Shown: in pieces, positions 1 to 64,000 of the stretch
How positions within the stretch are numbered: the first letter of the stretch is position 1
How the letters are laid out: each line of letters opens with the position of its first letter
Virus record (IMG/VR): IMGVR_UViG_3300017991_005548
Coordinates: 62,001-126,000 of that record
Reading direction: 5' to 3' (one strand)
DNA: 64,000 bases
The notes under the pieces: model-generated
Told to the model about the DNA's origin: nothing
Databases searched by the model: none
What the model saw: the letters and a program-made list of their open reading frames with translations, nothing else
Program-made: the position numbers and the translations under genes

Positions 1-600
1 GCTTTCATCTGGACTTTGGACCATTAGGTAGTAATTGCCCCAAGGAATGTCATCATCATCAAATACCCACTCTACAGGACATTCATCCTTTAGTTTAATT
101 TCAGCATATGTTTTTCTATTAACCTCAACAGTACGGAATCCTTCATCAAGAATAACACTTTCGCATACTCTGGTTGCTTCATAGCATTCAGCCCTGATCC
201 CAAGAGCATTCGCTTTCAGTCTAACGTTAATATCTCTTGAAATAACTATACACTCATTCTCTGGCTCTTGAGCCTTCATAATATCTGCAATATGAAGTAC
301 ATGAAAATCGACATCCTTCTCCTTTCTATAGGTTCCTAAGTTGCCATTATAAATAACTCTTATTTGACCTTCCCTATCATCTCCTAATCTAACCCCTTTT
401 CTTAAATCCCCCAATTCTCTGAATTTGTCGAGTGATCTAGAAACTTGACGGGAGTTTCGCCCTAACGCCCCATTGTCTCTTTTGAATGTGTCTAGCTCTT
501 CAATCACTCCGATTGGAATAATCACAGTATGTTCCTCAAAACTGAATATCGCTTCAGGATCTTGCAACAGAACATTTGTGTCAATAACGAAATTTTTCAT
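1..600 (-). CDS. phoH: PhoH-family protein (PIN domain + PhoH ATPase), runs off the window edge
   Basis: Manual translation from ATG at 600 (RBS AGGAGG): MKNFVIDTNVLLQDPEAIFSFEEHTVIIPIGVIEELDTFKR...SRDINVRLKANALGI, the PIN N-terminus typical of PhoH2/YlaK; not in the ORF track because truncated. Confidence 0.85.
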   Translation of the reverse strand, partial: MKNFVIDTNVLLQDPEAIFSFEEHTVIIPIGVIEELDTFKRDNGALGRNSRQVSRSLDKFRELGDLRKGVRLGDDREGQIRVIYNGNLGTYRKEKDVDFHVLHIADIMKAQEPENECIVISRDINVRLKANALGIRAECYEATRVCESVILDEGFRTVEVNRKTYAEIKLKDECPVEWVFDDDDIPWGNYYLMVQSPDES

Positions 601-618
601 TATTCCTCCTTTATGGAT

Positions 619-981
619 TTATTTTGGCGTGTTCTTCTTTTTCTCTTCTTTCTGGGAAGCCTTCACTTCATCCATAGAAGAGTAAACTTTTGTGACTTTG
701 CCAAAAACTTTTTTGGTCCAACCATTGATTCGACCATGATTGTTTCCAATTAAACAACCACGTTTATCGTTTTTAGCTTTAACTAGGTGAGTATATAGGT
801 TCCCTCGAACCTTGCAGTATACCATATCCCCGACTTCGGTATCCTGCCATGTGGTGGGTACAAGCTTTACTGGTTGCTTGCTTTTGATGAGTGGAGTCAT
901 GCTGTTTCCAGGTTCTCGACTGATGATCGACTCCCCTTCCAACAACTTATTGACTTTCCAATTATGCATCCATTCTTCCAT
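619..981 (-). CDS. S24/S26 peptidase-like small protein
   Basis: GNSMTPLI motif followed by GDMVYCKV...YTHLV. Confidence 0.5.
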   Translation of the reverse strand: MEEWMHNWKVNKLLEGESIISREPGNSMTPLIKSKQPVKLVPTTWQDTEVGDMVYCKVRGNLYTHLVKAKNDKRGCLIGNNHGRINGWTKKVFGKVTKVYSSMDEVKASQKEEKKKNTPK

Positions 982-1092
982 TCAGTGACTTTTGTTGGTC
1001 ATTAATTCAATAATGATCCGACCTTTTCCTACCGACACTATTTTAGGAAAATAAAATCAACATTTAAATCACTGTTCTACAACAAAATAGAA

Positions 1093-1296
1093 CTAAGAAT
1101 CCTTCTTCTCCTGTTCCCTTTGTTTCTTTGCATATGCTAAACGTTTATTCCAAGCCTTTCTTCTTCTTTCGCAAGCTTCACAAGGCTTTATGCCAAACGT
1201 CTTTGTAATTTTGGCGAATGTATCTCCGAAACCTTCAGAAGGTTGAGACCAAATCTTTTTTGTCCTATTCCAAAACCATTTTATCCACTTAATCAT
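1093..1296 (-). CDS. small hypothetical phage protein (GDT...GIKPCxxC motif)
   Basis: ORF track; overlaps upstream ORF by 4 nt. Confidence 0.55.
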   Translation of the reverse strand: MIKWIKWFWNRTKKIWSQPSEGFGDTFAKITKTFGIKPCEACERRRKAWNKRLAYAKKQREQEKKDS

Positions 1297-1763
1297 AACT
1301 TCAAAAACCTCGAAAATAATTCCCTTGCCTTAGGGTCTTTTACAATCTCCAAACCGTGATCTATTATCATCCCATTCGGTCTATGTTTATTTCTGTCAAG
1401 TAAGTGAATAGCCCTTTCTGGACCCAAGAATTTGCAACCAACGATATAAGCAGTAGCAGAGCTTCTGGAAATGCCAGCCCAACAATGAACCATAAGATTT
1501 TTTGGGTTAACTTCTTTTACCCACTGAATAATCTCCTCAACATCCTCTTTCTTTGGAGAATGGTATCCCCAATCGTCATATCTCTTATATGGAACATCAT
1601 CCATATATTTGATCAGGATGTCTTTAGCATGCTTTTCTAAACCATTCAGTGGATGGTTATCCATTCTGTACTTACAATCCCTTAAAGAAATTACATGCCA
1701 TCTTTTAGAGTGTTGCTTCAACTCTTTTGCGGCTTCTTCTGCACTGAAAATTTGAATGTTCAT
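1293..1763 (-). CDS. protein-tyrosine/dual-specificity phosphatase family protein
   Basis: Catalytic HCxxGxxRS motif (HCWAGISRS). Confidence 0.8.
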   Translation of the reverse strand: MNIQIFSAEEAAKELKQHSKRWHVISLRDCKYRMDNHPLNGLEKHAKDILIKYMDDVPYKRYDDWGYHSPKKEDVEEIIQWVKEVNPKNLMVHCWAGISRSSATAYIVGCKFLGPERAIHLLDRNKHRPNGMIIDHGLEIVKDPKARELFSRFLKL

Positions 1764-1799
1764 AATTACTTCCCTTATACTTAATTATACAAAGGCTTT

Positions 1800-2711
1800 T
1801 TGCCACTTTTACTTGAACAAAAACAAAAACGGCTTACTAATATGGATCTAATAGACTTCGGTTCTGGACACCCAAAACATTCAAAGTTTTTTGAATACTT
1901 TATCTCACAAACAGAGAATATTAAAATCAAACGATATCTAAGTATCGGTTCTTATAACCCAAAGAAACTCATTGATAAAAAAGTAGGATACTTTCAATTC
2001 AGAATCAATGAAGTGCTATGCTCCATGGATAATGGAGATTTCATAAACATAGATCTCGACACCCTTAGAGAACTTAATACCGAAATACTTTTTATCTCTC
2101 AAATAAGAAAAGATCAGAAAGAACAGCTATATGAGCTTAACAGAAATTATGGGTATCGAATATATCCATTCATCCTGATACCGAGATATCACAAAACGAT
2201 ATATCCCATTTTTGCAAAATATGCTAAAGAATACACATACATGCTATCCAAAAACAAAAAATATGTAGCCCATATGAGATATGGACTCAGACATAGGTGG
2301 CATAGAACTCCTTGGGTTCGATTTACTAATCAACATAACACCCATTTTCCTCGCGAAAAACTAATAGGAGAACCTTTCTTCCAAAGATTATGTGACTGCG
2401 ATTGGGGAGTCAGTCTAAAAGGCTCTGGTGATGATTACAAATGTATGAGAGAAACTGAGTTTGCAAACTTTGGCATACCAATGGCCCTAAACTTCGAACC
2501 ATATTATCCTTTCAAATTTGAAAAAAACGTTCACTATAAATTGCTACATAAGCCAGAAGACCTCCAGGACTTAATTTACTCAGAATACTCTGAGCTTTAT
2601 AAATTCTCACAAGCGTCTAAAAAACTTGGAGAAAAATACTTCTCCCCACAAGGTTGTCTTGGATTAATGAAGTCTCTTTTGAATCAAAAGAAGTACAACA
2701 TAGAATTTTAA
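1800..2711 (+). CDS. putative glycosyltransferase-like protein
   Basis: C-terminal WGVSLKGSG..KCMRETEF..FGIP segment resembles GT-B donor-binding halves; inference. Confidence 0.4.
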   Translation: MPLLLEQKQKRLTNMDLIDFGSGHPKHSKFFEYFISQTENIKIKRYLSIGSYNPKKLIDKKVGYFQFRINEVLCSMDNGDFINIDLDTLRELNTEILFISQIRKDQKEQLYELNRNYGYRIYPFILIPRYHKTIYPIFAKYAKEYTYMLSKNKKYVAHMRYGLRHRWHRTPWVRFTNQHNTHFPREKLIGEPFFQRLCDCDWGVSLKGSGDDYKCMRETEFANFGIPMALNFEPYYPFKFEKNVHYKLLHKPEDLQDLIYSEYSELYKFSQASKKLGEKYFSPQGCLGLMKSLLNQKKYNIEF

Positions 2712-2712
2712 T

Positions 2713-2789
2713 TGGTGGCAACGAGAGGAGTCGAACCTCCGACGCTCTGCTCTTCAGGCAGACGCTCTTCCACACTGAGCTACGTTGCC
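2713..2789 (-). tRNA. tRNA-Phe(GAA)
   Basis: Cloverleaf, anticodon arm TCTGC-CTGAAGA-GCAGA, encoded CCA. Confidence 0.95.
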
Positions 2790-2792
2790 ATT

Positions 2793-2868
2793 TGGTGGGA
2801 TGCCTCGGTATCGAACCGAGTTCTCTGGTTTTTCAGACCAGCGCAATGACCTCACCTGCTCACATCCC
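2793..2868 (-). tRNA. tRNA-Phe(GAA), atypical D arm
   Basis: Anticodon arm CTGGT-CTGAAAA-ACCAG, T loop TTCGATA, CCA. Confidence 0.85.
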
Positions 2869-2871
2869 AAT

Positions 2872-2935
2872 AAAAAACCCCGACCAGAAGTCGGGGCCAA
2901 AATACACGAAAAAAACCCCGACGAATGTCGAGGTT
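2872..2935 (-). terminator. two tandem intrinsic terminators of the Phe attenuator
   Basis: AACCTCGAC-ATTC-GTCGGGGTT+U run (2909-2935) and CCCCGAC-TTCTG-GTCGGGG+U6 (2872-2896). Confidence 0.85.
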
Positions 2936-2973
2936 AAAAAGATCTAAACAACACTTTGATCTAACTACCTCGA

Positions 2974-3018
2974 CTAGAGGTGGCTAAAAAATCGAAAGAT
3001 GTTGTTTAAGTTGTTCAT
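2974..3018 (-). CDS. Phe attenuator leader peptide MNNLNNIFRFFSHL
   Basis: 14 codons, three TTT codons, RBS AAGGA, between promoter and terminators upstream of two tRNA-Phe genes. Confidence 0.8.
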   Translation of the reverse strand: MNNLNNIFRFFSHL

Positions 3019-3043
3019 AATGTAAAATCCTTTTGTTGCCCCT

Positions 3044-3071
3044 ATTATAGGGTATCATCCATGCTTTTCAA
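3044..3071 (-). promoter_or_regulatory. sigma70-like promoter of the tRNA-Phe operon
   Basis: TTGAAA-N16-TATAAT. Confidence 0.8.
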
Positions 3072-3086
3072 GTCAGAACTGCAAAA

Positions 3087-3338
3087 TTAATCCAATTCAA
3101 GCATATCAATAAGATCAGCCTTACTTCTATATCCTGCAAACTTCAACTGAGGATCATCCACAAAAGACATAGGAACGGCCATAATGCCGAGTCTTTGAGC
3201 TTCTTTGAGGTTATCTGGATCTTCAGTCGGCTTAAGCTCTACTTTTACTTCTGGGTACTCTTCTACCAGTTTGTCAAGCTCTTTCTTGAGTCTCTTACAT
3301 GGGATACAGTGCTCTCCTGTAAAAACTGTTACTTTCAT
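3087..3338 (-). CDS. thioredoxin/glutaredoxin-like protein
   Basis: CIPC redox motif, cis-Pro motif AVP, 83 aa. Confidence 0.8.
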   Translation of the reverse strand: MKVTVFTGEHCIPCKRLKKELDKLVEEYPEVKVELKPTEDPDNLKEAQRLGIMAVPMSFVDDPQLKFAGYRSKADLIDMLELD

Positions 3339-3350
3339 TTTCTTTCTCCT

Positions 3351-4133
3351 TTAGGTTAAAAAATCTTTGTCAACGTAATGCACCATGAACTTACATACAG
3401 TATCGATAAGTTCATCAGGCATTCTTTTAAAACATTCGTTCACAAACTCATCTGGAACGTTTTTGTAATATGCATGAGCAATTGAGCCAGCCATAGCCGC
3501 AATGGTATCGCTGTCTCCACCCATCATTACTGCTTCTCTTATTGTACTCTCAAAATCCTCAGAATACAAGAAAGCGTATACAGCTTGCGGAACTGTCTCC
3601 TGGCAACTACAATTAAATCCTAGATGCTCAGAGGTCAAAATAAGGTCCGTTCTGTATCCAAACGACTCTACTGCTTCTCTAATTTCTTGCTTTGTCCCTC
3701 CATGCCAAGCTATGAATGTTGCCAAAGCAATTGCTTGAGCACCTTTAACTCCCTCTTCATGATTATGAGTCGCATCAGCACTCTTTTTGGCCTCTGCTAG
3801 AACATCCTTTTTAGATCTGCAATAGAAAGCAACAGGGCTAACTCTCATCGCAGACCCATTGCCATAACTATTATACCCTTCTTCTTGCTCACTTAAAGCC
3901 CACTCTTTGAAAGCACTACCATACCCTCTATCTTTGTAATTTCTATAGTATTCACGAATAGATTGTGAATAGTTTCCTGAATTCATCAAAACATCTGCTA
4001 CTGCGCAGGTTAGAACAGTATCGTCAGTAAAAATACACTTCTTGTTGAATAGAAGAAAATTTTTGGTTTTGGGGTGTCTTTTTGGGCCTTCCCAACGAGA
4101 GCCTATTATGTCTCCTAAAATCGCGCCTATCAC
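3351..4133 (-). CDS. ADP-ribosylglycohydrolase (DraG/ARH family)
   Basis: GAILGDIIGS, FTDDT, SYGNGSAMR, GGDSDTIAAMAG motifs; probable GTG start at 4133 coupled (GTGA) to upstream stop. Confidence 0.9.
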   Translation of the reverse strand: MIGAILGDIIGSRWEGPKRHPKTKNFLLFNKKCIFTDDTVLTCAVADVLMNSGNYSQSIREYYRNYKDRGYGSAFKEWALSEQEEGYNSYGNGSAMRVSPVAFYCRSKKDVLAEAKKSADATHNHEEGVKGAQAIALATFIAWHGGTKQEIREAVESFGYRTDLILTSEHLGFNCSCQETVPQAVYAFLYSEDFESTIREAVMMGGDSDTIAAMAGSIAHAYYKNVPDEFVNECFKRMPDELIDTVCKFMVHYVDKDFLT

Positions 4134-5149
4134 AATCTTTCTCCTTTTACTCTTTCCTTTTCGTACCCTAACCAAACTTTCCAACTTTTCCAGCCTCTAT
4201 CTTTATAAGTCCTATCTGGCACACTTGGTAAACAAACAGGTCTAGTATTTTCTTTCCAATATAAACACCATTCTGTTTTGCTTCTTATTCCCAATTTATG
4301 AACGAATTTTTCTGCTTCTTTATAAGGCATAAACCCACTTTTTGCAACTTTTATACTCCCCAAATCATAAAATTTGTTCTTTTTCCTTATTAAAAATAAA
4401 TTCGAAGGAGTGTTATACATATATTCTCTTAAAAGTATCGAACTGTTCTTAGCCACCCTAACTCTATAATACTTCTCTTTTAAACTTCTAACATTCCCCC
4501 TAAAACCATTTATATTTTCTTTTAATTTTAATAACAAACCATATGAGAACTTCTCACTTCCACTAGTAAGAGATGATTCTATGGAGTTCCTAGATATAGA
4601 TACATTACCGTCTCCGTCCCATAGCCCTCGTATAAAATCTGGCAGAAATTCTTCTGGAACATTAGGCATTTCACATGTCAGGCTTTTTCTCTCAGTTCCA
4701 CCTATTTTTTTAATTGATTCAACTAAATTTCTACAATAAATGTTCAAATGACAATATTTGCTTCTTGTCTCTTTAATGGGTCCATCAAAACCCATCGTTT
4801 TTGCGATTAACTCTAATAGATATTTATCTTTATTACTTTGCGTAATTGAAAACAAACTTTCATAAATACACCCATCTGCCCACCAAAAACCCAAAATATA
4901 CGCCATATCATGAGTCCATATCTCAAAGAAATCCTCATTTATCGAATATTTATCTCTTTTATAGGACATCTTTTTATACCCCATCCAATCCATGTACGAA
5001 ACCCATTCCGACTTATATACTTGATGAGGACTGCGAGGAATGAATGGAGGTCTGTTGTTTTTACACCAATCTTCCCATTCTGACTGCTTTTTAAGACCTA
5101 ATTGACGTACATATTGTCTTGCTTCTTCAAATAACAGGAATTTACTCAT
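4130..5149 (-). mobile_element. free-standing LAGLIDADG homing endonuclease with terminal integrase-repeat-like domains
   Basis: YILGFWWADG and FIRGLWDGDG motifs; N- and C-terminal F/YxEA(R/E)xxVxxLG...EW repeats. Confidence 0.85.
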
Positions 5150-5178
5150 TTCTTACTCTCCTTAAATGTTTTCGTCAT

Positions 5179-5247
5179 TTAATTCAAATAATTATGCACT
5201 TTATCCTGCGATTGACCCAACATTTTTCCGATGATTGCTCCGATCAT
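5179..5247 (-). pseudogene. relic 5' end of the ARH gene (MIGAIIG...)
   Basis: RBS AAGGA + ATG ATC GGA GCA ATC ATC GGA matches ARH N-terminus VIGAILG; ORF then diverges and stops after 22 codons. Confidence 0.6.
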
Positions 5248-5274
5248 AGTCTTTGTCCTTGTATTAAATCGATA

Positions 5275-5619
5275 TTACCAAGCGGCTTTTATTGTATGAT
5301 TTCCCTCGGCATCATATGTGATTTGTTGCCAATAACCAGATGAGTCTGTATGGAGAATAATCCTACCCAAAACATCGTATGACCAATACTGCCATGCTCC
5401 ATTATAGAAATCAATCCTTACGCATTGTTTCTTATCATTATATGATCTTCTGTGCCATTCCCCTTTGGAATTATTGTAGGCTATCCAAAGCCCTGCTTTA
5501 TCATACTCTTTGGTTTCCCAAACTCCATTATCATGGACATCTCGTATGATTTGCCCCCCATCTTTCGTTCTTGTTACAAATGAAGGCATGTTGTTACCTC
5601 TTTCGTAAAGGCGTTGCAC
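5275..5619 (-). CDS. hypothetical protein with short YD-like repeats
   Basis: Repeats EYDKAG / SYNDKK / SYDVLG / TYDAEG. Confidence 0.6.
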   Translation of the reverse strand: MQRLYERGNNMPSFVTRTKDGGQIIRDVHDNGVWETKEYDKAGLWIAYNNSKGEWHRRSYNDKKQCVRIDFYNGAWQYWSYDVLGRIILHTDSSGYWQQITYDAEGNHTIKAAW

Positions 5620-5651
5620 ATCATTATTCTAAAAGCCGAATAGGGAATCCT

Positions 5652-6755
5652 TTATCGGTGATCAGCCATCTCTTTCAGAATTCTTGAGAACCAAAGTTTT
5701 CTTGAAAATTCCCAAGCTTCATTTTGGGTTTCTTCGTTCTCATCTTTAACAGAAAAAGAACCCATTGGTATCCTTGCGGCTCCTGCACCCATTTTTCCGC
5801 CACCATGTTCTTTCCCAAAAATCTTTTTACAGATCTTATCAACATCAATGGCCAGTCCGCTACTTCTAACACTGACTTCCAGGTTATCTCCGACAATAGC
5901 AACAATAAAAGAAGTGTCAATACCCTCGACTCTAGCTCTTTCTTCAGCTATACTTGGAAGGGCATCTCTTTTTGCAGGGGTTATGTAACCAATTCCTCCA
6001 AGAAACACTCCATTCTCTGAAATAGCATGTCCGTCATGGTCCAATCTTTTTCTAAGATCAAAATGATATGGTGGAATTGGATAGTTGATGATTTTAGCAA
6101 GCATTTTTTGATCTGTAACAACAATCAAGCTCTTATACGCATCAAAATCGAGATCTGTAACGACATCTGTAACTAAATCGCACGTATCTGTCTTAATGCC
6201 AATTAACAATGCTGTTGCAACATTAGAATCTTCTTCTGACATTTTGTCGAACTCTATTTTAGCCTGCATCATGTATTCCCATACAATCGTGGAAGCAGAG
6301 CCGACACTTCTAATGTCTTTTAATTTTGCCTTCTTTGTATCACCTTTATGATGATCAATAACCAAAGTGTAGACTGCATTGGGTATTGCGCTCCTTTCTG
6401 GAATGGTATCTACACAAACATATATGTCGGCAAAATTCTCAACATCTTCAGGAGTTTGAAGTTCCCCCTCAACCTCATCAACATGCGTTAACTGAAGATT
6501 AAGAACATTAATCATAGTTTTGTTTTGGGGATGGGAAATCTCTCCACTATAAATCAAAGAAACTCTAGCTTCTGGAAGCCAACTTCTGATAAGTCTTTTG
6601 AGTCCATATGCAGATCCGATACAGTCTGGGTCTGGACAGGAATGCATTGTTATTGCAATATGAAGTTGATGATTTGCCTCAAAAACCTCAAAAAGTTCAT
6701 CTTTGAACTGATCTGCAATATGGTCAACATTCTTTACTTCTTCTTTTTCATCCAT
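5652..6755 (-). CDS. DHH/DHHA1 family phosphoesterase (NrnA-like)
   Basis: HxxPDPD, DHH, GIKTDT, SVRS, GGG motifs. Confidence 0.9.
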   Translation of the reverse strand: MDEKEEVKNVDHIADQFKDELFEVFEANHQLHIAITMHSCPDPDCIGSAYGLKRLIRSWLPEARVSLIYSGEISHPQNKTMINVLNLQLTHVDEVEGELQTPEDVENFADIYVCVDTIPERSAIPNAVYTLVIDHHKGDTKKAKLKDIRSVGSASTIVWEYMMQAKIEFDKMSEEDSNVATALLIGIKTDTCDLVTDVVTDLDFDAYKSLIVVTDQKMLAKIINYPIPPYHFDLRKRLDHDGHAISENGVFLGGIGYITPAKRDALPSIAEERARVEGIDTSFIVAIVGDNLEVSVRSSGLAIDVDKICKKIFGKEHGGGKMGAGAARIPMGSFSVKDENEETQNEAWEFSRKLWFSRILKEMADHR

Positions 6756-6827
6756 CTTCTTCTCCTTAATAAATAGAAAACGACTCCTACATTGGTTAAT
6801 ATAGGAGTCGTTTAGGATAAGTCAAGC

Positions 6828-7025
6828 TCAGGAAACAACTAAATTTTCAGATTCTTCTGACTCGTTTTCAGCCAGTAAATTCTCTTTACACTCTTCGCAA
6901 ATTCCATGCGACAGCATAATTAGTCGATCCTCTACATAATGATCCACTTCATGCGTAGAAATGCTGATAGTTTTTCTGCACCAAGCGCATCCAACTACAA
7001 TCGTTTGTAAGTATATGTCTTTCAT
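6828..7025 (-). CDS. small Cys-rich hypothetical protein
   Basis: CAWC...SHGICEEC. Confidence 0.6.
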   Translation of the reverse strand: MKDIYLQTIVVGCAWCRKTISISTHEVDHYVEDRLIMLSHGICEECKENLLAENESEESENLVVS

Positions 7026-7071
7026 TTTTATTCCTACACATAGTGGGGTTAGTTTTCTTCCATTAGGGTAT

Positions 7072-7099
7072 ATTATACTACATATTCTGAGGAAGTCAA
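7072..7099 (-). promoter_or_regulatory. sigma70-like promoter
   Basis: TTGACT-N16-TATAAT. Confidence 0.7.
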
Positions 7100-7130
7100 G
7101 TTAAGAAACTTATTTTTTTATAAGTTCGGC

Positions 7131-7158
7131 TTGACTTTGGCCAGAAAAGCCTTATACT
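7131..7158 (+). promoter_or_regulatory. divergent sigma70-like promoter
   Basis: TTGACT-N16-TATACT. Confidence 0.65.
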
Positions 7159-7222
7159 AAATATTAAGTAATTGTTAACTTGATTAACAATCAGTTTGGA
7201 AAATTTCTAAAGGATGTGAAAA

Positions 7223-7315
7223 ATGAAACGTTTAGAAGACATGTTCATGACCATGATGGAGAAGTCAACAGAGATCATTATCTTTGCTATCTTCTTGTTA
7301 ATCATCTTGGCTTAA
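7223..7315 (+). CDS. 30-aa putative membrane peptide
   Basis: MKRLEDMFMTMMEKSTEIIIFAIFLLIILA, RBS AAGGA, downstream of 7131 promoter. Confidence 0.45.
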   Translation: MKRLEDMFMTMMEKSTEIIIFAIFLLIILA

Positions 7316-7331
7316 TACCACTCATCAGATT

Positions 7332-7409
7332 TGGTCGGGATAGCTGGATTCGAACCAGCGACTCCTTGACCCCCAGTCAAGTGCTCTAACCAGGCTGAGC
7401 TACATCCCG
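7332..7409 (-). tRNA. tRNA-Pro(GGG)
   Basis: Cloverleaf, loop CTGGGGG, CCA. Confidence 0.95.
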
Positions 7410-7451
7410 ACAATTATTCCGACACTTATCCCGACATTTTGTCGGGATTCA

Positions 7452-7574
7452 GAAAAACGCCAGTGTATTGCTCATTTATACTACCTCACAAAGTTTAGAA
7501 TGCTGAATAGAACCTTATTCAAGTTCACTTTTAATAGTACTGTATGGGTGGGATTCGAACCCACATCTCTGGCT
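7452..7574 (-). ncRNA. circularly permuted tRNA-like RNA 1
   Basis: 3' half (GCCAG, AGAT, T arm GTGGG-TTCGAAT-CCCAC, CCATACA; 7540-7574) precedes 5' half (TGTGAGG, D arm, CTGGC; 7452-7490); linker holds the CAGCA element. Confidence 0.7.
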
Positions 7575-7650
7575 TGGTATCCCCAACGGGAATTGAACCC
7601 GTATCTGTTGGTTGAGAACCAACTATCCTAGACCGTTAGACGATGGGGAC
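7575..7650 (-). tRNA. tRNA-Glu(CTC)
   Basis: Loop TTCTCAA, CCA. Confidence 0.95.
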
Positions 7651-7657
7651 ATTAAAA

Positions 7658-7785
7658 ATGAGTCGGAAGGAATCGAACCTTCATTCCCTGGTTGATTTAT
7701 TAAACATCAAATAGTTGCTGGAACGAAACTTATACAGTTTCACTTGGTTTTATGTCCAGGAGTTCTACCATTAAACTACGACCCA
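7658..7785 (-). ncRNA. tRNA-like gene with CAGCAA element inside the anticodon arm
   Basis: Acceptor TGGGTCG/CGACTCA, D and T arms intact, stem CCTGG/CCAGG enclosing ~60 nt; no CCA. Confidence 0.7.
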
Positions 7786-7805
7786 AGTTGTATCTCTAAT
7801 GAGAT

Positions 7806-7882
7806 TGGTCGGGTATGCAGGATTCGAACCTGCGATCTCATCATCCCAAATGATGCGCCTTACCAGACTAGGCTAATACCCG
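7806..7882 (-). tRNA. tRNA-Pro(TGG)
   Basis: Loop TTTGGGA, CCA. Confidence 0.95.
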
Positions 7883-8055
7883 ATACAGAAGTGTTTTATC
7901 CTGTTAAACTATCCCCAACAAGATCGTACTTTAAGTCATCTGACACTAACTCATTTCTGACCCCAGAATATATTTTATTGTTTTGAATGTCAGTTCGTAA
8001 CAACTACTTTACACTCTTAAGCCGAGGCTGGGACTCGAACCCAGATCTCTCCTTT
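7883..8055 (-). ncRNA. circularly permuted tRNA-like RNA 2
   Basis: 3' half (AGGAG, AGAT, CTGGG-TTCGAGT-CCCAG, CCTCGGC; 8020-8055) precedes 5' half (GTTGGGG, D arm, CTTCT; 7883-7919) with ~100-nt linker. Confidence 0.7.
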
Positions 8056-8146
8056 TGGTGACGCAGACGGGATTCGAACCCGCAAAGGAATCTCTTCCTA
8101 CCAGATTGAAAGTCTGGTTACTTCAGGCCAATTTGTATACTGCGCC
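8056..8146 (-). tRNA. tRNA-Glu(TTC) with long variable arm
   Basis: CCAGA-CTTTCAA-TCTGG; V arm AGGAA-GAGA-TTCCT; CCA. Confidence 0.85.
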
Positions 8147-8152
8147 ATTTTT

Positions 8153-8273
8153 TAGTCAGGACGGCTGGATTCGAACCAACTCCTTTAGCTCCTCAAGCTA
8201 AAATAAATATTGCTGTAGCGAACCTTATTGTCAAGTTCATGTTTATAACGTGCTACCATTACACTACGTCCTG
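8153..8273 (-). ncRNA. tRNA-like gene (C1-G72 body, GAG anticodon) with CAGCAA element between D and anticodon arms
   Basis: CAGGACG/CGTCCTG acceptor, 47-nt insert after D arm, TTAGC-TTGAGGA-GCTAA, ends A-CTA. Confidence 0.7.
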
Positions 8274-8318
8274 ATGGTCTGACCCTCAAAAATCATAAGT
8301 CTGATTCTCGAAAAGTCA

Positions 8319-8397
8319 TGGTCTGGATGGTAGGATTCGAACCTACGCTACTCCTCAGTCCAAGTGAGGCGGGATGACCAGACTTCCCCACATCCAG
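8319..8397 (-). tRNA. tRNA-Pro(TGG)
   Basis: CCTCA-CTTGGAC-TGAGG, CCA. Confidence 0.95.
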
Positions 8398-8427
8398 ATT
8401 AAGTCTTCTAAATTTTCAAAGATCATT

Positions 8428-8503
8428 TGGTGACCCCAGTGGGAATCGAACCCAACCTTCCCAGGATGAAAACCTGGTGTCCTAGCCGATAGACGATGGG
8501 GCC
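8428..8503 (-). tRNA. tRNA-Glu(TTC)
   Basis: CCAGG-TTTTCAT-CCTGG, CCA. Confidence 0.95.
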
Positions 8504-8512
8504 ATGGACAAT

Positions 8513-8578
8513 AAAAAAGCCCTCCTAACGCAAGCTAAGAGGGCACAAAAAAAGCCCTCCCGCTCATGGCAGAAGGGC
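8513..8578 (-). terminator. two tandem intrinsic terminators of the Glu/Pro attenuator
   Basis: GCCCT...AGGGC+U7 (8547-8578) and GCCCTC...GAGGGC+U6 (8513-8544). Confidence 0.8.
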
Positions 8579-8600
8579 CAAAATCATAGTTATGATCTAA

Positions 8601-8678
8601 CTACAGATCGGCTGACCTCCTGCCAAAGGCTGGCGGTTCTTCTCGTTCTGGTTCTCGAATGTACATGTAGTTGTTCAT
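8601..8678 (-). CDS. Glu/Pro attenuator leader peptide MNNYMYIREPEREEPPAFGRRSADL
   Basis: 25 codons with GAA x4 and CCA/CCG x3; RBS AAAGGA. Confidence 0.8.
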   Translation of the reverse strand: MNNYMYIREPEREEPPAFGRRSADL

Positions 8679-8703
8679 AACAAATTTTCCTTTCGTTACC
8701 CCC

Positions 8704-8731
8704 ATTATAAACCATCCTAGAGACTTTTCAA
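8704..8731 (-). promoter_or_regulatory. promoter of the Glu/Pro tRNA operon
   Basis: TTGAAA-N16-TATAAT. Confidence 0.8.
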
Positions 8732-8815
8732 GTCGAATTTGAAAATTTTTAGCAAAGTAATAAAAATAAAACGATTATGGCGACTTCCATATATACTGGA
8801 TTACACCAGAAACAA

Positions 8816-9076
8816 CTAGTCTTGCTTAGAAATTGTCTCAACATCTATATAATTCTTCCCCGTTAAAATCCAATTCTTCACTAACTTTTGCAAACATCTT
8901 GAGCAAAGAGCCGCTTCCTCATCTTTGACATCAAAATTATTCAAAGAGATCTGAATACAGACTTTCTTCCCCTTATTGTCCATCTCTATAGTAAACTCTT
9001 GGTCACCAAGTACCCCCGTTTCTGGAGTTACTTGGCAACCACAAGAGTCACATAGATATTCTATCTTAATCGCCAT
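8816..9076 (-). CDS. hypothetical protein with CxxC pairs
   Basis: CDSC...CSRC. Confidence 0.6.
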   Translation of the reverse strand: MAIKIEYLCDSCGCQVTPETGVLGDQEFTIEMDNKGKKVCIQISLNNFDVKDEEAALCSRCLQKLVKNWILTGKNYIDVETISKQD

Positions 9077-9594
9077 TACTTCTGAAAAACTCTTGCTCTT
9101 TTGGCATGAGATTGTCTAGCGGCAACCATTCGTGGATCATCATCAGCCAAACTCAATCCTTGTTCTGCTCCCAAAAGGAAAGAGTCAACGACTTCACGGG
9201 CCAATTTATGATTTTCTCCCCATTCTGGGTTTGTGGCAAATAGAAGGTCAATACCATTCAAAAGAGCCAAAGAGCCTGCTAAGGCCAAAGGGCGTTCGTT
9301 TGGCTTAATTTTACCCTCTGCAACGGCTTTATCGAGGTAATCCTCAACAACAGGGAAAAGAACCTGGGTATAGGTTGCTCCTTGAGAGGTATCAGCGGTT
9401 ACACCTTTGATAACTCCAATAACTTCTTTTACAACTGCCATTTCTTCTGGAGTTGGGTCGTCATAAGCAACCCAGGTTACTGAGGCACCTAAACCTGCGT
9501 TCAGAGCTACTACTTTTGCTTGGCTTGGTGTACAACCAGTTAATGGGATCATCAACATGGCTACGATTGCGGTGAAAAACATACTTCTTTTCAT
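9076..9594 (-). CDS. putative lipoprotein
   Basis: Signal peptide with lipobox LTGC. Confidence 0.65.
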   Translation of the reverse strand: MKRSMFFTAIVAMLMIPLTGCTPSQAKVVALNAGLGASVTWVAYDDPTPEEMAVVKEVIGVIKGVTADTSQGATYTQVLFPVVEDYLDKAVAEGKIKPNERPLALAGSLALLNGIDLLFATNPEWGENHKLAREVVDSFLLGAEQGLSLADDDPRMVAARQSHAKRARVFQK

Positions 9595-10112
9595 TTCAAG
9601 TTCTCCTTATTTTTGGTTAATTTTACTGAAATAAATCTTGGTTCATCTTTTCTACTAGTGACAGTCGCAAAATCAGAGCATTTTTCTACAATTTCGTCCA
9701 TTTTGCTCTTCGCAACATTAATATTTACTCTACGTCTGATCTTCATGGTGAAATGAAGTTCATGGCCATGATCAATAAACTCTTGAGCGTGTTTCATTTT
9801 ATGCTCAACATCATGATCGTCAATCGAAGGAGTAAAACGTATCTCCTTCATCTCATGTTTTTGATCTTTTTGTTGCTTCTTTTGTTTTTTACCTTTTTGA
9901 TATTTCCACTTACCGTAATCAATCAACTTACATAATGGGTTGTTCTTCTCGGTTTCCCCAGAGAAACAAACTAGGTCTAAACCTTTGTCCTGAGCTATCT
10001 CAATAGCATCAAGTGTTTTGATTTCTCTGTGAAATTTGTTATTTTCATCAACCAAATCAAGAATGACGAAGCTTTTGCTGTCAACGACCAAGAACGGTTC
10101 CATGGACTTCAA
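9591..10112 (-). CDS. infC: translation initiation factor IF-3
   Basis: AQDKGLDLV...CKLIDYGKWKYQ...KEIRFTPSIDDHD signature. Confidence 0.9.
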   Translation of the reverse strand: MKSMEPFLVVDSKSFVILDLVDENNKFHREIKTLDAIEIAQDKGLDLVCFSGETEKNNPLCKLIDYGKWKYQKGKKQKKQQKDQKHEMKEIRFTPSIDDHDVEHKMKHAQEFIDHGHELHFTMKIRRRVNINVAKSKMDEIVEKCSDFATVTSRKDEPRFISVKLTKNKENLK

Positions 10113-10123
10113 TGGTGTCCCTC

Positions 10124-10381
10124 CTATTTTGTGTAGTAATCTTTCATTTCTTTGATTAAGACTTCCAATTTCTCCTGATAAGCCTTCATTTCGACTATGT
10201 TGTTCCTCAGAAGAACGGCGTTGCCTTTATCTAAATACAACCTATCACCCTCTTTTTCAAACGCTGGTTGCGTTAAAACAGGTTTCTCAGGCATAACCCA
10301 TGCTTTACCAACTGGATTCGTATGATGACATCCAGTGAAGACAAACAAACTAAAACATGCTATTAAGATCGTCTTGTACAT
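10124..10381 (-). CDS. small lipoprotein (possible o-spanin)
   Basis: Lipobox FTGC, Pro-containing N-region, coiled C-terminus; overlaps upstream ORF. Confidence 0.5.
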   Translation of the reverse strand: MYKTILIACFSLFVFTGCHHTNPVGKAWVMPEKPVLTQPAFEKEGDRLYLDKGNAVLLRNNIVEMKAYQEKLEVLIKEMKDYYTK

Positions 10382-10568
10382 CGTCTAAATCCTCACTCTC
10401 TTTCTGCTCTTCCTTCTCTTCATCAATTTTATCATATTCTTCTTTCAGTGTCTCTTGAATTTCCTGGGCCTGAGCTTCTTGCTCTTCTTTCTCTTCCTTC
10501 TTCTTAGTAAAGAAGTAATCGAGAATAGTTTTGATAAGATCCCATAAACTCGTTCCTTTTTTACCCAT
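10350..10568 (-). CDS. acidic coiled-coil small protein
   Basis: ORF track, RBS GGAGG. Confidence 0.5.
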   Translation of the reverse strand: MGKKGTSLWDLIKTILDYFFTKKKEEKEEQEAQAQEIQETLKEEYDKIDEEKEEQKESEDLDDVQDDLNSMF

Positions 10569-10618
10569 GATATAGTCCCTCCAAATAGTTCTACCAGACT
10601 CTTTCTGAAAAATTGTTT

Positions 10619-10984
10619 TTAATCCTCTGCATTTTCCGACAATTTATTCACCTGAAGAACTACAGTATGTCTAGGTCTCCACCCAACAGTTTTTGCCGCC
10701 AGAATAGCTGATTTAGCTTTCACTTCAACTATTTGATCAGTTCTTTTATTTCTAATAACATAAGAGGTATCTATTTCATCCTTCTTATTATCGTATTTGC
10801 TTTTCTTCATGGCTTTGAATTCTTTGGCCCCTACGTGGACTTCAGGTTCCTTATCGACCTTTTTCGTAGCGTCAAGCAAATCGTTTTTTCTGAGAGAGTC
10901 AACAAGTTTTTTCGATACATTCTTATCCATCGGTATAAGCCTCAAAATTAAGATCTTCAAAGCAGAAGCCAAGAAGGGGTTCAA
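10619..10984 (-). CDS. hypothetical protein
   Basis: ORF track, in - strand gene run. Confidence 0.55.
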   Translation of the reverse strand: MNPFLASALKILILRLIPMDKNVSKKLVDSLRKNDLLDATKKVDKEPEVHVGAKEFKAMKKSKYDNKKDEIDTSYVIRNKRTDQIVEVKAKSAILAAKTVGWRPRHTVVLQVNKLSENAED

Positions 10985-11348
10985 TTAGCTCATCCAGAGG
11001 AACATTATTTTTTCTAGCTTTTTCTCTGATGTTATGAGCAAACATATTAGCGGACTCAACGAAGTTTTTTAATTCTTCGATATTATTGGATTCCAAAGTG
11101 CCAATCCATGTTGCTATTGGCTGATTGCAGGAACATTTGATTACACAACTTCCATGAACATGATCTACTTCCAATTCAAGGAACTCAAACTCAGTGCAAT
11201 CTTCTAAATGTTGTTTAATATCTTCTTCGAAACTCATGAGAATTGAACTTTTTTCTTTGAAATAATAGACTTTGTGCAAAAATGTATTTATATCGATAAT
11301 CCCTTCTGCACGTAATTTAATAAGACGATCTAATTCTTTAGAGTCCAT
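10923..11348 (-). CDS. hypothetical protein
   Basis: ORF track. Confidence 0.5.
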   Translation of the reverse strand: MDSKELDRLIKLRAEGIIDINTFLHKVYYFKEKSSILMSFEEDIKQHLEDCTEFEFLELEVDHVHGSCVIKCSCNQPIATWIGTLESNNIEELKNFVESANMFAHNIREKARKNNVPLDELIEPLLGFCFEDLNFEAYTDG

Positions 11349-11370
11349 TATAGCTGTTTTGAAAATGTTT

Positions 11371-11712
11371 TCAAGTTTCGTTGCTTCTTACCCATTCAGG
11401 CACTTCGCCTTCTTCCCAACGGATAGCTCTGTCCAAATCTTCTTGAGTGGGCATCAGAATATTGTTTGATATCATATAATTCTGCCAATCTTCCCCAAAC
11501 TGTTCTCGGCATAAAGCTTGACCCCAATCAAACAACTCTCCTGAAATTGAGTAAACGGTATTCCCATGTTTCTCATTCATTCTCTTGACCCATTCAAAAA
11601 CACCTAATACTACTTGTTTTTGCTGTTCTTCGAGACTCATTTGATCTACTGCTTCTTCTACTACCTCATTTGATTCTTGAGTAATGTCCATTTTTTCCTC
11701 AATGGTTTTCAA
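11371..11712 (-). CDS. hypothetical protein
   Basis: ORF track. Confidence 0.6.
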   Translation of the reverse strand: MKTIEEKMDITQESNEVVEEAVDQMSLEEQQKQVVLGVFEWVKRMNEKHGNTVYSISGELFDWGQALCREQFGEDWQNYMISNNILMPTQEDLDRAIRWEEGEVPEWVRSNET

Positions 11713-11749
11713 ATCAATTTGTTTTTTATTATACAGTCGATTTTCTCCA

Positions 11750-11853
11750 AAACAGTTTTTAAACGGTTTTAAACTGTTTATAAATGCAATTTCAGGTCGG
11801 TTGGTAAGTGTACACTCCCCCTATAGCAGGAAGGAGGAGTAATACACTTACCA
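11750..11853. repeat. palindromic AT-rich repeats plus long inverted repeat
   Basis: AAACAGTTTTTAAACGGTTTTAAACTGTTT; TGGTAAGTGTA (11802-11812)/TACACTTACCA (11843-11853). Confidence 0.6.
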
Positions 11854-11876
11854 GAGGCAGTTTATAACTGCAATTT

Positions 11877-12133
11877 CCAGTATAGGCAGTTTCATGTCAC
11901 GATAGTGTTGAGGACTGGATTACCTCGGGTAGGTTAGCGGTCACCACTACACTATACTCCCAGAATAAAATTCTCTAACGGTCGGCTTAAAGCTCGGTCA
12001 CTTTTCGTTTTAGCGCCATATTCATTGCTTCCTGGGCTTTACCCGTCTCGGAACCCAGCCCCTAGCCAACTAACCTAGAATAGTCAATCTGACTGGGGTA
12101 CAGCGCCCTACCGTATCAATCCATTTCGGTAGG
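11877..12133 (-). ncRNA. candidate structured ncRNA
   Basis: ORF-free, GC-enriched; helices CCTACCG/CGGTAGG, TAGGTTAGT/GCTAACCTA, CTGGG/CCCAG. Confidence 0.4.
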
Positions 12134-12175
12134 ATTTTGAATATTTCTGCTGATTTTAGTCTGGTAGTATTTTAG

Positions 12176-12601
12176 TTATTCAGTTTCTTTGAATAAAAAT
12201 TTATGTTCAGAAAAGTATTCGTTAATACAACAACATGTTTTTGGATGTTTGTTGTTCCCATTTCCATGATGAGTCATGATTTTTTTATCATCAAGTAAAT
12301 ATATCCATTCGGCCCAGTACCCATCACTATCGTCATATCTTATTACTCTTCCTAAATCATCATACTTGTACTCTTCCCAAAGCTGATCCCCATTTTTGTC
12401 AATATCGCTGTTCCATCTGGTTAATAAGCCTTTTGTGTAATGCTTTTCATCCCATGAACCATCGTCATAATCAGTCCTGACAACGCATGCATGAGTTGTC
12501 ATCTCGGCCCCTTGGAAGTTTACTCGGATCTCTTTGCCGCACCTCTTGCAAATTTTGGCATAATAGCTCTGGACCTTTCCATTGGGCAGTATTTCACCCA
12601 T
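12176..12601 (-). CDS. hypothetical protein, N-terminal CxxC and YD-like repeats
   Basis: CKRC; YKYDDLGRVIRYDDSDGYW, similar to ORF 5275-5619. Confidence 0.6.
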   Translation of the reverse strand: MGEILPNGKVQSYYAKICKRCGKEIRVNFQGAEMTTHACVVRTDYDDGSWDEKHYTKGLLTRWNSDIDKNGDQLWEEYKYDDLGRVIRYDDSDGYWAEWIYLLDDKKIMTHHGNGNNKHPKTCCCINEYFSEHKFLFKETE

Positions 12602-12609
12602 AATTTACC

Positions 12610-13545
12610 TCACTCAAACAGTGGATCTTTAAATTCACAAACTCTTCCATCATGATAGAAAACTCTGTCATATGGATGGACTTCTTGTCCCCAGAGATGT
12701 CTCAGTACTTCTAATGTATAGCTTCCCTGACAGCATTTCAAGTCAAAATTTCCGTCAGGGTATCTTTTTACAAAAGCACAGGATGATTTCATCTTAATTG
12801 GCTCAATCACAAAGTCTTGAACTCTTGTCTTTATCTCGTAACCATTTACGTTACAATTTTCCAGTATTTTTCGCATATCTTGTACTGGCATCGGAATAAG
12901 ATGGTCTGATTGACGTAAAATAAGCTCATCGGAAGAGATCATACTAAGATCATAGTTGGCGTTATGGACTGTCAGATGACCCCAAACAGCCCACATGATC
13001 TTTTTAGTGATGGTTTGTTGCTTTTTTGGGGACAAATTGCCGAAAATTATCTGTCGAATCTTTTTTGATTTCTTGAAGTATTCTAAATCTGTAAAATTCG
13101 AGACGAATTCGTCATAACTATCACAATTTTGAACTAACTCAGGGAAAGTCATCCGAAAAGTTTGAAAATTTGCCGAAACCAGGTCTACAGAGACCATTTG
13201 CTTCCCTACATTGTCATGTTTATAGACACATTTATCTGGAACTTTGCGGTTCAAACTAGTTTGGTGGATCGCATGGTCCTCATCTGTAACAAAATCCTGA
13301 TATTTACTGTGATCTTTGACTGAATCAATGATACTTTCGCGAGTGGCCTTCATATATGCCAAGAAATCGCCCTCATTTCCAAATCGAGCCAATGCCTCAC
13401 CAAGCATATCAACTTTACATAAAGTTTCATACTGCCTATTCAGGGCAAGTATCTGGTGTTCGAAATAGGGGTCTTGCACCACAGAAATAGGAAGACTGTA
13501 GTCTTTGACGAAACTGCGTCTTAGTGAATGAGACCAGTTTTTCAT
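12610..13545 (-). CDS. hypothetical protein with polymerase-palm-like motifs
   Basis: VDLVSANF, KKIRQIIFG, SSDEL resemble motifs A/B/C; inference. Confidence 0.35.
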   Translation of the reverse strand: MKNWSHSLRRSFVKDYSLPISVVQDPYFEHQILALNRQYETLCKVDMLGEALARFGNEGDFLAYMKATRESIIDSVKDHSKYQDFVTDEDHAIHQTSLNRKVPDKCVYKHDNVGKQMVSVDLVSANFQTFRMTFPELVQNCDSYDEFVSNFTDLEYFKKSKKIRQIIFGNLSPKKQQTITKKIMWAVWGHLTVHNANYDLSMISSDELILRQSDHLIPMPVQDMRKILENCNVNGYEIKTRVQDFVIEPIKMKSSCAFVKRYPDGNFDLKCCQGSYTLEVLRHLWGQEVHPYDRVFYHDGRVCEFKDPLFE

Positions 13546-13571
13546 TGTGTTGCTCCGATAAAATCAGATGA

Positions 13572-14009
13572 TTAGTCGAACAGATCTTGTAAAAAGCCTT
13601 TCTCAGGTATATCTTCAGGGTTCTTCTTGGCCCTGGTCATACCGTTGTTTATTACTGTACTGTTTAATCTAACGACCTTTTCTCGTTTGTCAAGGTCTTT
13701 TATCTTAACAAAGTAACTTTTTGCATTTCCAAGTCTGTAGAGCTTACCTAAATCCATTACATCTTCAAAATCACAGTATTTGACTTCTTGAATCTTGTTT
13801 AGATCACTTTGGGAGAAGAGGAAACATCTTTCATTCTCATCATATTTGTTCTCAACCCAAAGTGCATAGTAGAATTCGCTTTCTACAGCTTTTTTGTTTT
13901 TATTAGGCAGTTTCACCATTTTTCCGTGAACTGCATTGGCATTTCTAAAGAGTCCCATAATAGCCTCCATTGTTTTAATCAATGGATTTATTCTGGAAAA
14001 CTTTTTCAA
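13572..14009 (-). CDS. hypothetical protein
   Basis: ORF track. Confidence 0.55.
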   Translation of the reverse strand: MKKFSRINPLIKTMEAIMGLFRNANAVHGKMVKLPNKNKKAVESEFYYALWVENKYDENERCFLFSQSDLNKIQEVKYCDFEDVMDLGKLYRLGNAKSYFVKIKDLDKREKVVRLNSTVINNGMTRAKKNPEDIPEKGFLQDLFD

Positions 14010-14018
14010 CTACCTTTA

Positions 14019-14360
14019 TTAGTCAGCCAAAACAACCAGCATGTGGTCATCATCAAAAATCTCAACATTATCTATGACAATATAGTGAGTATCTTGTTTG
14101 ATAAACTCTTCTAATAATTGAGAAGCGATGTGATGTAGTCCATCGTCAGTAATGAAATAGGAAAATTCCTGTATTGATCTCACTACATCAATTTCATCTG
14201 AGAATTGGATGAGAATTTGGAATAATTTCGGGACATCTTCATGAGAGATGTCGAATTCTTGAGTGAGATTTTTCGTTCTGACCCATTTTAGGAACTCAAC
14301 TTTGAAATTTTCGTCCCTTTTGTGTTTAAGTATGGTGACATGAGGCATTTTACCACTCAA
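14019..14360 (-). CDS. hypothetical protein
   Basis: ORF track. Confidence 0.5.
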   Translation of the reverse strand: MSGKMPHVTILKHKRDENFKVEFLKWVRTKNLTQEFDISHEDVPKLFQILIQFSDEIDVVRSIQEFSYFITDDGLHHIASQLLEEFIKQDTHYIVIDNVEIFDDDHMLVVLAD

Positions 14361-14898
14361 TCGCTTTCGTAAACTTAACGTTGGTCTCTGATTTCAGTCT
14401 TTTCCGTAGTTTTGAAAAATCTTCTCTGCCAGTCCCAGGTCTTCTTTCATAATGATATTCCACAAACATCAAATCGACATAATGAATTGATCCTTCGTTT
14501 AGCATATGGTAGAGGATATCGTATTCAGCACCCTCTATATCCATTTTTACGACAATGTAGTCATCTGGAGAGAAATTATCTTTAATCCATTTGTCAAAAT
14601 CGATACACTCAATAGTTCGTTTCTTCTCTCTTCTTGGTTTACTTGGGTTAGGAAAGACACTATTGGCCTGACCATATACCCTTCCGCTTGCATAAAAAGA
14701 AATTTCGCCATCAAAAGTCCATAGTGCTTTATTAAAGAAGGTAATATTCTTCTTTTTCATCTCTTCATCGTGATTATCTGGCATTTTATTTGGGTCAAAT
14801 GCAAAGAATTCAAAAGAGTCATCGTATTCTGGCCTTTTTTTAAAAAGCCTAATACCTTTACCTCTATAATATCCACAATCTATAAAAATTTTTCTCAT
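14350..14898 (-). CDS. FkbM-family methyltransferase
   Basis: IFIDCGYYRG, FDPN, VKMDIEGAEY. Confidence 0.8.
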   Translation of the reverse strand: MRKIFIDCGYYRGKGIRLFKKRPEYDDSFEFFAFDPNKMPDNHDEEMKKKNITFFNKALWTFDGEISFYASGRVYGQANSVFPNPSKPRREKKRTIECIDFDKWIKDNFSPDDYIVVKMDIEGAEYDILYHMLNEGSIHYVDLMFVEYHYERRPGTGREDFSKLRKRLKSETNVKFTKAIEW

Positions 14899-16304
14899 TG
14901 TTTCACCTCTACCTCATTATACAAAAGGTCTTTATATGCCCTCAAAAGCTTCAGTTTATTTTCTTTGCCTATTGTCCAGTTTGCATGAAACGTTTTTATT
15001 GGGTAATCGGGCAAAGGTATTTTACCTCCATCATAATGAACTTCATTTGTGACTCTCCATACGGAAAAATACTCTTTGGGAAGCTGACAGATTTTAAATT
15101 TAGTCTTCATTTTTTTTCGAAAAGTTCTCAAAGCATTATCCATGTTATCTTGGTCATCTCTACTGGAATCATAAACCTGTTCATAGTAATCAAAGAAACT
15201 CCGAACTCTATCGGTAACTCTTGCGGCGAACAAACCAGTACAATGTATGTAGTTAGAATCCATTTGAAACACCATATCACTACCCGTTAAATGTTTTTCA
15301 ATATCTTTGCGAATACTATTGAGAAATAGTACATCTACGTCTGAAAACAATACATAATCATTTTTTGATGACCTGAACTCTTCTATTATTTTTGAAGCTT
15401 TTAGCCGAGTAACATCAAACCACCCAGATTTATAATAGTCACCACATGAACCTTTTTGATCTATTTCAACAAATTTTAAGTCATATTCATTCGCCAGGAA
15501 TTTATCGAACGATGGTTTGAAGAAATTTTTATAATAATCTAAATGTGATTTTGATGCAACGGCGAATAATATAGGTTTTATTATCTCTCCATCTGAGGTC
15601 CTCCTAAAAACGATCCTATGACGGTCCAAGATGCCCTGAGTTCTATACTTTTTGCCACAAATATCCTCTTTAATCAATGCCGCTGGCCCTTTATACGAAT
15701 CGCTCAGCCCTCTATAGTTTCTTATATTGGAAGCATGATGGTGTATGGCTTTAATATGTGGGTAACCGTTTTTCATTTCTAAACCAGCGAACTGCGCCTC
15801 ATATGCAAAGGAACTTTCGCAGTTTCCTTTACCAAGAAGAAAGTCACAATCGAATTTTATCATGGGAGTCTTAAAAGCCCATGCGTCATGAGAATATCTA
15901 GGGTCAACTCGGAAAAGTGAACCTTCTGGAGTTCGATAGTTTTTGGGGCTGGAAATTTTACCGTTTTTTAACATGTCATGTCTAGTGATAACAACAATCA
16001 GATTATTCCAATCCATTTTTTCAAGAAAGTTTAGTGATTGATCAAAGAAGATGTCATTATTTGCTAACAGGAAGATGTCATTTGTACCCATTTCGTTAGC
16101 GAACTTGATAGCATCAGAATATTGCAACCTTTGGCCTATAATTATTTGACATATCTTGTCTGAGCTAAAGGAATATTTTGTTTCATTTAGCAAATATATC
16201 TTTGATATAAATGGATTATCAACATTTCGTTGCAATGTCTCGTCAATTTCTTTTTGACGATCAGGATCTTTATCCACATAGTATTGGCAAATGAGATTAA
16301 TCAT
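14895..16304 (-). CDS. two-domain glycosyltransferase-like protein (C-terminal nucleotide-diphospho-sugar transferase)
   Basis: LANNDIFFD in N-domain; LFSDVDVLF...FQMD...CTGLF...DDQ in C-domain. Confidence 0.65.
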   Translation of the reverse strand: MINLICQYYVDKDPDRQKEIDETLQRNVDNPFISKIYLLNETKYSFSSDKICQIIIGQRLQYSDAIKFANEMGTNDIFLLANNDIFFDQSLNFLEKMDWNNLIVVITRHDMLKNGKISSPKNYRTPEGSLFRVDPRYSHDAWAFKTPMIKFDCDFLLGKGNCESSFAYEAQFAGLEMKNGYPHIKAIHHHASNIRNYRGLSDSYKGPAALIKEDICGKKYRTQGILDRHRIVFRRTSDGEIIKPILFAVASKSHLDYYKNFFKPSFDKFLANEYDLKFVEIDQKGSCGDYYKSGWFDVTRLKASKIIEEFRSSKNDYVLFSDVDVLFLNSIRKDIEKHLTGSDMVFQMDSNYIHCTGLFAARVTDRVRSFFDYYEQVYDSSRDDQDNMDNALRTFRKKMKTKFKICQLPKEYFSVWRVTNEVHYDGGKIPLPDYPIKTFHANWTIGKENKLKLLRAYKDLLYNEVEVKQ

Positions 16305-16406
16305 ACGTTTTTATTCAAAACTGGATGCAGTTCTTCCTATTGTGTTTGGTAGGGTTTCCGGTTTTGGGAAGAGAATTATTTGTGAGGATTAAATAGAGTT
16401 TGAATT

Positions 16407-17366
16407 ATGGCAGATAAAATATTTGATGATTATCATGGACCATCTATTAAAATAAATGGAGTTTGCTATAAGTGGATAGGCGAAACAACTGCTTCAAAGA
16501 ATGCAGAACCATCTGATATTGGTGGTTTTTATGATTCCTGTTTAGAATGTAATTTAGAATCAAGTTCTTCAAGTTCTGAGGGTCCACCTGCGCAACGGTC
16601 AGTAAGGCTTGGACCGTCGCAAACTGGCTGGGGTGGTTATCTGGGATACTCAGGAGGGATTATTTCCCCATATGACGAGCCAGACGATTTGAGCGGCCAG
16701 CAGGTTGCATATTCTATTTGGCTTAAGGTTGATGGAGGGGTTGGGTATGTAATGAGTGAGTTCGACAGTAGCTCTAATTTTGTCAATGGGATATACGGTG
16801 CTGGTAACGGTTGGGGGCCGAGATGGGCATGGCCAGGAAATCTTGATAGCGGTATTGGCGGAATCGCTGATAATCTGCCAGGGAACTGGAAACACGTTTT
16901 CTGTGGGTTTTTGCCAGACCAACCCCCAGATGTAGACAACAACGCACGAAAAGTCTATCTATGGGAAGATGGTGTCCGAAAAACCCGACCTGCACATCAG
17001 TATTTTGGGGATGACCAACCTGAAGCCGCCAACTCCTACTTGGGAAATTGGGGAGGAAAAGTGATAGCGTGTTGTTTTGGTGTTTGGAAGTTCGCCACTC
17101 AATTGACACTGTCTGAGATGGATGACATGGCGAGTTATCTCCGAAACAGTGGTGACGCTTTCTTATATGAGGACATGGTTTCAGATGGCGGTTCAGATTT
17201 ACATCTAACTGATTTAGTCCACTTTTACAATCTGAATGAGTATAGTGATGGAAGTACTGCGGTAACAAGAGAAGATAAGGTTGGAAACAAAGATTATATT
17301 GCATATGAGGGAGGTGGGTCTATAGAAGGCTATCCAGTATCTTCAACCGACTTCCCATCATCTTAA
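16407..17366 (+). CDS. repeat-family protein 1 (shared Cys N-domain, Ser linker, LamG-like C-domain)
   Basis: IFDDYxGPSIKINGVCYK...C..C.ESSSS N-terminus; YSIWLK...WKHV...W C-domain. Confidence 0.65.
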   Translation: MADKIFDDYHGPSIKINGVCYKWIGETTASKNAEPSDIGGFYDSCLECNLESSSSSSEGPPAQRSVRLGPSQTGWGGYLGYSGGIISPYDEPDDLSGQQVAYSIWLKVDGGVGYVMSEFDSSSNFVNGIYGAGNGWGPRWAWPGNLDSGIGGIADNLPGNWKHVFCGFLPDQPPDVDNNARKVYLWEDGVRKTRPAHQYFGDDQPEAANSYLGNWGGKVIACCFGVWKFATQLTLSEMDDMASYLRNSGDAFLYEDMVSDGGSDLHLTDLVHFYNLNEYSDGSTAVTREDKVGNKDYIAYEGGGSIEGYPVSSTDFPSS

Positions 17367-17376
17367 GGAGTAAATC

Positions 17377-18690
17377 ATGGCAAACAGAATATTTGACGAT
17401 TATCAGGGACCATCTGTAAAAGTAAATGGTGTCTGTTATAAATTTATAGGAGAAACAACTTCTTCTGTAAATTCATACCCAACTCAAATCCAAGGAACTT
17501 TTGACTCTTGCCTAGAGTGTGCTTTAGAAAGTTCATCTTCTGAAAGTACTGTATCTTCGTCTTCAGAATCATTTGATAATGTAAGTACATCTTCAGAATC
17601 AATCAACAATAATTCATCTTCAAGTTCATATATTTGTGAGAACGCAGAAGTTAATCAAGTTGTTCCAGCTTTTAATCAAATAACAATTACACCTCCAACT
17701 TTATGGAGTTCTCAGTTCCCAACAGGTAAAGTTTGTGTTGATGAAACTCATGAAGGAAATTATGAAAACCATGGTGCAGTTGATTTAATCACTTTTGATA
17801 ATGAGGGAGCGGCAAGTACTTTTTCTTCTGGACAATCCATTCAAGTGTGTGAGGGACCATGCCCTCCTGTTTCCAGTAGTTCAAGTTCTGAAGGATATTC
17901 TGAATCAAGTTCTTCAAGTTATGTTCCACCTGATTTAACAGGAAGGTCGATATATGTGGGCAACGGCAACTCTCTTACCCAATTAGATCCAGTTGTTGGA
18001 GATCTTTTGGAAGATCCAGCTACTCAAGGAAATCAAATCGTCTGGGGTGGATGGTTCCAAGGGTTACAGGGTTCAAGTGGAGCATATTGGTTTTGGATAG
18101 AGAATGAATGGAGATTAGGAAAAGATGTCGCTGGAAACTCTCAATCATATGTTCGTTTAAATGGAGAGTGGCAATGGTCAAGACCTGCAAGTGGCCCCGC
18201 AAGAGGTGGTTGGCAACACTTAATGTGGTCATGGACCCCTTATTCCAATGAAGATGGTGGAATAGCTCAATATGCTTCTTATTGGAATGGGCTTGCATGG
18301 ACCCCATATAGAACTTTTAATGGAACTTTCTCATTCACGAATCCTGGTGGAGGAACAATATTCTATGATACAGAACCCAATTTTGGGATAAGGGCTACTG
18401 GTGTAGGAGTTTGGTCATTTCCTTATGAAAGTCAAATGACCAGAGCACAGATAGCCTCTTGGTGTACTAGTATGAAAAACGATTATACAACTATAAATTA
18501 CTATAATATGAATGAAGCAACTTACAAGAAAAGCAATATTATTCATTTTTGGAATTTTAACGAACCTAGTGATGGAAGTTCTCCAGTAACAAGATATGAT
18601 GTTGTAGGAGAAAAACATTGGACAGATAATGACAATGGTAGTGGATATGTAACTAGTGCTACAGTAATCCCAACAGAAGTTCCATCTTAA
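17377..18690 (+). CDS. repeat-family protein 2 (LamG-like C-domain)
   Basis: Same N-domain; GGWF...WQHLMWSW...HFWNFNE. Confidence 0.65.
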   Translation: MANRIFDDYQGPSVKVNGVCYKFIGETTSSVNSYPTQIQGTFDSCLECALESSSSESTVSSSSESFDNVSTSSESINNNSSSSSYICENAEVNQVVPAFNQITITPPTLWSSQFPTGKVCVDETHEGNYENHGAVDLITFDNEGAASTFSSGQSIQVCEGPCPPVSSSSSSEGYSESSSSSYVPPDLTGRSIYVGNGNSLTQLDPVVGDLLEDPATQGNQIVWGGWFQGLQGSSGAYWFWIENEWRLGKDVAGNSQSYVRLNGEWQWSRPASGPARGGWQHLMWSWTPYSNEDGGIAQYASYWNGLAWTPYRTFNGTFSFTNPGGGTIFYDTEPNFGIRATGVGVWSFPYESQMTRAQIASWCTSMKNDYTTINYYNMNEATYKKSNIIHFWNFNEPSDGSSPVTRYDVVGEKHWTDNDNGSGYVTSATVIPTEVPS

Positions 18691-18700
18691 GGGGTAAATT

Positions 18701-20044
18701 ATGGCTAACAGAATATTTGATGACTATCAAGGAGCATCCGTTAAAATAAACGGCATTTGCTACAAATTTATAGGGGAAACTACACGTTCTGTAAATTCTC
18801 AACCTCAAGAAATTGAAGAAACTTATGATAGTTGTTTAGCTTGTGCTATTGAGTCAAGTTCATCAGAAAGTACTCAGTCTTCCAGTTCAGAATCAATTGG
18901 AAATACTAGTTCATCTTCTGAATCATTTGGTAATGAGTCATCTTCAAGCTCTCAACCATGTGTTGATTGCGAGATATCTATTATTTCAATTGCGGGGAAT
19001 AAATTGTGGATTTCTCCTCCAACAATTTTTATCTCTGGAACGATCCCCTCACCTAGCCCAGTTTGTGTTGATGATATTTATGAAGCAAATTATAGAAACA
19101 TGGGAAATGAAGATGAGATTGAATTTGTAGGTGCTGGAGTGGCGAGTAAATTTTCTGTTGGACAAATTATTGAAGTTTGCGAAGGTAATTGTGTTGGAAC
19201 TAGTTCTTCAAGCTCTGAAGGATATTCTGAATCAAGTTCTTCAAGTTATGAGCCACCTGCACAACGTAGCGTCAATGTTGTAAGAACGGATGGCTCTACA
19301 GTCAATCGTGGCAGGATTATATATGATGGTGGACCACTCGCATCACCGACAGAACATTGGACACAGCAAGGAACGCAGAAGATCTATTCAATATGGTCTC
19401 GCTGGACTTACGTATCCAATGTTTGGAACTACACAGAAAGCGGCTCAGCCCCTTTAGTCAATTTTGGGACTGGAAACTTCTCAGCCCGTCAGATGCGCGT
19501 TGGCTTAGCCAACCTTACGATGTATAACTCAGTAAGGATAAGTGGTGATAATAGTTTCCAGTGGTATCATGCTCTTTATGCATGGACACCAATAGGCGTT
19601 TGGCATGATGACTACATGTTGGCCTACCGTGATGGCAATGTAGGCTTCAAGTTCCCAGACAGCAGAAATACAGAACTTACATCTCCTGCCGCTACTACGT
19701 GTATATTGGGGGCAGGAGGAGGACCTAGTCACTACTGTTGTATGGGCATGTGGGACTTTCCATATGGTGATCACCTTTCTAAGGCAGAAGTTCAGGCTTT
19801 AGCTGTTTACCTTTATAATGGCGGCACTGCATTACAATATGAGAATCTGAGTGATGTTCCAGCGTATTTAGACAACATGACACATTTCTGGAATTTAAAT
19901 GAGTATTCTGATGGCACATCGCCTGTGACTTACGAAGATAAAGTTGGAAATGCCGACTTCATAGGTGACCTATCGCCAGCATCCCCTGAGTATGGCCCCT
20001 TTAGCACCTACCCGATATCAACAACAGACTTCCCATCATCTTAA
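18701..20044 (+). CDS. repeat-family protein 3 (LamG-like C-domain)
   Basis: Same N-domain; YSIWSR...WYHALYAW...HFWNLNE. Confidence 0.65.
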   Translation: MANRIFDDYQGASVKINGICYKFIGETTRSVNSQPQEIEETYDSCLACAIESSSSESTQSSSSESIGNTSSSSESFGNESSSSSQPCVDCEISIISIAGNKLWISPPTIFISGTIPSPSPVCVDDIYEANYRNMGNEDEIEFVGAGVASKFSVGQIIEVCEGNCVGTSSSSSEGYSESSSSSYEPPAQRSVNVVRTDGSTVNRGRIIYDGGPLASPTEHWTQQGTQKIYSIWSRWTYVSNVWNYTESGSAPLVNFGTGNFSARQMRVGLANLTMYNSVRISGDNSFQWYHALYAWTPIGVWHDDYMLAYRDGNVGFKFPDSRNTELTSPAATTCILGAGGGPSHYCCMGMWDFPYGDHLSKAEVQALAVYLYNGGTALQYENLSDVPAYLDNMTHFWNLNEYSDGTSPVTYEDKVGNADFIGDLSPASPEYGPFSTYPISTTDFPSS

Positions 20045-20073
20045 GGAATAAATTATGACAAAAGGAATAAATT

Positions 20074-20766
20074 ATGGCTAACAAAATATTTGATGATTAC
20101 CAAGGGCCATCTATTAAAATAAATGGAGTGTGCTACAAGTTTATAGGTGAAACTACAGAACCCTTCGACTCTAACCCAAGTGAAATTGAAGGAGAATTTG
20201 ACTCATGCCTTGCTTGTGCTTTAGAATCTAGTTCTTCAAATTCATCTGAAAGTATAGGTAACTTTTCAACATCAAGTTCAAGTAGCTCAAGCGAAGTGCC
20301 TGTTGTTCTTGGAAATGGAGAAACAGTAGATGTTGATGAAGTCCTTGGTGCAGGACATTATGGAAGGGTTCAAATCACTTATACTGGAGATCCTACTCCA
20401 CCCAACGCCGCTGGTGTTGTGACAGTAAACAATGTCAGCTACAACATAGCCAATGAAGATCCTGATTTTGCTTGGGATTACGACGATGCACAAAATGGTA
20501 GGCATGTGTTCACAGTTATTGGAGAGACTATCCACAGAACGGCTGATGGTAAAGAGTTTTCGGTAACTTGGGATGGTACTGGTAGTATAATCTTTACGGT
20601 AGATGTTGAAGACATTAACAAGTCAAGCAGTAGCTCAAGTTCTTCAAGTTTTGATGATTTTAAAGCGTGGAATGATTTCGCTACTGATGGGCCAAAACCT
20701 AAGACTTGGGCAGACATGAGTAATAGTGGTGACTATCCAAGAACCTGGTCTGAACTACAAAGTTAA
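20074..20766 (+). CDS. repeat-family protein 4
   Basis: Same N-domain, different C-domain. Confidence 0.6.
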   Translation: MANKIFDDYQGPSIKINGVCYKFIGETTEPFDSNPSEIEGEFDSCLACALESSSSNSSESIGNFSTSSSSSSSEVPVVLGNGETVDVDEVLGAGHYGRVQITYTGDPTPPNAAGVVTVNNVSYNIANEDPDFAWDYDDAQNGRHVFTVIGETIHRTADGKEFSVTWDGTGSIIFTVDVEDINKSSSSSSSSSFDDFKAWNDFATDGPKPKTWADMSNSGDYPRTWSELQS

Positions 20767-20775
20767 GGAGTAAAA

Positions 20776-21480
20776 ATGGCACAAATATTAGATACAGATT
20801 ATGTTGGTGATAGTTTAGATAAACTATTATTGAATTCAAATACAACAGTAAATTTAACAAGTTCTCAAACTGCTACTCAAATACAAGCTGAGATTAATGC
20901 ACAACCTAAGAATTTGAATGGTTACGACCTGACATTTCAGTTTGCAGATGGGACTTATGCGCTGGATGCGGCATTGACGTTTAAGGGATTCCATGGTGGG
21001 ACATTTAAAATATATGGTAATGCTTCTGATAATAGTCTATCAACTTCGAAATCGGTTGATTTAACTTTCAACAACAACACTAGCGGGATAATTGTGGACT
21101 CATGTTCGCGAGTAGAAATCTACTACTGTGATATCAGTCATAACACAGATGTTAATACAACATATGGTGTGCATGCTACAGATATCCCAGATATATATGT
21201 CAGGTATTGTTACATTCATGGGAACAGCAATGTTCGTGGCTCAAATGCTCAGTTTTTACGATCACTCGGCGTATTTCGTGATAACTATGTCAGCAACGTT
21301 CAGTATGCCTTATTTGTAGCAAATTCAGCAACAATATACTGTCAAAATTGTGACGATACTGGAACTCAGCCTGCGTATGGTTTGTATTCAGTCGGAGCTT
21401 CAACAATTGGAAAAAACGGTACTCAACCATCTGGAAGCACCGCCAATGAAAGTTCTGCATCTGGCGGCGTAATCCGATAA
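20776..21480 (+). CDS. beta-helix-like paralog 1 (possible fiber/depolymerase module)
   Basis: DYVGDSLDKLLLN...QPKNLNG..LTFQFADGTY...GFHGG...DDTGTQP...GGVIR. Confidence 0.6.
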   Translation: MAQILDTDYVGDSLDKLLLNSNTTVNLTSSQTATQIQAEINAQPKNLNGYDLTFQFADGTYALDAALTFKGFHGGTFKIYGNASDNSLSTSKSVDLTFNNNTSGIIVDSCSRVEIYYCDISHNTDVNTTYGVHATDIPDIYVRYCYIHGNSNVRGSNAQFLRSLGVFRDNYVSNVQYALFVANSATIYCQNCDDTGTQPAYGLYSVGASTIGKNGTQPSGSTANESSASGGVIR

Positions 21481-21498
21481 ATAAGGAGATTTTTTCAA

Positions 21499-22200
21499 AT
21501 GGCAGTTATACAAGATAGTGATTATGTTGGAGATTCATTGGGGAAGTTGTTGTTAAATGAGAATACTACAGTAAATCTCAATTCTTCAATGAGTGCTAGT
21601 GAAATTCAGGGGTTAATTGATGGTCAGCCTAAGAATTTGAATGGATTTAATTTAAATTTTCAATTTGGTGATGGAACATATACGTTGGATAGTCAGCTTT
21701 TATTTACTGGATTTTTTGGAGGAACTGTTCGTGCATATGGTAACTCATCTGACAATTCTTTGAGTACCAGTAAGAATGTAGTGCTTAACTTCAACAGCAA
21801 TTCAGAAGGTGTTATTGCAAGTAAATGTATGGATTTTGATGTTCGATATATGGAAATCTCAGTACAATCAAGTTCCAATTTTCGCAGATGCACTTATGGG
21901 ATTGCTTGTCCTAGATTCAATGTTTTGTATTGTTATTTGCGAGGGAATTCTACATCTTTAGGTGCCTCAATATATGTAAGTCATGGCACATCATATACTT
22001 CAGGCAACTATGTGTCGAATATCCAGAATGGTATTTATGCGGGTTGGTGTTCGAAAATTGGCAGTGATGGGAATGATGATACAGGTACTCAACCAGCATA
22101 TGGGTTGTATGCTCTTGGTGGTGGTGTTATAGCAAAAAATGGGACACAGCCTTCAGGTAGCACAAATGAAGGAACAGCAACTGGTGGGGAGATTCGATAA
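21499..22200 (+). CDS. beta-helix-like paralog 2
   Basis: Same conserved termini. Confidence 0.6.
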   Translation: MAVIQDSDYVGDSLGKLLLNENTTVNLNSSMSASEIQGLIDGQPKNLNGFNLNFQFGDGTYTLDSQLLFTGFFGGTVRAYGNSSDNSLSTSKNVVLNFNSNSEGVIASKCMDFDVRYMEISVQSSSNFRRCTYGIACPRFNVLYCYLRGNSTSLGASIYVSHGTSYTSGNYVSNIQNGIYAGWCSKIGSDGNDDTGTQPAYGLYALGGGVIAKNGTQPSGSTNEGTATGGEIR

Positions 22201-22898
22201 TGGCTACAATTTCAGAAAGTGATTATGTAGGGGATTCGTTAAGTAAGTTGCTCTTAAATGAGAATACAACAGTAAATTTAAATAGTTCGATGAGTGCTAC
22301 TCAAATACAAGCAGAGATAGATGCTCAACCTAAGAATTTGAATGGTTTTGATTTAACGTTCAAGTTTGCGGATGGTACATACACGCTGGCTTCTGGTTTG
22401 ACTTTTAGCGGATTTCATGGGGGGCAAACACTCATCAACGGAAATGCTTCTGACAATACCCTGTCTACCACCAAATCTGTATTTTTGGATGCAGATGGTG
22501 CTACTGGGGAGAATGCTATTACAGTTGAAGAGTGTGACCTCGTTTACATCCAGTACTTAAAAATAGAATTTGATAGTGCTACTGGTAGGGGCGTTAGGCT
22601 AAGGTCTTCGAATTTCTATGTTGATGCGTGTTACATTTTAGGAGATAGCACATCAAATGGTGAATGCATACAGGCTGATTATGGCGCAGGAGCGGTAAGG
22701 CGTTGCTATTTAAGTAACGCGGAAAATGGAATCAGGGCAACTTATGGATCTTGTGGATCAATTGACAACGATGATACAGGTACGGCTCCAGCATACGGTT
22801 TATATGCCTTGTATGGAGCAACGATTGGGAAAAGTGGTACGCAACCCTCTGGATCGACTGCAAACGAGCAAGCTTTCGGTGGCGGCGCAATCCGATAA
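22200..22898 (+). CDS. beta-helix-like paralog 3
   Basis: Same conserved termini. Confidence 0.6.
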   Translation: MATISESDYVGDSLSKLLLNENTTVNLNSSMSATQIQAEIDAQPKNLNGFDLTFKFADGTYTLASGLTFSGFHGGQTLINGNASDNTLSTTKSVFLDADGATGENAITVEECDLVYIQYLKIEFDSATGRGVRLRSSNFYVDACYILGDSTSNGECIQADYGAGAVRRCYLSNAENGIRATYGSCGSIDNDDTGTAPAYGLYALYGATIGKSGTQPSGSTANEQAFGGGAIR

Positions 22899-22916
22899 AT
22901 TTAAGGAGATTTTCAA

Positions 22917-23024
22917 ATGGCACAAATATTAGATACAGATTATGTAGGTGATAGTTTAGACAAATTGTTATTGAATCCGAATACAACAGTAAAAGGAACA
23001 GCAACTGGAGGAGTAATAAGATAA
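22917..23024 (+). pseudogene. internally deleted beta-helix paralog (35 aa)
   Basis: MAQILDTDYVGDSLDKLLLNPNTTV fused in frame to KGTATGGVIR; RBS AAGGAG kept. Confidence 0.7.
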
Positions 23025-23746
23025 TGGGTGGACCAAATATTCAAACAAGCGATTATGTAGGTGATAGTCTTGATAAGTTGATCCTTTCAAATAACAAGAC
23101 TGTCAATCTCGACAACTCAATGAGTACAAGTGAGATTCTGGCGTTAGTGAATGATCAACCTCGCAATCTTAATGGCTACACTCTGACGTTTCAGTTTGCA
23201 GATGGCACCTACAATTTGAGCAATACATTGGACTTCCGAGGGTTTCATGGCGGAACTTTGTATATCCATGGGAATACAAGTGAAACTGATGCAACCGTTA
23301 AGCATACTACTCAGCAAGTCCATCTTAATGGCGCTTCAGTTGATGGGAATGTCATATTTGTATTTAGTTGTCAAAGTTACATCCAGATAAGGAATTTGAA
23401 GGTAACAGTTAAGGATTACAACAATGCAGGTGGGATCGTTGTACAAGGCTGTTGTCAAATTTTCATCCAATACAATTATGTTGTTGGTAGTGGGAAGTCA
23501 AATGCGAGGGCGGCAATTAGAGTTGATACATCGATTGGTGGAGTTTATTCGAATTATGTGAGCAATATTCCTTATGGGATTGATTGTAATTTCGGAAAAA
23601 TTTATTCTTATGACAATGATGACACTGGGACTCAACCTAACTATGGGCTGTTAGCTGGCTCTGGTGCAACAATTGGAAAAGGAAGTACTCAACCAACTGG
23701 TTCAATATCCAATGAAACAACAGGAAATGGAGCAGTGATAAGATAA
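23024..23746 (+). CDS. beta-helix-like paralog 4
   Basis: Same conserved termini. Confidence 0.6.
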   Translation: MGGPNIQTSDYVGDSLDKLILSNNKTVNLDNSMSTSEILALVNDQPRNLNGYTLTFQFADGTYNLSNTLDFRGFHGGTLYIHGNTSETDATVKHTTQQVHLNGASVDGNVIFVFSCQSYIQIRNLKVTVKDYNNAGGIVVQGCCQIFIQYNYVVGSGKSNARAAIRVDTSIGGVYSNYVSNIPYGIDCNFGKIYSYDNDDTGTQPNYGLLAGSGATIGKGSTQPTGSISNETTGNGAVIR

Positions 23747-23856
23747 TGACACAGATATTAGATACAGATTACGTTGGTGATAGTTTAGATAAGTTGTTAT
23801 TGAATTCAAATACAACAGTCAATTTAACATTAAAAGCAAAAAGGGAAAAGACATGA
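23746..23856 (+). pseudogene. truncated beta-helix paralog (36 aa)
   Basis: MTQILDTDYVGDSLDKLLLNSNTTVNLT then unrelated tail. Confidence 0.65.
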
Positions 23857-24041
23857 ATACATTTATAGCACGAAAGGATAACGGTGATAAAATTTCCTTC
23901 TTAGAAGGAAATTTTAAACTTGGTGGATTAAATCCAGAATATGAAGCAAAGTATTGTGATTGTGATGAGAACACAACCAATACTTCGGAAATCGCAGATT
24001 GGGACACCGCTTTGGATGTGTCATATGTAATTGATGAATAA
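23853..24041 (+). CDS. hypothetical protein
   Basis: ORF track, ATGA-coupled. Confidence 0.4.
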   Translation: MNTFIARKDNGDKISFLEGNFKLGGLNPEYEAKYCDCDENTTNTSEIADWDTALDVSYVIDE

Positions 24042-24233
24042 GAAGGAGAGACAATAAAATGGGCGCTTTTATTATTTGTTTATTGTTAATTGGTCTCCTA
24101 ATACTAATTTGTAATTTATTAACACCAAAACTCATTGTTGTTACAAAAGCGGCAAAACTAGAAAGACGTTTTAATAATTATAGGCAAATTATTTTTCTTT
24201 TAGAGATAGAAGATAATTAATTAGGAATAAATT

Positions 24234-25706
24234 ATGGTAAACAGAATATTTGACGATTATCAAGGACCATCCATTAAAATAAATGGAGTCTGTTATAAAT
24301 GGGCTGGGGAAACAACTGAACCCTTTAATTCTCACCCCAGTGAAATTGAAGGAACTTTTGATACTTGCTTGGAATGTGCAATAGAAAGTTCTTCAAGTTT
24401 GTCTTCTGAATCTGAGTCCTCTGAATCAATTAATAACTTTAGCTCTTCTTCTGAATCAATTGAAAATACTTCATCAAGTGAATCAATTGCATGTCAAGAA
24501 GGAGATATCCAATTTGTGCTAAGTCAAGCAAACGCATTACAATTCTCTCCCCCAGTATTTCAAGGAGCCATTGACGAAGGAATTGTTTGTATTGATGGAA
24601 TTCGAGAGGGAACTTACACAAACTATGGGCAGGAAGATCTTATTGTTTTGAGTGACCCAGGAGCTTATGTGAATTATACTGCTGGACAAACTGTTGAAGT
24701 TTGTGAAGGGCAATGTCCTCAAGTTTCAAGTTCTTCAAGTTCTGAAGCATATAGTTCAGAGAGTTCAAGTAGTTCGTTCCCTGAAGGTATATTCTTAAAA
24801 ATGGAATACGATGCAAGTACGAGTCTTACAACACAGCTTCGATTCGATAATGTAATTGATTACGGAGATGCTATTATATATTGGGGAGATGGAGATACTA
24901 CTGATATTAGTGGTACTGGGAACGGTACAGAAAACCATGTTTATGATTCTAGTGGAACCTATGAGGTTAAAATAAGTGCTACTGGCAATTTTTGGTTAGG
25001 ACAATCTACCACTACTTCATATCGAACAGGGTATAAAAAAATTACCCAATGGGGAGATGTAAAATGGTCCAGATGTGATTTCTCCTTTGCCAACCTTCCA
25101 GACCTAGAGGTGACAGCAACAGATTATCCTGATTTATCAAATGTAACAGATGTTAGATATATGCTTGCTGGTTGTACGAATATGGTTGGAGACCAGCATG
25201 ACTGGGCATGGGATATGACAGGAGTAACTGATTTAAGCCACATGTTTCAGAATTCTCTTGCTTTTAACGGCACTGTTCAAAACTTTAGCAACATGGGAGA
25301 TGCAGAGAACCTGTCGTTCATGTTTGTGGGGAATGGCAGAAGTAATCCTGGTTCGTTCAATCAACCGATTGGAGTTTGGGATACATCTAGTGTAACAGAT
25401 ATAACTCAAATGTTACAATATCAGCCTGATTTTGATCAGGATTTATCAAACTGGGATGTTAGTAACGTGACAGATACTGCTCAATTTATGGAGAATTTTG
25501 GTGTTGAAGAGTTATCAAATGCAAACTATAACGCACTTCTGATTTCATGGGGTGGACAATCATTAATCTCTCATGGCGATACTATTTCTTTTGGAAAAAG
25601 TAAGTATACAGATGACAGCGGAGATTGCCCAAGTTGTCCTATTACAACAGGCAGAAGTGCTATAGCGGCGGCATGGGGTACATTACGAGATGGTGGGTCT
25701 GTTTAA
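24234..25706 (+). CDS. repeat-family protein 5 with PKD-like and BspA/DUF285-like repeats
   Basis: Shared N-domain; IYWGDG...HVYDSSGTYEV; FNQPIGVWDTSSVTD...FDQDLSNWDVSNVT. Confidence 0.7.
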   Translation: MVNRIFDDYQGPSIKINGVCYKWAGETTEPFNSHPSEIEGTFDTCLECAIESSSSLSSESESSESINNFSSSSESIENTSSSESIACQEGDIQFVLSQANALQFSPPVFQGAIDEGIVCIDGIREGTYTNYGQEDLIVLSDPGAYVNYTAGQTVEVCEGQCPQVSSSSSSEAYSSESSSSSFPEGIFLKMEYDASTSLTTQLRFDNVIDYGDAIIYWGDGDTTDISGTGNGTENHVYDSSGTYEVKISATGNFWLGQSTTTSYRTGYKKITQWGDVKWSRCDFSFANLPDLEVTATDYPDLSNVTDVRYMLAGCTNMVGDQHDWAWDMTGVTDLSHMFQNSLAFNGTVQNFSNMGDAENLSFMFVGNGRSNPGSFNQPIGVWDTSSVTDITQMLQYQPDFDQDLSNWDVSNVTDTAQFMENFGVEELSNANYNALLISWGGQSLISHGDTISFGKSKYTDDSGDCPSCPITTGRSAIAAAWGTLRDGGSV

Positions 25707-25716
25707 GGAGTAAATT

Positions 25717-26307
25717 ATGGCTAACAGAATATTTGATGATTATCAAGGAGCATCCGTTAAAATAAACGGTATTTGCTATAAATTTATTGGAGAAACAACA
25801 AGACCATTTGATTCTCATCCAAGTGAAATTGAAGGAACTTTTGATACTTGTTTGGCATGTGCTGTTGAAAGTTCATCTTCAGAAAGTACCCAGTCTTCCA
25901 GTTCTGAATCAATTAATAACTTTAGCTCTTCTTCTGAATCAATTGAAAATACTTCATCAAGTGAATCAATTGCATGTCAAGAAGGAGATATCCAATTTGT
26001 GCTAAGTCAAGCAAACGCTTTGCAATTTTCTCCCCCAGTATTTTTCGGAGTTATTCCAGAAGGAACCGTTTGTGTTGATGGGGTACATGAAGGAACTTAT
26101 ACAAATTATGGTGGAGAAGATTTAATTGTTTTTAGTGATTCAGGAGCTTATCAAAGCTATACTGATGGACAAACCATTGAAGTTTGTGAAGGGGTTTGTT
26201 TGCCACAAGCAGTTTATAAGTATAGCAATCTACAACTGAATGTATCACCAAACACATATAGATATACTCCAGTTATAATTGAGTCAAGTTCATCAAGTTC
26301 AGGATAA
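25717..26307 (+). CDS. repeat-family protein 6
   Basis: Shared N-domain; ~110 bp near-identical to protein 5 (24421-24535 vs 25904-26018). Confidence 0.6.
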   Translation: MANRIFDDYQGASVKINGICYKFIGETTRPFDSHPSEIEGTFDTCLACAVESSSSESTQSSSSESINNFSSSSESIENTSSSESIACQEGDIQFVLSQANALQFSPPVFFGVIPEGTVCVDGVHEGTYTNYGGEDLIVFSDSGAYQSYTDGQTIEVCEGVCLPQAVYKYSNLQLNVSPNTYRYTPVIIESSSSSSG

Positions 26308-26322
26308 ATTTTAGGAGGATTT

Positions 26323-26805
26323 ATGGATTTATATTTTTTACAAGACCAAGGAGACGCTTTGGTTTATAATGACGGAATTGCATATGAGTTTGTTGAGCAA
26401 ACAGTTCAAGTCCCAAATGCAAGTGGAGCGCAAGTTATTGAAGGAAACATCTCTTCATTTAATTTCAGCATTGCTGACGCACAATTAAAAACAGCTTACA
26501 CTGCTGGTGAACATGCTTTGGCTTTTTATGTTGATGAAAATAAAATTGAAGTTGACATGCCCCTTGCCAACACTTGGTATACTTTCCCCGATGTTCCAGT
26601 TGCAGGAGTTATTCGGGTTTGGCAAACGGGAGCATTTTACCCAAACATAAAAATTAATGGTATTGATCAGGCCGTTAACGCAGGAACAAGCAAAGCTAGT
26701 GCAATGCCATACAATGTTGCTGTTGGAGATGTAATCGAAATACGAGAACCAACTACTAGTGGAAACACTGGGTACGGATATATATTGCCATTTGTTTATC
26801 CATAA
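26323..26805 (+). CDS. hypothetical beta-rich protein
   Basis: ORF track, RBS AGGAGG. Confidence 0.55.
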   Translation: MDLYFLQDQGDALVYNDGIAYEFVEQTVQVPNASGAQVIEGNISSFNFSIADAQLKTAYTAGEHALAFYVDENKIEVDMPLANTWYTFPDVPVAGVIRVWQTGAFYPNIKINGIDQAVNAGTSKASAMPYNVAVGDVIEIREPTTSGNTGYGYILPFVYP

Positions 26806-26826
26806 ATTGGGCGCAAGGATTGAATT

Positions 26827-26856
26827 AAAAAAGGGTGGACTAAGTCCACCCTTTAA
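26827..26856. terminator. probable bidirectional terminator
   Basis: AAAAAAGGGTGGAC-TAA-GTCCACCCTTT between convergent genes. Confidence 0.75.
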
Positions 26857-26864
26857 CATTTACT

Positions 26865-27194
26865 TCATTCAGTTAGTACAGGGATCTTCTTCGGTTTGCC
26901 CCTACTAGACTTCGGCAAACTAATTTTAAGAACTCCATTGTCTAAAGCACTTTTTATCTTACTTACCGCAACATCATTTGGAAGTCTGAAGGATAAATCT
27001 TTTTTGCCATAAGCTCTCTTCCTATATCCACCTTCTTTATCTCGTTCCCAAGAAATGTCCAAATAATTGTCCTTTGCATAAACCTCTACTTTGTCCTTCT
27101 CGACACCTGGCATATCAACTCTTACTTCATAGCTTTCATCATTTGTCCAAGTGTCATACTCAACGTCTCTGTTAAAAAAGAAATCAGAATACAT
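26865..27194 (-). CDS. small heat shock protein (Hsp20)
   Basis: DMPGVEK...LSFRLP...ALDNGVLKISLPK. Confidence 0.85.
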   Translation of the reverse strand: MYSDFFFNRDVEYDTWTNDESYEVRVDMPGVEKDKVEVYAKDNYLDISWERDKEGGYRKRAYGKKDLSFRLPNDVAVSKIKSALDNGVLKISLPKSSRGKPKKIPVLTE

Positions 27195-27324
27195 AACTTG
27201 TTCCTCCTTTAGTTAGTTTGTTATGCAATTTTACTAAAAAGCAAAACACATGCCAACTCTATTTAAGCAGGAATCTAGGTAAGAAAAGGGACAGTTTGAC
27301 ACATATAAGTGAGACAAATGGGCG

Positions 27325-27352
27325 CAAAAAAGCGCCATCCTAAAATGGCGCT
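27325..27352 (-). terminator. terminator of the Arg-to-His tRNA operon
   Basis: AGCGCCAT-TTTAGG-ATGGCGCT + U run. Confidence 0.75.
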
Positions 27353-27358
27353 TGAGTT

Positions 27359-27450
27359 TGGGCGCAAGGACGGAATTCGAATCCGTAGGGGAGATTACCT
27401 CCAACAGGGTCACAACCTGTCACGCTAAGCCAATTACGTTCTACCTTGCG
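27359..27450 (-). tRNA. tRNA-His(GTG) with long variable arm
   Basis: ACAGG-TTGTGAC-CCTGT; V arm GGAG-GTAAT-CTCC; C73, CCA. Confidence 0.8.
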
Positions 27451-27451
27451 A

Positions 27452-27527
27452 TGGGCTACTCGACGGATCTTGAAACCGCAACCTCCAGGGCCACAACCTA
27501 GCGCTCTGCCTTTGAGCTACGAGTAGC
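27452..27527 (-). tRNA. tRNA-His(GTG)
   Basis: G-1:C73, loop TTGTGGC, CCA. Confidence 0.9.
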
Positions 27528-27538
27528 ATCAAATTGGT

Positions 27539-28210
27539 CTATCCCAACCATTTGTCTCTTTTAAATCCACCTATTTCTTGAATGCCTCCCATAATTTTTT
27601 GTTTTATTTCAACGCTGTGTAATCTTACTGTGCAAATTCCGTATTTTAGTTTACCCTGAAATTCGCTAGATTTAAAATAACATTTTCTCAAATTTTCTTT
27701 CGTCAAACTAAGTGCATTAAGCCAAAATTCAACAATCTCTTGTTCAGAAACTCCATTGTTTGTATAGGCATTTATAGAAAGAGCAAATCTTTTTTCTTCA
27801 AACTCAAAGTGTTCTCTAAGGAACTTCATAAAAAGAATCATCATGTCAATATCGCTATTGCAGAATGTCACTCCTTTATTGGATTCTTTTGTTCCTTCTG
27901 CCCAATAAAGAATACAGCCAACCCGAAAACTTTCAGATATTTTAGCAAGTGCTCTTCCATCAGTTTGCCACTTCCTTCTTTTTCTTCTGAATTTTTCCGA
28001 ATATTTCTCCTGTTTACCAAAATAACCACCTTTTCTTGTTTTTGTCCTGTGCCGCAATTTTAGGTTTTCTATTTGTTCTTTCGTTAGTTGAATATCTCGA
28101 ACCCATAAACTAACAGACGATTGAGACACATCTAGAATCTTGGCTATTTTCTTTATAGATTGTCCACTTTTTCTTAGTTCTCTTGCTTTGTTTCTTTCGA
28201 CTTTTTTCAT
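27539..28210 (-). mobile_element. HTH + LAGLIDADG-like putative homing endonuclease inside tRNA operon
   Basis: N-terminal HTH (GQSIKKIAKILDVSQSSVSLW), LYWAEG, FCNSD; likely start MKK at 28210. Confidence 0.6.
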
Positions 28211-28268
28211 TTTCGAACCCCCATAGTTATATGTGATATAACATATTATACAGCAAGTTCGAACTTTT

Positions 28269-28343
28269 TGGTAGCAGTATCGGGACTTGAACCCGAACGG
28301 CACTCCTTATGAAAGAGTCGCACTACCATTATGCTATACTGCT
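28269..28343 (-). tRNA. tRNA-Met or Ile2 (CAT)
   Basis: ACTCT-TTCATAA-GGAGT, CCA. Confidence 0.85.
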
Positions 28344-28397
28344 ATGAAAGTCTTGGGCTAACCATTGCCCAACCTAGCGTCATTTATCGTATCCAAT

Positions 28398-28472
28398 TGG
28401 CGGTGATAAGGGGAATCGAACCCCTGTCCTCTGGGCGACAACCAGAAATCCTAGCCATTAAACGATATCACC
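28398..28472 (-). tRNA. tRNA-Asp(GTC)
   Basis: Loop TTGTCGC, G73, CCA. Confidence 0.95.
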
Positions 28473-28478
28473 GATAAG

Positions 28479-28552
28479 CGGAACCGAAGGGACTCGAACC
28501 CTCAATCTCCTGATCGACAGTCAGGGGCACTAACCAATTGCGCTACGGCTCC
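28479..28552 (-). tRNA. tRNA-Asp(GTC), no encoded CCA
   Basis: Loop CTGTCGA, G73. Confidence 0.9.
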
Positions 28553-28670
28553 ATAAAACTGAAAGCTCTAAAGTTTTCGTTAGTCTTTTTGCTTTCGCTC
28601 ATACTCCTATACTCTTTATTGTCCAATCCAGTTGTCAATTGGCTCTAAGGAACGATACGAACTTTCAGTT

Positions 28671-28747
28671 TGGTGACGACAGTTGGACTTGAACCAACGC
28701 TCTCCAGTGTGTCGAACTGGCGATTTATCCATCTAATCTATGCCGTC
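28671..28747 (-). tRNA. tRNA-Val(GAC)
   Basis: CCAGT-TCGACAC-ACTGG (C33), CCA. Confidence 0.85.
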
Positions 28748-28751
28748 AATT

Positions 28752-28829
28752 TGGTTCTGCGAGAGGGACTTGAACCCCCGACCTCCTCCTTATCAGGGAG
28801 GCGCTACTTACCATCTGAGCTACCGCAGA
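28752..28829 (-). tRNA. tRNA-Ile(GAT)
   Basis: Loop CTGATAA, CCA. Confidence 0.9.
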
Positions 28830-28834
28830 ATCAT

Positions 28835-28925
28835 TGGTGGGAGTAGCAGGACTTGAACCTGCGTTTACCTTTCGGCCTCCTGTGTATCAGACAGGCGCTC
28901 TAACCAAATACTGAGCTATACTCCC
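28835..28925 (-). tRNA. tRNA-Ile(GAT) with long variable arm
   Basis: Loop CTGATAC; V arm GCC-GAAA-GGT; CCA. Confidence 0.85.
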
Positions 28926-28985
28926 ATAACATTCTTTTTGCATTGTAACATCATCAATGTTATCGTGCAAATTTGATGTTACAAT

Positions 28986-29060
28986 TGGCAGGGACGAAAG
29001 GATTTGAACCCTTACCGCATGGTTTTGGAGACCAGCAGGCTACCATTACAACACGCCCCT
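28986..29060 (-). tRNA. tRNA-Trp(CCA)
   Basis: Loop CTCCAAA, CCA. Confidence 0.95.
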
Positions 29061-29065
29061 GTTAG

Positions 29066-29141
29066 TGGTACTCCTACCAGAACTCGAACCTGGATCTTCG
29101 ACTTCGAAGGCCGTTATTCTAATCCATTGAACTATAGGAGC
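29066..29141 (-). tRNA. tRNA-Arg(TCG)
   Basis: Loop CTTCGAA, CCA. Confidence 0.9.
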
Positions 29142-29175
29142 ATCTACATATAAATTTTCAAAGAACTCTAATTCT

Positions 29176-29252
29176 TGGTACACCCAGCAGGATTTGAACC
29201 TGCAACCTCCTGGTTCGTAGCCAGACGCTCTATCCAATTGAGCTATGAGTGC
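29176..29252 (-). tRNA. tRNA-Arg(ACG)
   Basis: Loop CTACGAA, CCA. Confidence 0.95.
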
Positions 29253-29257
29253 AACTT

Positions 29258-29334
29258 TGGTACTCCTGGCGGGACTCGAACCCACATAGACCTGTTTAGA
29301 AGACAGGTGCCTGATCCAGTTAGACTACAGGAGC
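29258..29334 (-). tRNA. tRNA-Arg(TCT)
   Basis: Loop CTTCTAA, CCA. Confidence 0.95.
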
Positions 29335-29342
29335 ATCTAAAA

Positions 29343-29498
29343 TTATTTCAACTTTTCTTTCGCTTTTTTCAAATCCTCAATTAACTGTTTCTTTGAGTAG
29401 TTTCTGCCTACCCAAACTAATTCATACATTTTCTCGTCTTTTTGATTCTGAACACTGTTCAGAACTCGTTCTAAAATCTCTTGTGCTGTTTCTTTCAT
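29343..29498 (-). CDS. 51-aa hypothetical protein within tRNA operon
   Basis: MKETAQEILERVLNSVQ...LKKAKEKLK, manual translation. Confidence 0.4.
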   Translation of the reverse strand: MKETAQEILERVLNSVQNQKDEKMYELVWVGRNYSKKQLIEDLKKAKEKLK

Positions 29499-29501
29499 TT
29501 T

Positions 29502-29576
29502 TGGCCTCTCCTATAGGACTCGAACCTATATCTGCGGTTTAGGAAACCGATATTCTATCCCTTGAACTAAGGAGAG
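29502..29576 (-). tRNA. tRNA-Arg(CCT)
   Basis: Loop TTCCTAA, CCA. Confidence 0.9.
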
Positions 29577-29584
29577 TCAGGCAC

Positions 29585-29617
29585 AAAAAAAGCCCAAGCT
29601 CCTTAGAGCCTGGGCTT
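29585..29617 (-). terminator. attenuator terminator of the Arg-led tRNA operon
   Basis: AAGCCCAGGCTC-TAAG-GAGCTTGGGCTT + U run. Confidence 0.85.
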
Positions 29618-29635
29618 CGTAAATCTGCTTATCTA

Positions 29636-29716
29636 TCAGAACATGCGATAGCGCAGATCAGAAGCCCTGTGGCTCCAATCGCGTCTAATAATATGCATGT
29701 CTCTAACAACGTTCAT
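29636..29716 (-). CDS. multi-amino-acid attenuator leader peptide MNVVRDMHIIRRDWSHRASDLRYRMF
   Basis: 26 codons; RBS AAGGA; residues 3-14 are only V,R,D,M,H,I,W. Confidence 0.8.
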   Translation of the reverse strand: MNVVRDMHIIRRDWSHRASDLRYRMF

Positions 29717-29813
29717 TTTTCTTAAATCCTTATTCGATTTAGTTTTTCAACTTACCCTCATTAGTCACATTTGATTTGAGTTTTTCTCAGATCTGTACCA
29801 AGAAGTTATTATC

Positions 29814-29841
29814 ATTATAAGCCTTATTCAGAGTATTTCAA
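29814..29841 (-). promoter_or_regulatory. promoter of the Arg-led tRNA operon
   Basis: TTGAAA-N16-TATAAT. Confidence 0.8.
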
Positions 29842-29867
29842 GTCGTCTTTGAAGATTTTCTTGAATT

Positions 29868-30383
29868 TTATCTGAGGGTATCGTACAAGTCCTCATACCT
29901 AGCTCTCCACCAGTAAGCTTTAGGTACATTGCCAATGCAGAAATAATCCCCTGCATCCTTGGCCTTTAAATAAAAATTATGTGCTTCCTCATATAAGCCA
30001 AAGATCCTGGCAGAACGAATAATCCTGGTAATTCTAAGTAAGTTATGGTTGAACTCTTTACACCAAACCCTTTGTTTATCTTTGTCATCAACATCCAGGC
30101 CATAGAAATCGAGCATACGTTCAACAGCATTGGTCATATTCTCTGTGATTTCTGGGATATCTCTGCATTCTTCCACTATCATTGGGTTAATAACTGGATA
30201 TGTCATTGCCCAATTAGATGTTTCGTGCAAAGGGAAGATCCATTGAACCTGATCATGACACTTTTCCATTTCTTCATCACTACAATAAAGAATGTCCTCA
30301 TAAATCCTTCCTTTGTAATCAGCGTGATTGCCTGACAAGAATTTTACAATCCAATCTTTATCTGTAATGATCATTTTAGTCAC
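29868..30383 (-). CDS. OGFr N-terminal-like domain protein
   Basis: MEKCHDQVQWIFPLHETS and HNLLRITRIIRS motifs. Confidence 0.75.
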   Translation of the reverse strand: MTKMIITDKDWIVKFLSGNHADYKGRIYEDILYCSDEEMEKCHDQVQWIFPLHETSNWAMTYPVINPMIVEECRDIPEITENMTNAVERMLDFYGLDVDDKDKQRVWCKEFNHNLLRITRIIRSARIFGLYEEAHNFYLKAKDAGDYFCIGNVPKAYWWRARYEDLYDTLR

Positions 30384-30415
30384 ATTTGATCCAGGTTTTT
30401 CCTAGATCTGTACTG

Positions 30416-31207
30416 TTAGAAAAGACCCAAGGCTCTCCCCTGATCCCTGAAAGCAATTTCGATAACAAGTGAGAACCCTTCTGGAACCAAATATTGCTTG
30501 ATTACTTGTTTCTCACATTCTTCGCTCATATCCTGTTCTATTCCCATTTGACCTTCAAGAACTTTTACAGCCACATTGAATGCTTCATATTCAAATTCCA
30601 CAATATCAACTTCTCCTTCAAGATCTCGAAGAAGCGCCTGACCTTCATTCAAACCAATCATCTCATAGAAATAGATCATAGCTTTATAAAGTTCATGTAA
30701 TTTATCTGACTCACGCATCTGATCGTGAATCTCAAATGATATATTGTCCAAAGCCTCTCTACATTCTACAAGTTTCTTGAAGTCTTCGTCTTCAAAAGCA
30801 TCGTTAAGATTTCCACTTGCCATGATCTCTGCGATCTTATCTCCAGAAACATATTCGTCGTCGTCAGGAATAGCTCGATACAAATCTTGTAGAAGTTTGA
30901 TGTTTTCCATTTTTTCTCCACTATTTTCATCAATAACAAGCTCAATTCTGAATTCGCGCTCTTTATTGTCGATAAAGTGAGATACATTTTCGATCAACCA
31001 AGTTAAAACTTCTTCTGCGGCTTTATCAGCATCTACATTTTTACTTAGTTCATGGATTTCTTGAAGGGTCTTTTTCTCGAATGTCATTTTGACTTCTTCA
31101 AATTCGAATTTACCTTCAGCAAGGTTTTGGAATGCTTCAATAATTTTCTCTTCATCACTCATTTTATTTCTCCTTAGTAAACCATCTACATTGGTGTAAT
31201 TTTTCAC
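30416..31207 (-). CDS. acidic hypothetical protein
   Basis: ORF track. Confidence 0.6.
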   Translation of the reverse strand: MKNYTNVDGLLRRNKMSDEEKIIEAFQNLAEGKFEFEEVKMTFEKKTLQEIHELSKNVDADKAAEEVLTWLIENVSHFIDNKEREFRIELVIDENSGEKMENIKLLQDLYRAIPDDDEYVSGDKIAEIMASGNLNDAFEDEDFKKLVECREALDNISFEIHDQMRESDKLHELYKAMIYFYEMIGLNEGQALLRDLEGEVDIVEFEYEAFNVAVKVLEGQMGIEQDMSEECEKQVIKQYLVPEGFSLVIEIAFRDQGRALGLF

Positions 31208-31622
31208 TACATTTGGGACATTGGATTCCTTTTTGGATAGCTTCTTGGAAATTTAGCATACTGGAACCAGTAGTTGGGCATTTTTTTGGAAGTCCAGCCT
31301 TTTTGATTGCTTCATCTAAAGAATCTAAATCGTCTAAGAACACATCATATTGCCATAGACATTCTGCACCAATACTCCAGAGATTTACTCTATAGCATTT
31401 GGTTTTGATTCCTTCCTTGTTCGGGAAAGTAATTAGGGCGTATTCTCTGCCAGTGTTTTTGAGTTCCTGGATTTGTTGTTTTAGCTCAGGAAGTTCTTTA
31501 ATACGTTCAGAGTTAATAATATCATCAATATCCCCCATAGGCCAGGGGGCAGTAATAGTGAAACCAGTCCCACAGTATTCGCAGTCGTCGTTTCTACAGG
31601 TAAAATCGCATCCAGCAGGCAT
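31164..31622 (-). CDS. Cys-rich hypothetical protein
   Basis: C..C motifs at both ends. Confidence 0.55.
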   Translation of the reverse strand: MPAGCDFTCRNDDCEYCGTGFTITAPWPMGDIDDIINSERIKELPELKQQIQELKNTGREYALITFPNKEGIKTKCYRVNLWSIGAECLWQYDVFLDDLDSLDEAIKKAGLPKKCPTTGSSMLNFQEAIQKGIQCPKCSEKLHQCRWFTKEK

Positions 31623-31655
31623 AATATAACCTCTTTTGTTTTTAGAGATTATACA

Positions 31656-31943
31656 TTATTTTTTCTTGTTATTCTTCCTTTGCTCTTTCTTCTGTGCTTC
31701 AAGGGCCTTGCGATCCCTTTCGTACATCTCTTGCCTGTTCTGAATTCTTTTATTTCTTGCTTCAATTCGTTTCTTGCGTTGCTGAACTCTTTCTTGTCTT
31801 AGACGAATACGTTTTTGTCGAGGAGTCATCCCTTCAAGCTCTTTCTCAAGCCTCTCTTTTTCACGTTTCTCAATAATACGTCTACGTCTTTCAGCGACTT
31901 CTTGTTTGAATTTTGCTTTACTTCTTTTACATTTACATCCCAT
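31656..31943 (-). CDS. basic Arg/Lys-rich small protein
   Basis: ORF track. Confidence 0.5.
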   Translation of the reverse strand: MGCKCKRSKAKFKQEVAERRRRIIEKREKERLEKELEGMTPRQKRIRLRQERVQQRKKRIEARNKRIQNRQEMYERDRKALEAQKKEQRKNNKKK

Positions 31944-32022
31944 TTCTCAGTCTTCCAAGTTAGAACCGATATATATTTCTTCTTGAAATTATACCTGATT
32001 TCCTTGCAAATTTGTAGTGGGA

Positions 32023-32280
32023 TTACCGATTTTCAAAATGTTCTTCAATTTTTTTATTCTGTTCGGTAGCGTACTCATTATAAGCCTTTATTCCAATCTC
32101 AAGCTTGGTAGCATACTTGACCATGGACTCAAAGTCTTTCTTGTCCAGAGCAGGGCTTAAAACGGGCCTATCAGGCATCGGGATTATTGGATACCTCTGA
32201 TTTATCATCGTCGTGTGATGACACCCCGTTAGAACCGTCAATCCAATCGTCAAGATTAACATCATCTTTATCCACTGCAT
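32023..32280 (-). CDS. small lipoprotein (possible o-spanin)
   Basis: Lipobox LTGC-HHT as in ORF 10124-10381; Pro-rich then coiled. Confidence 0.5.
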   Translation of the reverse strand: MQWIKMMLILTIGLTVLTGCHHTTMINQRYPIIPMPDRPVLSPALDKKDFESMVKYATKLEIGIKAYNEYATEQNKKIEEHFENR

Positions 32281-32497
32281 TTTGGGCCTCCTGGATTCTT
32301 CTTTCTAGTTCGATTGCTTTTTTCATGCTCTGTAACACTTCTTCCATTGCTTCAATGTCAGAGCCTTCGGCATGGTCAAGTTTATTGGCAATCATCTTCA
32401 GAAGAGATTTGATGATCTCAAGTGCAGTAGTTGCCAATAGCATTTCTGTTCCTGTAAAACGTGCAGACATAATTGATCTCCTTCGTTGCAGAAACAT
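32171..32497 (-). CDS. hypothetical protein
   Basis: ORF track; likely start MSARF. Confidence 0.45.
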   Translation of the reverse strand: MFLQRRRSIMSARFTGTEMLLATTALEIIKSLLKMIANKLDHAEGSDIEAMEEVLQSMKKAIELERRIQEAQNAVDKDDVNLDDWIDGSNGVSSHDDDKSEVSNNPDA

Positions 32498-32563
32498 TAT
32501 TCTATATAGAAAAAGAAAAACCCTAGAGCGGGGAACTCTAGGGCTTTTCAGGTGGGCCGAATC

Positions 32564-33997
32564 TTAGACGGTGACCCCTTCTGGGACTACGATTTCATAC
32601 TTCTCGATTGCTCGATCAAGTACTGCCATTGGCGAGAAATCAGTGCCTCCGAGAACTGCGCCTAAGATTGAAGGACTGAAGCCACTTACAAGAGCAACAT
32701 TCTCATGCGTACCTCTTGCAGGACTTCCTGCATATCCAGCAGTATTCCAATATACAATCTTTGGACGACTGTATCCATTTGCTTCCCACTCTTCCATGCA
32801 TCTTTCAATAGTGGTCTTATCGCAGTTACTAGCGCCAGAGCACCAGCCTCCACCATTATCGAACTGCATGTCTGAAATGATCAACAGACAGTTTGGAATC
32901 TGTTCATCAGTTACGTTGAACATCTTTGCAGAGTTCAGGATCTGATCAAGAGCCGCCTTGACGTTCGTTGATCCACAATATCCTTCTCTTCTGCAACGCT
33001 GAATTCCCTGAACAAAAGTCTTTCCCTTCCAATCGACAAGGTGACTGTCGTTTGAGAATGGAATGAACTTCCTGTAGAAAGGGTTATCCTTTCCAACCCT
33101 GTCAGAGCAGTACAATCCCAAACTGGTTGAGATATCAATAGCTCTGATAGAACCAGAGACAGTAACTCCCATAGATCCAGAGAAGTCACAAATTGGCATG
33201 ATTCTCATGTTGCAGTCTTCCATGAAGTTTGGAAGAGCTTCAAACTGAGCATTTGCCAACTTACCATCCTTGTTAGCAGTACGAAGAACGTCATGTGGGA
33301 ACAAAGCACTTGCGTTAACCTTGTTGTCAGAGTCCTCGTCAGTCAAAGACTCTCTCCACTGATCGTATCTTGCAGGATCATGCTTCAAGAATGCGTTAGC
33401 AGATCTTGCCATTGCGACAGAAGGAACAGTGTTGTAGTCAATGTCATGCCAGTCGCCTGAGCACATTGCAGTCTCTACAACATTAGTGTACTCAGCCAAG
33501 TGCTTTCTGAATACCTTTGGAGACATTCCGAGAGCCTTTCTAAGCTTTGCGAAAACAACCTTGTTCTTCTTCTCTCTTGGTGCCCACTTGCAAGCAAGAC
33601 CATGCTTATCAGCAATAGCTCTTGCCCAGTACTGGATTGCAGTATCTTCGCAAGGAGTATCGATACATGCAGTCAAGTCATCCCAACGTCCAGTCTCTGG
33701 AATAAGATGAATATTGACAGTAATCCACTCAGGATGCTTCTCAGCCATCCACTTCAATACAGAACGGAATCCGCTTCTGTTACCTGCTCCACCTCTAGCA
33801 TCACGAAGCCAGAAAGCAAGCTTTGCGGCACGAAGTTGATCGGACTTGAACGCAGGCTTAAACAAGTTCAGAGCACCTGCCTCCGAACCGTAGTAGCTAC
33901 CACGCTTCTCGAAAAGTGATCCTGCCTTGGAGAAGAACTCCAAAAGTGCGTTTCCAGTTGAGTCATACAGAAAGTCGTTGTTGTGTCCTCTTGCCAT
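32564..33997 (-). CDS. TROVE-like/DUF2828 family protein with vWA domain
   Basis: FWLRDARGGAG.R..FR, GRWDDL, KWAPRE, DFSGSM MIDAS, ISDMQFD, IVYWN. Confidence 0.8.
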   Translation of the reverse strand: MARGHNNDFLYDSTGNALLEFFSKAGSLFEKRGSYYGSEAGALNLFKPAFKSDQLRAAKLAFWLRDARGGAGNRSGFRSVLKWMAEKHPEWITVNIHLIPETGRWDDLTACIDTPCEDTAIQYWARAIADKHGLACKWAPREKKNKVVFAKLRKALGMSPKVFRKHLAEYTNVVETAMCSGDWHDIDYNTVPSVAMARSANAFLKHDPARYDQWRESLTDEDSDNKVNASALFPHDVLRTANKDGKLANAQFEALPNFMEDCNMRIMPICDFSGSMGVTVSGSIRAIDISTSLGLYCSDRVGKDNPFYRKFIPFSNDSHLVDWKGKTFVQGIQRCRREGYCGSTNVKAALDQILNSAKMFNVTDEQIPNCLLIISDMQFDNGGGWCSGASNCDKTTIERCMEEWEANGYSRPKIVYWNTAGYAGSPARGTHENVALVSGFSPSILGAVLGGTDFSPMAVLDRAIEKYEIVVPEGVTV

Positions 33998-34028
33998 CGT
34001 ACCATCCTCCTATTGTTGGTTTTGTGTC

Positions 34029-34094
34029 AAAAAAAAGACCAGTCAAACTTGGTTCCGAGTCCCATCTCGCGTATGGAACAAAGTCTAACTGGTC
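34029..34094 (-). terminator. long terminator-like hairpin just upstream of the TROVE-like gene
   Basis: GACCAGTTAGACTT/AAGTTTGACTGGTC + U8. Confidence 0.7.
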
Positions 34095-34111
34095 AAAGTT
34101 AAAAATCGGAA

Positions 34112-34459
34112 CAGGTTAGCAATTTTGGTTTTCATTTCAAGTGAAAGTTTTGGTTGCTGTAACTAACCTTCTATCCTAAATTAAAAATTTGAACAGACTG
34201 ACTTGTTTTTTTTAGCATAAAAAATTTTGAGTTGCTGAATGCAGTCTTATATCAAATTGTTTTTCTAAATTTTCCTTTTTCTTGTTTTCAAAGAAACAAG
34301 TGAAACAGCTTGGGTTTTCCATCCTTTATTTCAGACCTCGATGAATTTGGGTCCTCAAATTTATTTTTAAAACCCTCTCGACTGGGTTCTCGTTTTATTT
34401 CTGTCAGGGCGACTCTGACGCTCGTTTTATCGTGTTTTTTGGTTGCAGTAACCAAGCTT
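34112..34459 (-). ncRNA. structured leader with three CAGCAA elements and anticodon-loop mimics
   Basis: AAG-N8-C(A/T)GCAA at 34154-70, 34232-48, 34443-59, each closed by a helix+CTG; TTTCA-CTTGAAA-TGAAA and T6-ATGCTAA-A6 hairpins. Confidence 0.7.
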
Positions 34460-34477
34460 TATTCAGTTGTTGGTTCC

Positions 34478-34505
34478 ATTATAAGGATTACGAAAAACTT
34501 TTCAA
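34478..34505 (-). promoter_or_regulatory. promoter of TROVE leader
   Basis: TTGAAA-N16-TATAAT. Confidence 0.8.
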
Positions 34506-34534
34506 GTCGGTTTTGAATATTTTTTTTGAATTTT

Positions 34535-35407
34535 TTATTTTTCGATTTCGAACGGTGGATCTCCGAATAGGATTCTGGAGTATTCAAGCATCCTTTTATC
34601 AAGTGTAAGAACTTTCATTAAATGCTTTTTTGCCTTTTCTTCCTTGAAACTCCTTTCCCATCTATCAAGTGTCTTTAGATTTTGGCCCCTTTTTTTGTTC
34701 TCAAAAGTGCTACCACCACCATATTGGGTAATAACATTGAGTCTCCTGTCAGTGAACTCAACATCTAATTGTTTACAGATATTTTTCCTGTAATCAATGT
34801 CAACAAACCATTGGTCATATATAATAGGAATGAAGTTTTCAGGGATATGATTTGTGATCCCTAGAAACTCTTCCGCATAACCTATCCAAAGAGATGAAAA
34901 CGTTTTGGGGCCATTTATGCGGTGCCTCAGACTTCTCCAGAAGAATGCGCTTGTTATATGATTCCAAGGAGATCTTAGGATAAAGATAAAGAAGCTTTTA
35001 GGGCTAATTGAGCGTAAGTTCTCATATTCAGGGTTAGTTTGCTTCAATCTTTCTAAAAGACCCTTTTCTTCATCTTTGTAAAACTTATCGTAGATCCTGG
35101 CAAAGGATTCTGGAGATGAATTTTCTGATCCAAGAACGATAGCCTGTCTTTTATCCCTGTAATGATAGTCAAGAACTTCGATATCGCTCTTCTTTTTTTC
35201 ACCTTTAGCAAAGTGTTGGTATCTCCACTTTCTTCCTGGAGGGTTATGGTTAATTTTAAATGACGAGTTCGATGGCTTACAACAACTCAAATTATTTTTG
35301 TAGATAGCATGATCAAAAGTTCCTAAAAGCCAAGAGCTAATTCCATGTTGTCCACATCTATTCATGCCACAAACATGAATGGTTTTTTCAGTCAGATATT
35401 CTGTCAT
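34535..35407 (-). CDS. sulfotransferase-like protein
   Basis: GMNRCGQHGI (5'-PSB-like) and ILRSPWNHITS (3'-PB-like) segments; inference. Confidence 0.5.
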   Translation of the reverse strand: MTEYLTEKTIHVCGMNRCGQHGISSWLLGTFDHAIYKNNLSCCKPSNSSFKINHNPPGRKWRYQHFAKGEKKKSDIEVLDYHYRDKRQAIVLGSENSSPESFARIYDKFYKDEEKGLLERLKQTNPEYENLRSISPKSFFIFILRSPWNHITSAFFWRSLRHRINGPKTFSSLWIGYAEEFLGITNHIPENFIPIIYDQWFVDIDYRKNICKQLDVEFTDRRLNVITQYGGGSTFENKKRGQNLKTLDRWERSFKEEKAKKHLMKVLTLDKRMLEYSRILFGDPPFEIEK

Positions 35408-35409
35408 TC

Positions 35410-35997
35410 TTAGCCCTCTACTATAGATATCTTTGCTACTCTGTCAGGCTGTGTTAACGCCATTCCAATCTTACCCCTGGAATCATAAATGATTCCAATG
35501 TACTCAGCATCTTCTAATGCGTAGATCTCTTTCTGTGGAATTTTATCACTCCAAAAAATCCTAGCACCCTCAAATGATCCTACCGAAGTCACTCCATCAA
35601 TGATCTCCAGATCCCAGCTAAAGAACTTTCCTGAGGGATCTACTTCTTTTTTAATGAACATACCCATCATTGGGTTCATGATGATAGCTTTCGGGTCTTC
35701 TAAAAGCTTACAAAGCTCATACACACCTTGTATAGTAAAGCCTCCGACAGATAAAGCATGTTTCTTTGGTAAAATACTTGCTTCTAGTAAAAGAAAAAAT
35801 AGTTCATCTTCTTTTTCTTGTCCGACTTGCTCTAAAGGAGGGATCAAAGCGGAATCTCTGCCAGTTACATGATCAACAGTATGATCAGGCATCATTAGAT
35901 ATCCACCAAGCTCTCTGTTTATTTCATAAACTGGATGAAGTCCACCTAAGTCATCATTAATTAATAGGATTCTTGCAAGGTTGTTTAATTTTTTCAT
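35410..35997 (-). CDS. hypothetical protein
   Basis: ORF track. Confidence 0.55.
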   Translation of the reverse strand: MKKLNNLARILLINDDLGGLHPVYEINRELGGYLMMPDHTVDHVTGRDSALIPPLEQVGQEKEDELFFLLLEASILPKKHALSVGGFTIQGVYELCKLLEDPKAIIMNPMMGMFIKKEVDPSGKFFSWDLEIIDGVTSVGSFEGARIFWSDKIPQKEIYALEDAEYIGIIYDSRGKIGMALTQPDRVAKISIVEG

Positions 35998-36011
35998 TAT
36001 TTTCCTCCACT

Positions 36012-36040
36012 AAAAAAGCCCCCGAATTTAATCAGGGGCT
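36012..36040 (-). terminator. intrinsic terminator
   Basis: AGCCCC...GGGGCT + U6. Confidence 0.6.
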
Positions 36041-36045
36041 TGAGT

Positions 36046-36537
36046 TTAACATCTCTTGTCTGCGGCCCAGGTTGCGGCCCATGAGTGAGGCTTGTGTTCG
36101 CAGTGGAACCCTTGAGCGGCAACCATACCAACCAACTCTGGTAGGTATTTTGAGCTTTTGTACTTAAGATTTGGATTAACATCCAAGTGAATGGTGATGA
36201 TCTTCGCAGGGTCAATCTTACCATTTAGGAACCATCCTACCTCAAGAGACCTAAAGGCTTCAATCATCAATCTCTGTCTCAAATTACTGATTCTCTCAGT
36301 TCTTTCTGAAGATAGGATTGCGCATCCACCTAATCCAAGGGTATATGCTACGAGGCAAGTAGTAAAGGTGCAGTACTTTTTGCCTTTTCTGGAATAGTTC
36401 TGGCTATCTGTACCAATGTAGAACTCCGCATTGGGATGTTCTCCCATAAAGTCTATCACTTCGATAGCTGTCCTATCCCCAAACCTTTTCCACTTCCAGT
36501 TAATAAAAGGCGTGTACTTCCCCTCGTAGAATCCCAT
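36046..36537 (-). CDS. RNase H-like YkuK (DUF458) family protein
   Basis: IGTDSQ...IHLDVN...KP.SWAA..AAD. Confidence 0.75.
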   Translation of the reverse strand: MGFYEGKYTPFINWKWKRFGDRTAIEVIDFMGEHPNAEFYIGTDSQNYSRKGKKYCTFTTCLVAYTLGLGGCAILSSERTERISNLRQRLMIEAFRSLEVGWFLNGKIDPAKIITIHLDVNPNLKYKSSKYLPELVGMVAAQGFHCEHKPHSWAATWAADKRC

Positions 36538-36554
36538 AATATGTCTCTCCTATT

Positions 36555-36872
36555 CTATGGTATGATGATCCCTCCTTTTCTTTTGTCGTTAGGAGTGACT
36601 ATCGTACTCTGTTGTTCTTTCAATTTTTCGATAGCTTCTTGTTGAGCCTCGTCTCTCAACCGATCATACTCTTCTTCAGCGAATTTCTGAAAATCTTCGA
36701 AGCACTGCTCAAGAGTATACCCTTCTGGGAATTCAAAGTTTTGTGGATCTCCCCCATATGGAGTTGGAATGATGAACATCCCGATGAACTGAGGTTCACC
36801 TTCTCCAACGGGGAATTTGCCAACTAACTGCTTCCCGTCGTCGTCCACGAATTGTTTAATTTCGTAGATCAT
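36555..36872 (-). CDS. hypothetical protein
   Basis: ORF track. Confidence 0.55.
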   Translation of the reverse strand: MIYEIKQFVDDDGKQLVGKFPVGEGEPQFIGMFIIPTPYGGDPQNFEFPEGYTLEQCFEDFQKFAEEEYDRLRDEAQQEAIEKLKEQQSTIVTPNDKRKGGIIIP

Positions 36873-37222
36873 ACCCCAATCCCCAGAGTCTCTTCAAGAT
36901 CCATGACAACGTCTCCACTGTCATTCCAGGAATTGACGACTTTGCTCTGGATGTTTCTCAGAGCAGGCAACGGAAGGTTCTCAATGTTGACCATATGAGG
37001 AACAACCATTACCTTAACCCCAGTTACTCCTTCGAAAAGTTCGTTTACCGTTTCGGCAACTCTTTCCATGTCGGACTTTGTTGCTGGAGTCTTTTCATTG
37101 CCAACCGTGACAATCAAAAGAGATCCGTCTTCGACATTTGGGAACACCTGGGTTTTGAGTGTTTCCAGATCTCGATCCATCTGTCCACTCGTTTCTTTTT
37201 TTACAGTCTCTTTCTTTGACAT
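36869..37222 (-). CDS. hypothetical protein
   Basis: ORF track, RBS AAGGAG. Confidence 0.55.
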   Translation of the reverse strand: MSKKETVKKETSGQMDRDLETLKTQVFPNVEDGSLLIVTVGNEKTPATKSDMERVAETVNELFEGVTGVKVMVVPHMVNIENLPLPALRNIQSKVVNSWNDSGDVVMDLEETLGIGV

Positions 37223-37263
37223 TGTCTTGCTCCTTAGTTAGACTTAAGAACGATGATATTTAT

Positions 37264-37291
37264 AGTATAGACCGAAAAAACAATAAATCAA
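37264..37291 (-). promoter_or_regulatory. sigma70-like promoter
   Basis: TTGATT-N16-TATACT. Confidence 0.55.
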
Positions 37292-37773
37292 GGGCGAGTA
37301 TGCAAAATAACTTGTTCGATCAACCTTTCTATGGAAGTTTCTGGCAACCTTCTCCTTTCCTTTTTATAAAGAAAATCAAGGTATCTCGTTTTTGGTGCAT
37401 TATCTGGACGACCATAAAAGAAGTTCTCAGATCCTACATGTAACCCAAATTCAACATTGGTTGTAAACGCTGGCATTGTTTTAAGTTCTCTAGGAACCCA
37501 CGCAAGTATGGCTCCAAATTCTCGACAATGCGCTAAAGCCCTATATTCCCAATAAACTTGTTTGTGATAGTCAAAGGTGTCATCACCCTCTTTTTCTCGT
37601 GGTTCAGGGACATAGAGAACTCCATCGAATTCATGCTGTTTAAAAATATCGATAGCATTTGGCCTCCATGACTGCACATCAATGCTTCTTGGAGATGGCC
37701 CGACTAAAAACACAGGTTTTGATATACCTCTGATATCCTCTTGAATTGGTTCTCTTGCATAAACTACTTTCAT
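37288..37773 (-). CDS. nucleoside 2-deoxyribosyltransferase-like protein
   Basis: VFLVGP..R...SWR; QV.WE; AWVPR...TTNVEFG. Confidence 0.75.
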   Translation of the reverse strand: MKVVYAREPIQEDIRGISKPVFLVGPSPRSIDVQSWRPNAIDIFKQHEFDGVLYVPEPREKEGDDTFDYHKQVYWEYRALAHCREFGAILAWVPRELKTMPAFTTNVEFGLHVGSENFFYGRPDNAPKTRYLDFLYKKERRRLPETSIERLIEQVILHTRP

Positions 37774-38093
37774 TGTATCTCTCCTTTATTCTTACACTCC
37801 ATGTTTTTAACAGTGAAGATTTCATATCTAATGCTAAGGATGATGTTAAACTGGCTACAAACGTCTATTAATTCTTCATCCATTGGAAAGTCAGGAATTT
37901 CTTCCCCTTCTGGCAATGCACTTATCCAATCTTCTGCTTTTTTGACCCATTCATTCGCCATATGTAAGTTTGTAAATGTTCCCACTTTCCAAGTAGTGAA
38001 GCTATTAGTACCAGAAACGGTGCCCTCAACAAGATAGACATTATTAACGTCTTCAAGATTATGGTGACTTAATAGAGTGGGTTTAATTTTCAT
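37770..38093 (-). CDS. hypothetical protein
   Basis: ORF track. Confidence 0.5.
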   Translation of the reverse strand: MKIKPTLLSHHNLEDVNNVYLVEGTVSGTNSFTTWKVGTFTNLHMANEWVKKAEDWISALPEGEEIPDFPMDEELIDVCSQFNIILSIRYEIFTVKNMECKNKGEIQ

Positions 38094-38121
38094 TGTAATA
38101 CTCTAAATTTTATTGCAAAAC

Positions 38122-38327
38122 TCCAAGCTCATAGGCAGGATTCTGTTTAATATTTTCCATCATTTATCTATTGGCATCAACCCGACCATTATAGAGTAGC
38201 TCACCCTCTAGGTCTGTTTGAATTGCAACCTCGGTAGTGCAAACGAATCTCTTCTCCTACCTTAAGCTAAGTTGTCCTGACCTTCCTCTCATGAGCATTA
38301 CCTCGTAGAGCGATGGATCGGCTTGAA
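38122..38327 (-). ncRNA. rnpB: minimal RNase P RNA
   Basis: CR-I GAGGAAGGTCAGGA (38275-88), CR-IV AGATAAAT (38162-69), CR-V ACAGAATCCTGCCTA (38132-46); P4 AGGTCAGGA/TCCTGCCT, P1 TCAAGC/GCTTGG, P2 TCCATCG/TGATGGA. Confidence 0.85.
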
Positions 38328-38333
38328 AATGTT

Positions 38334-38765
38334 TTATCCTGGCCAAGGCCAAGACATAGTTAAGTGTATTGAATACATAAATCCGCCACCATCCTTAACG
38401 GCGGAATATATAAAGGGGAAAGGCTTCTTTTTAATGTCTGCGATGGCTTCCTCAAGATAAGCGATAACCTCTTCCTCAGCCTTATTATCTCCAAGTTCTT
38501 TCCGCTTTTCGTGCCAACGAATCTGATCCCTATTTGGAACAATCCGAATAAACATGTCAGCAGGAATCCTGTCCTCATTACTACAGAACTCAGTCTTAAC
38601 CCCAATTTTCTTTTCGTTGGCTTTCTTAATAAAATCTAGGATTTCTGCTTCAGTCATCTCCATAACTTCAGACATCCCAAAATCTTCTTCTGGAATGCCA
38701 AGTGACTCTAGGATATGGACATCCTCTGCAATTGCGTGAAAAACGACTTTCATTGATGGCTCCAA
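38334..38765 (-). CDS. hypothetical protein
   Basis: ORF track. Confidence 0.55.
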   Translation of the reverse strand: MEPSMKVVFHAIAEDVHILESLGIPEEDFGMSEVMEMTEAEILDFIKKANEKKIGVKTEFCSNEDRIPADMFIRIVPNRDQIRWHEKRKELGDNKAEEEVIAYLEEAIADIKKKPFPFIYSAVKDGGGFMYSIHLTMSWPWPG

Positions 38766-39155
38766 TTATTTCTGTTTTCTACCAAGCAGTTTTTTAGTCT
38801 TCTTTTCCAAATCGTTGAGTTCAGAGAGCATTTTATCTCTTTCTTTACCTTTTTTGTTGGCTCTAACCTCACGTTTCATCCTACGGATTTCAGCAAGTGC
38901 TGATTTGAGTCTGTCTTCATTGGTTTTTTCTTCAGGCTCTTCGTCAAGAGCTTCGTCTATATCATCCAAAAATTTATCAATGATATGTTCAGTATCTCCT
39001 GCCTTGTTAGCCCACTGTATAACGAGTTCTGTTGCAGTGAAGTTGAATTCATCCATAATTCCATCTATGCCAAACTCGTTGTAAGTTTCTTCTATGTTTT
39101 GGGCAATTTTCGGAGAGCATTCGTTTTTGATCAAGAATTTATATAAGCTTTTCAT
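38766..39155 (-). CDS. hypothetical protein
   Basis: ORF track. Confidence 0.55.
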   Translation of the reverse strand: MKSLYKFLIKNECSPKIAQNIEETYNEFGIDGIMDEFNFTATELVIQWANKAGDTEHIIDKFLDDIDEALDEEPEEKTNEDRLKSALAEIRRMKREVRANKKGKERDKMLSELNDLEKKTKKLLGRKQK

Positions 39156-39607
39156 CTGTTTTGCTCAATGTATTTTTTCTTGTATCTCAGTGCTACTTCG
39201 CGAGTAGTAGGAATTATTTCCCTGTTCCCTTCATTCTTTAATTTCTTGTATCCTGTTCCCCATCCCTCTTCTGCGAGGCCACATTCTCTGCAAGATCTAA
39301 AAGGAGGTCTATGAGAATGATAATCACTGCTTTTCGCTTCAGCTTCTAAAACTAATTCATGAGGACATTTGTCCATATAAGCTTCTTCAGCTTTTATTCT
39401 GAGTTCAGTCAAGGATTTTAATCTGCGTCCCACTTGGTCAATTTTGTCTTGGACTTGTTGAATGAGAGCCTTTTCAACTGCACCATCACTGATTGCTTCT
39501 TGAACAGTCGATCCTAAGTCTGCAATACTTTGGATTTCTTCTGCTTCTTCGTCTTCGCACCACATTGGGTCAGGATCTGTATCAATCATTTCATTATTTA
39601 TGGACAT
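39152..39607 (-). CDS. hypothetical protein with Zn-finger-like motif
   Basis: CPH...CRECG. Confidence 0.55.
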   Translation of the reverse strand: MSINNEMIDTDPDPMWCEDEEAEEIQSIADLGSTVQEAISDGAVEKALIQQVQDKIDQVGRRLKSLTELRIKAEEAYMDKCPHELVLEAEAKSSDYHSHRPPFRSCRECGLAEEGWGTGYKKLKNEGNREIIPTTREVALRYKKKYIEQNR

Positions 39608-39637
39608 AGTCTACCTCATCGATTGTTGGTTAGACTT

Positions 39638-39729
39638 TGGCGGAAGGAGAGGGATTTGAACCCTCGTGCCCCTTTCAGGACCAACCGCTTTCCAGGCGGT
39701 GACGATTAACCAGACTCCGTCATCCTTCC
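39638..39729 (-). tRNA. tRNA-Ser(GGA)
   Basis: Loop CTGGAAA, long V arm, G73 CCA. Confidence 0.95.
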
Positions 39730-39735
39730 ATATTT

Positions 39736-39993
39736 TTATTTTTCATCTTGGGTTTTCGTTTCCCCTACTTTGATCAGATGTCTTGGGTTAACTAAAACAA
39801 GATAATTTTTAAGTACACAATATCCATTATCCAACATATACTCAATTTCATACATGGTGTTTATACTCATACTCCAAATACCTGCACCATGCCAGTCTTG
39901 ATATTTTTGGGGGCGTTTAACAACATCCCCAATTTTCAAGCCGTTAGGATTGCAAACATCTGCCAGTTCAAGATCCGTTCTTTTCATCTTCAA
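39736..39993 (-). CDS. hypothetical protein
   Basis: ORF track. Confidence 0.5.
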   Translation of the reverse strand: MKMKRTDLELADVCNPNGLKIGDVVKRPQKYQDWHGAGIWSMSINTMYEIEYMLDNGYCVLKNYLVLVNPRHLIKVGETKTQDEK

Positions 39994-40246
39994 GTTCCTT
40001 GTTGATGAAATTCTTTAACACTGCATTGAACCCAATAGAGACAAGTTCTGAAAGCTCGTCCTCTGTTAAATCATGGGTTCTGACCCCCTCAATATTTTCT
40101 GATGCTTTTACAGCAACAACAGGAAGTCCACTCTCTTTTATTAAATCTTTTAGTGCAATAAGTATTAACGTATCGATCTCTCCTTCAGTAAGATCGATCT
40201 TAAATGGTTCGCCTGCTTCAAGTTTTTCTGGTTCAAGAATTTTCAT
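39968..40246 (-). CDS. hypothetical protein
   Basis: ORF track. Confidence 0.5.
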   Translation of the reverse strand: MKILEPEKLEAGEPFKIDLTEGEIDTLILIALKDLIKESGLPVVAVKASENIEGVRTHDLTEDELSELVSIGFNAVLKNFINKELEDEKNGS

Positions 40247-40473
40247 CGTTTAATTACCTTCTCAGGCATTTCATCTCTTTTGTTCACAACCATGTACTTC
40301 CCATTGCCCTCAAAAATAACAGAAAGACCGCCATTTATTAGCTTAGCTGTTTCGCATTTGATCATTTCTGCCCCATCTTTTCTTTTGATCATCTCCCCAA
40401 CATACTCTTCCTGTACTTTTTGATTGATAAAATCTGTTAGATTCATATATCTACCTTTTATTTGGCTCTTCAA
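40243..40473 (-). CDS. hypothetical protein
   Basis: ORF track. Confidence 0.45.
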   Translation of the reverse strand: MKSQIKGRYMNLTDFINQKVQEEYVGEMIKRKDGAEMIKCETAKLINGGLSVIFEGNGKYMVVNKRDEMPEKVIKR

Positions 40474-40678
40474 TCACCATTATACAGCCAAGATTAGTAT
40501 CAAAGTAACTAAGTCCATATTCTTCCAGAACTTCTAGGACCAGTTCCCTCATTTTAAGGGAATTTCCTGTAACAACCTCAAAAGGAGGGTCATAATTAAA
40601 AATATGAGAGTCAAGTAAAGACCGAACATCTTGATGCTTAACCCCATGTAAATCTAACTTCATTTTCCGTGTAACCAA
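40451..40678 (-). CDS. Smr-domain-like small protein
   Basis: LDLHG...VVTGNS motif. Confidence 0.6.
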   Translation of the reverse strand: MVTRKMKLDLHGVKHQDVRSLLDSHIFNYDPPFEVVTGNSLKMRELVLEVLEEYGLSYFDTNLGCIMVIEEPNKR

Positions 40679-41325
40679 CCCTTCCGATTATGAGTCTCTT
40701 TCATTTGAACCTCTTCGGAAGGGACATAAAGACAGTGGTCCTGGATATATCGTTGAACTTCTTCGTCCAAATATGGCAAAAAGTCTGATCTGCCATGTTT
40801 TTTGAAGTGATCTCTTGCCATAGTAGACGAACATTCGGTAATTTTGTCTTCTACGTCCAAGAAAAGATGGGGAGGATTCTTATACCATCGATATTTCTTC
40901 TTCAATTCGATTCCACTTCTTGTTACAACAACAAATTTGGCAATTTCCCGTAATTTTTTGAAATTATGCCAGTTAATGAAGTTGTTTACGTTGTCAGCAC
41001 CAATGATAAAACTGATATCAACATCAAGTTGTGGGTCTTTGAGGAGGGTTTGGACTAATTCGAAGGTCGAACCACTCAGTTCATGTCTAATTTCGTAATC
41101 AAATACATGAAGTTTCGGATTTTTTCTGCAAGCGATAGCGCACATCCTGAGTCTGTGTAAATTAAGCTCTAAATTCTTACCAAATCGATGTTTATTGCAA
41201 GGCAAGAGCCAAACTTCATCAAATTTTCCTTTTTCAAGGACAAATTCAGCTACTTGTATATGAGCAAGTGTTGGGGGATTGAAAGCCCCGCCAAGAATGG
41301 CAATTTTAGTCATAGTTTTCTCCAA
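40660..41325 (-). CDS. nadD: nicotinate/nicotinamide mononucleotide adenylyltransferase
   Basis: GGAFNPPTLAH, FIIGADN...W, CSSTMAR. Confidence 0.9.
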   Translation of the reverse strand: MEKTMTKIAILGGAFNPPTLAHIQVAEFVLEKGKFDEVWLLPCNKHRFGKNLELNLHRLRMCAIACRKNPKLHVFDYEIRHELSGSTFELVQTLLKDPQLDVDISFIIGADNVNNFINWHNFKKLREIAKFVVVTRSGIELKKKYRWYKNPPHLFLDVEDKITECSSTMARDHFKKHGRSDFLPYLDEEVQRYIQDHCLYVPSEEVQMKETHNRKGWLHGK

Positions 41326-41331
41326 TGATTT

Positions 41332-41419
41332 TGGCGGAAGAGGTGGGATTCGAACCCACGGATGCTCTCACATCAACGGTTTTCAAGACCGCCGCCTTCG
41401 ACCTCTCAGCCACTCTTCC
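41332..41419 (-). tRNA. tRNA-Ser(TGA)
   Basis: Loop CTTGAAA, long V arm, CCA. Confidence 0.95.
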
Positions 41420-41428
41420 AAATTTTGA

Positions 41429-41562
41429 TGGACAAGACGGGATTCGAACCCGCAAATCGAGATGCCTCACCCATTGCTTAGGAGAAAAATAACTCCTGCC
41501 CATGGTAGCGACATTACTCTTAAGACCAGAGCCTCAACTTTGCCAATTTAAGTTACTTGCCC
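41429..41562 (-). ncRNA. tRNA-like RNA with branched ~75-nt insert replacing the anticodon loop
   Basis: GGGCAAG/CTTGTCC acceptor, D arm, T arm GCGGG-TTCGAAT-CCCGT; two inserted hairpins; no CCA. Confidence 0.65.
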
Positions 41563-41576
41563 GTCTTGTCAAATTT

Positions 41577-41698
41577 TGGCGGATGAGGTAGGATTCGAAC
41601 CTACACTGTAGCGGTTTCTGTTTTTTGGTTGCTGAAGAGAACCTTTTTGTCAAGTTCATTTTTTGGACCGCCGTCTCTGCCAGTTGGACTACTCATCC
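41577..41698 (-). ncRNA. tRNA-like gene with CAGCAA element in the anticodon loop
   Basis: GGATGAG/CTCATCC-GCCA; stem GCGGT/ACCGC encloses 51 nt. Confidence 0.75.
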
Positions 41699-41709
41699 AT
41701 ATTTATAGT

Positions 41710-41737
41710 AATATAGCCTTAAAATAAGAGATTGCAA
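41710..41737 (-). promoter_or_regulatory. internal promoter
   Basis: TTGCAA-N16-TATATT. Confidence 0.55.
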
Positions 41738-41756
41738 GTTAAATATAAAGAAAAAT

Positions 41757-41843
41757 TGGAGGAAGATTGAGGGTTCGAACCCCATCCCTTTCGGAACCAT
41801 CTGTTTTCGAAACAGTGACAGGAGCCATCCTGCATAATCTTCC
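41757..41843 (-). tRNA. tRNA-Ser(CGA)
   Basis: Loop TTCGAAA, long V arm, CCA (U73). Confidence 0.85.
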
Positions 41844-41851
41844 ATAGAAAT

Positions 41852-41941
41852 TGGCGGAAGGGGAGGGATTCGAACCCTCGGACCCCTTGCGGGGTCGCAG
41901 GTTTAGCAAACCTGTACTTTCGGCCACTCAGTCACCCTTCC
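41852..41941 (-). tRNA. tRNA-Ser(GCT)
   Basis: Loop TTGCTAA, long V arm, CCA. Confidence 0.95.
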
Positions 41942-41951
41942 ATAGGGGGCA

Positions 41952-42689
41952 TTATACCCCAAAAATCAATAATTCAAAATCGCCATTCTCATGTTCTACG
42001 ATTGCAGAGCAATGCTCTACCCAATCTCCGCAGTTATAGTAGTCAATCCCATCAATTTTTTTGATTATAGGAGAATGAACATGACCACATATAACTCCAT
42101 CGCAATGATTCTCTTTGGCATACTCTGAAAGGAGACCTTCAAACTCTCCAACATAAGTAACAGCTTTTTTAAAATTTTCCCTGGCAAACTTTGATAAACG
42201 AACTCTTTTCACTCCGAACATCCTTAAACATCTTGCCAGGAACTCATTCATTGAAACAAGAGTGTCATAACCCCAACTTCCAACCTTTGAGATCATGACT
42301 CCAATTCTTGAAAAAAGAATGAAATCAAACTTATCTCCATGAGTGATGTAATACTTCTTTCCAAAACTGTGATAATATGTTTCTTTACAAATTTCCAGGT
42401 TCGGATAATGAAAACTGTCCAAAAGTTCCATCATACCATGATCATGATTTCCTAAAACATAATGGACGTTACAGTGTTTTGACATTTTTAGAAGTCTTCT
42501 AATGACTTCTGTTTGGTTTTTATCCCATTTAGTTCTGTCTAATCTCCAAAGATCAAAGATATCTCCGATAAGATATAAATTGTCACATTCAGTCTCTTTT
42601 AGGAATTTAAGTAGTTCTTTAGATTTGCATCCAACACTGGCCATGTGGCAGTCTGAGATGAATACTGCTCGGTACTTAGTTTTACTCAT
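41952..42689 (-). CDS. LpxH-like calcineurin-type metallophosphoesterase
   Basis: FISDCH, GDIFD, GNHD, THGD, GHVH, NCGDW; likely start MSKTK at 42689. Confidence 0.85.
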   Translation of the reverse strand: MSKTKYRAVFISDCHMASVGCKSKELLKFLKETECDNLYLIGDIFDLWRLDRTKWDKNQTEVIRRLLKMSKHCNVHYVLGNHDHGMMELLDSFHYPNLEICKETYYHSFGKKYYITHGDKFDFILFSRIGVMISKVGSWGYDTLVSMNEFLARCLRMFGVKRVRLSKFARENFKKAVTYVGEFEGLLSEYAKENHCDGVICGHVHSPIIKKIDGIDYYNCGDWVEHCSAIVEHENGDFELLIFGV

Positions 42690-42777
42690 ATTTTTCCTCC
42701 TATAAGTAGTAAGGAATAATACTGAGAAAACAGGATAAAACCTACTCAATAATGAGTTGTTAACCAAGTATTAATAT

Positions 42778-42868
42778 TGGCAGAGGGAGTGGGACTCGAA
42801 CCCACAAACCGCATTTCTACAGCTTACATGATTTCAAATCAAGCTCTTCATCCAGCCAGATTCCCTCC
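42778..42868 (-). tRNA. tRNA-Ser(TGA), divergent
   Basis: CTTGA-TTTGAAA-TCATG, long V arm, G73 CCA. Confidence 0.75.
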
Positions 42869-42874
42869 ATTGAT

Positions 42875-42960
42875 TGGTAGCTAGGAGGGGGGTCGAACCC
42901 CTACGCCTTTCGGCATTAGTTTCTAAGACTAACATGTCTACCAAGTTCCATCACCTAGCC
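42875..42960 (-). tRNA. tRNA-Leu(TAG)
   Basis: Loop CTTAGAA, long V arm, CCA. Confidence 0.95.
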
Positions 42961-42965
42961 ATCTT

Positions 42966-43042
42966 TGGTAGCCTCGCTGGGAGTCGAACCCAGAACATAC
43001 AGTTTCTAAGACTGCCCTCTCTGCCAATTGGAGTACGAGACC
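42966..43042 (-). tRNA. tRNA-Leu(TAG), short variable arm
   Basis: Loop CTTAGAA, 5-nt V region, CCA. Confidence 0.85.
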
Positions 43043-43050
43043 ATTAAATT

Positions 43051-43136
43051 TGGCGGAAGGTAGGAGATTCGAACTCCTATGCCCGTGAGGACGACAGTTT
43101 AGCAAACTGCTGGCTTACCATTCGCCACAACCTTCC
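43051..43136 (-). tRNA. tRNA-Ser(GCT)
   Basis: Loop TTGCTAA, CCA. Confidence 0.9.
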
Positions 43137-43138
43137 AT

Positions 43139-43225
43139 TGGTAGCCAGGGAGGGCCTCGAACCCTTACTCCCTTTCGGGAACTGGATTTTGAATCCAGCG
43201 CGTCTGCCAATTTCACCACCTGGCC
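43139..43225 (-). tRNA. tRNA-Leu(CAA)
   Basis: Loop TTCAAAA, long V arm, CCA. Confidence 0.95.
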
Positions 43226-43236
43226 AATAAATTTAA

Positions 43237-43304
43237 TGGAGCTAATGAGATTCGAACTCATCCCCCTGCCTCTATGGGCAGTTCGGCTACCGTCTAGTAA
43301 CCCC
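43237..43304 (-). ncRNA. degenerate tRNA-like RNA with G3:U70 acceptor
   Basis: GGGGTTA/TAGCTCC-A, T arm ATGAG-TTCGAAT-CTCAT, 6-nt loop CATAGA, poor D arm. Confidence 0.5.
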
Positions 43305-43336
43305 AATTGGTTGCGTATAAACATATAAACAATATT

Positions 43337-43424
43337 TGGTAGTCTCGGGGAGATTCGAACTCCCACCTCCTTCGCGGAGACAACGACCTCAACGTTGCGT
43401 GTCTGCCAGTTCCACCACGAGACC
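43337..43424 (-). tRNA. tRNA-Leu(GAG)
   Basis: Loop TTGAGGT, long V arm, CCA. Confidence 0.95.
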
Positions 43425-43494
43425 ATTATAAGTGGCCATAACTGACGAATTAACCCCAGTTTTGGCCGTTTATTCGTAATATATTACGAATTAT

Positions 43495-43570
43495 TGGTAG
43501 CCCTGGTCGGATTCGAACCGACACTTTACGGATTTTAAGTCCGCTCCCTCTGCCGTTGGAGTACAGGGCC
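43495..43570 (-). tRNA. tRNA-Leu(TAA), short variable arm
   Basis: Loop CTTAAAA, CCA. Confidence 0.85.
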
Positions 43571-43645
43571 ATTTTTAACTGTTTTTCTCGTTATAGTGGA
43601 AAATATAACTGTTTTTCCAGTTTTGTAACTGTTTTTCCAGTAAAA

Positions 43646-43737
43646 TGGTGAGCAGGGAGGGATTCGAACCCCCAATGTTTACCCAAAGGGGACAGATTTA
43701 CAGTCTGCCGCAACACCACCATCGTTGCCGCCTACCC
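43646..43737 (-). tRNA. tRNA-Tyr(GTA)
   Basis: Loop CTGTAAA, long V arm, CCA. Confidence 0.9.
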
Positions 43738-43741
43738 ATTT

Positions 43742-43829
43742 TGGTCCTGGTGGTAGGTAACGATCCTACTTGATGCGCAATGATGATAGTTTTACAGACT
43801 ACCCCGTCTCCTTAACGGTCTACACCAGG
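43742..43829 (-). tRNA. tRNA-Tyr(GTA), atypical T loop
   Basis: Loop CTGTAAA; T loop ATCGTTA; CCA. Confidence 0.75.
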
Positions 43830-43940
43830 ATAAAAAGGTGACTTAAGTCACCTAATGCCTCTGGGTCAGACTTACCAATACCGTCATATTGGGTCCGATA
43901 GCCCAGTAAGGACTTTAAGCGTCTGGTTTTCCCCAGACCC

Positions 43941-44028
43941 TGGAGCGCGGTGAGGGATTCGAACCCTCGCGGACATAAGTCCCATCAGTTTTGCAGACTG
44001 TGCCATTAAACCACTCTGGCAACCGCGC
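43941..44028 (-). tRNA. tRNA-Cys(GCA) with long variable arm
   Basis: Loop CTGCAAA; V arm GGAC-TTAT-GTCC; U73 CCA. Confidence 0.85.
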
Positions 44029-44034
44029 ATATTA

Positions 44035-44105
44035 AGCACGATGTCGGAATCGAACCGACTTCTGCGGGTTTGCAATCCGCCGCCTCACCATCTGGCTCAT
44101 CGTGC
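44035..44105 (-). tRNA. tRNA-Cys(GCA), no encoded CCA
   Basis: Loop TTGCAAA, U73. Confidence 0.9.
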
Positions 44106-44141
44106 ATGGCAATAAAATTTCAAAGATCTCTTGATGTTTTA

Positions 44142-44213
44142 AATATTCCCGTTCGGTAACATTCGAAACACTCTGAAGTTCAAAACCTTAGAATATTACC
44201 GCTCGGTAACATT
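44142..44213. repeat. pair of 22-bp palindromes 50 bp apart
   Basis: AATATT(C/A)CCG(TT/CT)CGGTAACATT at ~44142-44163 and ~44192-44213. Confidence 0.65.
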
Positions 44214-44233
44214 TTGGCTATCAATTAAGCCAT

Positions 44234-44266
44234 AAAAAAACCCCGTTCGGAAAACCGAACGGGGTT
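44234..44266 (-). terminator. attenuator terminator of the Cys/Tyr/Leu/Ser tRNA operon
   Basis: AACCCCGTTCGG-TTTT-CCGAACGGGGTT + U run. Confidence 0.9.
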
Positions 44267-44284
44267 GAAAACCGAGTTAAGAAC

Positions 44285-44362
44285 TTACGTTCTCTGGACG
44301 CACAACCCCGTCCATCTCAAACTGAGATATGATGAACATAGGCTGAGCGATAAAGATTTCAT
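44285..44362 (-). CDS. Ser/Leu/Cys/Tyr attenuator leader peptide MKSLSLSLCSSYLSLRWTGLCVQRT
   Basis: 25 codons; residues 3-15 are only S,L,C,Y; RBS AGGA. Confidence 0.8.
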   Translation of the reverse strand: MKSLSLSLCSSYLSLRWTGLCVQRT

Positions 44363-44401
44363 TATAAGTTCTTTCCTGTTAAAAATTCAAATTACAACCC
44401 T

Positions 44402-44429
44402 ATTATAAACTGGATCTGAAGCTTTTCAA
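44402..44429 (-). promoter_or_regulatory. promoter of the Cys/Tyr/Leu/Ser tRNA operon
   Basis: TTGAAA-N16-TATAAT. Confidence 0.8.
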
Positions 44430-44731
44430 GTTGAAAACGCAATTATTTCAAATTTTTCTTTTTCTTTCAGCCATTCGTACTCATGAAGGTAAGGGTTATC
44501 GTAGAAAATAATTGGATACTTTCCACCACCAGTACATATTGGGACAACATTATAGGATAGCCATTCAGTCGCCTCTTCAAAATCCATCCCTTCTCCCATG
44601 AACTTCTGCAACATAAGTTCATAAGAATAAATAAGTTCATCTCTTATGGTGATGCCAACAACACAATTGTCCAAATCATCTAGTTTAATGGTCCCATCAT
44701 CACATTCTTCCAATATTTTTTGAATATCCAT
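44426..44731 (-). CDS. hypothetical phage protein
   Basis: ORF track. Confidence 0.55.
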   Translation of the reverse strand: MDIQKILEECDDGTIKLDDLDNCVVGITIRDELIYSYELMLQKFMGEGMDFEEATEWLSYNVVPICTGGGKYPIIFYDNPYLHEYEWLKEKEKFEIIAFST

Positions 44732-44986
44732 TTATGGGCCAACCCAAATAATTCCAATGTTTTTACCAACAGTTACTTTTAATTTAACCATATTATTGCC
44801 GATTGCAACGATTCTGTTGAATTTGTAGGTAATAATCTCTCTGGCTTGGATCATGGAGTTACATACGCCTGTTGAAACGGTAAAACAGGTATCAGGACAT
44901 TCTATGCTTGCTTGAATGCCACGGGGATGAATATTCTCAAATATTATGTGAGCTTCTTCTCCACAAACTGGGCATTTCATACTCAT
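44732..44986 (-). CDS. small Zn-ribbon protein (Lar-like)
   Basis: KCPVCG...IECPDTC. Confidence 0.45.
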   Translation of the reverse strand: MSMKCPVCGEEAHIIFENIHPRGIQASIECPDTCFTVSTGVCNSMIQAREIITYKFNRIVAIGNNMVKLKVTVGKNIGIIWVGP

Positions 44987-44991
44987 GGCAC

Positions 44992-45106
44992 AAAAAAAGT
45001 GCGATACATCTCAACATCAACAACTCGAAATAATCGTACAGGCCGCTAAACCTAACAACTACGCCCCATGGTAGCTAGAATCGCCAACGTTAAAACATAC
45101 CGCACT
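44992..45106 (-). ncRNA. G-U-rich long-stem RNA with multiloop, ending in U run
   Basis: AGTGCGGTATGTTTTAACGTTGGCGA pairs with TTGTTGATGTTGAGATGTATCGCACT; inner hairpins. Confidence 0.5.
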
Positions 45107-45110
45107 AAAG

Positions 45111-45710
45111 CTATTTTATCTTACCTTTCATGATTTTCTTGGCGATATCCAAAATATTCTCGTCAATGGGGAATACATCTTTTTTCTGGTCGATCTGACC
45201 AAGATGATCTTCAAGTTCATCACTTTCGAACTCATCATCTTCAGGAATTACTCCAAAATGCTCTGGAAGAAGTTTCCTTAACAAATCAGTGCTAATCATA
45301 ATATCCATGTTTTCCAACACAGAGATAATTATGGCATCAATGAACCCTACTCTACTGATCGCATCAATAATTCCGTCTGAAACTGACGACAACATGATAT
45401 TAACGTTGATTACTTCATCCCCTATTTCAGGATCATAATGCAAGTCAATATAAATACCGCTCAAGAATCGGTCTCCAGCCCTCCAAGTATTTACCATAGT
45501 TTTGTATACTTCTACCATATTTGGTGCGTGTGGGTCATCTTCGTTCACTTCCAAAACATAATTAATGGATTGGGCAACTTCATCAGATACTGGGAAAAAC
45601 AATATGCAATTGTTCTGAATCTCTGAAGCTAAAGGCAATACGAGTCCCCCAGAACTATCTTCGTTGATCTGTGATTGATCAACGCATGGCATTACGTGGA
45701 ATCTGTTCAT
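45111..45710 (-). CDS. DUF151 (bifunctional nuclease)-like protein
   Basis: Overall pattern resembles DUF151; inference. Confidence 0.4.
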   Translation of the reverse strand: MNRFHVMPCVDQSQINEDSSGGLVLPLASEIQNNCILFFPVSDEVAQSINYVLEVNEDDPHAPNMVEVYKTMVNTWRAGDRFLSGIYIDLHYDPEIGDEVINVNIMLSSVSDGIIDAISRVGFIDAIIISVLENMDIMISTDLLRKLLPEHFGVIPEDDEFESDELEDHLGQIDQKKDVFPIDENILDIAKKIMKGKIK

Positions 45711-45745
45711 GTGAAAACCTCAAAATCTTGATACCTTATTATACA

Positions 45746-46000
45746 TTATCTTCTGCAAATTGGTAGCTGAACATACAATTGATTTGAAGAAGGCTGTTCT
45801 GTTGTGTTACCTGGGTTACCCCGAAAATGTTTTCCAGCATATCTGTAAACAGGTTGTTGCCAATACTGAGGTTGATTGATGTAATATGGATGAGTGTAGA
45901 ACTTCAACCAATATGCTGGTCCAGTACTGTCTAATTGGATCAACGGAGGTGGATATCCGCTAAATCTATACTGATACTTGTCTTTATCGTATTCTGTCAT
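45746..46000 (-). CDS. hypothetical protein
   Basis: ORF track. Confidence 0.45.
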   Translation of the reverse strand: MTEYDKDKYQYRFSGYPPPLIQLDSTGPAYWLKFYTHPYYINQPQYWQQPVYRYAGKHFRGNPGNTTEQPSSNQLYVQLPICRR

Positions 46001-46257
46001 ATGATATCCAAAGTGTTTTGGGTTCTTTTGGCGACAGTTCCGTATTTGGAACCGTATCGAGTGGCAGAGAAACGATAATAATCTTTAATCTTCTGCTGAT
46101 AATCTTCGTCAAAAGAATTGATGTCAACCCTACCTTCTAACACATTAACTGCATCAATTCGGAGTTGTTGGACATCGGGAGGAACCCCAAGTACATCATC
46201 ACCTATCTGCTCAGGCCCAATAGGTTCTTGGGGATACAGTTGATTTTGATTCGCCAT
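45997..46257 (-). CDS. hypothetical protein
   Basis: ORF track. Confidence 0.45.
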
Positions 46258-47269
46258 ATGCCTCTCTCAAAGCTTTTACCAAGCCTTCCCTTTTATCTTT
46301 ACCAATATACTTCGAGGGAATCTGAGGCAATACCTTCACAAAAATAGTCCCACCATTCAAGAAGTCAACTTTGATCTCATAGAATTTTTCAGTGTCCCAA
46401 TCTGACTTTAGTTGAAACGTGACATCCTTCTTCTTGAACAGTTTAACGGTAATGTTTTCTTCAGCTAAAATCTTATCAATTGTAACTTGAACAGATAGAA
46501 AAAGATCCGATCCTTTCTGAACAACCCCATCTTGCTCAGAAGGATAATTAACAACAACGTAATGAGACCCAGTATAAGTAGAGTCATCCGACTGATAAAT
46601 CGTATTTCCCTTGTCTTTGAGTCTCATACTGGCATTATGATTGATGTTTGGGGGGATCTGTATTCTCGTTTTTGAACGAGTTTGCATGTAGCCAACTCCT
46701 TTGCATTTCTCGCAAGGCTTGAATCTTTTTCCACTTCCACCACAGGCTCCACAAATGTTTATATATTGGAACCCAGGTTGATTTACGTGTTGTTGCCCTT
46801 GACCATTACAAGTAGGGCAAACAATTTCTTTTCCAAGAAATGCCCCAGTTGTTTTGCAAGCATCGCAAGCAACAACCTGTTGTATAGTGTGGTTTTTCTT
46901 ACAACCAAATATCGCTTCTGCTAGAGTAATGCTAATAGATGATCTCGAATCTGGATTGATCCGTTTTCTGGAAGGCTGATTGCTTCGTTGTCCCCCAAAG
47001 AAGTCTTTGAAAACACTCCAAGTTCTTGAAGTCCCAGAATGCGGATGTGGTTGTTGATTTCCTATCGTACCAAACCTGTCATATTGAGCTTTCTTTTGGG
47101 CATCCGAAAGGACTTCGTAAGCTAAAGAGATCTCTTTAAACTTCTCTTCTTTTGCCTCATCGCCAGCATTTTTATCAGGATGGTATTCCTTAGCTAATTT
47201 TCGATAAGCTTTCTTAATCTCATCCTGTGAAGCTTCTCGCCCCACCCCTAATACTTCATATGGATTCAT
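46211..47269 (-). CDS. dnaJ: DnaJ chaperone
   Basis: J domain HPDKN and CxxCxGxG repeats. Confidence 0.92.
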
Positions 47270-49578
47270 CTGGAACGCTTTCTCTTTCTTTTTCTAATGA
47301 CAATGTCGCCACTTTTATCAGCAGTTATAGTCAGAGTATAACTGTACTGATCGATATCCTCAATTTCAAGGATTGTGTCTGCAACAAGTGGCTCAACTTG
47401 TTTTGAAATAATTCGATCAAGTGACATGGCATTCATACCATGTTCAGAGTCATGATATTTAACAATAGCTTCAGCTATCTTCGCCCCAATCTTAATACTA
47501 ATGTATTTGTGATTAACGCGCTGAGCGAATTCTGTAAGTCTCATTTCTACAATGTCTTGAAGATTCTCTTTCGTCAGTTCCACAAATGGTACGAAGGCAT
47601 CGACACGATTAACGAATTCTTCACCATAAGATTTCTTACAGAAGTCAATTAAACGAGTTCTCTCATTTTCCACAAGGCTTTTTTTACCTTTTGAATTAAA
47701 ACCCATGGAAGCTGACTTAGAAATATTCAAACCGAAGTTACCTGTCATGATGAAGAAGATATTTTTGCAGTCAACCTTTTCACCTACTGCACTAGTAATG
47801 GTTCCTTCTGACATAACTTGTAAAAACAGCCTCATGACTTGTGGATGAGCTTTCTCAATTTCATCGAGCAGTAGGATGCAATAAGGTCTTCTTTTGATTT
47901 TGTCAACTACAACATCAACATCCTTGAAACCCACATATCCTGGTGGACTCCCAATTATTTTGCTAATTGAGTGTTTTTCAGAGTATTCTGACATATCAAT
48001 CTTAATCAGATTTTTCTCGCTTCCAAAAATTGCTTGAGATAACTGTTTGGCGGTATAAGTTTTCCCTGTTCCACTTTGCCCTCCAAAAGTAAGAACTCCA
48101 ATGGGTCTGTCAGGGTTTCTAACTCCGCTATAAGCATTTCTAAGTACCCTACAAACGCTTGTAACGGCTTCTTCTTGTCCAATTACTCTTTTCTTCAGAA
48201 ATTCCTCAGTCTTTTTAATTCTTTCATGTGTATCCCACATGATAACTTCTAAAGGAACTCCGCATTGTTTACTGATGACTTTGGCAACATCATCTGAGGT
48301 AATTATGGGAGTGTGTTCGTCATTTTCCGACCAAGCGTTTTGAGCACATGCAGTATCCATACAGTCAATTGCTTTATCTGGGAAGTATTTGGTTGGTCTG
48401 TATCGTTTGGTCAGATTGATAATGGAGTCAATAGCATCGTTTGAGATCGTGCATTCATGATACTTTTCAAAACGATCTTTGATTCCCATCAAGATTTTTT
48501 TGACATCTTCATCTGATGGTTCATCAATATTGACAACTCCAAAGCGTCTTGATAATGCCCCATCGTCAACAAAATGTTTTTTATATTCTTGATGAGTTGT
48601 GGCCCCAATACACTTCAACTTCCTTGCAAGAGCAGGTTTAAGAATGTTTGCGGCATCCATAGCGGAGCCAGCACCTCCTGCACCTACAATCGTATGAATT
48701 TCATCAATAAACAGAATGACATCTGGATCATCTTCAACGGCCTTGATTAGATCCTGTATCCTTTTTTCAAAATCTCCACGATATTTTGTCCCTGCAACCA
48801 TTCCTGCCATATTGAGGGAATAAATCCTACACCCTCTGAGTTTGGGAGGGACAGCATTACTGATGATTCTTTGAGCGATGCCCTCAACAATAGCAGTCTT
48901 CCCGACTCCAGCTTCACCAACTAAAATTGGATTTGATTTTGTTCTTCTGCAAAGGATTGTAATTGTTTCTTCGATTTCTGAATCTCTTGAAATTATCGGA
49001 TCAAATTCTCCGTTGTTTGCCAACTCTGTCATATCAGTGCAGTATTGGTCAATAATAGAGTCTTTGGTCTTTTTCTTCGAACTTCTTGAAGTTTTAACTG
49101 TGCTTTTGTGAGATTTGCTACTTAAGATCTCTTCAATGCAACTCTTGAACTCCTTGCATTCTTTGGAAATGATTCTCTTAAGATTCAGGTGAAGATCCAT
49201 GATAGATATGAACAGATGTCCAAGTCCAACGATTTTGTGGCCATTATCGCGAGATAACTTATCTGCCGCTTTGCACACTTCAACGATTTCTTTTGAAATA
49301 TTAATTTCGTCAAAGGTAACCCCAGAGTCCCCACTCTCATTTTCCTTTTGTCTATTGGAAAGGAGTCTCTTAAACTTCTTAACGCAAGTGTCTAAATCAA
49401 CTCCATGCTCGTGCAACGCTAATGTTACAACGTTTTCTCCAGTGAGCAATGTTCCAATCAAGAATGACTCTGGATATAGGCAATCCACATGAGCATCAAT
49501 ACTTGCGGCTTTAGCAAATACGATCATGTGTAGAACATCGTTACTAAACCTGTCATACATCTTCTGGTTTTCTGACAT
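47266..49578 (-). CDS. Clp/Hsp100 ATPase (ClpA/B/C class)
   Basis: Clp N-domain, [35 protein letters not shown]. Confidence 0.95.
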
Positions 49579-49596
49579 ATCTTAATCCTTTCTAAT

Positions 49597-49803
49597 TTAG
49601 GAGCAAAAAACTTCCTCTTCTTCTTCAAAACGTAAAAAACTTAACACTTCATCAAGATCATCTCCAGACAATTCCTGGTAGATCTTTGCGATACCATTAA
49701 TCTCATCATCAGACAGGTCGGGATAACGAGACAACGCCAACTTCCCCTTCTTGTTCATGCTAATCAGGGGTCTTCCTTTTTTATCTCTTATTTCGAATGA
49801 CAT
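49597..49803 (-). CDS. hypothetical protein
   Basis: ORF track, RBS GGAGG. Confidence 0.55.
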   Translation of the reverse strand: MSFEIRDKKGRPLISMNKKGKLALSRYPDLSDDEINGIAKIYQELSGDDLDEVLSFLRFEEEEEVFCS

Positions 49804-49828
49804 AGCTACCTCCTAAAATGTCTACCTT

Positions 49829-49856
49829 AATATACTCAGGTTTCTACTCAAGTCAA
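49829..49856 (-). promoter_or_regulatory. sigma70-like promoter
   Basis: TTGACT-N16-TATATT. Confidence 0.65.
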
Positions 49857-49872
49857 GCTAAGGTAGCTAATA

Positions 49873-50991
49873 TTATTCGATGTCTACAAAATTGACAATT
49901 GGGTTGTAATCTTCGGGCATATACTCGTCTTCAGCGAGAGCCACTAATTTCCTCAAACTGTCCTTAATAACCTTTTTGTCTCGTTCGCCTTTATACTTGC
50001 TGACTTCGTTATCCAATTCTTCTAGAGTCTTCTTGATTTCTTCGTCATTATAAAAATTCAAATTGTTAATATGCTTGATCATCTTTTTGATTTTTCTGAC
50101 ATGCATCTTATTCACATCTCTGTCATGACGTTGTAGAACTTTGTAAGTATTATCTGCCAACTCAGCGATTTGATGCCTCAAGAAAGAAACCGTGGAATCT
50201 AGGAACGAATCTACTAGTTCTTTCTTTTTGTCTTGATATTCTTGAGCAACAACTTGCTTCATTTCAAGTTCCAAACGGTGGTCAAGAGCTTTTTGCTCAC
50301 TGTCTCTTGCAATCTGTTCGGCCTTAGCGATATCACTCTGAATAAAGGATGGTAACGGGATGGACAGAAATGTAACTTCATACTTGAATGAAGCCACTAT
50401 TTTTTCTCTGTCGGGGATTTTATCTATGATTCTTGAAGTGAAACTTTCAGTAAACGATACTGGAGGGGATTTGTCATCATCTGGATACAAACGTTTCCAG
50501 ACTTCATGAGCCATACCCTCATAGTCTTGTTTTACTTCTTCAATAATTGAATCGTATCGCATCCCTATGCTTTTGGCAAGATCTAAGAACTCATCTCGGA
50601 GATCATCACTTTCTGCTTTCCAGTTCTTGAAGGCAGAATATGGGACGAATTTTCCCCAAACAGTGTTGAAGCTATGTGATGTCAGGGTTTGTCTGGCTCG
50701 TCTTTCAACTGATGCGATTTCAGCAAGAACACTTGGAGGTAAAAGCTTCTCATGCCCTAGATCGATATAGTTGAGCATGAAATCTTTGTGATCTGAATTG
50801 TTAAAATCAATACCAAGTTCTTCATATTTTAGACGACTAATTGCTCTCCATCTGGAAAGGGTCAGTTTGACAATGACTCCTTGTTCCATTAAAGCAAGTG
50901 CCCAATCGTCCCTGAACTGTTTGATTTCAACTTCCTGTCCATTAATTTCCATCTTCAGGTTCCTTAGTGCAATTCTTCCTAAAGAACTCAA
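49873..50991 (-). CDS. helical hypothetical protein (DUF3150-like)
   Basis: 372 aa ORF; family call is inference. Confidence 0.45.
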   Translation of the reverse strand: MSSLGRIALRNLKMEINGQEVEIKQFRDDWALALMEQGVIVKLTLSRWRAISRLKYEELGIDFNNSDHKDFMLNYIDLGHEKLLPPSVLAEIASVERRARQTLTSHSFNTVWGKFVPYSAFKNWKAESDDLRDEFLDLAKSIGMRYDSIIEEVKQDYEGMAHEVWKRLYPDDDKSPPVSFTESFTSRIIDKIPDREKIVASFKYEVTFLSIPLPSFIQSDIAKAEQIARDSEQKALDHRLELEMKQVVAQEYQDKKKELVDSFLDSTVSFLRHQIAELADNTYKVLQRHDRDVNKMHVRKIKKMIKHINNLNFYNDEEIKKTLEELDNEVSKYKGERDKKVIKDSLRKLVALAEDEYMPEDYNPIVNFVDIE

Positions 50992-51658
50992 CTAATCGTT
51001 CTGGACAGAATTGATTTACTGTTGCTCTGGTGTCAATCCCTGGCAACCCCGCATATTTCCTAAGGAAATTATACATAAGTCTGTCATCATTGTATTCTTC
51101 AGTGTTTCGATAGAGACATGCCGCAGATACTCCATACTTTCTTTTAAAGATCATACAGTTGTTGTCAACCATCTTGTATGGAGTTTTTGCATCCTCTCCA
51201 ACACTCTCGAACTCATCAATGCCAATACATTCATATTGGTCGTCTGAAGTCGTTGTCCAGATCCTTCGTCTGCAAAACCCCCATTCTTTCCCACCAAGGA
51301 CTTCCATAATGTTGTCAACATGGTCAGCATCCCACATTGCGTCATCATCTAGGAAAGTAACCCATTCAGTGTTAGCAATCATCAAGCCAACAGCCCTTAA
51401 TGCAGATCCAGCGGCCTTCGAGTTGATAAGATTGTCCTTAATCACAATACTATTTACAGAATAATTCGCTCCTTCTCGTTCCATGTCATATGGAGACCTA
51501 ACTTTCCCCGCATCATTTGGGAACAGGAATTCATCTTCTCTCTTATTGTCCCACAACAGAAGATGTTTTATGGGAATAACCGATTTCTGGTTCTGCACTG
51601 ATTGCATTGTAAGCTTAAGACTGTCTCTGCCTGTTGTCGGTGTAATTACAGTGATCAT
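50942..51658 (-). CDS. glycosyltransferase family 2 protein
   Basis: ITVITPT.GR, WVTFLDDD. Confidence 0.8.
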   Translation of the reverse strand: MITVITPTTGRDSLKLTMQSVQNQKSVIPIKHLLLWDNKREDEFLFPNDAGKVRSPYDMEREGANYSVNSIVIKDNLINSKAAGSALRAVGLMIANTEWVTFLDDDAMWDADHVDNIMEVLGGKEWGFCRRRIWTTTSDDQYECIGIDEFESVGEDAKTPYKMVDNNCMIFKRKYGVSAACLYRNTEEYNDDRLMYNFLRKYAGLPGIDTRATVNQFCPERLVEFFRKNCTKEPEDGN

Positions 51659-52491
51659 AGTTGTCCTCCTAAATCAAAACCCGCTTCTGGCAAATCCAGA
51701 ACGTTTGGCATTTCTGGCATTTCTGACATTTCTGGGTTCATTAACTCTTGTTGAGGTCCGTTGTCTTCTGGAACGCTCTTTGGCACCTTTTTCTGAACAA
51801 CAACTTCAAAATTCCAAAGAGCATGAGATTTTTCACCATAATGTCTCAGAACAATACTGGTGTCTGCGAAAATCTGCCCCCCGATATCTCTCCATCTTTG
51901 GCAAAAGCTCCAATCTTCAGAGAGATATTTCTTCTTTTCTCCATCTTTGAGATGCAAAGTCTGGAGCATTGGGATGTAAAGGCCGTAAATCTTCTTGTCT
52001 GACATATTGTCATCGCCATCATAGATTAGGTCTGGGTATGCATCGATCATTTTCTCAACTGCGCTTCTGTGCAAGCACCAACATCCGCTAGACATCCAAA
52101 GCATTGGAAGTAAGCCCTGATCGAAGTTTGGTTGTCTATTCCTGTCCATCGGAACAGATGAACAAATCGTTTCTTCATCATTCTTCAACGCATACAGTCC
52201 ACCAACAAACTTTGCTTCATGAGAAACAAGTTTGGTAAAAATGTTATTGCTGGAGAATTTGTTAATGATTTCTAAGTCAGAATCAATAGAAATGAAATAG
52301 TCACACTCCTCATATTCATGCATAAATGCGCTAAGATGTACGTTCCTGACTCTAGAAATCATTGAGTCGTTTTCACTGTAATAAATCTGTATGTCATGCT
52401 CTTTACAACTATGGATGGCGCTATATAAGCTTTGCATCATTTTTAGGTGAGGTCTGCCCAAGACAGGGACGGATACCAAAATCTTTGCCAT
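51655..52491 (-). CDS. GT-A fold glycosyltransferase-like protein
   Basis: FISIDSD, SEDWSFCQRW...ADTSIVLRHYG. Confidence 0.75.
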   Translation of the reverse strand: MAKILVSVPVLGRPHLKMMQSLYSAIHSCKEHDIQIYYSENDSMISRVRNVHLSAFMHEYEECDYFISIDSDLEIINKFSSNNIFTKLVSHEAKFVGGLYALKNDEETICSSVPMDRNRQPNFDQGLLPMLWMSSGCWCLHRSAVEKMIDAYPDLIYDGDDNMSDKKIYGLYIPMLQTLHLKDGEKKKYLSEDWSFCQRWRDIGGQIFADTSIVLRHYGEKSHALWNFEVVVQKKVPKSVPEDNGPQQELMNPEMSEMPEMPNVLDLPEAGFDLGGQL

Positions 52492-53027
52492 TATTGATTC
52501 TCCTTGTACTCAATATAATCTAAAGTTTTTTGAAGTAGCTCTTTTGTATTATCAAGGTTATTATACACGATGATTTGAGGAGGAGGGGCCATAGCCGCAA
52601 TCATTTTCTTTTTAGCCTTAATATCGTTCTCATCAATGCATTTTGACCCAATCGTACCATAAACAATTCTATGGATACCTTTTTGTAAAATCATCCGAAG
52701 GCATCTGTGGCAAGGTTCTCCAGTTACATATATCGTGGAGCTACCCAAATCAGAATAACTGCCATGATAATTAATCAAACAGTTTTCTTCTGCATGAATC
52801 ATATACCAGTACTTATCTGGGCGTTTGGATAAATCTTCGTCACTAAAAGTACCACCTTTTAATGGGCCGTTGTATCCAATTGACAAAAGTCTGTGATCGT
52901 AAGAGACTAAGCAGGCTCCATGAACAGTACTTTTATCAACAGATCTTTGGGCGACAGTAAGTGCCAATGCCATATAGTAATCGTCCCAATTTGGTTTCGT
53001 CTCTTCGCCACCTTGCCATTTACCCAT
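52491..53027 (-). CDS. dCMP deaminase
   Basis: GYNG, HAEEN, PCHRC. Confidence 0.92.
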   Translation of the reverse strand: MGKWQGGEETKPNWDDYYMALALTVAQRSVDKSTVHGACLVSYDHRLLSIGYNGPLKGGTFSDEDLSKRPDKYWYMIHAEENCLINYHGSYSDLGSSTIYVTGEPCHRCLRMILQKGIHRIVYGTIGSKCIDENDIKAKKKMIAAMAPPPQIIVYNNLDNTKELLQKTLDYIEYKENQ

Positions 53028-53577
53028 TTTTCAATCTCCCAAACGCTTCATAGCCTATTTTTTGTACAGTTTGATAATTCTGATTTTCCAAAGCTTCGTT
53101 TAATCTTCTATAAGCTTTTGAAACCCATACTTTATGTTTGTGAAAGTCTTTTCTCAATAACATTCTGCATTGATTTGAGACCAGGATGTTCTCATTTTCA
53201 ATTTGTCTTTCGAAATTGATCTTTTTCGAAACGTTTTTCATCCCCTGAAGGATTAAGTCATCCACATCTTTGATGTTATAGTACTTGCAAAGATAGTTGA
53301 TCGCTTCCATCTGATTTCTTAAACCAAAGAAGTCGATGCAAAAGTGGATAATTGTTCCTTTCTTCTGACAGCCAAAACAATGATATAGCCAAACTCCGTC
53401 TATGTTATTTACATGGAAGGAAGGTTTAGTCTCGTAATGGTCTGGCAATGGACACTCACAAACTGCGCCCATTTCATCTCGGTTCCACTTGAGATCTAAT
53501 CCAGATTCAGTTTCAATGAATTCTGGAAGATCGCAAGTTTTTACGAGATGTTCTCTTAGATACCTTAGATCACTCAT
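53020..53577 (-). CDS. DNA primase zinc-binding (CHC2) domain protein
   Basis: CPLPDH.E..PSF...YHCFGC...G..I.F. Confidence 0.8.
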   Translation of the reverse strand: MSDLRYLREHLVKTCDLPEFIETESGLDLKWNRDEMGAVCECPLPDHYETKPSFHVNNIDGVWLYHCFGCQKKGTIIHFCIDFFGLRNQMEAINYLCKYYNIKDVDDLILQGMKNVSKKINFERQIENENILVSNQCRMLLRKDFHKHKVWVSKAYRRLNEALENQNYQTVQKIGYEAFGRLKNG

Positions 53578-55238
53578 TCGATGCCTAGTAGTTCTTCAAG
53601 TTCAGAGTCTGCGTCAATGATATCCTGCAATGCTTGTCCTCCATCAGATGAAGACTCATCAGGGAAAATAATGTTATCATCGTCATCGTCCCCAAGATAG
53701 ATCTGATCTTCCAGTTTCTCTTCATTAATCAATTCGTCTTCGCTGACATCACTATTGAATAGAATTTCATCAACTCCTTGGACCTGTCCTGGCTCAAAAA
53801 CTGGATCTGACACTCTACCAAGACGACCATCGAAATCAAGAACCATCGTTCTTTTTGATTCATCATCTCTGGCCTTAGTTCCAAAGACAAACATTTTGGT
53901 TGGTGGGGAGTCGCTGTTCAAAACAGCACTTAAAGCATTGTCGGCATCAGCACTGATCATATTCGAACCTGAAAGGTCTTCAGTATGAACGGCAACATCC
54001 GCATCATCTGTGCCTGTTGCTTTGTCAGATTTGTTTCTAATGTCCTTAGTGGCCGCTTTTTTGATCTGTACAGCAGATATGGTAACATAATCGTTAACTC
54101 TTCCATAAGCCTGAAGTCTTGAAGATGTATAAGCATCATCAAGATCAGGTCTGCCCTGAGTTCTTGTTTCGTTACCAATAACGCCAAGATAGTCAACAAT
54201 CAAAGTGTCAATCTTTTCGCCTTTGGCTTTCAGTTCGGCCTTAACTTCTTCGATCTTACTGATAATCTTAGACAATTTGGTTTGCTGAGCCATCTGAATG
54301 ACGTGGAAGTTAGGTTTAATCTTATCCACAAGGTCCATGGCCGCTTCTTTCAAACGGAAATAGGACTCATCATTCAAACCTTTCTCCCCTTTTCCACCTA
54401 CTTTGATTCTATTGTAGTCAGTTAAAGCATGTAGGGCCAAAAGTCTGGTGAATAATGGGATGGCTTTCTTCTCCATGGAAACATAAACAACATTGTACCC
54501 TGCCTTGGCCATATTAAAGCCAATGTTGAACATTAATGTTGTTTTTCCACCATTAACCATACCGCTAATGATAGTATAGGTCCCATATTCAAATCCATGA
54601 TAAATGTTATCAATGGCCATCAGACCTGTTGGAATAGTGGGGAGACTTTCTGGATCTTCTCTTCGTTTTTCGATATACTCTAGAGTATGTTTCATCCCTT
54701 CTTCGAAGTCCATTATGAGACTGTATGGATCTGGGTCCATGTTCTCAATCTTCAGAAAGGACTCCTGAACCTCTTTTACAAGGTCAACCTGATTGTTGGT
54801 AGCCTTAACGATTTTTTCAAGATTCTCGTTAATGATTTTAAATGCTTGCCACTGGATAAATCTGTTGTTGATGTTAGTCTTCAACAATTCATAATCTTCA
54901 AGATCTACATCTCTGTGGTAAACGTCATCCCAATAGATCCTAGCGGCCCCTTTGTCCTCATCAGTCAGTTCCTTTTTACCATAATGACTCATACCATCCA
55001 TTATGGACTCCATAGCCGTTCTGGTTAGAACTGCACCATGCTTACCGTAATACGACTTGATTACCTCAAACAGGAATCTTGGCTGATCATGCCAAAAATG
55101 CCCTTCTGGTCCACCTCTAAATCCACAAGACATTGCGTCCATGAGGATCTTTTTGTCCTTCAAAAGAAGGCATAGAAATCTTGGCTCTTCTTTAAGAGCT
55201 TGGCGCTTCAGCGCCTCGTTTTTAATCCGTTCTATCAT
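53574..55238 (-). CDS. DnaB-like replicative helicase
   Basis: GMVNGGKT, SMEK, IVDYLG, AVQ. Confidence 0.88.
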   Translation of the reverse strand: MIERIKNEALKRQALKEEPRFLCLLLKDKKILMDAMSCGFRGGPEGHFWHDQPRFLFEVIKSYYGKHGAVLTRTAMESIMDGMSHYGKKELTDEDKGAARIYWDDVYHRDVDLEDYELLKTNINNRFIQWQAFKIINENLEKIVKATNNQVDLVKEVQESFLKIENMDPDPYSLIMDFEEGMKHTLEYIEKRREDPESLPTIPTGLMAIDNIYHGFEYGTYTIISGMVNGGKTTLMFNIGFNMAKAGYNVVYVSMEKKAIPLFTRLLALHALTDYNRIKVGGKGEKGLNDESYFRLKEAAMDLVDKIKPNFHVIQMAQQTKLSKIISKIEEVKAELKAKGEKIDTLIVDYLGVIGNETRTQGRPDLDDAYTSSRLQAYGRVNDYVTISAVQIKKAATKDIRNKSDKATGTDDADVAVHTEDLSGSNMISADADNALSAVLNSDSPPTKMFVFGTKARDDESKRTMVLDFDGRLGRVSDPVFEPGQVQGVDEILFNSDVSEDELINEEKLEDQIYLGDDDDDNIIFPDESSSDGGQALQDIIDADSELEELLGIE

Positions 55239-55936
55239 TTCACCCTAACCCTAAATACATTCTCATCATTTCGAATATCTGCATGAGACAACATAGCAAG
55301 ATATGATCCGCAATGATCCTCCTTGATAGCGTTCTCCTGATTAGTTAACTGTCCAGCCAAAGGAACTGTAAAAGTAATAATCGTTGGCTTGGAATAATCG
55401 TCGCGATATTCTAACAATTGATCAAAGAAAACCCCCGCATCAGTCAGATACATGCTAAATCTTTTGTGATAAAATTCACTCAGAAAAAGTATCTGCTCTT
55501 CCTTGACCTTTTTGACTAAGTCATTTCTGTTCTCAAATCCAGCCCCTTTCAGTGTTTGGAACTGACCCGCAAGATTAGAACAGTTATAGGTGTTGCCATG
55601 CTTGTCACATGCGATCATTCTAAATAAGATAGCGAATGCCGCTTTTTTTCTTGCATGAGAGTCGTGCAGACTTCCACCATCAATAATAACAAATGGTTTT
55701 TTGAATAGAACCTTTGGGTTCTTGTAAACGGTCTCAGCAAATTTATTGACATCCTTATGGTATTTGTCGCACAGCAAGTCCCTAAATTCATCTTGCTTAA
55801 CTCTGAGGTATTTATCGGGGATACCTGCCCGTTTACCTCTTTGGAGGATTGCCCTCGCCTGGACGAACATTCTCCTTCTCTTTTCCATTTCGTCCTGGTA
55901 ATCTTCTAATGTCTTGTCACCCATCTTATACTCCAC
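55235..55936 (-). CDS. DnaC-like helicase loader (degenerate)
   Basis: N-terminal AGIPDKY, position next to helicase, R....KPTIIT. Confidence 0.45.
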   Translation of the reverse strand: MEYKMGDKTLEDYQDEMEKRRRMFVQARAILQRGKRAGIPDKYLRVKQDEFRDLLCDKYHKDVNKFAETVYKNPKVLFKKPFVIIDGGSLHDSHARKKAAFAILFRMIACDKHGNTYNCSNLAGQFQTLKGAGFENRNDLVKKVKEEQILFLSEFYHKRFSMYLTDAGVFFDQLLEYRDDYSKPTIITFTVPLAGQLTNQENAIKEDHCGSYLAMLSHADIRNDENVFRVRVK

Positions 55937-57149
55937 AACCTATGTATCTGGAATTATAATCACTATATGTCTCCTGAAGAGACTTCAGTGAAGTCTTGTC
56001 TTTGCTTTTAGAGTTATGGCCTTTAAGTTTCGATTCTGCAAAGAAAAGAATCCATGACTTCAGAAATTCTTCGTCATGTCCAGACCCCTTAATCGTATCC
56101 AAGATAACCCCCGCATGACGTACTTCCACTCGATATTCATGGAACTGCGCGTCACCGTATTTTGATTTTACAACACTTCTATAAAACTGGACAAGTGATT
56201 TAGAGTCTTTCATCGGCTCTAAAGACTTGAATGTTTCGAATTTTGCTTCTACGTTTTTCTGGGGAACTCTCTTTCTCTGTTTAGTTTCCTTCACCAGATT
56301 GTCATCTTTTGGTGAGAGGTTTGCCTCAAGTTCTTTATGTTCTTCTCTGGTATTTTTTTTAGGAACCAACTTATTATAAACACCTAATGGCAAACGATCA
56401 TAAAAATGCTCATCTTCTTCCAAACCTTCATAGGCGTTCATTTTGGAAATTCTGCTGTTCAGTCCATTTAGATATTCTTTATACCCAACGCTTTCATTCC
56501 ATCTTTCTAACTTAGCCTGAACATCAGGATGCATTTTCCCAACCATTCGATCAACGAATTGGCAAAACGATTTGCGAACATCATGGATCGATGACTTATC
56601 TCCACTTTCAGAAAGGATTTTGAGCATACTCATGACCATGTTTTTGGTAGGGGCGATGATTTTTCTGATAGTTTTCGGAGTAACTACTCCTTCAGTATTG
56701 TAAAATTTCCATAAACCAATGTCCCTCTCAAGAATGAACATATAGTTTCTTGGAAAGCCACATTTCCAAACATAGAAAATGTTGTTCTCATCAAGTTCAT
56801 TGATTCGTTTGACAATATTACCAACATCTTTATTTGCCTCTTTCCCTTCCATCCTGTATTTCACTGGATGACAGTTCTCCAGAAGCAGAACAGGATTGAC
56901 AGGTATGTTTGTGTAAATCCTTCTTTCTTCTGACGCATCATAATATTTTGAATCTTTCTTGTAGTACATTTTATTAGATATGATCTGATCAAAGATGACC
57001 AAAGAAAGTTTCGTTAAGGTGGCGGGATATAAGCCAGCGTAACAACTCAGAAGATTCAAATTACATAGCTTGTAATTATTCTGATGTTCTGTTAGCTTAT
57101 TTCTCGCTTCGTTTTTCGCTTTTGTAGCCATAGGAGCCTCATCTTGCAA
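55926..57149 (-). CDS. hypothetical protein (possible replication initiator)
   Basis: Position in replication block only. Confidence 0.45.
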   Translation of the reverse strand: MQDEAPMATKAKNEARNKLTEHQNNYKLCNLNLLSCYAGLYPATLTKLSLVIFDQIISNKMYYKKDSKYYDASEERRIYTNIPVNPVLLLENCHPVKYRMEGKEANKDVGNIVKRINELDENNIFYVWKCGFPRNYMFILERDIGLWKFYNTEGVVTPKTIRKIIAPTKNMVMSMLKILSESGDKSSIHDVRKSFCQFVDRMVGKMHPDVQAKLERWNESVGYKEYLNGLNSRISKMNAYEGLEEDEHFYDRLPLGVYNKLVPKKNTREEHKELEANLSPKDDNLVKETKQRKRVPQKNVEAKFETFKSLEPMKDSKSLVQFYRSVVKSKYGDAQFHEYRVEVRHAGVILDTIKGSGHDEEFLKSWILFFAESKLKGHNSKSKDKTSLKSLQETYSDYNSRYIGCGV

Positions 57150-58479
57150 TAATAAGGTACTCTACCCCACGTTCCACATATTTGTGTCCATCATCCAAGT
57201 AGTTCTCGAAGAAATGGTTGGCATCAACTTTATTCTTGCCTTTTCTGTACTGGTAGGTAATCGGAACCTCTATTACTTTTATGTCTGTTTTTCCAGCATT
57301 CCTGATGGTCGATGTGATAGTGTCAATATCTGCATATGAAGAGTCATTGTAGCTTAAAATCCATGTTTTGAATTTCAGACATAGACTCAATAAATACTCA
57401 AACTCGGCCTGATATCCCTTCTTGTTTGAGAACCTTTTTGAACCTTTCTGTATGTGCTCTAAGTCTTCCAACTTTTCCTCATATAAATATTCTTCCAAGA
57501 ACCTGTATAAGGTGGAGTAGTCGCTACTAGCCCCACCATAAGGGGGATCTAAGTAAATCAGATCTGCATTAATAATCCCCCCTTCTAATAATTCTACAAC
57601 ATCCGAATTGAAAACCAAGCTTTCTCCAGAAGAAAGAACAGAATTAAATTTCCCCAACTGTATGTCAATGTCGGTAATTTCCTTCCCTTTGTTCTTGTCA
57701 TGCTTTAGTCTATGTTCTAGATCCGCAATGGTTTGCCCCTGATAATACCTACCGCCAAGGAAGCAATGTCGGTTGATATGATTTTCCATAGCCATCAAAG
57801 AAAATGCGCCTTTGTATTTCTCGCACATTTCGTTCATTGCGGCTTCAAACATAATCTCATTATTGTCATCCCGTCTCTTTCTGGTGGTATCTCTCCATTT
57901 CTCGGTCCAGAATGATTTTCCAACTTGATGGGTGGACCTTAATTTCTTCAGATCTTTGCCATAGACAGAGAAATTACTGTTTGGGATGCTTGCCAAAGTC
58001 GCTTTGTTAAGAAGATCAATCCCGCAGTAAAACTTCTGTCCACATAATATCTCTACATTCCTTCGATAGCGATCAAGGAATCGACATTCTTTCTCTGTAA
58101 AGAACTTGCCTTTATAGTTGTCGAGAACAAACGTTCTGCAACCTTCTGGTTGGTTTTGGCATAAGAATCGGATGTCGTCTTTGGTAACGGGCATAGTGGC
58201 GTTTTCCAAAAGACAAACTGCTGTAATGGACGAAGAAGTTAAAAGATCATTGCAGATAACTTTCTTCCCCATAGCTTTGAAAAGAAGAGATACCATAGCG
58301 CTCCCGCTGAAAGCATCGAACGCGCTGTCGAATTCAATACCTTCACTTTCTATGGTATCCCAAATATGTAACAGGAGCCTTCTCTTGCTTCCAACGTAAT
58401 TACTTGGGAGAGAAGAGATGTTTTTGACAATAGATTTTTTATCCCTGTCATTCTGCAACACTGCGAAAAAATCATCCAT
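57139..58479 (-). CDS. DNA adenine methyltransferase (D12 class)
   Basis: NYVGSKR, FDAFSGS, NDL, LIYLDPPY. Confidence 0.9.
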   Translation of the reverse strand: MDDFFAVLQNDRDKKSIVKNISSLPSNYVGSKRRLLLHIWDTIESEGIEFDSAFDAFSGSAMVSLLFKAMGKKVICNDLLTSSSITAVCLLENATMPVTKDDIRFLCQNQPEGCRTFVLDNYKGKFFTEKECRFLDRYRRNVEILCGQKFYCGIDLLNKATLASIPNSNFSVYGKDLKKLRSTHQVGKSFWTEKWRDTTRKRRDDNNEIMFEAAMNEMCEKYKGAFSLMAMENHINRHCFLGGRYYQGQTIADLEHRLKHDKNKGKEITDIDIQLGKFNSVLSSGESLVFNSDVVELLEGGIINADLIYLDPPYGGASSDYSTLYRFLEEYLYEEKLEDLEHIQKGSKRFSNKKGYQAEFEYLLSLCLKFKTWILSYNDSSYADIDTITSTIRNAGKTDIKVIEVPITYQYRKGKNKVDANHFFENYLDDGHKYVERGVEYLIIAR

Positions 58480-58511
58480 GAAACGCCTCGTAAAATAATG
58501 TACTTCATTGT

Positions 58512-58539
58512 ATTATACTCTGGGATCTTGGAAAAACAA
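58512..58539 (-). promoter_or_regulatory. sigma70-like promoter
   Basis: TTGTTT-N16-TATAAT. Confidence 0.5.
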
Positions 58540-58546
58540 GAAAGAC

Positions 58547-60097
58547 TTAGATATCAAAGATGGTAAAATTCTTACCTGTATCCATGATCTCATCTATTTC
58601 CCCCAATATATAGTCATCGCCAGCGGAATTAATGAGATTAAATCTCTCTTCAGCTTTCAGGAGTTTCTTCACCTTATTATTCTGTTTGGTAAGAAATCTG
58701 GCTTTGTGGTTATAAGTAACAACAATAGATTTGTCTCTGGGATTTGCAGAACCTCTATCTGGTCTGAGAGTCCTGCCAACTCTTTGATAGACTCTGGTTG
58801 CAGATGCACCACCTCCAGCAAGCAAAGCGGCATCAAGTGTAGGAATGTCCAAACCCTCATCTGCAAGAGTAGTTGCAATCATGCACATGATATTTTTATC
58901 TCGCAGATCTTGGATACATTGTCTACGTTTTTTCCCTGTCATCTTCCCAGTTACAAATGGAGTATTTGGGATAAGTTTCTTCAATGCCTCTCCATGATGA
59001 TAATGCTTAACAAGAATTAACGTACTGAGATCTCTGCTGATAAGATGATTGGCTGTCCTGGCTACATGAGCATGAAAAGCATCATTCTTTGTTACACATT
59101 TTGAATAAACGGACGAGAATGTTGATGGTACACTATCATGATGAATGGGATCAAATAATATATATGGAGTGAGAAGATATCCATGGTCAATTAGGTATGA
59201 TGCGCTAATGTCAACAATCTTCTTGCCAAATAAGCCCTGTAAGACGATCTCTGCGTTATCTTCCCTATAAGGGGTAGCCGTACCGCCAAAGCGCCAGTAA
59301 GCGTTTGGAGAGGCCCCTATAACGTCTCTACAGATCTTTGAACTGGCATGATGACTTTCATCAAGGTATAAGCCCTTTGTGGCTCCTAGAAGCTTTCTAA
59401 TGGCTTTATTTTTATCATGTGAGAGAATATCGTTGTCATCCCATACATCTTCATTATCAAACATATAGTCGCTGATCTTAAAAACGTCCTCTTCATGAAG
59501 ACTTCTGACCACAGATTGAATCGTACAAACATTTATATCTTTGATATCAAAATTTCCTGCACCAATTCTTCCGATTGGAACGTTCAGAGTGGAAGATAGG
59601 GTGTCGTAAGCCTGATCAAGCAAATCTCTTGTTAGAACGTAGAACATAAATGGAGCAGTTTTGATTTCGCCAATAAGCTGAGACACCATCATAGTTTTTC
59701 CGCCACCTGTAGCGACTTTAAGTATCCCTCTAGTTCTACTCAAAGCTCTGCTAATAGTGAAATCCTGATAGTCTCTTTGTTCAAAACATTTAGGGGGTTG
59801 GAATTCAAGGAATGGGATGTTCTTTTCAGGAGCAGACCTAATGTCGTCCTTTTTATGAGGAATGTTGTATTTATTCAATACATTTATCACTAGAGACAAC
59901 ATTCCCGTAAGGAATGACTGTCCTTTATTTTTGTGATAAAACCTTATACGGCCATCCCATTTCTTATCTTGATAAGATTTAGCGAATGGAGCGGCAGGAG
60001 AGAAGTACGAAAGATGTCTATGAAGTTCATCTTGTACGTAGTCTGGTAAATGTCCCACAATTTTCGAATTTGCATTTCCGATCAGTATTTTTACCAT
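58547..60097 (-). CDS. SF2 DEAD/DEAH helicase (UvsW-like)
   Basis: ATGGGKT, DESH, TATP, EGLDIP, QRVGR. Confidence 0.9.
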   Translation of the reverse strand: MVKILIGNANSKIVGHLPDYVQDELHRHLSYFSPAAPFAKSYQDKKWDGRIRFYHKNKGQSFLTGMLSLVINVLNKYNIPHKKDDIRSAPEKNIPFLEFQPPKCFEQRDYQDFTISRALSRTRGILKVATGGGKTMMVSQLIGEIKTAPFMFYVLTRDLLDQAYDTLSSTLNVPIGRIGAGNFDIKDINVCTIQSVVRSLHEEDVFKISDYMFDNEDVWDDNDILSHDKNKAIRKLLGATKGLYLDESHHASSKICRDVIGASPNAYWRFGGTATPYREDNAEIVLQGLFGKKIVDISASYLIDHGYLLTPYILFDPIHHDSVPSTFSSVYSKCVTKNDAFHAHVARTANHLISRDLSTLILVKHYHHGEALKKLIPNTPFVTGKMTGKKRRQCIQDLRDKNIMCMIATTLADEGLDIPTLDAALLAGGGASATRVYQRVGRTLRPDRGSANPRDKSIVVTYNHKARFLTKQNNKVKKLLKAEERFNLINSAGDDYILGEIDEIMDTGKNFTIFDI

Positions 60098-60110
60098 TGA
60101 AAGTCATCTT

Positions 60111-60323
60111 TTATTTATCTATTCTGCAAATTCTACCAACACAATTGCAACCTGAAGGTTTCTCTTCTGGAGGGTTGTCAACCAAAACAACAACCATAGC
60201 CCCTTCGCATTTAGGACAGATTGTTGAGGTGTTGTCTACATGTCCGCACATAGCACATTTCTTCATTGAACTGATAACAGTTGGTCTGGTTGGTTCGGAA
60301 TGTCCTCTTTTAATCATACTCAT
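60111..60323 (-). CDS. small Zn-ribbon protein
   Basis: CAMC...CPKC. Confidence 0.5.
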   Translation of the reverse strand: MSMIKRGHSEPTRPTVISSMKKCAMCGHVDNTSTICPKCEGAMVVVLVDNPPEEKPSGCNCVGRICRIDK

Positions 60324-60754
60324 AGTGAATTTTCCTTTAAAAACTTTTCCACTATGTTATTATACCCAAGTTTATACATTTCTTCCTCCACAACAGGATC
60401 TTTTGTAGGTATTTTACCATCGCTGATGTAATCTGTCAACTCATCCAGAGATTTCTCAATGGCTTTCTGAAAGTAGACAGTATTCATGATCCCACATTTT
60501 TTACAGTAGTATTCAACAGCGATATCACCAAAGTTCCTGGCATTCAGGCAAACAGATATTTGTCGGACCCCATTCTCTTTGATTCTCTTTCTACAGGTTG
60601 GGCATTTTACTAGCGCCCAATCTGGAATCCCCATTCCCTCTGACATTTTTTGATGGAAATCAAGAAGCCCATCCCTCATGTCCTTCTCTTCATAAAAATT
60701 ACTTTCCATCTTCCTGTTTTTCGGCCCCGTTTTGAGTTTCTTCAGTTTCCCCAC
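60320..60754 (-). CDS. Zn-ribbon hypothetical protein
   Basis: CPTC...CKKC. Confidence 0.55.
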   Translation of the reverse strand: MGKLKKLKTGPKNRKMESNFYEEKDMRDGLLDFHQKMSEGMGIPDWALVKCPTCRKRIKENGVRQISVCLNARNFGDIAVEYYCKKCGIMNTVYFQKAIEKSLDELTDYISDGKIPTKDPVVEEEMYKLGYNNIVEKFLKENSL

Positions 60755-60941
60755 TGTTTTCTTCTACTTGCACTTGCGCTTCTTTGATCAACCTCTCTTT
60801 CTCTCGTTTGAGATTGGCGAGAACTCTACCCAAGTCTCTATAAGCAAGCACTTCCTGCCCATTAAGCAGTTTGCTGTCGATTTTCTCAACATCTCTTATC
60901 AGAGAGTCAAGAACGTTAACATTTTTCCATAAATCACTCAT
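60699..60941 (-). CDS. hypothetical protein
   Basis: ORF track. Confidence 0.5.
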   Translation of the reverse strand: MSDLWKNVNVLDSLIRDVEKIDSKLLNGQEVLAYRDLGRVLANLKREKERLIKEAQVQVEENSGETEETQNGAEKQEDGK

Positions 60942-62952
60942 TTTTTTGTCCCTCCAGTTCTTCTATGACACTGTCAATAATATCTTTGAAAAGTATCGCA
61001 ATGTTGTAGTTCTCAGGTGTTACCTGTCCTCCGACTTTATCTCTGATCATTTCGTCAATAGAGATTCCTGACTTCAGTTCGAACTTAATTTGCTCACTAT
61101 GAGCTTGTCTTTCATCCTTATCTGTAAGATACAGATACCAATACTTATCACGATCAGTGTCTTTAAGCTTTGGATCTTTATTATACTGATTTTCGTGCTC
61201 TGGATTTGTAATTGAGAACAAATTATGCGCATATTCATGAACCAGAGTAGAAGCCTGTTCCGCAGGAGAGGGCATGTCAACCGTATCAATTGCGATCAAT
61301 GGAGGATTAACAAAGATGCCCTTGGCAATCTCATATGGAGCTTCGATTTCAGACTTCTTAAACGACTCTGCGCTCATGAATCCCCCTTTGATTCCCTGAC
61401 CAAACAACATCTCAACAGGGCCAACAACAACGTTCAGATTCTCAAATGAAACTTCCCTTTCTTTAGCCAATGGCTCAAGAAGTTCACAAGCATCATAATA
61501 ATCTTTTAGATCCCTAAGATGAAAAGAGTCTCCATCTCCAATCCTGATACTTCTGGAGTTATGATCACTACGAAATTGAGGTTTATCTTTCCCCTCTGGA
61601 ACTTCAGTTTCGTTGAAGTATCTGACTTTTGCCAATTGTGTAAGACGATCTTTATCACCTTTCACCATATTGACATAAGAATGATCATCTGACTTGATGT
61701 CAATCGTATTGGTATAACGATTGTATCTCGTAATGAGTGGGATGGTTACTGGATGGAAGAACTTCCTCCAGATTTCTTCTCTAACATAGACAGGAGTCTC
61801 GATAATAACAAACTTAGTTTTGGTATTATAATCAATGACTCTGAACCATGGGATCTGTCTATCTGCACTTAATTTTCCATTTCGAATCATAGATGAAATA
61901 TTAATAGGGAATTTATCATCGGTTTTAAATGACACATAGTATGGTGTCTTCGCAGGGTTCTCATGCCCATCCTCTTCAAATGAATAAGCAATCTTCATCA
62001 ACTCATTGGCAGACCCGATAAGCTGATGGAAGTTCCCGACATTTTTAATGAAGATGTTGCTGATCTCTTCAAAGGTCCAACCAAGTTTCAAAAACCTTTT
62101 GATAGCAAAAAGAAAAGCGTCTCTATGTGCTTGTGGTGCATCTTCGGCATAATCGCCAAAAACAGAAGGGTCAAAGAAGTATTCCCGATAACCATTCAGG
62201 ATATGCCATTCCTTTTCTGGGGCTGATGGTTGAGGATCGCTACCGATATTAATTAAAATAAAGGGAGCCTTCTGAGAGAGAAGATTCTCAGGCTTATCCC
62301 GCTTACGTCCATCAATGTCTATCTCTTCATAAAAATTAATCCCTTTGGTATCATGTGGAGAGACATAGCCCCCAAGAACAGTACCTTCTCGATCATCCTG
62401 GGTTCTCATTTTTAAGTGGGGAGGGAGGGCCTTCGCAACAGATGGCATACGATTGAGATTAACCTCAATGATTGGAATCCTGTCAACGTTTTCTCCACCA
62501 AGATCTTTATGGATTAGATCCTTGATATTTTTGAAGCCATCAAGATACCGTACTCTTAAAGATGAGAAGGGCGATCCATAAATGATAGGTTCTTTTGAGT
62601 AAGTTCCAAAAGTCTCAACGACCTTATCTTTGATCTTGTCAAAGAGTTCTTCAAACTGATAGTTAGTGAAATAATCTTTGTTGATAACATAGAACCTTCC
62701 AGAGTCGATATCATAACAGACCTGTAGAAGGTGTTTGGCATCGAATCCCTTGAACTGCTCCTTAAGAAGCTCCAAGGCGGTTTTTGCATTCATGCTGACA
62801 GGAGCACGAAAAATTCTGGATTTGTGGTTTTTAGTTGGTAATGACGCAAAATAACTAACGATTTGGTTTCTTAGATTCGAGGTAGTCTGTTGCTTCGATG
62901 TCATATTCAATTCTCGCTTTGAACTCGCCCAAATTCCACGAATCTGGATCAA
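60934..62952 (-). CDS. large hypothetical protein with C-terminal HExxH zincin-like motif
   Basis: TLVHEYAH followed by downstream E..A. Confidence 0.55.
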   Translation of the reverse strand: MIQIRGIWASSKRELNMTSKQQTTSNLRNQIVSYFASLPTKNHKSRIFRAPVSMNAKTALELLKEQFKGFDAKHLLQVCYDIDSGRFYVINKDYFTNYQFEELFDKIKDKVVETFGTYSKEPIIYGSPFSSLRVRYLDGFKNIKDLIHKDLGGENVDRIPIIEVNLNRMPSVAKALPPHLKMRTQDDREGTVLGGYVSPHDTKGINFYEEIDIDGRKRDKPENLLSQKAPFILINIGSDPQPSAPEKEWHILNGYREYFFDPSVFGDYAEDAPQAHRDAFLFAIKRFLKLGWTFEEISNIFIKNVGNFHQLIGSANELMKIAYSFEEDGHENPAKTPYYVSFKTDDKFPINISSMIRNGKLSADRQIPWFRVIDYNTKTKFVIIETPVYVREEIWRKFFHPVTIPLITRYNRYTNTIDIKSDDHSYVNMVKGDKDRLTQLAKVRYFNETEVPEGKDKPQFRSDHNSRSIRIGDGDSFHLRDLKDYYDACELLEPLAKEREVSFENLNVVVGPVEMLFGQGIKGGFMSAESFKKSEIEAPYEIAKGIFVNPPLIAIDTVDMPSPAEQASTLVHEYAHNLFSITNPEHENQYNKDPKLKDTDRDKYWYLYLTDKDERQAHSEQIKFELKSGISIDEMIRDKVGGQVTPENYNIAILFKDIIDSVIEELEGQKNE

Positions 62953-64000
62953 CGGGTTCGTATGTTTTGCCGTTAAGTATCAACTTATAGTTGAATATTG
63001 CTATCGTTGTTGGCCAACTCTTTCCATTGTACTGATTACACATTCCAAGACCATGAATCCAAGCGGAAGCTTCTGGTTCGTTGTATCCCTGGTCCATTAA
63101 ACCTGAGAATCCAACAGCATAACAGCCGAATCGGATTGATGGATAATGTATATGCCCAATAAATGTGTTATGACCTAACGATCTTGACGCTTTCTCCAAT
63201 TTGTTTCCATTTTGGTTGTAAAAGGTCATGTCGCCATGTATGAACTTGGCGCTACCTATTTCCAGTACATTCTTAAGATAAGTTATCTCGTATCCAGAAT
63301 TTGTCAAGTCGCAAATGAACTCAACATTGAGAATTGAGTTCAATTGAGGGTATTTTTTTATGAAATCCTGGGCAAATCGCTCATGGTTACCTGTAATCGC
63401 ATGGCGTTCCTTTGCCCATTTTGCCATTCGTTTCATAATATAGCTGGTTCTTGCCCCTTCGTTCAAATAATCACCAAAAATTACATGTCCTTTGTCCAGA
63501 TCATGGTGGTTAATTGCCTTGGCATCAAAAAAGTCTCCAACATTAACTAATACATCTGGTTTGTAATCTTTACATACTTGTTCCTGGAGATCAAGCACAT
63601 TAGCGTCATGACTTGGAGCATGCATGTCAGCCGTCACAAAAATCTTTTTACTTGGTTCATGTACGCCTTTTGAAGAAATGATTTTGTCGAAATACGAAGT
63701 GTAGTATTCGCCATTTATTTGCTGAACCAAACATGGTACAACAGTATGATCCCCATCTTCATTTACATGAACAATCAGAATCCCCTGATTCCAAATCTCA
63801 TATTTATGCTTTTGCTTTCTATACTTAGAAAACCCATCATGATAGGCGACTTTCACAGTCCTTCTGTCTTGAAAGTCAATCTGTTTGATAGTTCTAATTA
63901 TGTGTTTCTCGCATAATGATCCAGGAGACATGAAGAAATGGGAAGATCCATCAGATGCGGCTTTAGAAACAACCTCTTGTCGATGACAGTTCACAATCAT
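62855..64000 (-). CDS. calcineurin-like metallophosphoesterase domain protein, 5' end outside window
   Basis: ADMH, GDFFD, GNHE, HGD, GHIH. Confidence 0.8.
   Translation of the reverse strand: MIVNCHRQEVVSKAASDGSSHFFMSPGSLCEKHIIRTIKQIDFQDRRTVKVAYHDGFSKYRKQKHKYEIWNQGILIVHVNEDGDHTVVPCLVQQINGEYYTSYFDKIISSKGVHEPSKKIFVTADMHAPSHDANVLDLQEQVCKDYKPDVLVNVGDFFDAKAINHHDLDKGHVIFGDYLNEGARTSYIMKRMAKWAKERHAITGNHERFAQDFIKKYPQLNSILNVEFICDLTNSGYEITYLKNVLEIGSAKFIHGDMTFYNQNGNKLEKASRSLGHNTFIGHIHYPSIRFGCYAVGFSGLMDQGYNEPEASAWIHGLGMCNQYNGKSWPTTIAIFNYKLILNGKTYEPVDPDSWNLGEFKARIEYDIEATDYLESKKPNR

Follow-up and report, generated by a model that had tools for sequence, protein, structure and literature searches.

Multivalent attenuators, such as those of ilvGMEDA (Ile/Leu/Val) and thr (Thr/Ile), carry leaders in which a shortage of any one amino acid relieves termination. 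T-box riboswitches bind uncharged tRNA directly and need no translation. To our knowledge, leader-peptide attenuation has not previously been described for tRNA genes.

We analysed a window of 64,000 nucleotides, which is part of the ~524-kb genome of an uncultured phage; statements on all four tRNA operons refer to this window. All 34 tRNA genes identified with ARAGORN were located on the minus strand, in four groups, and at least four more tRNA-like genes with inserts were recognized with Rfam. We consider it likely, with a probability of about 80%, that a ribosome-mediated (leader-peptide) transcription attenuator of the classical kind controls every one of the four tRNA units. Like the ilvGMEDA and thr leaders, the leaders of modules 2 to 4 combine codons for several amino acids. 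However, the ilvGMEDA and thr operons encode biosynthetic enzymes whereas the phage modules encode tRNAs, and the amino acids listed in the leaders (seven in module 3, four in module 4) reflect which tRNAs the operon encodes and not a common pathway. T-box riboswitches and the phage leaders are alike as terminator/antiterminator switches that act on a specific tRNA state and control the machinery of tRNA charging or supply, but the phage elements would require a ribosome and a short open reading frame (ORF). Identity with a T-box riboswitch was rejected, as Rfam gave no T-box match in the window at E ≤ 1. The Rfam leader families Phe_leader, His_leader, Thr_leader, Leu_leader and Trp_leader did not match anywhere in the window at this threshold either, and no Rfam leader family matched the four leaders. 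Phage T5, an example of the cultured phages with tRNA clusters, shares with the window phage a large tRNA array in which small ORFs and tRNA-like stable RNAs lie among the tRNA genes. In contrast, no terminator is annotated between any annotated promoter and the tRNAs in the annotated tRNA region of T5 (positions 28,000–41,000 of the record), where several promoters directly precede tRNA genes. The pheU and pheV tRNA-Phe genes of E. coli likewise lack a leader ORF and a terminator.

Layout of the four tRNA modules

The preliminary description had proposed one common layout, and sequence reading and promoter counts recovered it in all four modules: on the minus strand, a TTGAAA-N16-TATAAT promoter is followed by a Shine-Dalgarno sequence, an ORF of 14–26 codons, one or two intrinsic terminators and the tRNA genes. 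The promoter motif occurred six times in the window, always on the minus strand, against 0.06 expected occurrences, and four of the six sites head modules 1 to 4. All four modules and most orthologues have a Shine-Dalgarno sequence of the AGGA type at a distance of 9–12 nt from the ATG. The terminators rank among the strongest of the region. In modules 1 to 3 the distance from the end of the terminator stem to the first tRNA is only 8–16 nt, too short for a second promoter, and no promoter-like site was found between terminator and first tRNA in any module, including the 130-nt spacer of module 4. Hence, expression of the tRNAs needs read-through of the terminators.

Module 1 (Phe) starts with a promoter at 3044..3071 and a leader ORF of 14 codons, MNNLNNIFRFFSHL (2974..3018), with Phe codons at positions 8, 10 and 11 and AAGGA ~10 nt upstream of the ATG. 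The antiterminator strand GTCGAGGT (2967..2974), identified by folding and a shuffle test, begins within the stop codon and complements the 5′ arm of terminator 1 at 2927–2934; region 1 (CACCTC, 2977–2982) is able to sequester it. Two intrinsic terminators lie in tandem at 2876..2935 (2935–2914 and 2898–2876), and sequence reading shows that pairing is possible between the 3′ arm of the upstream one and the 5′ arm of the downstream one. The operon comprises two copies of tRNA-Phe(GAA) (2713..2868, ARAGORN, as for the operons below).

Module 2 (Glu/Pro) has its promoter at 8704..8731 and a leader of 25 codons, MNNYMYIREPEREEPPAFGRRSADL (8601..8678), with the core EPEREEPP and a Glu/Pro run at codons 9–16. 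Its antiterminator strand GGCAGGAGG (codons 19–21, 8616..8624) pairs with CCTTCTGCC at 8568–8576 by folding and shuffle test, and this pairing is retained in the relative L123. A terminator scan located tandem terminators at 8519..8579 (8579–8553 and 8544–8519). The operon (7332..8503) encodes two Glu(UUC), one Glu(CUC), two Pro(UGG) and one Pro(GGG) tRNA, and Rfam detected two tRNA-like genes with inserts (8273–8156 and 7785–7658). Leaders 1 and 2 had been suggested to stem from a duplicated, re-tuned module, which is supported by the strings ATGAACAAC and GTAGTTAGATCA that we confirmed in both.

Module 3 (Arg/Val/Asp/Met/His/Ile/Trp) consists of a promoter at 29814..29841, a leader of 26 codons, MNVVRDMHIIRRDWSHRASDLRYRMF, containing VVRDMHIIRRDW.HR (29636..29716), with a regulatory run at codons 3–17, and an antiterminator strand at codons 14–19 (29661..29676), for which folding and a shuffle test indicate the 5′ arm of the terminator (29605–29618) as pairing partner. 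The intrinsic terminator (29589..29618) has a 13-bp stem, and the first tRNA begins 13 nt past this stem. The operon (27452..29576) encodes tRNAs for Arg (CCU, UCU, ACG, UCG), Trp, Ile (two), Val (GAC), Asp (two), Met and, after an ORF with a helix-turn-helix (HTH), His.

Module 4 (Ser/Leu/Cys/Tyr) comprises a promoter at 44402..44429 and a leader of 25 codons, MKSLSLSLCSSYLSLRWTGLCVQRT, containing SLSLSLCSSYLSL (44285..44362), with a regulatory run at codons 3–15 and a region 1 (44345–44331) within these codons. The antiterminator strand GGACGGGGTTG (44313–44303) pairs with the 5′ arm of the terminator (44267–44257), again by folding and shuffle test, and the terminator scan gave an intrinsic terminator with a 12-bp stem at 44239..44266. 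The operon (39638..44105) encodes tRNAs for Cys (two), Tyr (two), Leu (UAA, GAG, CAA and two UAG) and Ser (two GCU, CGA, UGA, GGA), and between them lie an LpxH-like ORF, a cytidylyltransferase-like ORF and a pair of tRNA-like genes that carry inserts.

Another promoter of this type, the fifth (34505–34478), precedes a noncoding leader of 480 nt, which has a terminator-like hairpin but lacks a conserved short ORF.

Codon content and alternative pairing of the leaders

Phe codons occupy three of four consecutive positions in leader 1, and Glu or Pro codons seven of eight in leader 2. In leader 3, 13 of 14 consecutive codons are readable by tRNAs of its own operon, and in leader 4 this applies to 13 of 13, which touch all ten distinct anticodons. 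The claim that leader codons match the downstream tRNAs held up: cross-matching of leaders with operons gave the top score to the own operon for all four leaders, and among the 1309 short ORFs with an ATG in the window the own leader ranked first for modules 2 and 3, and first by coverage and second by run for module 4. Leader 1, with its three Phe codons, ranked in the top ~8% and is statistically weak by itself. Unmatched codons were CGA in leaders 1 and 2 and AGC in leader 3, and neither the Glu CUC nor the Pro GGG isoacceptor is sampled by leader 2. The idea that synonymous codons sample every isoacceptor is statistically not established: given the peptide, codon coverage was nominally significant only in leader 4 (P = 0.04), not significant in leader 3 (P = 0.36) and absent in leader 2 (P = 1.0).

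A segment complementary to the 5′ arm of the terminator had been reported for each module, and we recovered it in all four, inside the leader ORF or just 3′ of it. Dinucleotide shuffles reached or exceeded the observed duplex energy in only 1, 3, 1 and 0 of 2000 cases for modules 1 to 4, respectively.

Truncated transcripts were folded with a 28-nt mask for the ribosome, using E. coli pheM as a control. With the ribosome stalled at the regulatory codons, the antiterminator formed in all four modules. With the ribosome at the stop codon, it was lost in modules 1 and 2, while the simple fold still allowed it in modules 3 and 4, where steric and kinetic arguments, beyond the reach of the fold model, have to account for its exclusion. 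Untranslated leaders sequestered the antiterminator in modules 1 and 4 and formed it in modules 2 and 3, which implies that the latter two show no superattenuation. The pheM control passed through the same three states.

Conservation in related phages and likeness to pheM

Relatives with 66–75% protein identity were located via the upstream OGFr_N-like gene. They provided orthologues of modules 1 to 3, which carry the conservation evidence; no relatives of module 4 were obtained. As the preliminary description had anticipated for related phages, the layout is conserved upstream of homologous tRNA clusters: promoter, Shine-Dalgarno sequence, leader and terminator are retained in L122/L197, L129, L131, L132, L135, L138 and L181. 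Leader 3 has orthologues in L122, L129, L131, L132, L135, L138 and L181, and across the module 3 orthologues the terminator was 95% paired with four pairs showing compensatory changes; none of 500 shuffles reached its covariation score or percentage of pairing, and 3 of 500 reached its count of compensatory pairs. The module 3 antiterminator was 84% paired with two compensatory pairs, whereas slid registers gave no more than 55% pairing, and it lies 54–60 nt from the ATG in every orthologue. Complementarity was weaker and not significant in some relatives (L197 module 1, 189 of 1000 shuffles; L197 module 2, 85 of 1000; L181, 126 of 1000). In L122, a deletion of 1 nt shifts the frame of leader 3 downstream of the regulatory run, such that the nucleotides are conserved but the peptide tail is not.

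The expected co-variation of leader codons with tRNA content was partly found for Val. The window combines GTT with Val GAC, L132 GTA with Val UAC, and L131 GTA with Val AAC, while L129 has neither a Val codon in the leader nor a Val tRNA. L122, however, keeps the Val codon, and no Val tRNA was found there.

The L197 orthologues of modules 1 and 2 have a Phe-rich and a Glu/Pro-rich leader, respectively, each followed by tandem terminators. The F-R-F-F core is kept in the L197 Phe leader as FFRFF. A comparable core occurs in E. coli pheM of the pheST-ihfA attenuator: pheM and leader 1 both have 14 codons and the core IFRFF, both are directly followed at the stop codon by an antiterminator strand and then an intrinsic terminator, and both behaved identically in the three folding states. 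By analogy, each would sense charged tRNA-Phe and regulate part of tRNA-Phe charging or supply. In contrast to pheM, which gates a synthetase, module 1 would gate tRNA genes and has tandem terminators, and the pheM-like module is phage-encoded and multiplied into differently coded copies. The lack of precedent stated in the preliminary description needs qualification, as the form of the Phe module closely resembles the pheM attenuator of a host-type pheST operon, its probable source.

No PheS-like ORF was found in the window with tblastn. In L197, the Phe leader and tRNA-Phe are followed by an ORF of 90 amino acids with the PheS N-domain (PF02912, E = 8e-11), which shares 24% identity with residues 1–75 of E. 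coli PheS. Together with the pheM-like leader, this gene suggests that a host pheST attenuator was captured, and then duplicated and recoded. Module 1 likely originated from the captured pheM-pheS attenuator and module 2 from its duplication and recoding; modules 3 and 4 perhaps arose in the same way.

Proposed mechanism and alternatives

We infer from these sequences that the leaders are translated and kinetically coupled to transcription. A host RNA polymerase of the sigma-70 type would initiate at the strong promoter, and a ribosome would load onto the short leader ORF. If each codon of the regulatory run is read without delay, the ribosome would move behind the polymerase onto the antiterminator strand or beyond it; the terminator hairpin or hairpins would then form and transcription would end only a few nucleotides short of the first tRNA. 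If the aminoacyl-tRNA for any codon of the run is scarce, the ribosome would stall upstream, the antiterminator strand would base-pair with the 5′ arm of the terminator, and the polymerase would continue into the tRNA genes. In modules 1 and 2, a stall would also free the 3′ arm of the first terminator, which could trap the 5′ arm of the second. Each tRNA cluster would thus probably remain untranscribed unless ribosomes stall because precisely its tRNAs are lacking. Candidate triggers are depletion of host tRNAs by the phage or by anticodon nucleases of the host, with nuclease destruction a plausible signal, and codon demand late in infection. This reading agrees with the short ORF with Shine-Dalgarno sequence, the cognate codons, the terminator before the tRNAs and the exclusive antiterminator in all four modules, and with the reproduced pheM control.

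The same attenuators might instead couple phage tRNA synthesis to the overall speed of translation or amino-acid supply rather than to loss of specific tRNAs, with multi-amino-acid leaders simply maximizing sensitivity to any slowdown. Indeed, any shortage of aminoacyl-tRNA, including amino-acid starvation, would stall the ribosome; leader 2 ignores two of four isoacceptors, codon-level sampling was not significant, and CGA, which the own operon does not serve, lies inside the runs of leaders 1 and 2. We nevertheless regard such a general role as unlikely, since four distinct leaders, each fitted to one operon, would be superfluous in a generic sensor, enrichment in every leader is confined to the amino acids of the operon that it precedes, and Val codons in relatives track the presence and anticodon of the Val tRNA.

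Alternatively, the terminators could act as temporal gates, opened by a processive antitermination factor of phage or host (similar to lambda N or Q, or RNA-based), with short ORFs that are incidental or serve ribosome loading only. Phages that time transcription through such factors typically have strong tandem terminators close to the promoter, and the noncoding leader behind the fifth promoter would fit such gates. They would, however, leave unexplained the operon-specific codon content, a reading frame conserved only through the regulatory run, the conserved position of the terminator-complementary strand inside the ORF and the likeness to pheM, which makes them quite improbable. That the AT-rich intergenic DNA in front of tRNA genes contains these short ORFs and hairpins by chance is hardly credible, for although module 1 by itself would not stand out, four independent modules combine significant codon matches with complementarity and are conserved in relatives with compensatory changes.

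Under ribosome-mediated attenuation, the sensing codons of a module would be read by the same tRNAs whose production it regulates, and hence each module would act as a negative-feedback controller of supply for a group of tRNAs. If this is true, the phage would control its tRNA supply by the groups Phe; Glu/Pro; Arg/Val/Asp/Met/His/Ile/Trp; and Ser/Leu/Cys/Tyr.

Leader architecture and codon content

The window carries 34 tRNA genes (ARAGORN), which fall into four groups and all lie on the minus strand. Each group is headed by a module (M1 to M4) that starts with a TTGAAA-N16-TATAAT promoter, followed by an AGGA-type Shine-Dalgarno sequence 9-12 nt upstream of the leader ATG, a leader ORF (14, 25, 26 and 25 codons in M1, M2, M3 and M4, respectively), strong intrinsic terminators (two in M1 and M2, one in M3 and M4) and the first tRNA. 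The exact promoter pattern occurs six times in 64 kb, versus 0.06 expected, and all six sites are on the minus strand. Only 8-16 nt separate the terminator stem from the first tRNA in M1 to M3, and the 130-nt spacer between terminator and first tRNA in M4 contains no promoter-like site. Hence, transcripts from the module promoters reach the tRNAs only via terminator read-through. The M4 spacer also contains two near-identical 22-nt repeats, AATGTTACCGAGCGGTAATATT (44213-44192, minus strand) and AATGTTACCGAACGGGAATATT (44163-44142, minus strand); each forms a small hairpin and may be a processing or binding site. The four-operon picture covers the window, so that any tRNA genes for Gly, Ala, Thr, Lys, Asn or Gln would lie elsewhere in the genome; no further tRNAs were found in the 8.7 kb past the left edge.

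Same-anticodon tRNA pairs are frequent (Phe, Asp, Ile, Tyr, Cys, Leu-UAG, Glu-UUC and Pro-UGG; e.g. at 2713-2868, 28398-28552, 28752-28925, 43646-43829, 43941-44105 and 42875-43042). Within pairs, one tRNA is canonical, its partner has an unusual D-arm, extra arm or odd length (e.g. 91-nt Glu, Ile), and the two sequences are strongly divergent. A conserved 51-aa ORF (...MYELVWVGRNYSKKQLIEDLKKAKEKLK) lies between tRNAs 1 and 2 of the M3 operon (~29498-29343, minus strand), and is also found in a 66% relative (contig L131, 9669-9824).

Codon-to-tRNA matches were scored by standard wobble rules, and every leader obtained its best score with its own operon. In M1, which precedes tRNA-Phe, three of the four codons of the run encode Phe, and in M2 Glu and Pro make up seven of eight. 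In M3 (Arg, Trp, Ile, Val, Asp, Met and His), the tRNAs of the operon, whose reach is 16 of all 61 sense codons, can decode 13 of 14 codons in a row (VVRDMHIIRRDW.HR). In M4 (Cys, Tyr, Leu and Ser), this applies to 13 of 13 consecutive codons (SLSLSLCSSYLSL), and all ten distinct anticodons are touched. We ranked all 1309 ORFs of the window that start with ATG and span 8-45 codons. The own leaders of M2 and M3 came first, that of M4 led in anticodon coverage and was second in run score, and that of M1 was in the top ~8%. With the peptide given and the phage's own codon usage as null, synonymous-codon coverage yielded P = 0.36 in M3, 1.0 in M2 and 0.04 in M4, the last being the only, nominal, support for leaders that sample every isoacceptor. 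The match between leader and operon is solid at the level of amino acids and only suggestive at the level of isoacceptors, because synonymous-codon choice is not clearly special.

A CGA (Arg) codon interrupts the Phe run of M1 (2974-3018, minus strand), where E. coli pheM, the leader peptide of the pheST attenuator, has CGC. CGA also occurs twice within the Glu/Pro run of M2 (8601-8678, minus strand), at which positions the M2 leader of a relative (contig L197, 10798) has the Gln codons CAG and CAA. CGA may be either a relic of pheM ancestry or a deliberately slow codon. The idea that the Gln codons track a Gln tRNA was dropped, because the candidate, a tRNA-like gene with a 61-nt insert, has an uncertain anticodon and a homologue in the window too.

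Alternative structures of the leader RNAs

In all four modules, a complement of the terminator 5' arm is located in the distal ORF or directly after it. This antiterminator strand is GTCGAGGT in M1, starting within the stop codon, GGCAGGAGG in M2 (codons 19-21), a bipartite 16-nt segment in M3 (codons 14-19) and GGACGGGGTTG in M4 (codons 17-20). When each leader was dinucleotide-shuffled 2000 times, only 1 (M1), 3 (M2), 1 (M3) and 0 (M4) shuffles reached the observed duplex energy.

We folded transcripts cut just 5' of the terminator 3' arm, with a ribosome mask of 28 nt. With the A site on any of the regulatory codons, i.e. those matched to the operon's own tRNAs, the antiterminator folded in M1 to M4. 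With the ribosome at the stop codon, the antiterminator disappeared in M1 and M2, and the program still drew it around the ribosome in M3 and M4. We consider the latter structure sterically and kinetically implausible, since the helix would need to enclose a 70S ribosome using about 12 free nt. Without a ribosome, the antiterminator strand of M1 and M4 was sequestered within a 1:2 hairpin, the classical superattenuated state, and M2 and M3 formed the antiterminator. Applied to the E. coli pheM-pheST leader as positive control, the protocol gave the three states, and the duplex test 4 of 1000. Furthermore, the 3' arm of terminator 1 reads as complementary to the 5' arm of terminator 2 in both M1 and M2, so that a single antiterminator could disable both terminators.

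Conservation in relatives and origin of the leaders

Relatives were found via the OGFr_N-like gene directly upstream of M3, whose homologues form a series of 77-35% identity, and their contigs (L numbers) were fetched. M3 orthologues were present in seven distinct phages, with leaders starting MKNVMDMHIRRWDRSHR... (L132), MNLVIDMHIRRWDRSHR... (L135), MSKIIDMHIRRWDRSYR... (L129), MKNVMDMHIRRWDRSFG... (L122/L197), MKKVRDMHIIRRWDRS... (L131), MKKVRNMHIIRRWDRS... (L138) and MTNQNMHIIRRWDDRD... (L181). Each has the TTGAAA promoter, a Shine-Dalgarno sequence and a terminator abutting tRNA-Arg(CCU). In the terminator alignment 95% of positions were paired and four pairs were altered on both sides; none of 500 shuffles reached either its covariation score or its percentage paired. 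The antiterminator alignment was 84% paired (at most 55% in a slid register) with two compensatory pairs, and its shuffle control was modest (30-41 of 500). The pairing strand of the leader lies 54-60 nt from the ATG in all M3 orthologues, and the antiterminator duplex was significant in L132, L122, L131 and L135. It was borderline in L129 and did not reach significance in L181. In L122, a 1-nt deletion puts the leader out of frame past the regulatory run; the nucleotides there are conserved and the peptide tail is changed. This reads as the signature of codon-level constraint upstream and RNA-level constraint downstream.

The preliminary description had proposed that related phages keep the layout and that sensing codons co-vary with tRNA content. 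The layout was indeed retained upstream of M3-type tRNA clusters, and the co-variation held in part. GTT GTT codons accompany tRNA-Val(GAC) in the window, GTA accompanies tRNA-Val(UAC) in L132 (found by Rfam only, anticodon read by hand) and tRNA-Val(AAC) in L131, and L129 has neither a Val codon in the leader nor the tRNA. The exception is L122, which has a GTA codon and in which no Val tRNA was found. The numbers of Arg and Ile codons in the window (4 and 2) and in L122 (3 and 1) track the Arg and Ile tRNA gene counts of both loci. This parallel carries little weight for us, as L129 and L131 each have a single tRNA-Ile, yet three and two Ile codons.

In a 68% relative (L123/L197), the M2 orthologue (MNNNITIEQPEQEPPAFGW...) is followed by two terminators and then Glu and Pro tRNAs. 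By hand reading, its antiterminator pairing is kept (GGUUGGAGG with CCUUUAGCC) and differs from that of the window (GGCAGGAGG with CCUUCUGCC) by one A-U to U-A exchange. An M1 orthologue with two terminators was found in L197 (MINLNNSFFRFFSFLRLARW). In both orthologues the complementarity is weaker than in the window. No M4 orthologue was found; the M4-leader pattern gave only chance matches without tRNAs in IMG/VR, where only the same phage (99-100% identity) was recovered and a promoter-pattern scan was swamped by chance matches. The LpxH-like gene of the M4 operon was discarded as a handle for relatives, as its homologues are mostly bacterial LpxH, and tRNA synteny was absent in both contexts examined. 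Synteny with tRNAs was also lost among the fetched OGFr_N homologues of ≤56% identity with enough flank, and species-representative bacterial and archaeal genomes yielded distant Planctomycete homologues only. Leader and terminator were absent from three unrelated tRNA-rich contigs (L175, L188 and L191), and a candidate leader in L185 was rejected because it sits within a coding region.

The 14-codon M1 leader (MNNLNNIFRFFSHL) resembles the 14-codon E. coli pheM, and both place the antiterminator strand immediately 3' of the stop codon. At 16394-17018 of L197, a Phe leader and two terminators precede an atypical tRNA-Phe(GAA), missed by ARAGORN, and then a 90-aa ORF. This ORF is a PheRS alpha N-terminal domain (PF02912, E 8e-11) that aligns with residues 1-75 of E. 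coli PheS; no such ORF was found in the window phage. M2 has in common with M1 the promoter, the 5' UTR, ATGAACAAC and an ATY...CGA stretch. The two modules can be aligned from promoter to start codon and again at GTAGTTAGATCA, and the strings on which a duplicated module had been proposed are present in both leaders. This homology evidence covers M1 and M2; M3 and M4 perhaps arose in the same way. The simplest reading of these sequences is that an ancestor would have captured the 5' region of a host pheM-pheS, that tRNA-Phe was then placed under control of the captured leader, and that the module was subsequently duplicated and the copy recoded.

Accompanying elements and implications for phage tRNAs

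Two IMG/VR contigs (296 and 476 kb) and a metagenome contig of 524,692 bp match the window at 99-100% identity, which makes it part of an uncultured huge phage. No near DNA relative of the M3 region (27000-31000) was found in 50,697 deposited phage records, and the DnaB-type helicase best matches Bacillus phage G at 25% identity. The window encodes a ClpB-like ATPase, helicases, a methyltransferase, IF3 (9591-10112), HSP20 (26865-27194), an ADP-ribosylglycohydrolase (3351-4184) and, within the M4 tRNA operon, a cytidylyltransferase-like protein (40660-41325) and an LpxH-like UDP-2,3-diacylglucosamine diphosphatase (41952-42767); IF3 and the genes listed after it are on the minus strand. This gene content, including the LpxH-like enzyme with its nearest homologues in Campylobacterota (~43% identity), points to a Gram-negative host.

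Several other RNA elements were observed. A match to bacterial RNase P RNA class A (38116-38329, minus strand) is below threshold (48.9 bits versus a gathering score of 100) yet highly non-random (E 5e-14). It contains the conserved motifs GAGGAAGGUC, AGAUAAAUG and ACAGAAUCC, lacks most of the specificity domain, and is a candidate for a minimal RNase P RNA encoded by the phage. Just 5' of it is a terminator-like hairpin (38405-38382), itself located after the M4 tRNA operon. Four tRNA-like genes on the minus strand (8273-8156, 7785-7658, 41698-41580 and 41562-41429) and one in L197 (11259-11377) match the Rfam tRNA model at 35-47 bits and are missed by ARAGORN, a 45-60-nt insert replacing the anticodon arm. 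At least three of them and the L197 copy have in common a hairpin of type GAACTTGACAAWAAGGTTC with CAGCAA after it. These genes may be tRNAs that contain an intron, or else Y-RNA-like (YrlA-type) tRNA mimics. At 34505-33998 (minus strand), a fifth module-type promoter heads a noncoding leader of ~480 nt that ends in a 20-bp terminator-like hairpin and precedes a DUF2828/DUF7788 protein gene (ORF 33997-32564). Conserved counterparts of this RNA, in which CAGCAA and CTGTTC recur as motifs, occur in L122, L127 and L131, and comparison of these three contigs revealed no conserved short ORF. In L131, the RNA adjoins an RtcB gene, and the arrangement recalls the Ro/Y-RNA/RtcB loci of bacteria.

Leader-peptide attenuation is a textbook mechanism of amino-acid biosynthesis and a few synthetase operons; to our knowledge, it is known neither for tRNA genes nor in phages. 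No report of it at phage or bacterial tRNA operons was found in full-text literature, with most subscription journals outside the coverage, and the four leaders matched neither the Rfam leader families nor the T-box. Unlike M1, the E. coli tRNA-Phe genes pheU and pheV have their promoter directly before the tRNA, and inspection ruled out leader peptides there. In the annotated tRNA region of phage T5 (28,000-41,000 of the record), no annotated promoter is followed by an annotated terminator ahead of tRNAs. T5 was set aside as a control for the codon scoring, because its downstream tRNA sets span half the code. Thus, the predicted mechanism is itself classical; what appears new is that tRNA genes are the regulated product, that the setting is a phage and that multi-amino-acid leaders are matched to their operons.

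Taken together, the modules can be read as an autonomous, operon-by-operon tRNA homeostat, in which each leader is a codon "barcode" of its tRNAs, which evolved by capture, duplication and recoding of a host pheM-pheS attenuator, and which may belong to a wider phage tRNA maintenance island. We give this joint reading roughly one chance in three. The candidate island may include the minimal RNase P RNA, the insert-bearing tRNA-like RNAs, a Ro-like protein with its conserved noncoding RNA and IF3, and further, in the flank and relatives, polynucleotide kinase and RNA ligase/RtcB. The system may respond to a loss of host tRNAs, whether anticodon nucleases or the phage itself cause it, or else to codon demand. 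A polynucleotide kinase/phosphatase-like gene just beyond the window edge (19183-20471 of the fetched flank, L120) and the RNA ligase or RtcB genes found in relatives make tRNA damage plausible as a selective pressure.

If true, the island would enable the phage to restore precisely the tRNAs that it or its host destroys during infection, and host-derived control would be a clear case of a synthetase-operon regulatory element captured and re-programmed by recoding a dozen codons. The leaders would provide compact sensors, specific to amino acids or tRNAs and covering seven-plus-four amino acids, that could be used as reporters of charged-tRNA levels. If they work as predicted, phages can regulate their tRNA genes by demand instead of expressing them constitutively, which would bear on why phages carry tRNAs: codon supply versus defence against tRNA-cleaving immunity.

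Follow-up and report, generated by a model that had tools for sequence, protein, structure and literature searches.

A putative ribosome-mediated leader-peptide attenuator of transcription upstream of tRNA-Phe genes in a huge phage

Analysis of a 64,000-nucleotide stretch of DNA (positions 62,001 to 126,000 of the IMG/VR virus record IMGVR_UViG_3300017991_005548, the whole of which is referred to here as the window) indicated that the region preceding two tRNA-Phe(GAA) genes on its minus strand, designated module A, is likely to regulate the phage's own tRNA-Phe genes by ribosome-mediated leader-peptide attenuation of transcription. Sequence analysis established the elements themselves, how they are arranged and conserved, and the correspondence of leaders to tRNAs, and the function was inferred from sequence alone, without expression, ribosome-profiling or termination data. 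The classical mechanism of ribosome-mediated attenuation is known, but three aspects described below appear to be new: its direction at tRNA genes of a phage, the composite make-up of the leaders, and the relay between two terminators.

The gene content of the window is that of a huge phage and includes genes for DnaB-like and other helicases, a ClpB-like ATPase, a methyltransferase, a LAGLIDADG endonuclease and an ADP-ribosylglycohydrolase. ARAGORN identified 34 tRNA genes in the window, and Rfam matches added three more tRNA-like genes; all are clustered and located on the minus strand. Module A and the two tRNA genes behind it consist of the following features.

3044..3071, minus strand: sigma-70-type promoter, TTGAAA (3071-3066), 16 nt, TATAAT (3049-3044), matching 11 of 12 consensus positions
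3028..3032, minus strand: Shine-Dalgarno-like AAGGA, 9 nt 5' of the leader ATG, read directly from the sequence
2974..3018, minus strand: leader ORF MNNLNNIFRFFSHL plus stop, 14 codons, with ATG at 3018 and TAG at 2976-2974
2997-2995, 2991-2989 and 2988-2986, minus strand: Phe codons TTT at leader codons 8, 10 and 11
2977..3008, minus strand: region 1, the 5' half of the 1:2 protector hairpin (-23 kcal/mol; RNAalifold consensus of five orthologs), holding the Phe codons and ACCTC (2981-2977)
2943..2974, minus strand: region 2, comprising GTCGAGGT (2974-2967) and the 3' half of the long 1:2 hairpin, with region 1 or region 3 as alternative partners
2909..2935, minus strand: terminator 1 (T1; -12.9 kcal/mol), with region 3 AACCTCGAC (2935-2927), loop ATTC, region 4 GTCGGGGTT (2922-2914) and a U-run of seven U (2915-2909)
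2869..2898, minus strand: terminator 2 (T2; 2898-2876 without the U-run; -16.1 kcal/mol), with region 5 GGCCCCGAC (2898-2890), a loop, region 6 GGTCGGGG (2885-2878) and then a U-run
2793..2868, minus strand: first copy of tRNA-Phe(GAA), with an atypical D arm (44.5 bits), starting two nucleotides after T2
2713..2789, minus strand: second copy of tRNA-Phe(GAA)

All of the elements listed in a preliminary description of this sequence were found to be present. That description had placed TTT at leader codons 8, 10 and 11, an ACCTC-TAGTC-GAGGT 1:2 hairpin over the stop codon, a perfect 8-nt pairing of GTCGAGGT with an arm of the terminator, and two terminators ahead of two tRNA-Phe(GAA) genes, and each of these claims held. 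The stem formed by ACCTC and GAGGT (2971-2967) across the leader stop codon, with TAGTC as its loop, is only the tip of a far longer 1:2 hairpin that spans 3008-2943.

Module A was found to meet four criteria of this class of attenuators that concern sequence and structure. These are 1) a short ORF close to the promoter, with a start codon preceded by a plausible ribosome-binding site; 2) regulatory codons cognate to the product of the operon, in this case TTT before tRNA-Phe; 3) an intrinsic terminator separating the leader ORF from the structural genes, which is represented here by T1 and T2 and by at least one terminator in 19 of 19 modules compared in this study; and 4) an antiterminator on the 5' arm of the terminator that is masked by a ribosome at the stop codon but not by a ribosome at the regulatory codons. 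The 2:3 antiterminator consists of GTCGAGGT paired with its perfect complement ACCTCGAC (2934-2927) in the 5' arm of T1. The duplex between the leader and the T1 arm had an energy of -11.5 kcal/mol, compared with -3.9 +/- 1.7 kcal/mol for shuffled leaders, and none of 500 shuffles was as good. The leader RNA as a whole folded at -55.7 kcal/mol (z = -7.1 against dinucleotide shuffles). The two 3' U of region 4 are shared with the U-run of T1.

The switch between the alternative structures was examined by constrained folding, in which a ribosome was mimicked by excluding from pairing all bases 5' of a point 12 nt beyond the first base of the A-site codon. Without a ribosome, the 1:2 hairpin, T1 and T2 were formed. 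When Phe codon 10 or 11 occupied the A-site, the minimum free energy (MFE) structure was the 2:3 antiterminator (-18.5 kcal/mol), even when region 4 was present, and when the stop codon occupied it, region 2 was covered and T1 was formed. A stall at Phe codon 8 still permitted a small 1:2 hairpin and T1, giving no antitermination, and therefore the adjacent TTT codons 10 and 11 are the effective sensor in the model.

The starts of the tRNA genes lie behind T2 as well as T1, and a route past T2 was suggested by sequence complementarity between the 3' arm of T1 (region 4) and the 5' arm of T2 (region 5). The resulting 4:5 helix of module A has nine pairs and an energy of -15.1 kcal/mol, compared with -12.9 kcal/mol for T1 and -16.1 kcal/mol for T2. 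When 2:3 pairing takes the 5' arm of T1, the freed 3' arm can capture the 5' arm of T2 before region 6 has been made, and with a stalled ribosome and a transcript ending just before region 6 the MFE structure of module A was indeed 2:3 plus 4:5. The 4:5 helix was in the MFE structure of the pre-T2 transcript in five of five double-terminator modules. In these modules the matched T1/T2 4:5 duplexes (-14 to -18 kcal/mol) were stronger than cross-family combinations (-6.7 to -12 kcal/mol), and thus do not merely reflect a generic likeness of GC-rich terminators. The 4:5 arms also differ concertedly between orthologs, with GUCGGGG/CCCCGAC in the window and GUCAGGG/CCCUGAC in the related locus L016. 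It is likely that the 4:5 relay accounts for the bypass of T2, although the order in which the helices form depends on kinetics and is inferred.

With respect to the preliminary description, the proposed 1:2 / 2:3 / 3:4 switch held in constrained folding with the ribosome mask, the dependence of termination on Phe-tRNA remaining an inference. The claim that a stall at Phe frees the antiterminator held only in part, for codons 10 and 11 and not for codon 8 with a 12-nt downstream footprint. The bypass of the second terminator, which had been left unexplained, has a plausible answer in the 4:5 relay helix found in all five double-terminator modules examined. Further support for the description as a whole came from three matching paralogs, from orthologous Phe leaders and from covariation among Glu/Pro leaders, all of which are described below.

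In the mechanism proposed for module A, leader translation, its coupling to transcription, kinetic trapping of the 2:3 and 4:5 helices, the physiological signal and the dependence on charged cognate tRNA are all inferred. Host RNA polymerase would start at the strong promoter, and the 14-codon leader would be translated at once by a ribosome. When Phe-tRNA(Phe) is plentiful, the ribosome would reach the stop codon and cover region 2, so that the 3:4 hairpin (T1) would form and transcription would stop before the tRNAs. When decoding of UUU is slow, the ribosome would stall at codon 10 or 11 and hold region 1, and region 2 would pair with region 3. The unpaired region 4 would then capture the emerging region 5, T2 would be blocked, and the polymerase would enter both tRNA-Phe genes. 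The new tRNA-Phe would relieve the stall, closing a negative feedback loop. The same device would be used for at least three other tRNA clusters, through composite leaders with codons of the tRNAs behind them.

The evidence for these other clusters came from the window itself. The extended promoter CTTGAAA-N16-TATAAT was found in six exact copies and one copy with a single mismatch, all on the minus strand, whereas only 0.27 copies were expected. Four of the copies precede tRNA clusters, and each of these four is followed by a short ORF and then by one or two terminators. Behind the promoter at 34506 there was no convincing Rfam match to a Y-RNA or another known non-coding RNA. Besides module A, the modules were as follows.

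8504..8732, minus strand: module B, with promoter 8731-8704, leader MNNYMYIREPEREEPPAFGRRSADL (8678-8601), T1 (8579-8553) and T2 (8544-8519), upstream of a tRNA cluster of Glu and Pro only (8503-7332)
29577..29842, minus strand: module C, with promoter 29841-29814, leader MNVVRDMHIIRRDWSHRASDLRYRMF (29716-29636) and terminator 29618-29589, upstream of the tRNA cluster 29576-27452
44230..44430, minus strand: module D, with promoter 44429-44402, leader MKSLSLSLCSSYLSLRWTGLCVQRT (44362-44285) and terminator 44266-44239, upstream of Cys/Tyr/Leu/Ser tRNA clusters (44105-39638)

The cluster behind module C contains tRNAs for Arg (four), Trp, Ile (two), Val, Asp (two), Met and His. Clean 2:3 antiterminators of 10-11 pairs were found in modules B and D, and module C had only a modest 2:3 helix together with a very stable terminator. 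The leaders were then scored for codons decodable by the tRNAs of their own cluster, with 43 long ORFs of the window providing the background codon usage.

Module A (Phe, Phe): 3 of 13 codons, p = 0.021
Module B: 7 of 24 codons, p = 0.009
Module C: 18 of 25 codons, p = 3e-6
Module D: 15 of 24 codons, p = 2e-5

No enrichment was found when the codons of each leader were compared with the tRNAs of the other clusters (p ≥ 0.48 in 12 of 12 cross-pairings). Each of the 10 anticodons in the cluster behind module D is represented by one or more codons in the leader of that module, and for module C this holds for nine of 10.

Orthologous modules were sought in related phages. Over the compared stretches the window was 100% identical to the 476-kb IMG/VR contig UViG_3300018080_008436 and to a second IMG/VR contig (99-100% at the protein level), which were the only two contigs obtained by scans of IMG/VR with a DNA pattern or a neighbouring protein; being identical to the window, they provided no comparative signal. 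The 524,692-bp metagenome contig Ga0180433_10000003 was also 100% identical to the window. No close relative was found among GenBank phages, as neither megablast of the window nor tblastn of the DHH protein gave any match, and blastn gave matches only at tRNAs and at a short stretch inside the ADP-ribosylglycohydrolase gene. Metagenomes are the only source of this phage, and GenBank holds no cultured relative. Lying between clusters A and B is the DHH phosphoesterase gene, for which hundreds of homologs (45-74% identity) are present in syntenic loci of phage-like contigs, and the orthologous modules, all from uncultured phages, were found at these loci by a tRNA scan followed by inspection of the upstream region. 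An LpxH-like gene inside cluster D was tried as another anchor and rejected, since its homologs were in unrelated contexts without a syntenic tRNA region, as judged from gene tables only. The Phe leaders found at the syntenic loci were the following.

L014: MNTTTNILVRFFSPA, followed by terminator(s) and tRNA-Phe
L015: MNNLNNNFSRFFSPLLAEVVIG, followed by terminator(s) and tRNA-Phe
L016: MINLNNSFFRFFSFLRLARW, followed by two terminators and then tRNA-Phe
L018: MKRINNKFFRFIFTRLSS, followed by terminator(s) and tRNA-Phe
L039: MNIFVQFSFFSFSIAR, followed by terminator(s) and tRNA-Phe

An R-F-F-S core was kept in the Phe leaders of these five loci, and insertions and deletions in the orthologous leader ORFs were in-frame, in multiples of three. 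The Shine-Dalgarno sequence is weak or absent in several orthologs, and the Phe leader of L014 starts about 8 nt past the -10 box. RNAalifold analysis of the five closest Phe leaders recovered the long 1:2 hairpin with little covariation. At other loci the composition of the leader differs together with the tRNA cluster. L057 has Tyr, Tyr, Phe, Tyr, Phe as its cluster behind the leader MRNRAYFYYFSKPAFGQGAIGML, which starts with MRNRAYFYYFS, and at L067 the cluster is Tyr, a weak unidentified tRNA-like gene, Arg(CCG), Phe, Cys and the leader, MNTLRNRYYCYFRNMPVEGVVAGVCS, starts with MNTLRNRYYCYFR, its first Arg codon being CGG. An exception is L033, where the leader has Tyr and Phe codons, yet only one tRNA-Phe is located behind it. 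The motif E-x-P-E-Q/R-E-P-P, or one closely resembling it, is present in all seven Glu/Pro leaders. The nucleotide string AAGAACCGCC, which encodes E-E/Q-E-P-P, is strikingly invariant among orthologs.

The alignment of the Phe family across the terminators was too divergent for column-wise covariation analysis, and therefore duplex tests were performed on each sequence and covariation was assessed in the better-aligned Glu/Pro family. In the duplex tests, the leader from codon 6 onward was paired with the 5' arm of the first terminator in 19 non-redundant modules. The complementarity was better than that of shuffled leaders at p < 0.05 in 15 of the 19, and the pairing segment (region 2) was always located between -38 and +11 nt relative to the stop codon. 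Since the sequences are related and hence not independent of one another, the shuffle tests exaggerate significance and their p values are not true probabilities. In the alignment of seven Glu/Pro modules, the 2:3 antiterminator was paired in 95.7% of cells and four of its 10 pairs changed on both sides. Controls in which the partner was slid by 1-3 columns gave 39-63% pairing, and no shuffle reached the observed covariation score. The terminator stem scored 84% in the same alignment.

These results bear on an alternative explanation, namely that the leader is a chance ORF, that T1 and T2 are constitutive terminators closing the upstream thioredoxin operon, and that the tRNAs are made by way of another promoter, a phage polymerase or a protein antiterminator. 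In its favor, terminators are common locally (16 found in 10 kb, 6.5 expected), there is a weak match to a Q-like antiterminator at 46211-47269, and three Phe codons in 13 are significant only at p = 0.02 when taken alone. Against it, a strong promoter sits between the upstream gene and the terminators, the 2-nt gap between T2 and the tRNA leaves no room for a promoter, the arrangement recurs four times in the window with matching leaders and also in many related phages, and the 2:3 complementarity exceeds that of shuffles and covaries. A chance ORF is thus regarded as very unlikely.

A second alternative is that the leaders are nascent-peptide arrest sequences, with, for example, R-F-F-S or E-P-P as the arrest motif, which sense something other than the supply of cognate tRNA, such as EF-P activity, a small molecule or general translation stress. 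The strikingly invariant R-F-F-S core and AAGAACCGCC string favor this explanation, as does the fact that Pro-Pro motifs are EF-P-dependent stall sites. However, the composition of the leaders follows the set of tRNAs behind them, whether Phe, Tyr and Phe, Tyr, Arg, Cys and Phe, Glu and Pro, the seven amino acids of module C or the four of module D, and the leaders of modules C and D sample nearly every anticodon of their clusters without any common peptide motif. Peptide arrest was accordingly given very little credence, and sensing of cognate tRNA remains the preferred reading.

The ribosome mask was also scanned along the leaders of the 19 modules. With the A-site on the main run of cognate codons, the antiterminator was the MFE structure of the pre-T1 transcript, and it was lost once the ribosome was a few codons beyond this run; in modules C and D and in the Phe module of L016 the loss occurred 1-3 codons ahead of the last codon of the run. 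Once T1 was fully transcribed, the terminator was usually the thermodynamic winner. Read-through therefore relies on kinetic trapping, in which the antiterminator forms first, as in trp; this is assumed, and equilibrium thermodynamics alone is no proof of read-through. In many relatives the antiterminator is already the preferred fold of RNA that is not translated, and thus their default state is unlike that of trp. It is possible that termination in these relatives simply needs a fast ribosome.

This last observation supports a third alternative, that the modules are general gauges of translation capacity, in which any slowing of the leading ribosome, by scarcity of ribosomes, stress or host shut-off, gives read-through and codon identity is of minor importance: in many modules RNA that is untranslated or slowly translated folds as the antiterminator, and termination needs a ribosome that has moved past the leader. 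This alternative leaves unexplained the enrichment of own-cluster codons, with all 12 cross-pairings at background, as well as the coevolution of the leaders with the content of the clusters, and it is considered very improbable in comparison with codon-specific attenuation.

Among known systems, the attenuators of pheA and pheST, in which a short ORF with Phe codons and alternative hairpins sense Phe-tRNA(Phe) through ribosome stalling (PMC3082878), provide the closest parallel. The leaders of pheA (pheL) and pheST (pheM) in E. coli and other gamma-proteobacteria resemble module A in the Phe-codon ORF, the 1:2/2:3/3:4 structures and the intrinsic terminator, and pheST (pheM) is especially close in logic, since it controls a component of the translation apparatus, as module A does. 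Module A differs from both in that it targets tRNA genes rather than protein genes and is located in a phage, in that it has three Phe codons instead of a run of five to seven, and in its two terminators with the 4:5 relay. The Rfam Phe_leader family (RF01859) scored 15.6 bits (E = 3.1) against module A, below the gathering threshold of 55 bits, with no homology in sequence or structure; therefore module A is not a member of this family by descent and is analogous in mechanism only. An attenuator ahead of pheU/pheV, the tRNA-Phe genes of E. coli itself, was considered as a precedent and rejected after both loci were read, as the tRNA starts a few bases past the -10 box in each and there is no leader.

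The his leader forms a chain of alternative hairpins, A:B, C:D and E:F versus B:C and D:E. By analogy, the segments proposed here, 1:2, 3:4 and 5:6 versus 2:3 and 4:5, would likewise form a chain of more than four mutually exclusive segments, but in the his leader only the last hairpin is a terminator, whereas in module A both 3:4 and 5:6 are complete terminators with U-runs. In the thr, ilvGMEDA and ilvBN leaders several amino acids are represented among the codons, and termination can be relieved when any one of them runs short. The phage leaders differ from these leaders in mirroring a set of tRNA genes instead of a pathway, and they represent as many as seven amino acids and almost all anticodons of a cluster. 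T-box elements likewise couple tRNA status to terminator read-through before translation-related genes, but they bind uncharged tRNA directly and without translation. No T-box (Rfam RF00230) reached the gathering threshold, either in the window or in the 10 related loci, and none was found at E ≤ 10 in 2860-3080.

No account of tRNA genes under leader-peptide control, whether in phages or in cells, or of phage tRNA arrays under amino-acid-specific control came up in a full-text search of the literature; most subscription journals were outside this search, and the absence of reports is not proof. Textbook accounts of leader-peptide attenuation assign it to amino-acid biosynthesis, to a small number of synthetase genes and to resistance genes. 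If the interpretation of module A is true, RNA genes would be added to its targets. Why phages carry tRNAs is debated, the explanations being compensation of codon usage, replacement of a degraded host pool and evasion of tRNA-cleaving defences. A sensor of the shortage of a specific aminoacyl-tRNA would mean that the phage treats tRNA supply as a regulated variable, per codon family. When and why phages use their tRNAs would then become testable, the short leaders being portable into reporters.

A bolder reading, toward which the evidence leans only slightly, is that this lineage of huge phages runs "tRNA on demand," with each cluster placed behind a leader that samples its codons nearly anticodon by anticodon. 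Decoding capacity would be measured per codon set and only the limiting tRNAs would be switched on, and the relay would let one stalled ribosome disarm two successive terminators. The limitation might be caused by degradation of host tRNA, by cleavage through anticodon-nuclease defences of the host or by a mismatch with the codon usage of the phage. On this reading, no ribosome-mediated attenuator of non-coding RNA genes would have been known before, nor any feedback on the tRNA supply of a virus. For annotation, if the attenuation model is true, a leader would indicate which tRNAs share a transcription unit and what unusual or intron-bearing tRNA-like genes may decode.

Many clustered tRNA genes are likewise present in the tRNA arrays of T4, T5, KVP40 and huge phages. 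At gathering thresholds, Rfam matched only tRNA and no cis-regulatory family in the window and the ten related loci, and the matches below threshold in 2860-3080 were driven by the terminators.

Both ARAGORN and Rfam were used to annotate the tRNA clusters of the window, which contain minus-strand tRNA-like genes carrying long insertions of about 45-90 nt.

7410-7575, 7658-7785, 7883-8056, 8147-8319, 41429-41562 and 41580-41698, minus strand: insertion-bearing tRNA-like genes

ARAGORN made no call for these genes, which are of uncertain identity and anticodon; Rfam called three of them. Between 7300 and 8520 of the window, the T-arm motif GGATTCGAACC occurs in nine copies, compared with six tRNAs called by ARAGORN and one further call made only by Rfam.

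A motif, AAGGTT-N5-CAGCAA, was found five times in the window against 0.47 matches expected, all five on the minus strand.

7516-7500, 7731-7715, 8226-8210, 41645-41629 and 34170-34154, minus strand: AAGGTT-N5-CAGCAA motif

The copies lie within the insertions of these tRNA-like genes, with one copy in a non-coding stretch, and the motif is conserved upstream of tRNA-Glu(ctc) in two loci of related phages (L024 and L025). It may mark a common intron or insert. Related phages also encode RtcB (L015, 17257-18948), which would be compatible with enzymatic splicing or repair of tRNAs.

A further copy of the strong promoter (CTTGAAA-N16-TATAAT) is followed by about 470 nt without a convincing ORF (34000-34506, minus strand) and then by a protein gene.

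34505-34478, minus strand: strong promoter
33997-32564, minus strand: DUF2828/DUF7788 gene, PHROG annotation "RNA-binding protein"

It is possible that this stretch of about 470 nt, for which Rfam returned no family match, is a non-coding RNA.

Protein genes were also identified within the tRNA clusters of the window. One encodes an LpxH-like metallophosphoesterase, whose top cellular matches are from Arcobacter and its relatives; the others encode a cytidylyltransferase-like protein and an HTH protein.

41952-42767, 40660-41325 and 27539-28303, minus strand: protein genes within tRNA clusters

These genes are presumed to be co-transcribed with the attenuated tRNAs (those behind proposed leader-peptide attenuators). 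In two related loci, the gene lying directly 3' of the attenuated tRNA-Phe (L015, 13773-14045; L016, 14589-14861) codes for a 90-aa protein that carries PF02912, the phenylalanyl-tRNA synthetase alpha-subunit N-terminal domain. No homolog of this protein was found in the window, where the matching slot is filled by a plus-strand ORF (1800-2711).

In two other relatives, a conserved element, about 40 nt long, lies between the Phe terminator and tRNA-Phe.

L014 12960-13000 and L022 10440-10480: conserved element, GTGGCGATATGGTGTAATT...

It appears to be a fragmentary or minimal tRNA-like element. Between the terminator of module D, which precedes the Cys/Tyr/Leu/Ser tRNAs, and the first tRNA-Cys are two near-identical 20-mers, each containing a palindrome (0.01 expected).

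44211-44192 and 44161-44142, minus strand: TGTTACCGANCGGNAATATT

This pair might be a protein operator or roadblock that provides a second layer of control.

In both the Phe and the Glu/Pro leaders, the orthologous ones included, an Arg CGA codon adjoins the regulatory codons, and CGA TTT TTT AGC is nearly invariant in the Phe leaders.

2994-2992, 8659-8657 and 8644-8642, minus strand: Arg CGA codons of window leaders

The leader peptide of module C samples every Arg codon type except CGA. One conceivable role of the leader CGA is to be decoded slowly, and another is to contribute to base pairing of the RNA in region 1 (the 5' half of the 1:2 hairpin).

What the first reader, a model, noticed from the sequence alone, without database searches (positions are those of the whole stretch)
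7500..41658. Seven-copy RNA element (helix-YTG ... AAG-N8-CAGCAA) in two topologies
AAG + exactly 8 nt + C(A/T)GCA(A/T) occurs on the - strand at 7500-16, 7715-31, 8210-26, 34154-70, 34232-48, 34443-59 and 41629-45. In every copy the first 4-5 nt of N8 pair with a strand followed by CTG/TTG, with compensatory changes (GTTC/GAAC, TTTC/GAAA, ACTG/CAGT, GTTAG/CTAAC, CTTGG/CCAAG). In the TROVE leader the element encloses cargo hairpins. In four tRNA-like genes it is circularly permuted, a hairpin inserted in the tRNA. Covariation plus permutation implies an RNA structural module such as a protein-binding site (the TROVE/DUF2828 protein is a candidate), a processing signal or a small ribozyme. I do not recognise it as a named family.
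Basis: partly seen in the sequence, partly recalled or inferred. Interest (0 to 1): 0.86.

Follow-up and report, generated by a model that had tools for sequence, protein, structure and literature searches.

The report
Phage Y-like RNAs for Ro60-like protein
The seven repeats are real copies of a small RNA module that travels with a Ro60-shaped phage protein in many phages, is built either into free small RNAs or into tRNA look-alikes, and closely resembles a class of amoeba RNAs thought to be unique to social amoebae.

Summary
All seven copies lie on the minus strand at the stated coordinates. Only these seven of the 11 motif matches also have the paired strand followed by YTG.

The module is a 7-bp helix. 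One end is fixed (A.G, A-U, G-C). Five base pairs covary. The 5' strand continues with (U)UA and CAGCAA.

It is not private to this phage. A covariance model built from 21 copies found 136 matches next to DUF2828/DUF7788 genes in 82 of 170 independent loci. All 136 were on the gene strand.

The window's DUF2828 protein is predicted to fold as Ro60 (TROVE ring plus vWA domain).

Best reading: these are Y-RNA-like partner RNAs of a phage Ro60 paralogue.
- Three are free RNAs in a promoter-to-terminator leader.
- Three sit in tRNA-shaped RNAs as a circular permutation of YrlA.
- One sits in an atypical RNA with a T arm and a D arm.

The permuted form also occurs in KVP40-like and Aeh1-like phages, where it is annotated as a pseudo-tRNA or an intron-containing tRNA.

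No Rfam family reaches its threshold. The Dictyostelium Class I RNA model, however, hits exactly these elements eight times (best 36.1 bits).

Protein binding is inferred, not shown. I rate this a new variant of a known kind.

The parts
34306..34459 (-). Free Y-like RNA 'G'. It has the form AAG-CUUGG-UUA-CUGCAA ... CCAAG-CUG(UU) and encloses about 130 nt of cargo hairpins. It is the first RNA after the promoter.
34194..34248 (-). Free Y-like RNA 'F', 55 nt. It has the form AAG-ACUG-CAUU-CAGCAA ... CAGU-CUG(UU).
   Evidence: My model R1 scores it 51.0 bits. Rfam RF01414 scores it 20.6 bits.
34112..34170 (-). Free Y-like RNA 'E', 59 nt. It has the form AAG-GUUAG-UUA-CAGCAA ... CUAAC-CUG(UU) with one small cargo hairpin.
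   Evidence: R1 scores it 52.3 bits. RF01414 scores it 22.9 bits.
34478..34505 (-). Sigma-70-like promoter (TTGAAA, 16-nt spacer, TATAAT; 11 of 12 positions) lying about 20 nt upstream of RNA G.
   Evidence: This is a consensus match only.
34029..34094 (-). Long hairpin followed by U8, an intrinsic-terminator-like element. It lies between RNA E and the ribosome-binding site of the DUF2828 gene.
   Evidence: folding energy -28.3 kcal/mol, z-score -5.9. It also gives a weak Rfam Y_RNA hit of 16 bits, E 2.8.
32564..33997 (-). Gene for a 477-aa DUF2828 + DUF7788 protein with a predicted Ro60 fold (HEAT-repeat ring plus vWA domain with a DxSxS motif). It is the presumed protein partner.
   Evidence: Pfam. 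PHROG 850 'RNA-binding protein'. AlphaFold2 model with pLDDT 85. The top 11 Foldseek PDB hits are all Ro60. Invariant D271, S273 and S275.
41580..41698 (-). tRNA-shaped RNA 'D'. It has an acceptor stem, D arm, T arm and an encoded CCA. The anticodon loop is replaced by a 53-nt insert carrying the module as a closed hairpin (41629-41657).
   Evidence: Rfam tRNA 36.8 bits. Sequence..
8156..8273 (-). tRNA-shaped RNA 'C' with the module hairpin at 8210-8238 in the anticodon position, followed by an extra hairpin.
   Evidence: Rfam tRNA 45.6 bits..
7658..7785 (-). tRNA-shaped RNA 'B'. A 5-bp anticodon stem (CCUGG/CCAGG) encloses a 64-nt insert with the module hairpin at 7715-7741.
   Evidence: Rfam tRNA 46.7 bits..
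7459..7573 (-). Atypical RNA 'A'. An outer stem (GCCAG/CUGGC) is followed by a T arm, a long arm carrying the module hairpin (7500-7526, with CAGCAU) and a D-arm-like hairpin. This would be a third connectivity and is the least certain part.
   Evidence: The constrained fold gives -23.0 kcal/mol against an unconstrained minimum of -24.3. Neither ARAGORN nor Rfam calls it a tRNA.

Best explanation
The seven copies are the protein-recognition module of phage Y-RNA-like small RNAs. These RNAs are the presumed partners of the Ro60-fold protein (DUF2828 + DUF7788) encoded at 32564-33997.

The module is a 7-bp helix.
- The outer end is fixed: an A.G apposition, then A-U, then G-C (G.U in the UUG copies).
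- The inner five pairs are free to vary as long as they pair.
- The 5' strand runs on into 3-4 single-stranded bases (UUA or AUU) and the hexamer C-N-G-C-A-A.

By analogy with Ro60 and Rsr, which read mainly the 5' strand of a terminal helix of Y RNA, I infer that the protein ring docks on this helix and hexamer. The rest of the RNA is cargo that tethers other factors or gates the ring.

Three RNAs (G, F, E) would be made from one promoter in the leader of the protein gene and end at a terminator-like hairpin.

Three others (B, C, D) are tRNA-shaped RNAs inside tRNA clusters, with the module closing the anticodon arm. This is YrlA (a Y RNA with a tRNA-like domain) circularly permuted: the acceptor stem is open and the protein-binding helix is closed. 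RNase P and 3' trimming would then release them like their tRNA neighbours.

What is shown: the structure, the covariation, the linkage to the gene, and the predicted protein fold.

What is inferred: binding, the RNA ends, and the downstream function.
For: 1. Copies and pairing in the window.

2. Covariation. In 21 aligned short elements the 7 pairs are 99.3% paired, against 27-42% when the partner columns are slid. The covariation score is 0.77 against 0.195 in shuffles (0 of 500 reach it). The fifth variable pair was not required by my filter and still pairs in 19 of 20 sequences, with four pair types. The same holds for 74 distinct matches found by the model.

3. Linkage to the gene.
- The strict descriptor found 43 elements in 30 of 80 IMG/VR DUF2828 loci. 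All were on the gene strand, with none on the opposite strand or in reversed sequences.
- Model R1 found 78 matches in 47 of 90 phage loci and 58 matches in 35 of 80 bacterial or archaeal assembly loci.
- All 136 matches are on the gene strand, and most lie close upstream or downstream of the gene.
- The set includes phages of E. coli (Alf5), Listeria, Staphylococcus, Enterococcus, Bacillus and Campylobacter.

4. Protein. The AlphaFold2 model has pLDDT 85 and pTM 0.86. Its 11 best PDB matches are all Ro60, Rsr or Thermus phage phiLo Ro60, with E 6e-8 to 1e-5 and TM-score 0.4-0.6.

5. Link to YrlA.
- A mycobacteriophage DUF2828 locus has a stem-NNN-CAGCAA ... stem element whose interior is hit by Rfam YrlA at 39.8 bits (E 1.3e-5 in the four-locus scan; 1.4e-7 in the 321-nt rescan; sequence).
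- Alf5 and an Enterococcus phage have elements that enclose a T arm, a closed acceptor hairpin and a D arm.

6. The permuted form recurs with compensatory stem changes in Aeh1-like Aeromonas phages and in 49 KVP40-like Vibrio phage records.

7. Precedents from the literature.
- M. smegmatis YrlA is cut by RNase P in its acceptor stem, gains CCA, and stays bound to Rsr (PMC4201824).
- Thermus phage phiLo Ro60 binds two phage Y-like RNAs and host PNPase (PMC12135203).
Against: - No binding, expression or RNA-end data exist for any member.
- The hexamer CAGCAA is not the GNCGAAN0-1G or GGUCCGA motif of known Ro60 and Rsr partners.
- Rfam YrlA and Y_RNA do not reach threshold anywhere in the window. 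The best scores are 16.6 and 16 bits.
- The protein matches Ro60 only by predicted fold, at 12-16% identity. A sequence profile found no PDB chain at E below 0.01.
- About half of the DUF2828 loci show no element within 2.5-3 kb.
- Copy A fits the scheme only loosely.
- Linkage to the gene would also be expected for a cis-regulatory site.
Confidence: 0.75

Rival explanations
1. The module is mainly a cis-acting operator. The DUF2828 protein, or another factor, binds its own mRNA leader to control translation or read-through. Under this view the copies elsewhere are secondary.
For: - In the window the three leader copies lie between a promoter and a terminator-like hairpin just before the gene.
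- In KVP40 a stem-UUUA-CAGCAA element pairs across the ribosome-binding site and start codon of the gene.
- In several IMG/VR loci a 34-38 nt element ends directly at the ribosome-binding site.
Against: - Many copies lie downstream of the gene, or in tRNA clusters kilobases away: 7.5-8.2 kb and 41.6 kb in this window, and about 2.7 kb downstream in Aeh1 (L012). In KVP40 and Aeh1 relatives the copies sit in pseudo-tRNA pairs.
- Loci often hold 2-5 copies.
- Some copies enclose a complete tRNA-like domain, as trans-acting YrlA does.
- This reading is compatible with the main explanation as an added autoregulatory role.
Confidence: 0.1
2. B, C and D are true tRNA genes interrupted by a small protein-dependent intron, and the module marks the cleavage sites. 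After excision and ligation (for example by RtcB) functional tRNAs would result.
For: - GenBank annotators called the Aeh1 and PX29 homologues tRNA-Val and tRNA-Leu, the latter as two joined pieces.
- A Listeria phage has an RtcB ligase gene 1.3 kb from its DUF2828 gene.
- rsr is linked to rtcBA in Salmonella (background from PMC7790460, listed).
Against: - None of B, C or D would leave a canonical 7-nt anticodon loop with U33 next to the stem (read).
- C has no clear anticodon stem.
- The same module forms free RNAs with no tRNA body.
- Known bacterial and phage tRNA introns are group I introns, which are far larger (my own background knowledge).
- KVP40 annotators called its copies pseudo-tRNAs.
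Confidence: 0.06
3. The module binds some other protein, from the host or the phage (for example an RRM-type, Hfq-like or tRNA-processing protein). Under this view the DUF2828 gene is only a neighbour in the same operon.
For: - The look-alike Dictyostelium Class I RNA was shown to bind an RRM protein, Rnp1A, directly (PMC7919456).
- No binding data exist for DUF2828.
Against: - The only gene consistently next to the element across unrelated phage lineages is DUF2828. The flanking genes differ between lineages.
- That protein is predicted to have the fold of a known Y-RNA-binding ring.
Confidence: 0.07
4. The module is a small self-cleaving ribozyme or a nuclease processing signal.
For: - The conserved AAG and CUG(U) flanks coincide with the mature ends of the look-alike Class I RNAs.
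- The free copies must somehow be released from longer transcripts.
Against: - No ribozyme family matched in any Rfam scan.
- The conserved part is one helix plus about 9 unpaired bases.
- The flanks are equally conserved where a 2-5 nt loop joins them. This argues that they are part of the recognised structure rather than cut sites.
Confidence: 0.02

Closest known systems
Bacterial and phage Y-RNA-like RNAs (YrlA and YrlB, Rfam RF02553; Chen et al. 2014, PMC4201824; Thermus phage phiLo Yrl1 and Yrl2, PMC12135203)
   Same: - They are encoded beside a Ro60-fold protein gene, on the same strand, and often in several copies.
- A terminal helix is followed on the 5' strand by a short conserved single-stranded motif.
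- At least one RNA per genome carries a tRNA-like domain with T arm, D arm and acceptor.
- A mycobacteriophage member of the present family is hit by the YrlA model at 39.8 bits.
   Different: - The partner protein is DUF2828/DUF7788, not Pfam TROVE.
- The motif is (U)UA-CNGCAA with fixed A.G, A-U and G-C base pairs, instead of GNCGAAN0-1G.
- No window copy reaches the YrlA threshold.
- In B, C and D the RNA is circularly permuted, with the acceptor open and the protein-binding helix closed.
Dictyostelium Class I RNAs (Rfam RF01414; Kjellin et al. 2021, PMC7919456)
   Same: - Both begin with AAG, and that G pairs with the C of a 3'-terminal CUG(U).
- Both have a short terminal stem whose sequence varies with compensatory changes.
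- Both have the motif (C)UUACAGCAA directly after the 5' strand.
- Both have an A/U-rich variable middle, a length of about 60 nt, and genes in clusters.
- RF01414 hits eight phage elements end to end, at 20.6-36.1 bits. The best has E 0.0018 after correction for all 4227 families in a 30-kb search.
   Different: - Class I RNAs are eukaryotic, transcribed from DUSE promoters, and reported as unique to Dictyostelia.
- Their known direct binder is the RRM protein Rnp1A.
- The phage copies have one base fewer between stem and hexamer.
- All phage copies score below the Rfam gathering score of 41.5.
- No tRNA-embedded form is described in amoebae.
- Whether dictyostelids encode a DUF2828 protein could not be checked here.
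Metazoan Y RNAs (Rfam RF00019)
   Same: They are small RNAs whose terminal helix is bound by a Ro60 ring, with a variable loop as cargo.
   Different: - The window has no bulged GGUCCGA/UUGAC helix in the module.
- Metazoan Y RNAs have no tRNA-like domain.
- The only hit in the window is 16 bits, on the terminator hairpin.
'Pseudo-tRNAs' and 'intron-containing tRNAs' annotated in KVP40, Aeh1 and PX29
   Same: These are the same objects as B, C and D: tRNA bodies with a 50-60 nt insert in the anticodon position that carries the module.
   Different: They were annotated as defective or interrupted tRNAs. In the papers I could search they were not linked to the DUF2828 gene or to Y RNAs.

Membership tests
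Y-RNA-like RNAs of Ro60/Rsr (YrlA class) | Encoded within a few kb of a Ro60-type protein gene, on the same strand | tested here: met
   The three leader copies lie 115-460 nt upstream of the gene. All 136 model matches in 170 loci are on the gene strand.
Y-RNA-like RNAs of Ro60/Rsr (YrlA class) | A conserved Ro-binding motif (GNCGAAN0-1G or GGUCCGA) near the 5' end, in a helix formed by the RNA termini | tested here: not met
   A helix in the equivalent position is present, but the motif is (U)UA-CNGCAA. The published motif is taken from PMC4201824.
Y-RNA-like RNAs of Ro60/Rsr (YrlA class) | A tRNA-like domain (T arm, D arm, acceptor) in at least one RNA of the genome | tested here: met
   B, C and D score 36.8-46.7 bits with the Rfam tRNA model, but in permuted connectivity.
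Y-RNA-like RNAs of Ro60/Rsr (YrlA class) | Reaches the Rfam RF02553 gathering score of 69 bits | tested here: not met
   The best score in the window is 16.6 bits. A related mycobacteriophage copy scores 39.8 bits.
Y-RNA-like RNAs of Ro60/Rsr (YrlA class) | Physically bound by the Ro60-type protein | not testable with these tools
   This needs EMSA, RNA immunoprecipitation or a structure.
Dictyostelium Class I RNA (RF01414) | A short stem joining the 5' and 3' ends, with compensatory changes; AAG at the start and CUGU at the end | tested here: met
   E, F and G all read AAG-stem ... stem-CUGUU. The true RNA ends are not mapped.
Dictyostelium Class I RNA (RF01414) | The 11-nt motif CCUUACAGCAA next to the 5' stem strand, with invariant T3, C6, C9, A10 and A11 | tested here: met
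   E has UUACAGCAA, F has AUUCAGCAA and G has UUACUGCAA. There is one base fewer between stem and hexamer.
Dictyostelium Class I RNA (RF01414) | Reaches the Rfam gathering score of 41.5 bits (the authors' own working cut-off was 25) | tested here: not met
   In the window the scores are 22.9 and 20.6 bits. The best related locus scores 36.1 bits.
Dictyostelium Class I RNA (RF01414) | A DUSE promoter about 60 nt upstream, in a dictyostelid genome | tested here: not met
   The source is a phage contig. A sigma-70-like promoter serves an operon of three RNAs.
tRNA (RF00005), for B, C and D | Cloverleaf with acceptor, D and T arms, scoring above 29 bits | tested here: met
   Scores are 46.7, 45.6 and 36.8 bits.
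tRNA (RF00005), for B, C and D | A 7-nt anticodon loop with U33 and an anticodon | tested here: not met
   The anticodon position holds a 53-64 nt insert. ARAGORN calls none of the three.
Ro60 / TROVE proteins, for ORF 32564-33997 | A ring of HEAT-like repeats plus a C-terminal vWA domain with a DxSxS MIDAS motif | tested here: met
   The predicted fold matches 1yvr, 2nvo, 9l5y and 9kop. D271, S273 and S275 are invariant.
Ro60 / TROVE proteins, for ORF 32564-33997 | Sequence match to Pfam TROVE, or to solved Ro60 chains | tested here: not met
   Pfam reports only DUF2828 and DUF7788. The profile search against PDB sequences gave no hit at E below 0.01.
Small self-cleaving ribozymes | Match to a known ribozyme family | tested here: not met
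   No such hit appeared in any Rfam scan.

The most novel reading that the evidence does not exclude
The Class I RNAs of dictyostelid social amoebae have been reported as unique to that group, and their function has been unknown since 2004. Under this reading they belong to the same RNA class as these phage elements. They would then be Y-like RNAs whose terminal helix plus UUACAGCAA is the docking site of a Ro60-fold protein of the DUF2828 type. Either they were acquired together with such a protein from bacteria or phages, or both descend from an old Ro-like ribonucleoprotein. DUF2828 proteins, which number at least 4,476 clusters here and also occur in plants (noted in the Aeh1 record's annotation), would thereby gain a first functional assignment.
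Probability: 0.3. Interest if true: 0.85.

Novelty: new variant of a known kind. Interest (0 to 1): 0.7.

Why it matters
- DUF2828/DUF7788 is a very large phage protein family with no assigned function. I found 695 phage records and at least 4,476 protein clusters, including model phages such as KVP40, Felix O1-like phages, and Listeria, Staphylococcus and Enterococcus myoviruses. This finding gives it a fold (Ro60) and a candidate RNA partner with a clear, testable recognition code.
- It reinterprets the 'pseudo-tRNAs' and 'intron-containing tRNAs' of T4-like Vibrio and Aeromonas phages as permuted tRNA-mimic Y RNAs.
- It shows that the same protein-binding module works in at least two RNA connectivities.
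- It offers a concrete, checkable hypothesis for the unexplained Class I RNAs of Dictyostelium.
- Phage Ro60 particles have been proposed to capture host PNPase. These RNAs may therefore bear on how phages manage host RNA decay and tRNA-directed defences.

Tried and rejected
- **Viral-contig scan for the window's stem.** I scanned for GAACTTG..AAGGTTC..CAGCAW. Only the window's own two contigs gave genuine copies. The five other hits lie in apparent coding sequence and have no tRNA context.
- **Permuted copies near other DUF2828 genes.** None were found within 3 kb of the gene in the 80 IMG/VR loci. The permuted form turned up only through Aeh1 and then by similarity search.
- **Rfam.** No family reaches its gathering score except tRNA. 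YrlA and Y_RNA give only weak hits in the window.
- **PDB sequence-profile search with the protein alignment.** No hit. The fold search was needed.
- **Eukaryotic DUF2828 homologues.** The large protein search listed only phage-like proteins among its best 120. Whether Dictyostelium has a homologue stays open.
- **Literature.** The supplement of Chen 2014, two Wolin reviews and Avesson 2011 are not held. I therefore could not check the published phage list or the four Class I RNA-binding proteins.
- **Promoter reading of TTGACA in copies C and D.** Rejected. D has no -10 element at the right spacing, and the TTG is part of the paired flank.
- **Copy A as a plain tRNA with insert.** Rejected, because its T arm precedes its D arm.

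Full report

The pattern AAG-N8-CWGCAW occurs 11 times in the window, against 2.9 expected. None of 100 shuffles reached 11.

The first four or five bases of N8 must be complementary to a strand that is followed by YTG. Exactly the seven named copies pass and the other four motif matches fail.

- Three copies (34170, 34248, 34459) have the partner strand 48-146 nt downstream.
- Four copies (7516, 7731, 8226, 41645) have it 10-12 nt upstream, forming closed hairpins with 3-5 nt loops.
- The Rfam tRNA model scores three of the hairpin-bearing regions above threshold, with a large insert: 7658-7785, 8156-8273 and 41580-41698.
- The fourth (7459-7573) has a T arm and a D-arm-like hairpin in swapped order and is not called a tRNA.

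**2. What surrounds it?**

The window comes from a jumbo phage. Identical loci lie on IMG/VR contigs of 296 and 476 kb. It carries 34 tRNA genes, all on the minus strand.

The three linear copies lie in a 460-nt leader.
- A sigma-70-like promoter (TTGAAA, 16 nt, TATAAT) is at 34505-34478.
- RNAs G, F and E follow.
- A long hairpin with a U8 tail comes next (-28.3 kcal/mol, z-score -5.9).
- The ribosome-binding site and start of a 477-aa ORF follow.

That ORF matches Pfam DUF2828 and DUF7788 and PHROG 850 'RNA-binding protein'. An AlphaFold2 model built on 15 homologues has pLDDT 85 and pTM 0.86. Its 11 best PDB matches are all Ro60 proteins: Xenopus Ro, Deinococcus Rsr and Thermus phage phiLo Ro60. 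They align over the whole length with E between 6e-8 and 1e-5. The vWA-type DxSxS motif is invariant in the family.

**3. Is the element tied to that gene elsewhere?**

Yes. The protein has full-length homologues in 695 phage records and in at least 4,476 protein clusters.

- In 80 IMG/VR loci centred on homologues, the strict descriptor found 43 elements in 30 loci. Every one was on the gene strand. None was found on the opposite strand or in reversed-sequence controls.
- I built a covariance model (R1) from 21 short elements. It found 78 matches at E of 0.1 or better in 47 of 90 phage loci.
- In a second, independent set it found 58 matches in 35 of 80 loci from bacterial and archaeal assemblies.
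- All 136 matches are on the gene strand. Most lie close upstream or downstream of the gene.

The lineages are unrelated: Felix O1-like Escherichia phage Alf5 (four copies among tRNAs next to the gene) and phages of Listeria, Staphylococcus, Enterococcus, Bacillus and Campylobacter. The other flanking genes differ between them.

**4. Anatomy**

Forty-seven distinct linear elements give this consensus: (a/u)AAG-R-N-U-N-N-(n)-U-(A/U)-CAGCAA-a ... N-N-A-N-Y-CUG-(u/a)u.

The helix has seven pairs.
- A-U and G-C are fixed at the outer end, and an A faces the final G.
- Five inner pairs vary.
- On the 21-sequence alignment 99.3% of cells pair, against 27-42% when the partner columns are slid.
- The fifth variable pair was not required by my filter. 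It still pairs in 19 of 20 sequences using AU, GC, CG and UA.
- Results were the same on 74 distinct model matches.

In the T4-like phages the second base of the hexamer takes all four values, so the hexamer is C-N-G-C-A-A.

Lengths run from 34 to about 250 nt. The interior is A/U-rich filler, hairpins, or in some cases a tRNA-like domain.

**5. Relation to Y RNAs**

Ro60 and Rsr proteins bind Y RNAs through a terminal helix, reading mainly its 5' strand. Bacterial YrlA RNAs add a tRNA-like domain (PMC4201824).

- In a mycobacteriophage whose 'Ro-like' protein is DUF2828-type, three elements of the form stem-NNN-CAGCAA ... stem follow the gene. The interior of the middle one is hit by Rfam YrlA at 39.8 bits.
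- Alf5 and an Enterococcus phage have elements that enclose a T arm, a closed acceptor hairpin and a D arm in the YrlA order.

The family is therefore the Y-like RNA partner of the DUF2828 branch of Ro60-fold proteins. Its motif, CNGCAA, differs from the published GNCGAAN0-1G.

**6. The permuted form**

In B, C and D the order is: acceptor 5' strand, D arm, (anticodon stem), partner strand-YUG, loop, AAG-strand, N3-4, CAGCAA, linker, T arm, acceptor 3' strand. This is the YrlA order opened at the acceptor stem and closed at the protein-binding helix.

It is not a quirk of this phage.
- Aeromonas phage Aeh1 and its relatives carry two adjacent tRNA-shaped genes with the module in the anticodon position, as do 49 KVP40-like Vibrio phage records. 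The stems are CAUU/AAUG, GAUU/AAUC, GAAU/AUUC, AAGU/AUUU, AAUA/UAUU and CAAG/CUUG.
- These genes are annotated as tRNA-Val, as tRNA-Leu joined from two pieces, as tRNA-Pseudo-5, as tRNA-OTHER, or as hypothetical proteins.

A precedent for an open acceptor end exists. M. smegmatis YrlA is cut by RNase P in its acceptor stem, receives CCA, and stays bound to Rsr as two halves. The permuted phage RNAs would be a single-chain version of this. They would be released from tRNA operons by the ordinary tRNA-processing enzymes. That last step is inferred.

**7. Resemblance to Dictyostelium Class I RNA**

An E-value scan of the leader gave Rfam RF01414 as the best two hits. They span E and F end to end, at 22.9 and 20.6 bits.

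Treating this as a hypothesis, I scanned ten further loci. RF01414 hit six more elements and nothing else.
- L088 and L072 scored 24.4 bits each.
- L074 4392-4454 scored 36.1 bits, with E 0.0018 after correction for 4,227 families and 30 kb, or 1.6e-5 in a 261-nt rescan (alignment).
- L082, L016 and a second L074 element scored 22.6-23.9 bits.

The published description of Class I RNAs matches feature by feature (PMC7919456):
- a start at AAG;
- a 5' G pairing with the C of a terminal CUGU;
- a short stem with compensatory changes;
- the motif CCUUACAGCAA next to the 5' strand;
- a variable middle;
- a length of about 60 nt;
- clustered genes.

That paper reports the class as unique to Dictyostelia and does not mention Y RNA, Ro60 or TROVE. 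All phage scores are below the Rfam gathering score of 41.5, so I do not file the phage elements as members. The shared signature itself is statistically real. Whether it reflects common descent, a shared kind of protein partner, or convergence is open. I could not determine whether dictyostelids encode a DUF2828 protein.

**8. Mechanism, with status of each step**

Shown:
- a conserved helix-plus-hexamer RNA module;
- its strict linkage to DUF2828 genes, on the gene strand;
- two connectivities, plus possibly a third;
- a predicted Ro60 fold for the protein.

Inferred:
- The protein binds the module.
- The free RNAs are cut out of the leader or tRNA-cluster transcripts.
- The tRNA-shaped ones are matured like tRNAs.
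- The particle acts like the Ro60/Y RNA/PNPase machines of Deinococcus, Salmonella and Thermus phage phiLo (PMC4201824, PMC12135203), with the cargo domain tethering or gating.

A secondary autoregulatory role is plausible. In KVP40 such an element pairs across the ribosome-binding site and start codon of the gene, and in several loci a short element abuts the ribosome-binding site.

**9. Novelty and verdict**

Y-like RNAs next to phage Ro60 homologues are known. The following were not found in Rfam or in the searchable literature:
- this motif;
- its tie to the DUF2828 branch;
- the permuted tRNA-embedded form as a Y RNA;
- the Class I RNA resemblance.

I rate it a new variant of a known kind, with interest 0.7. 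My confidence in the Y-like, protein-binding reading is 0.75.

Noticed in passing
window 41429-41562 (-): A 134-nt tRNA-shaped RNA (Rfam tRNA 34.6 bits) with a structured insert of about 60 nt in the anticodon and variable region. It has no CAGCAA module. It lies between tRNA-Ser 41332-41419 and RNA D.
   Followed up: partly
window 8056-8146 (-) and 28835-28925 (-): tRNA-Glu(UUC) and tRNA-Ile(GAU) are each 91 nt long and carry a long extra arm. By my own background knowledge, long extra arms are normally found in Ser, Leu and Tyr tRNAs, so this is unusual.
   Followed up: partly
window 7885-8055 (-): The spacer between tRNA-Glu and tRNA-Pro folds with an outer stem, a T arm first and a D-arm-like hairpin last, like RNA A, but it has no CAGCAA hexamer. 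It may be a degenerate or different Y-like RNA.
   Followed up: no
window 7300-8520 (-): Glu and Pro tRNA genes alternate through this stretch, with a Y-like or tRNA-like RNA in most of the gaps between them. In phage Alf5 the DUF2828 gene is likewise followed by tRNA-Pro, tRNA-Glu and then the elements.
   Followed up: partly
window 34033-34094 (-): The terminator-like hairpin before the DUF2828 gene gives a weak Rfam Y_RNA hit (16 bits, E 2.8). Its 3' strand ends in UUGACUGGUC followed by a U run, which by my recollection resembles metazoan Y RNA 3' ends. The hit is not significant.
   Followed up: partly
L003 2927-2973 (KVP40, AY283928.2): A stem-UUUA-CAGCAA element whose 3' strand includes the AUG of the DUF2828 gene and which encloses its ribosome-binding site. 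This suggests translational autoregulation.
   Followed up: partly
L007 5788-6999 (Listeria phage LP-083-2): An RtcB-like RNA ligase gene lies 1.3 kb downstream of the DUF2828 gene. This echoes the rsr-rtcBA linkage in Salmonella.
   Followed up: no
L044 2982-3017: A sub-threshold Rfam DUF805b RNA hit (30.1 bits against a gathering score of 35.6) overlaps the start of a DUF2828 homologue.
   Followed up: no
L084 3001-4428: This DUF2828 homologue has two in-frame stop codons. It could be a pseudogene, a sequencing error or an alternative genetic code. I did not examine it.
   Followed up: no
window 4130-5149 (-), 46211-49578 (-): A LAGLIDADG homing-endonuclease ORF lies near the tRNA-Phe pair. 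DnaJ-like and ClpB-like chaperone genes are also encoded by the phage.
   Followed up: no
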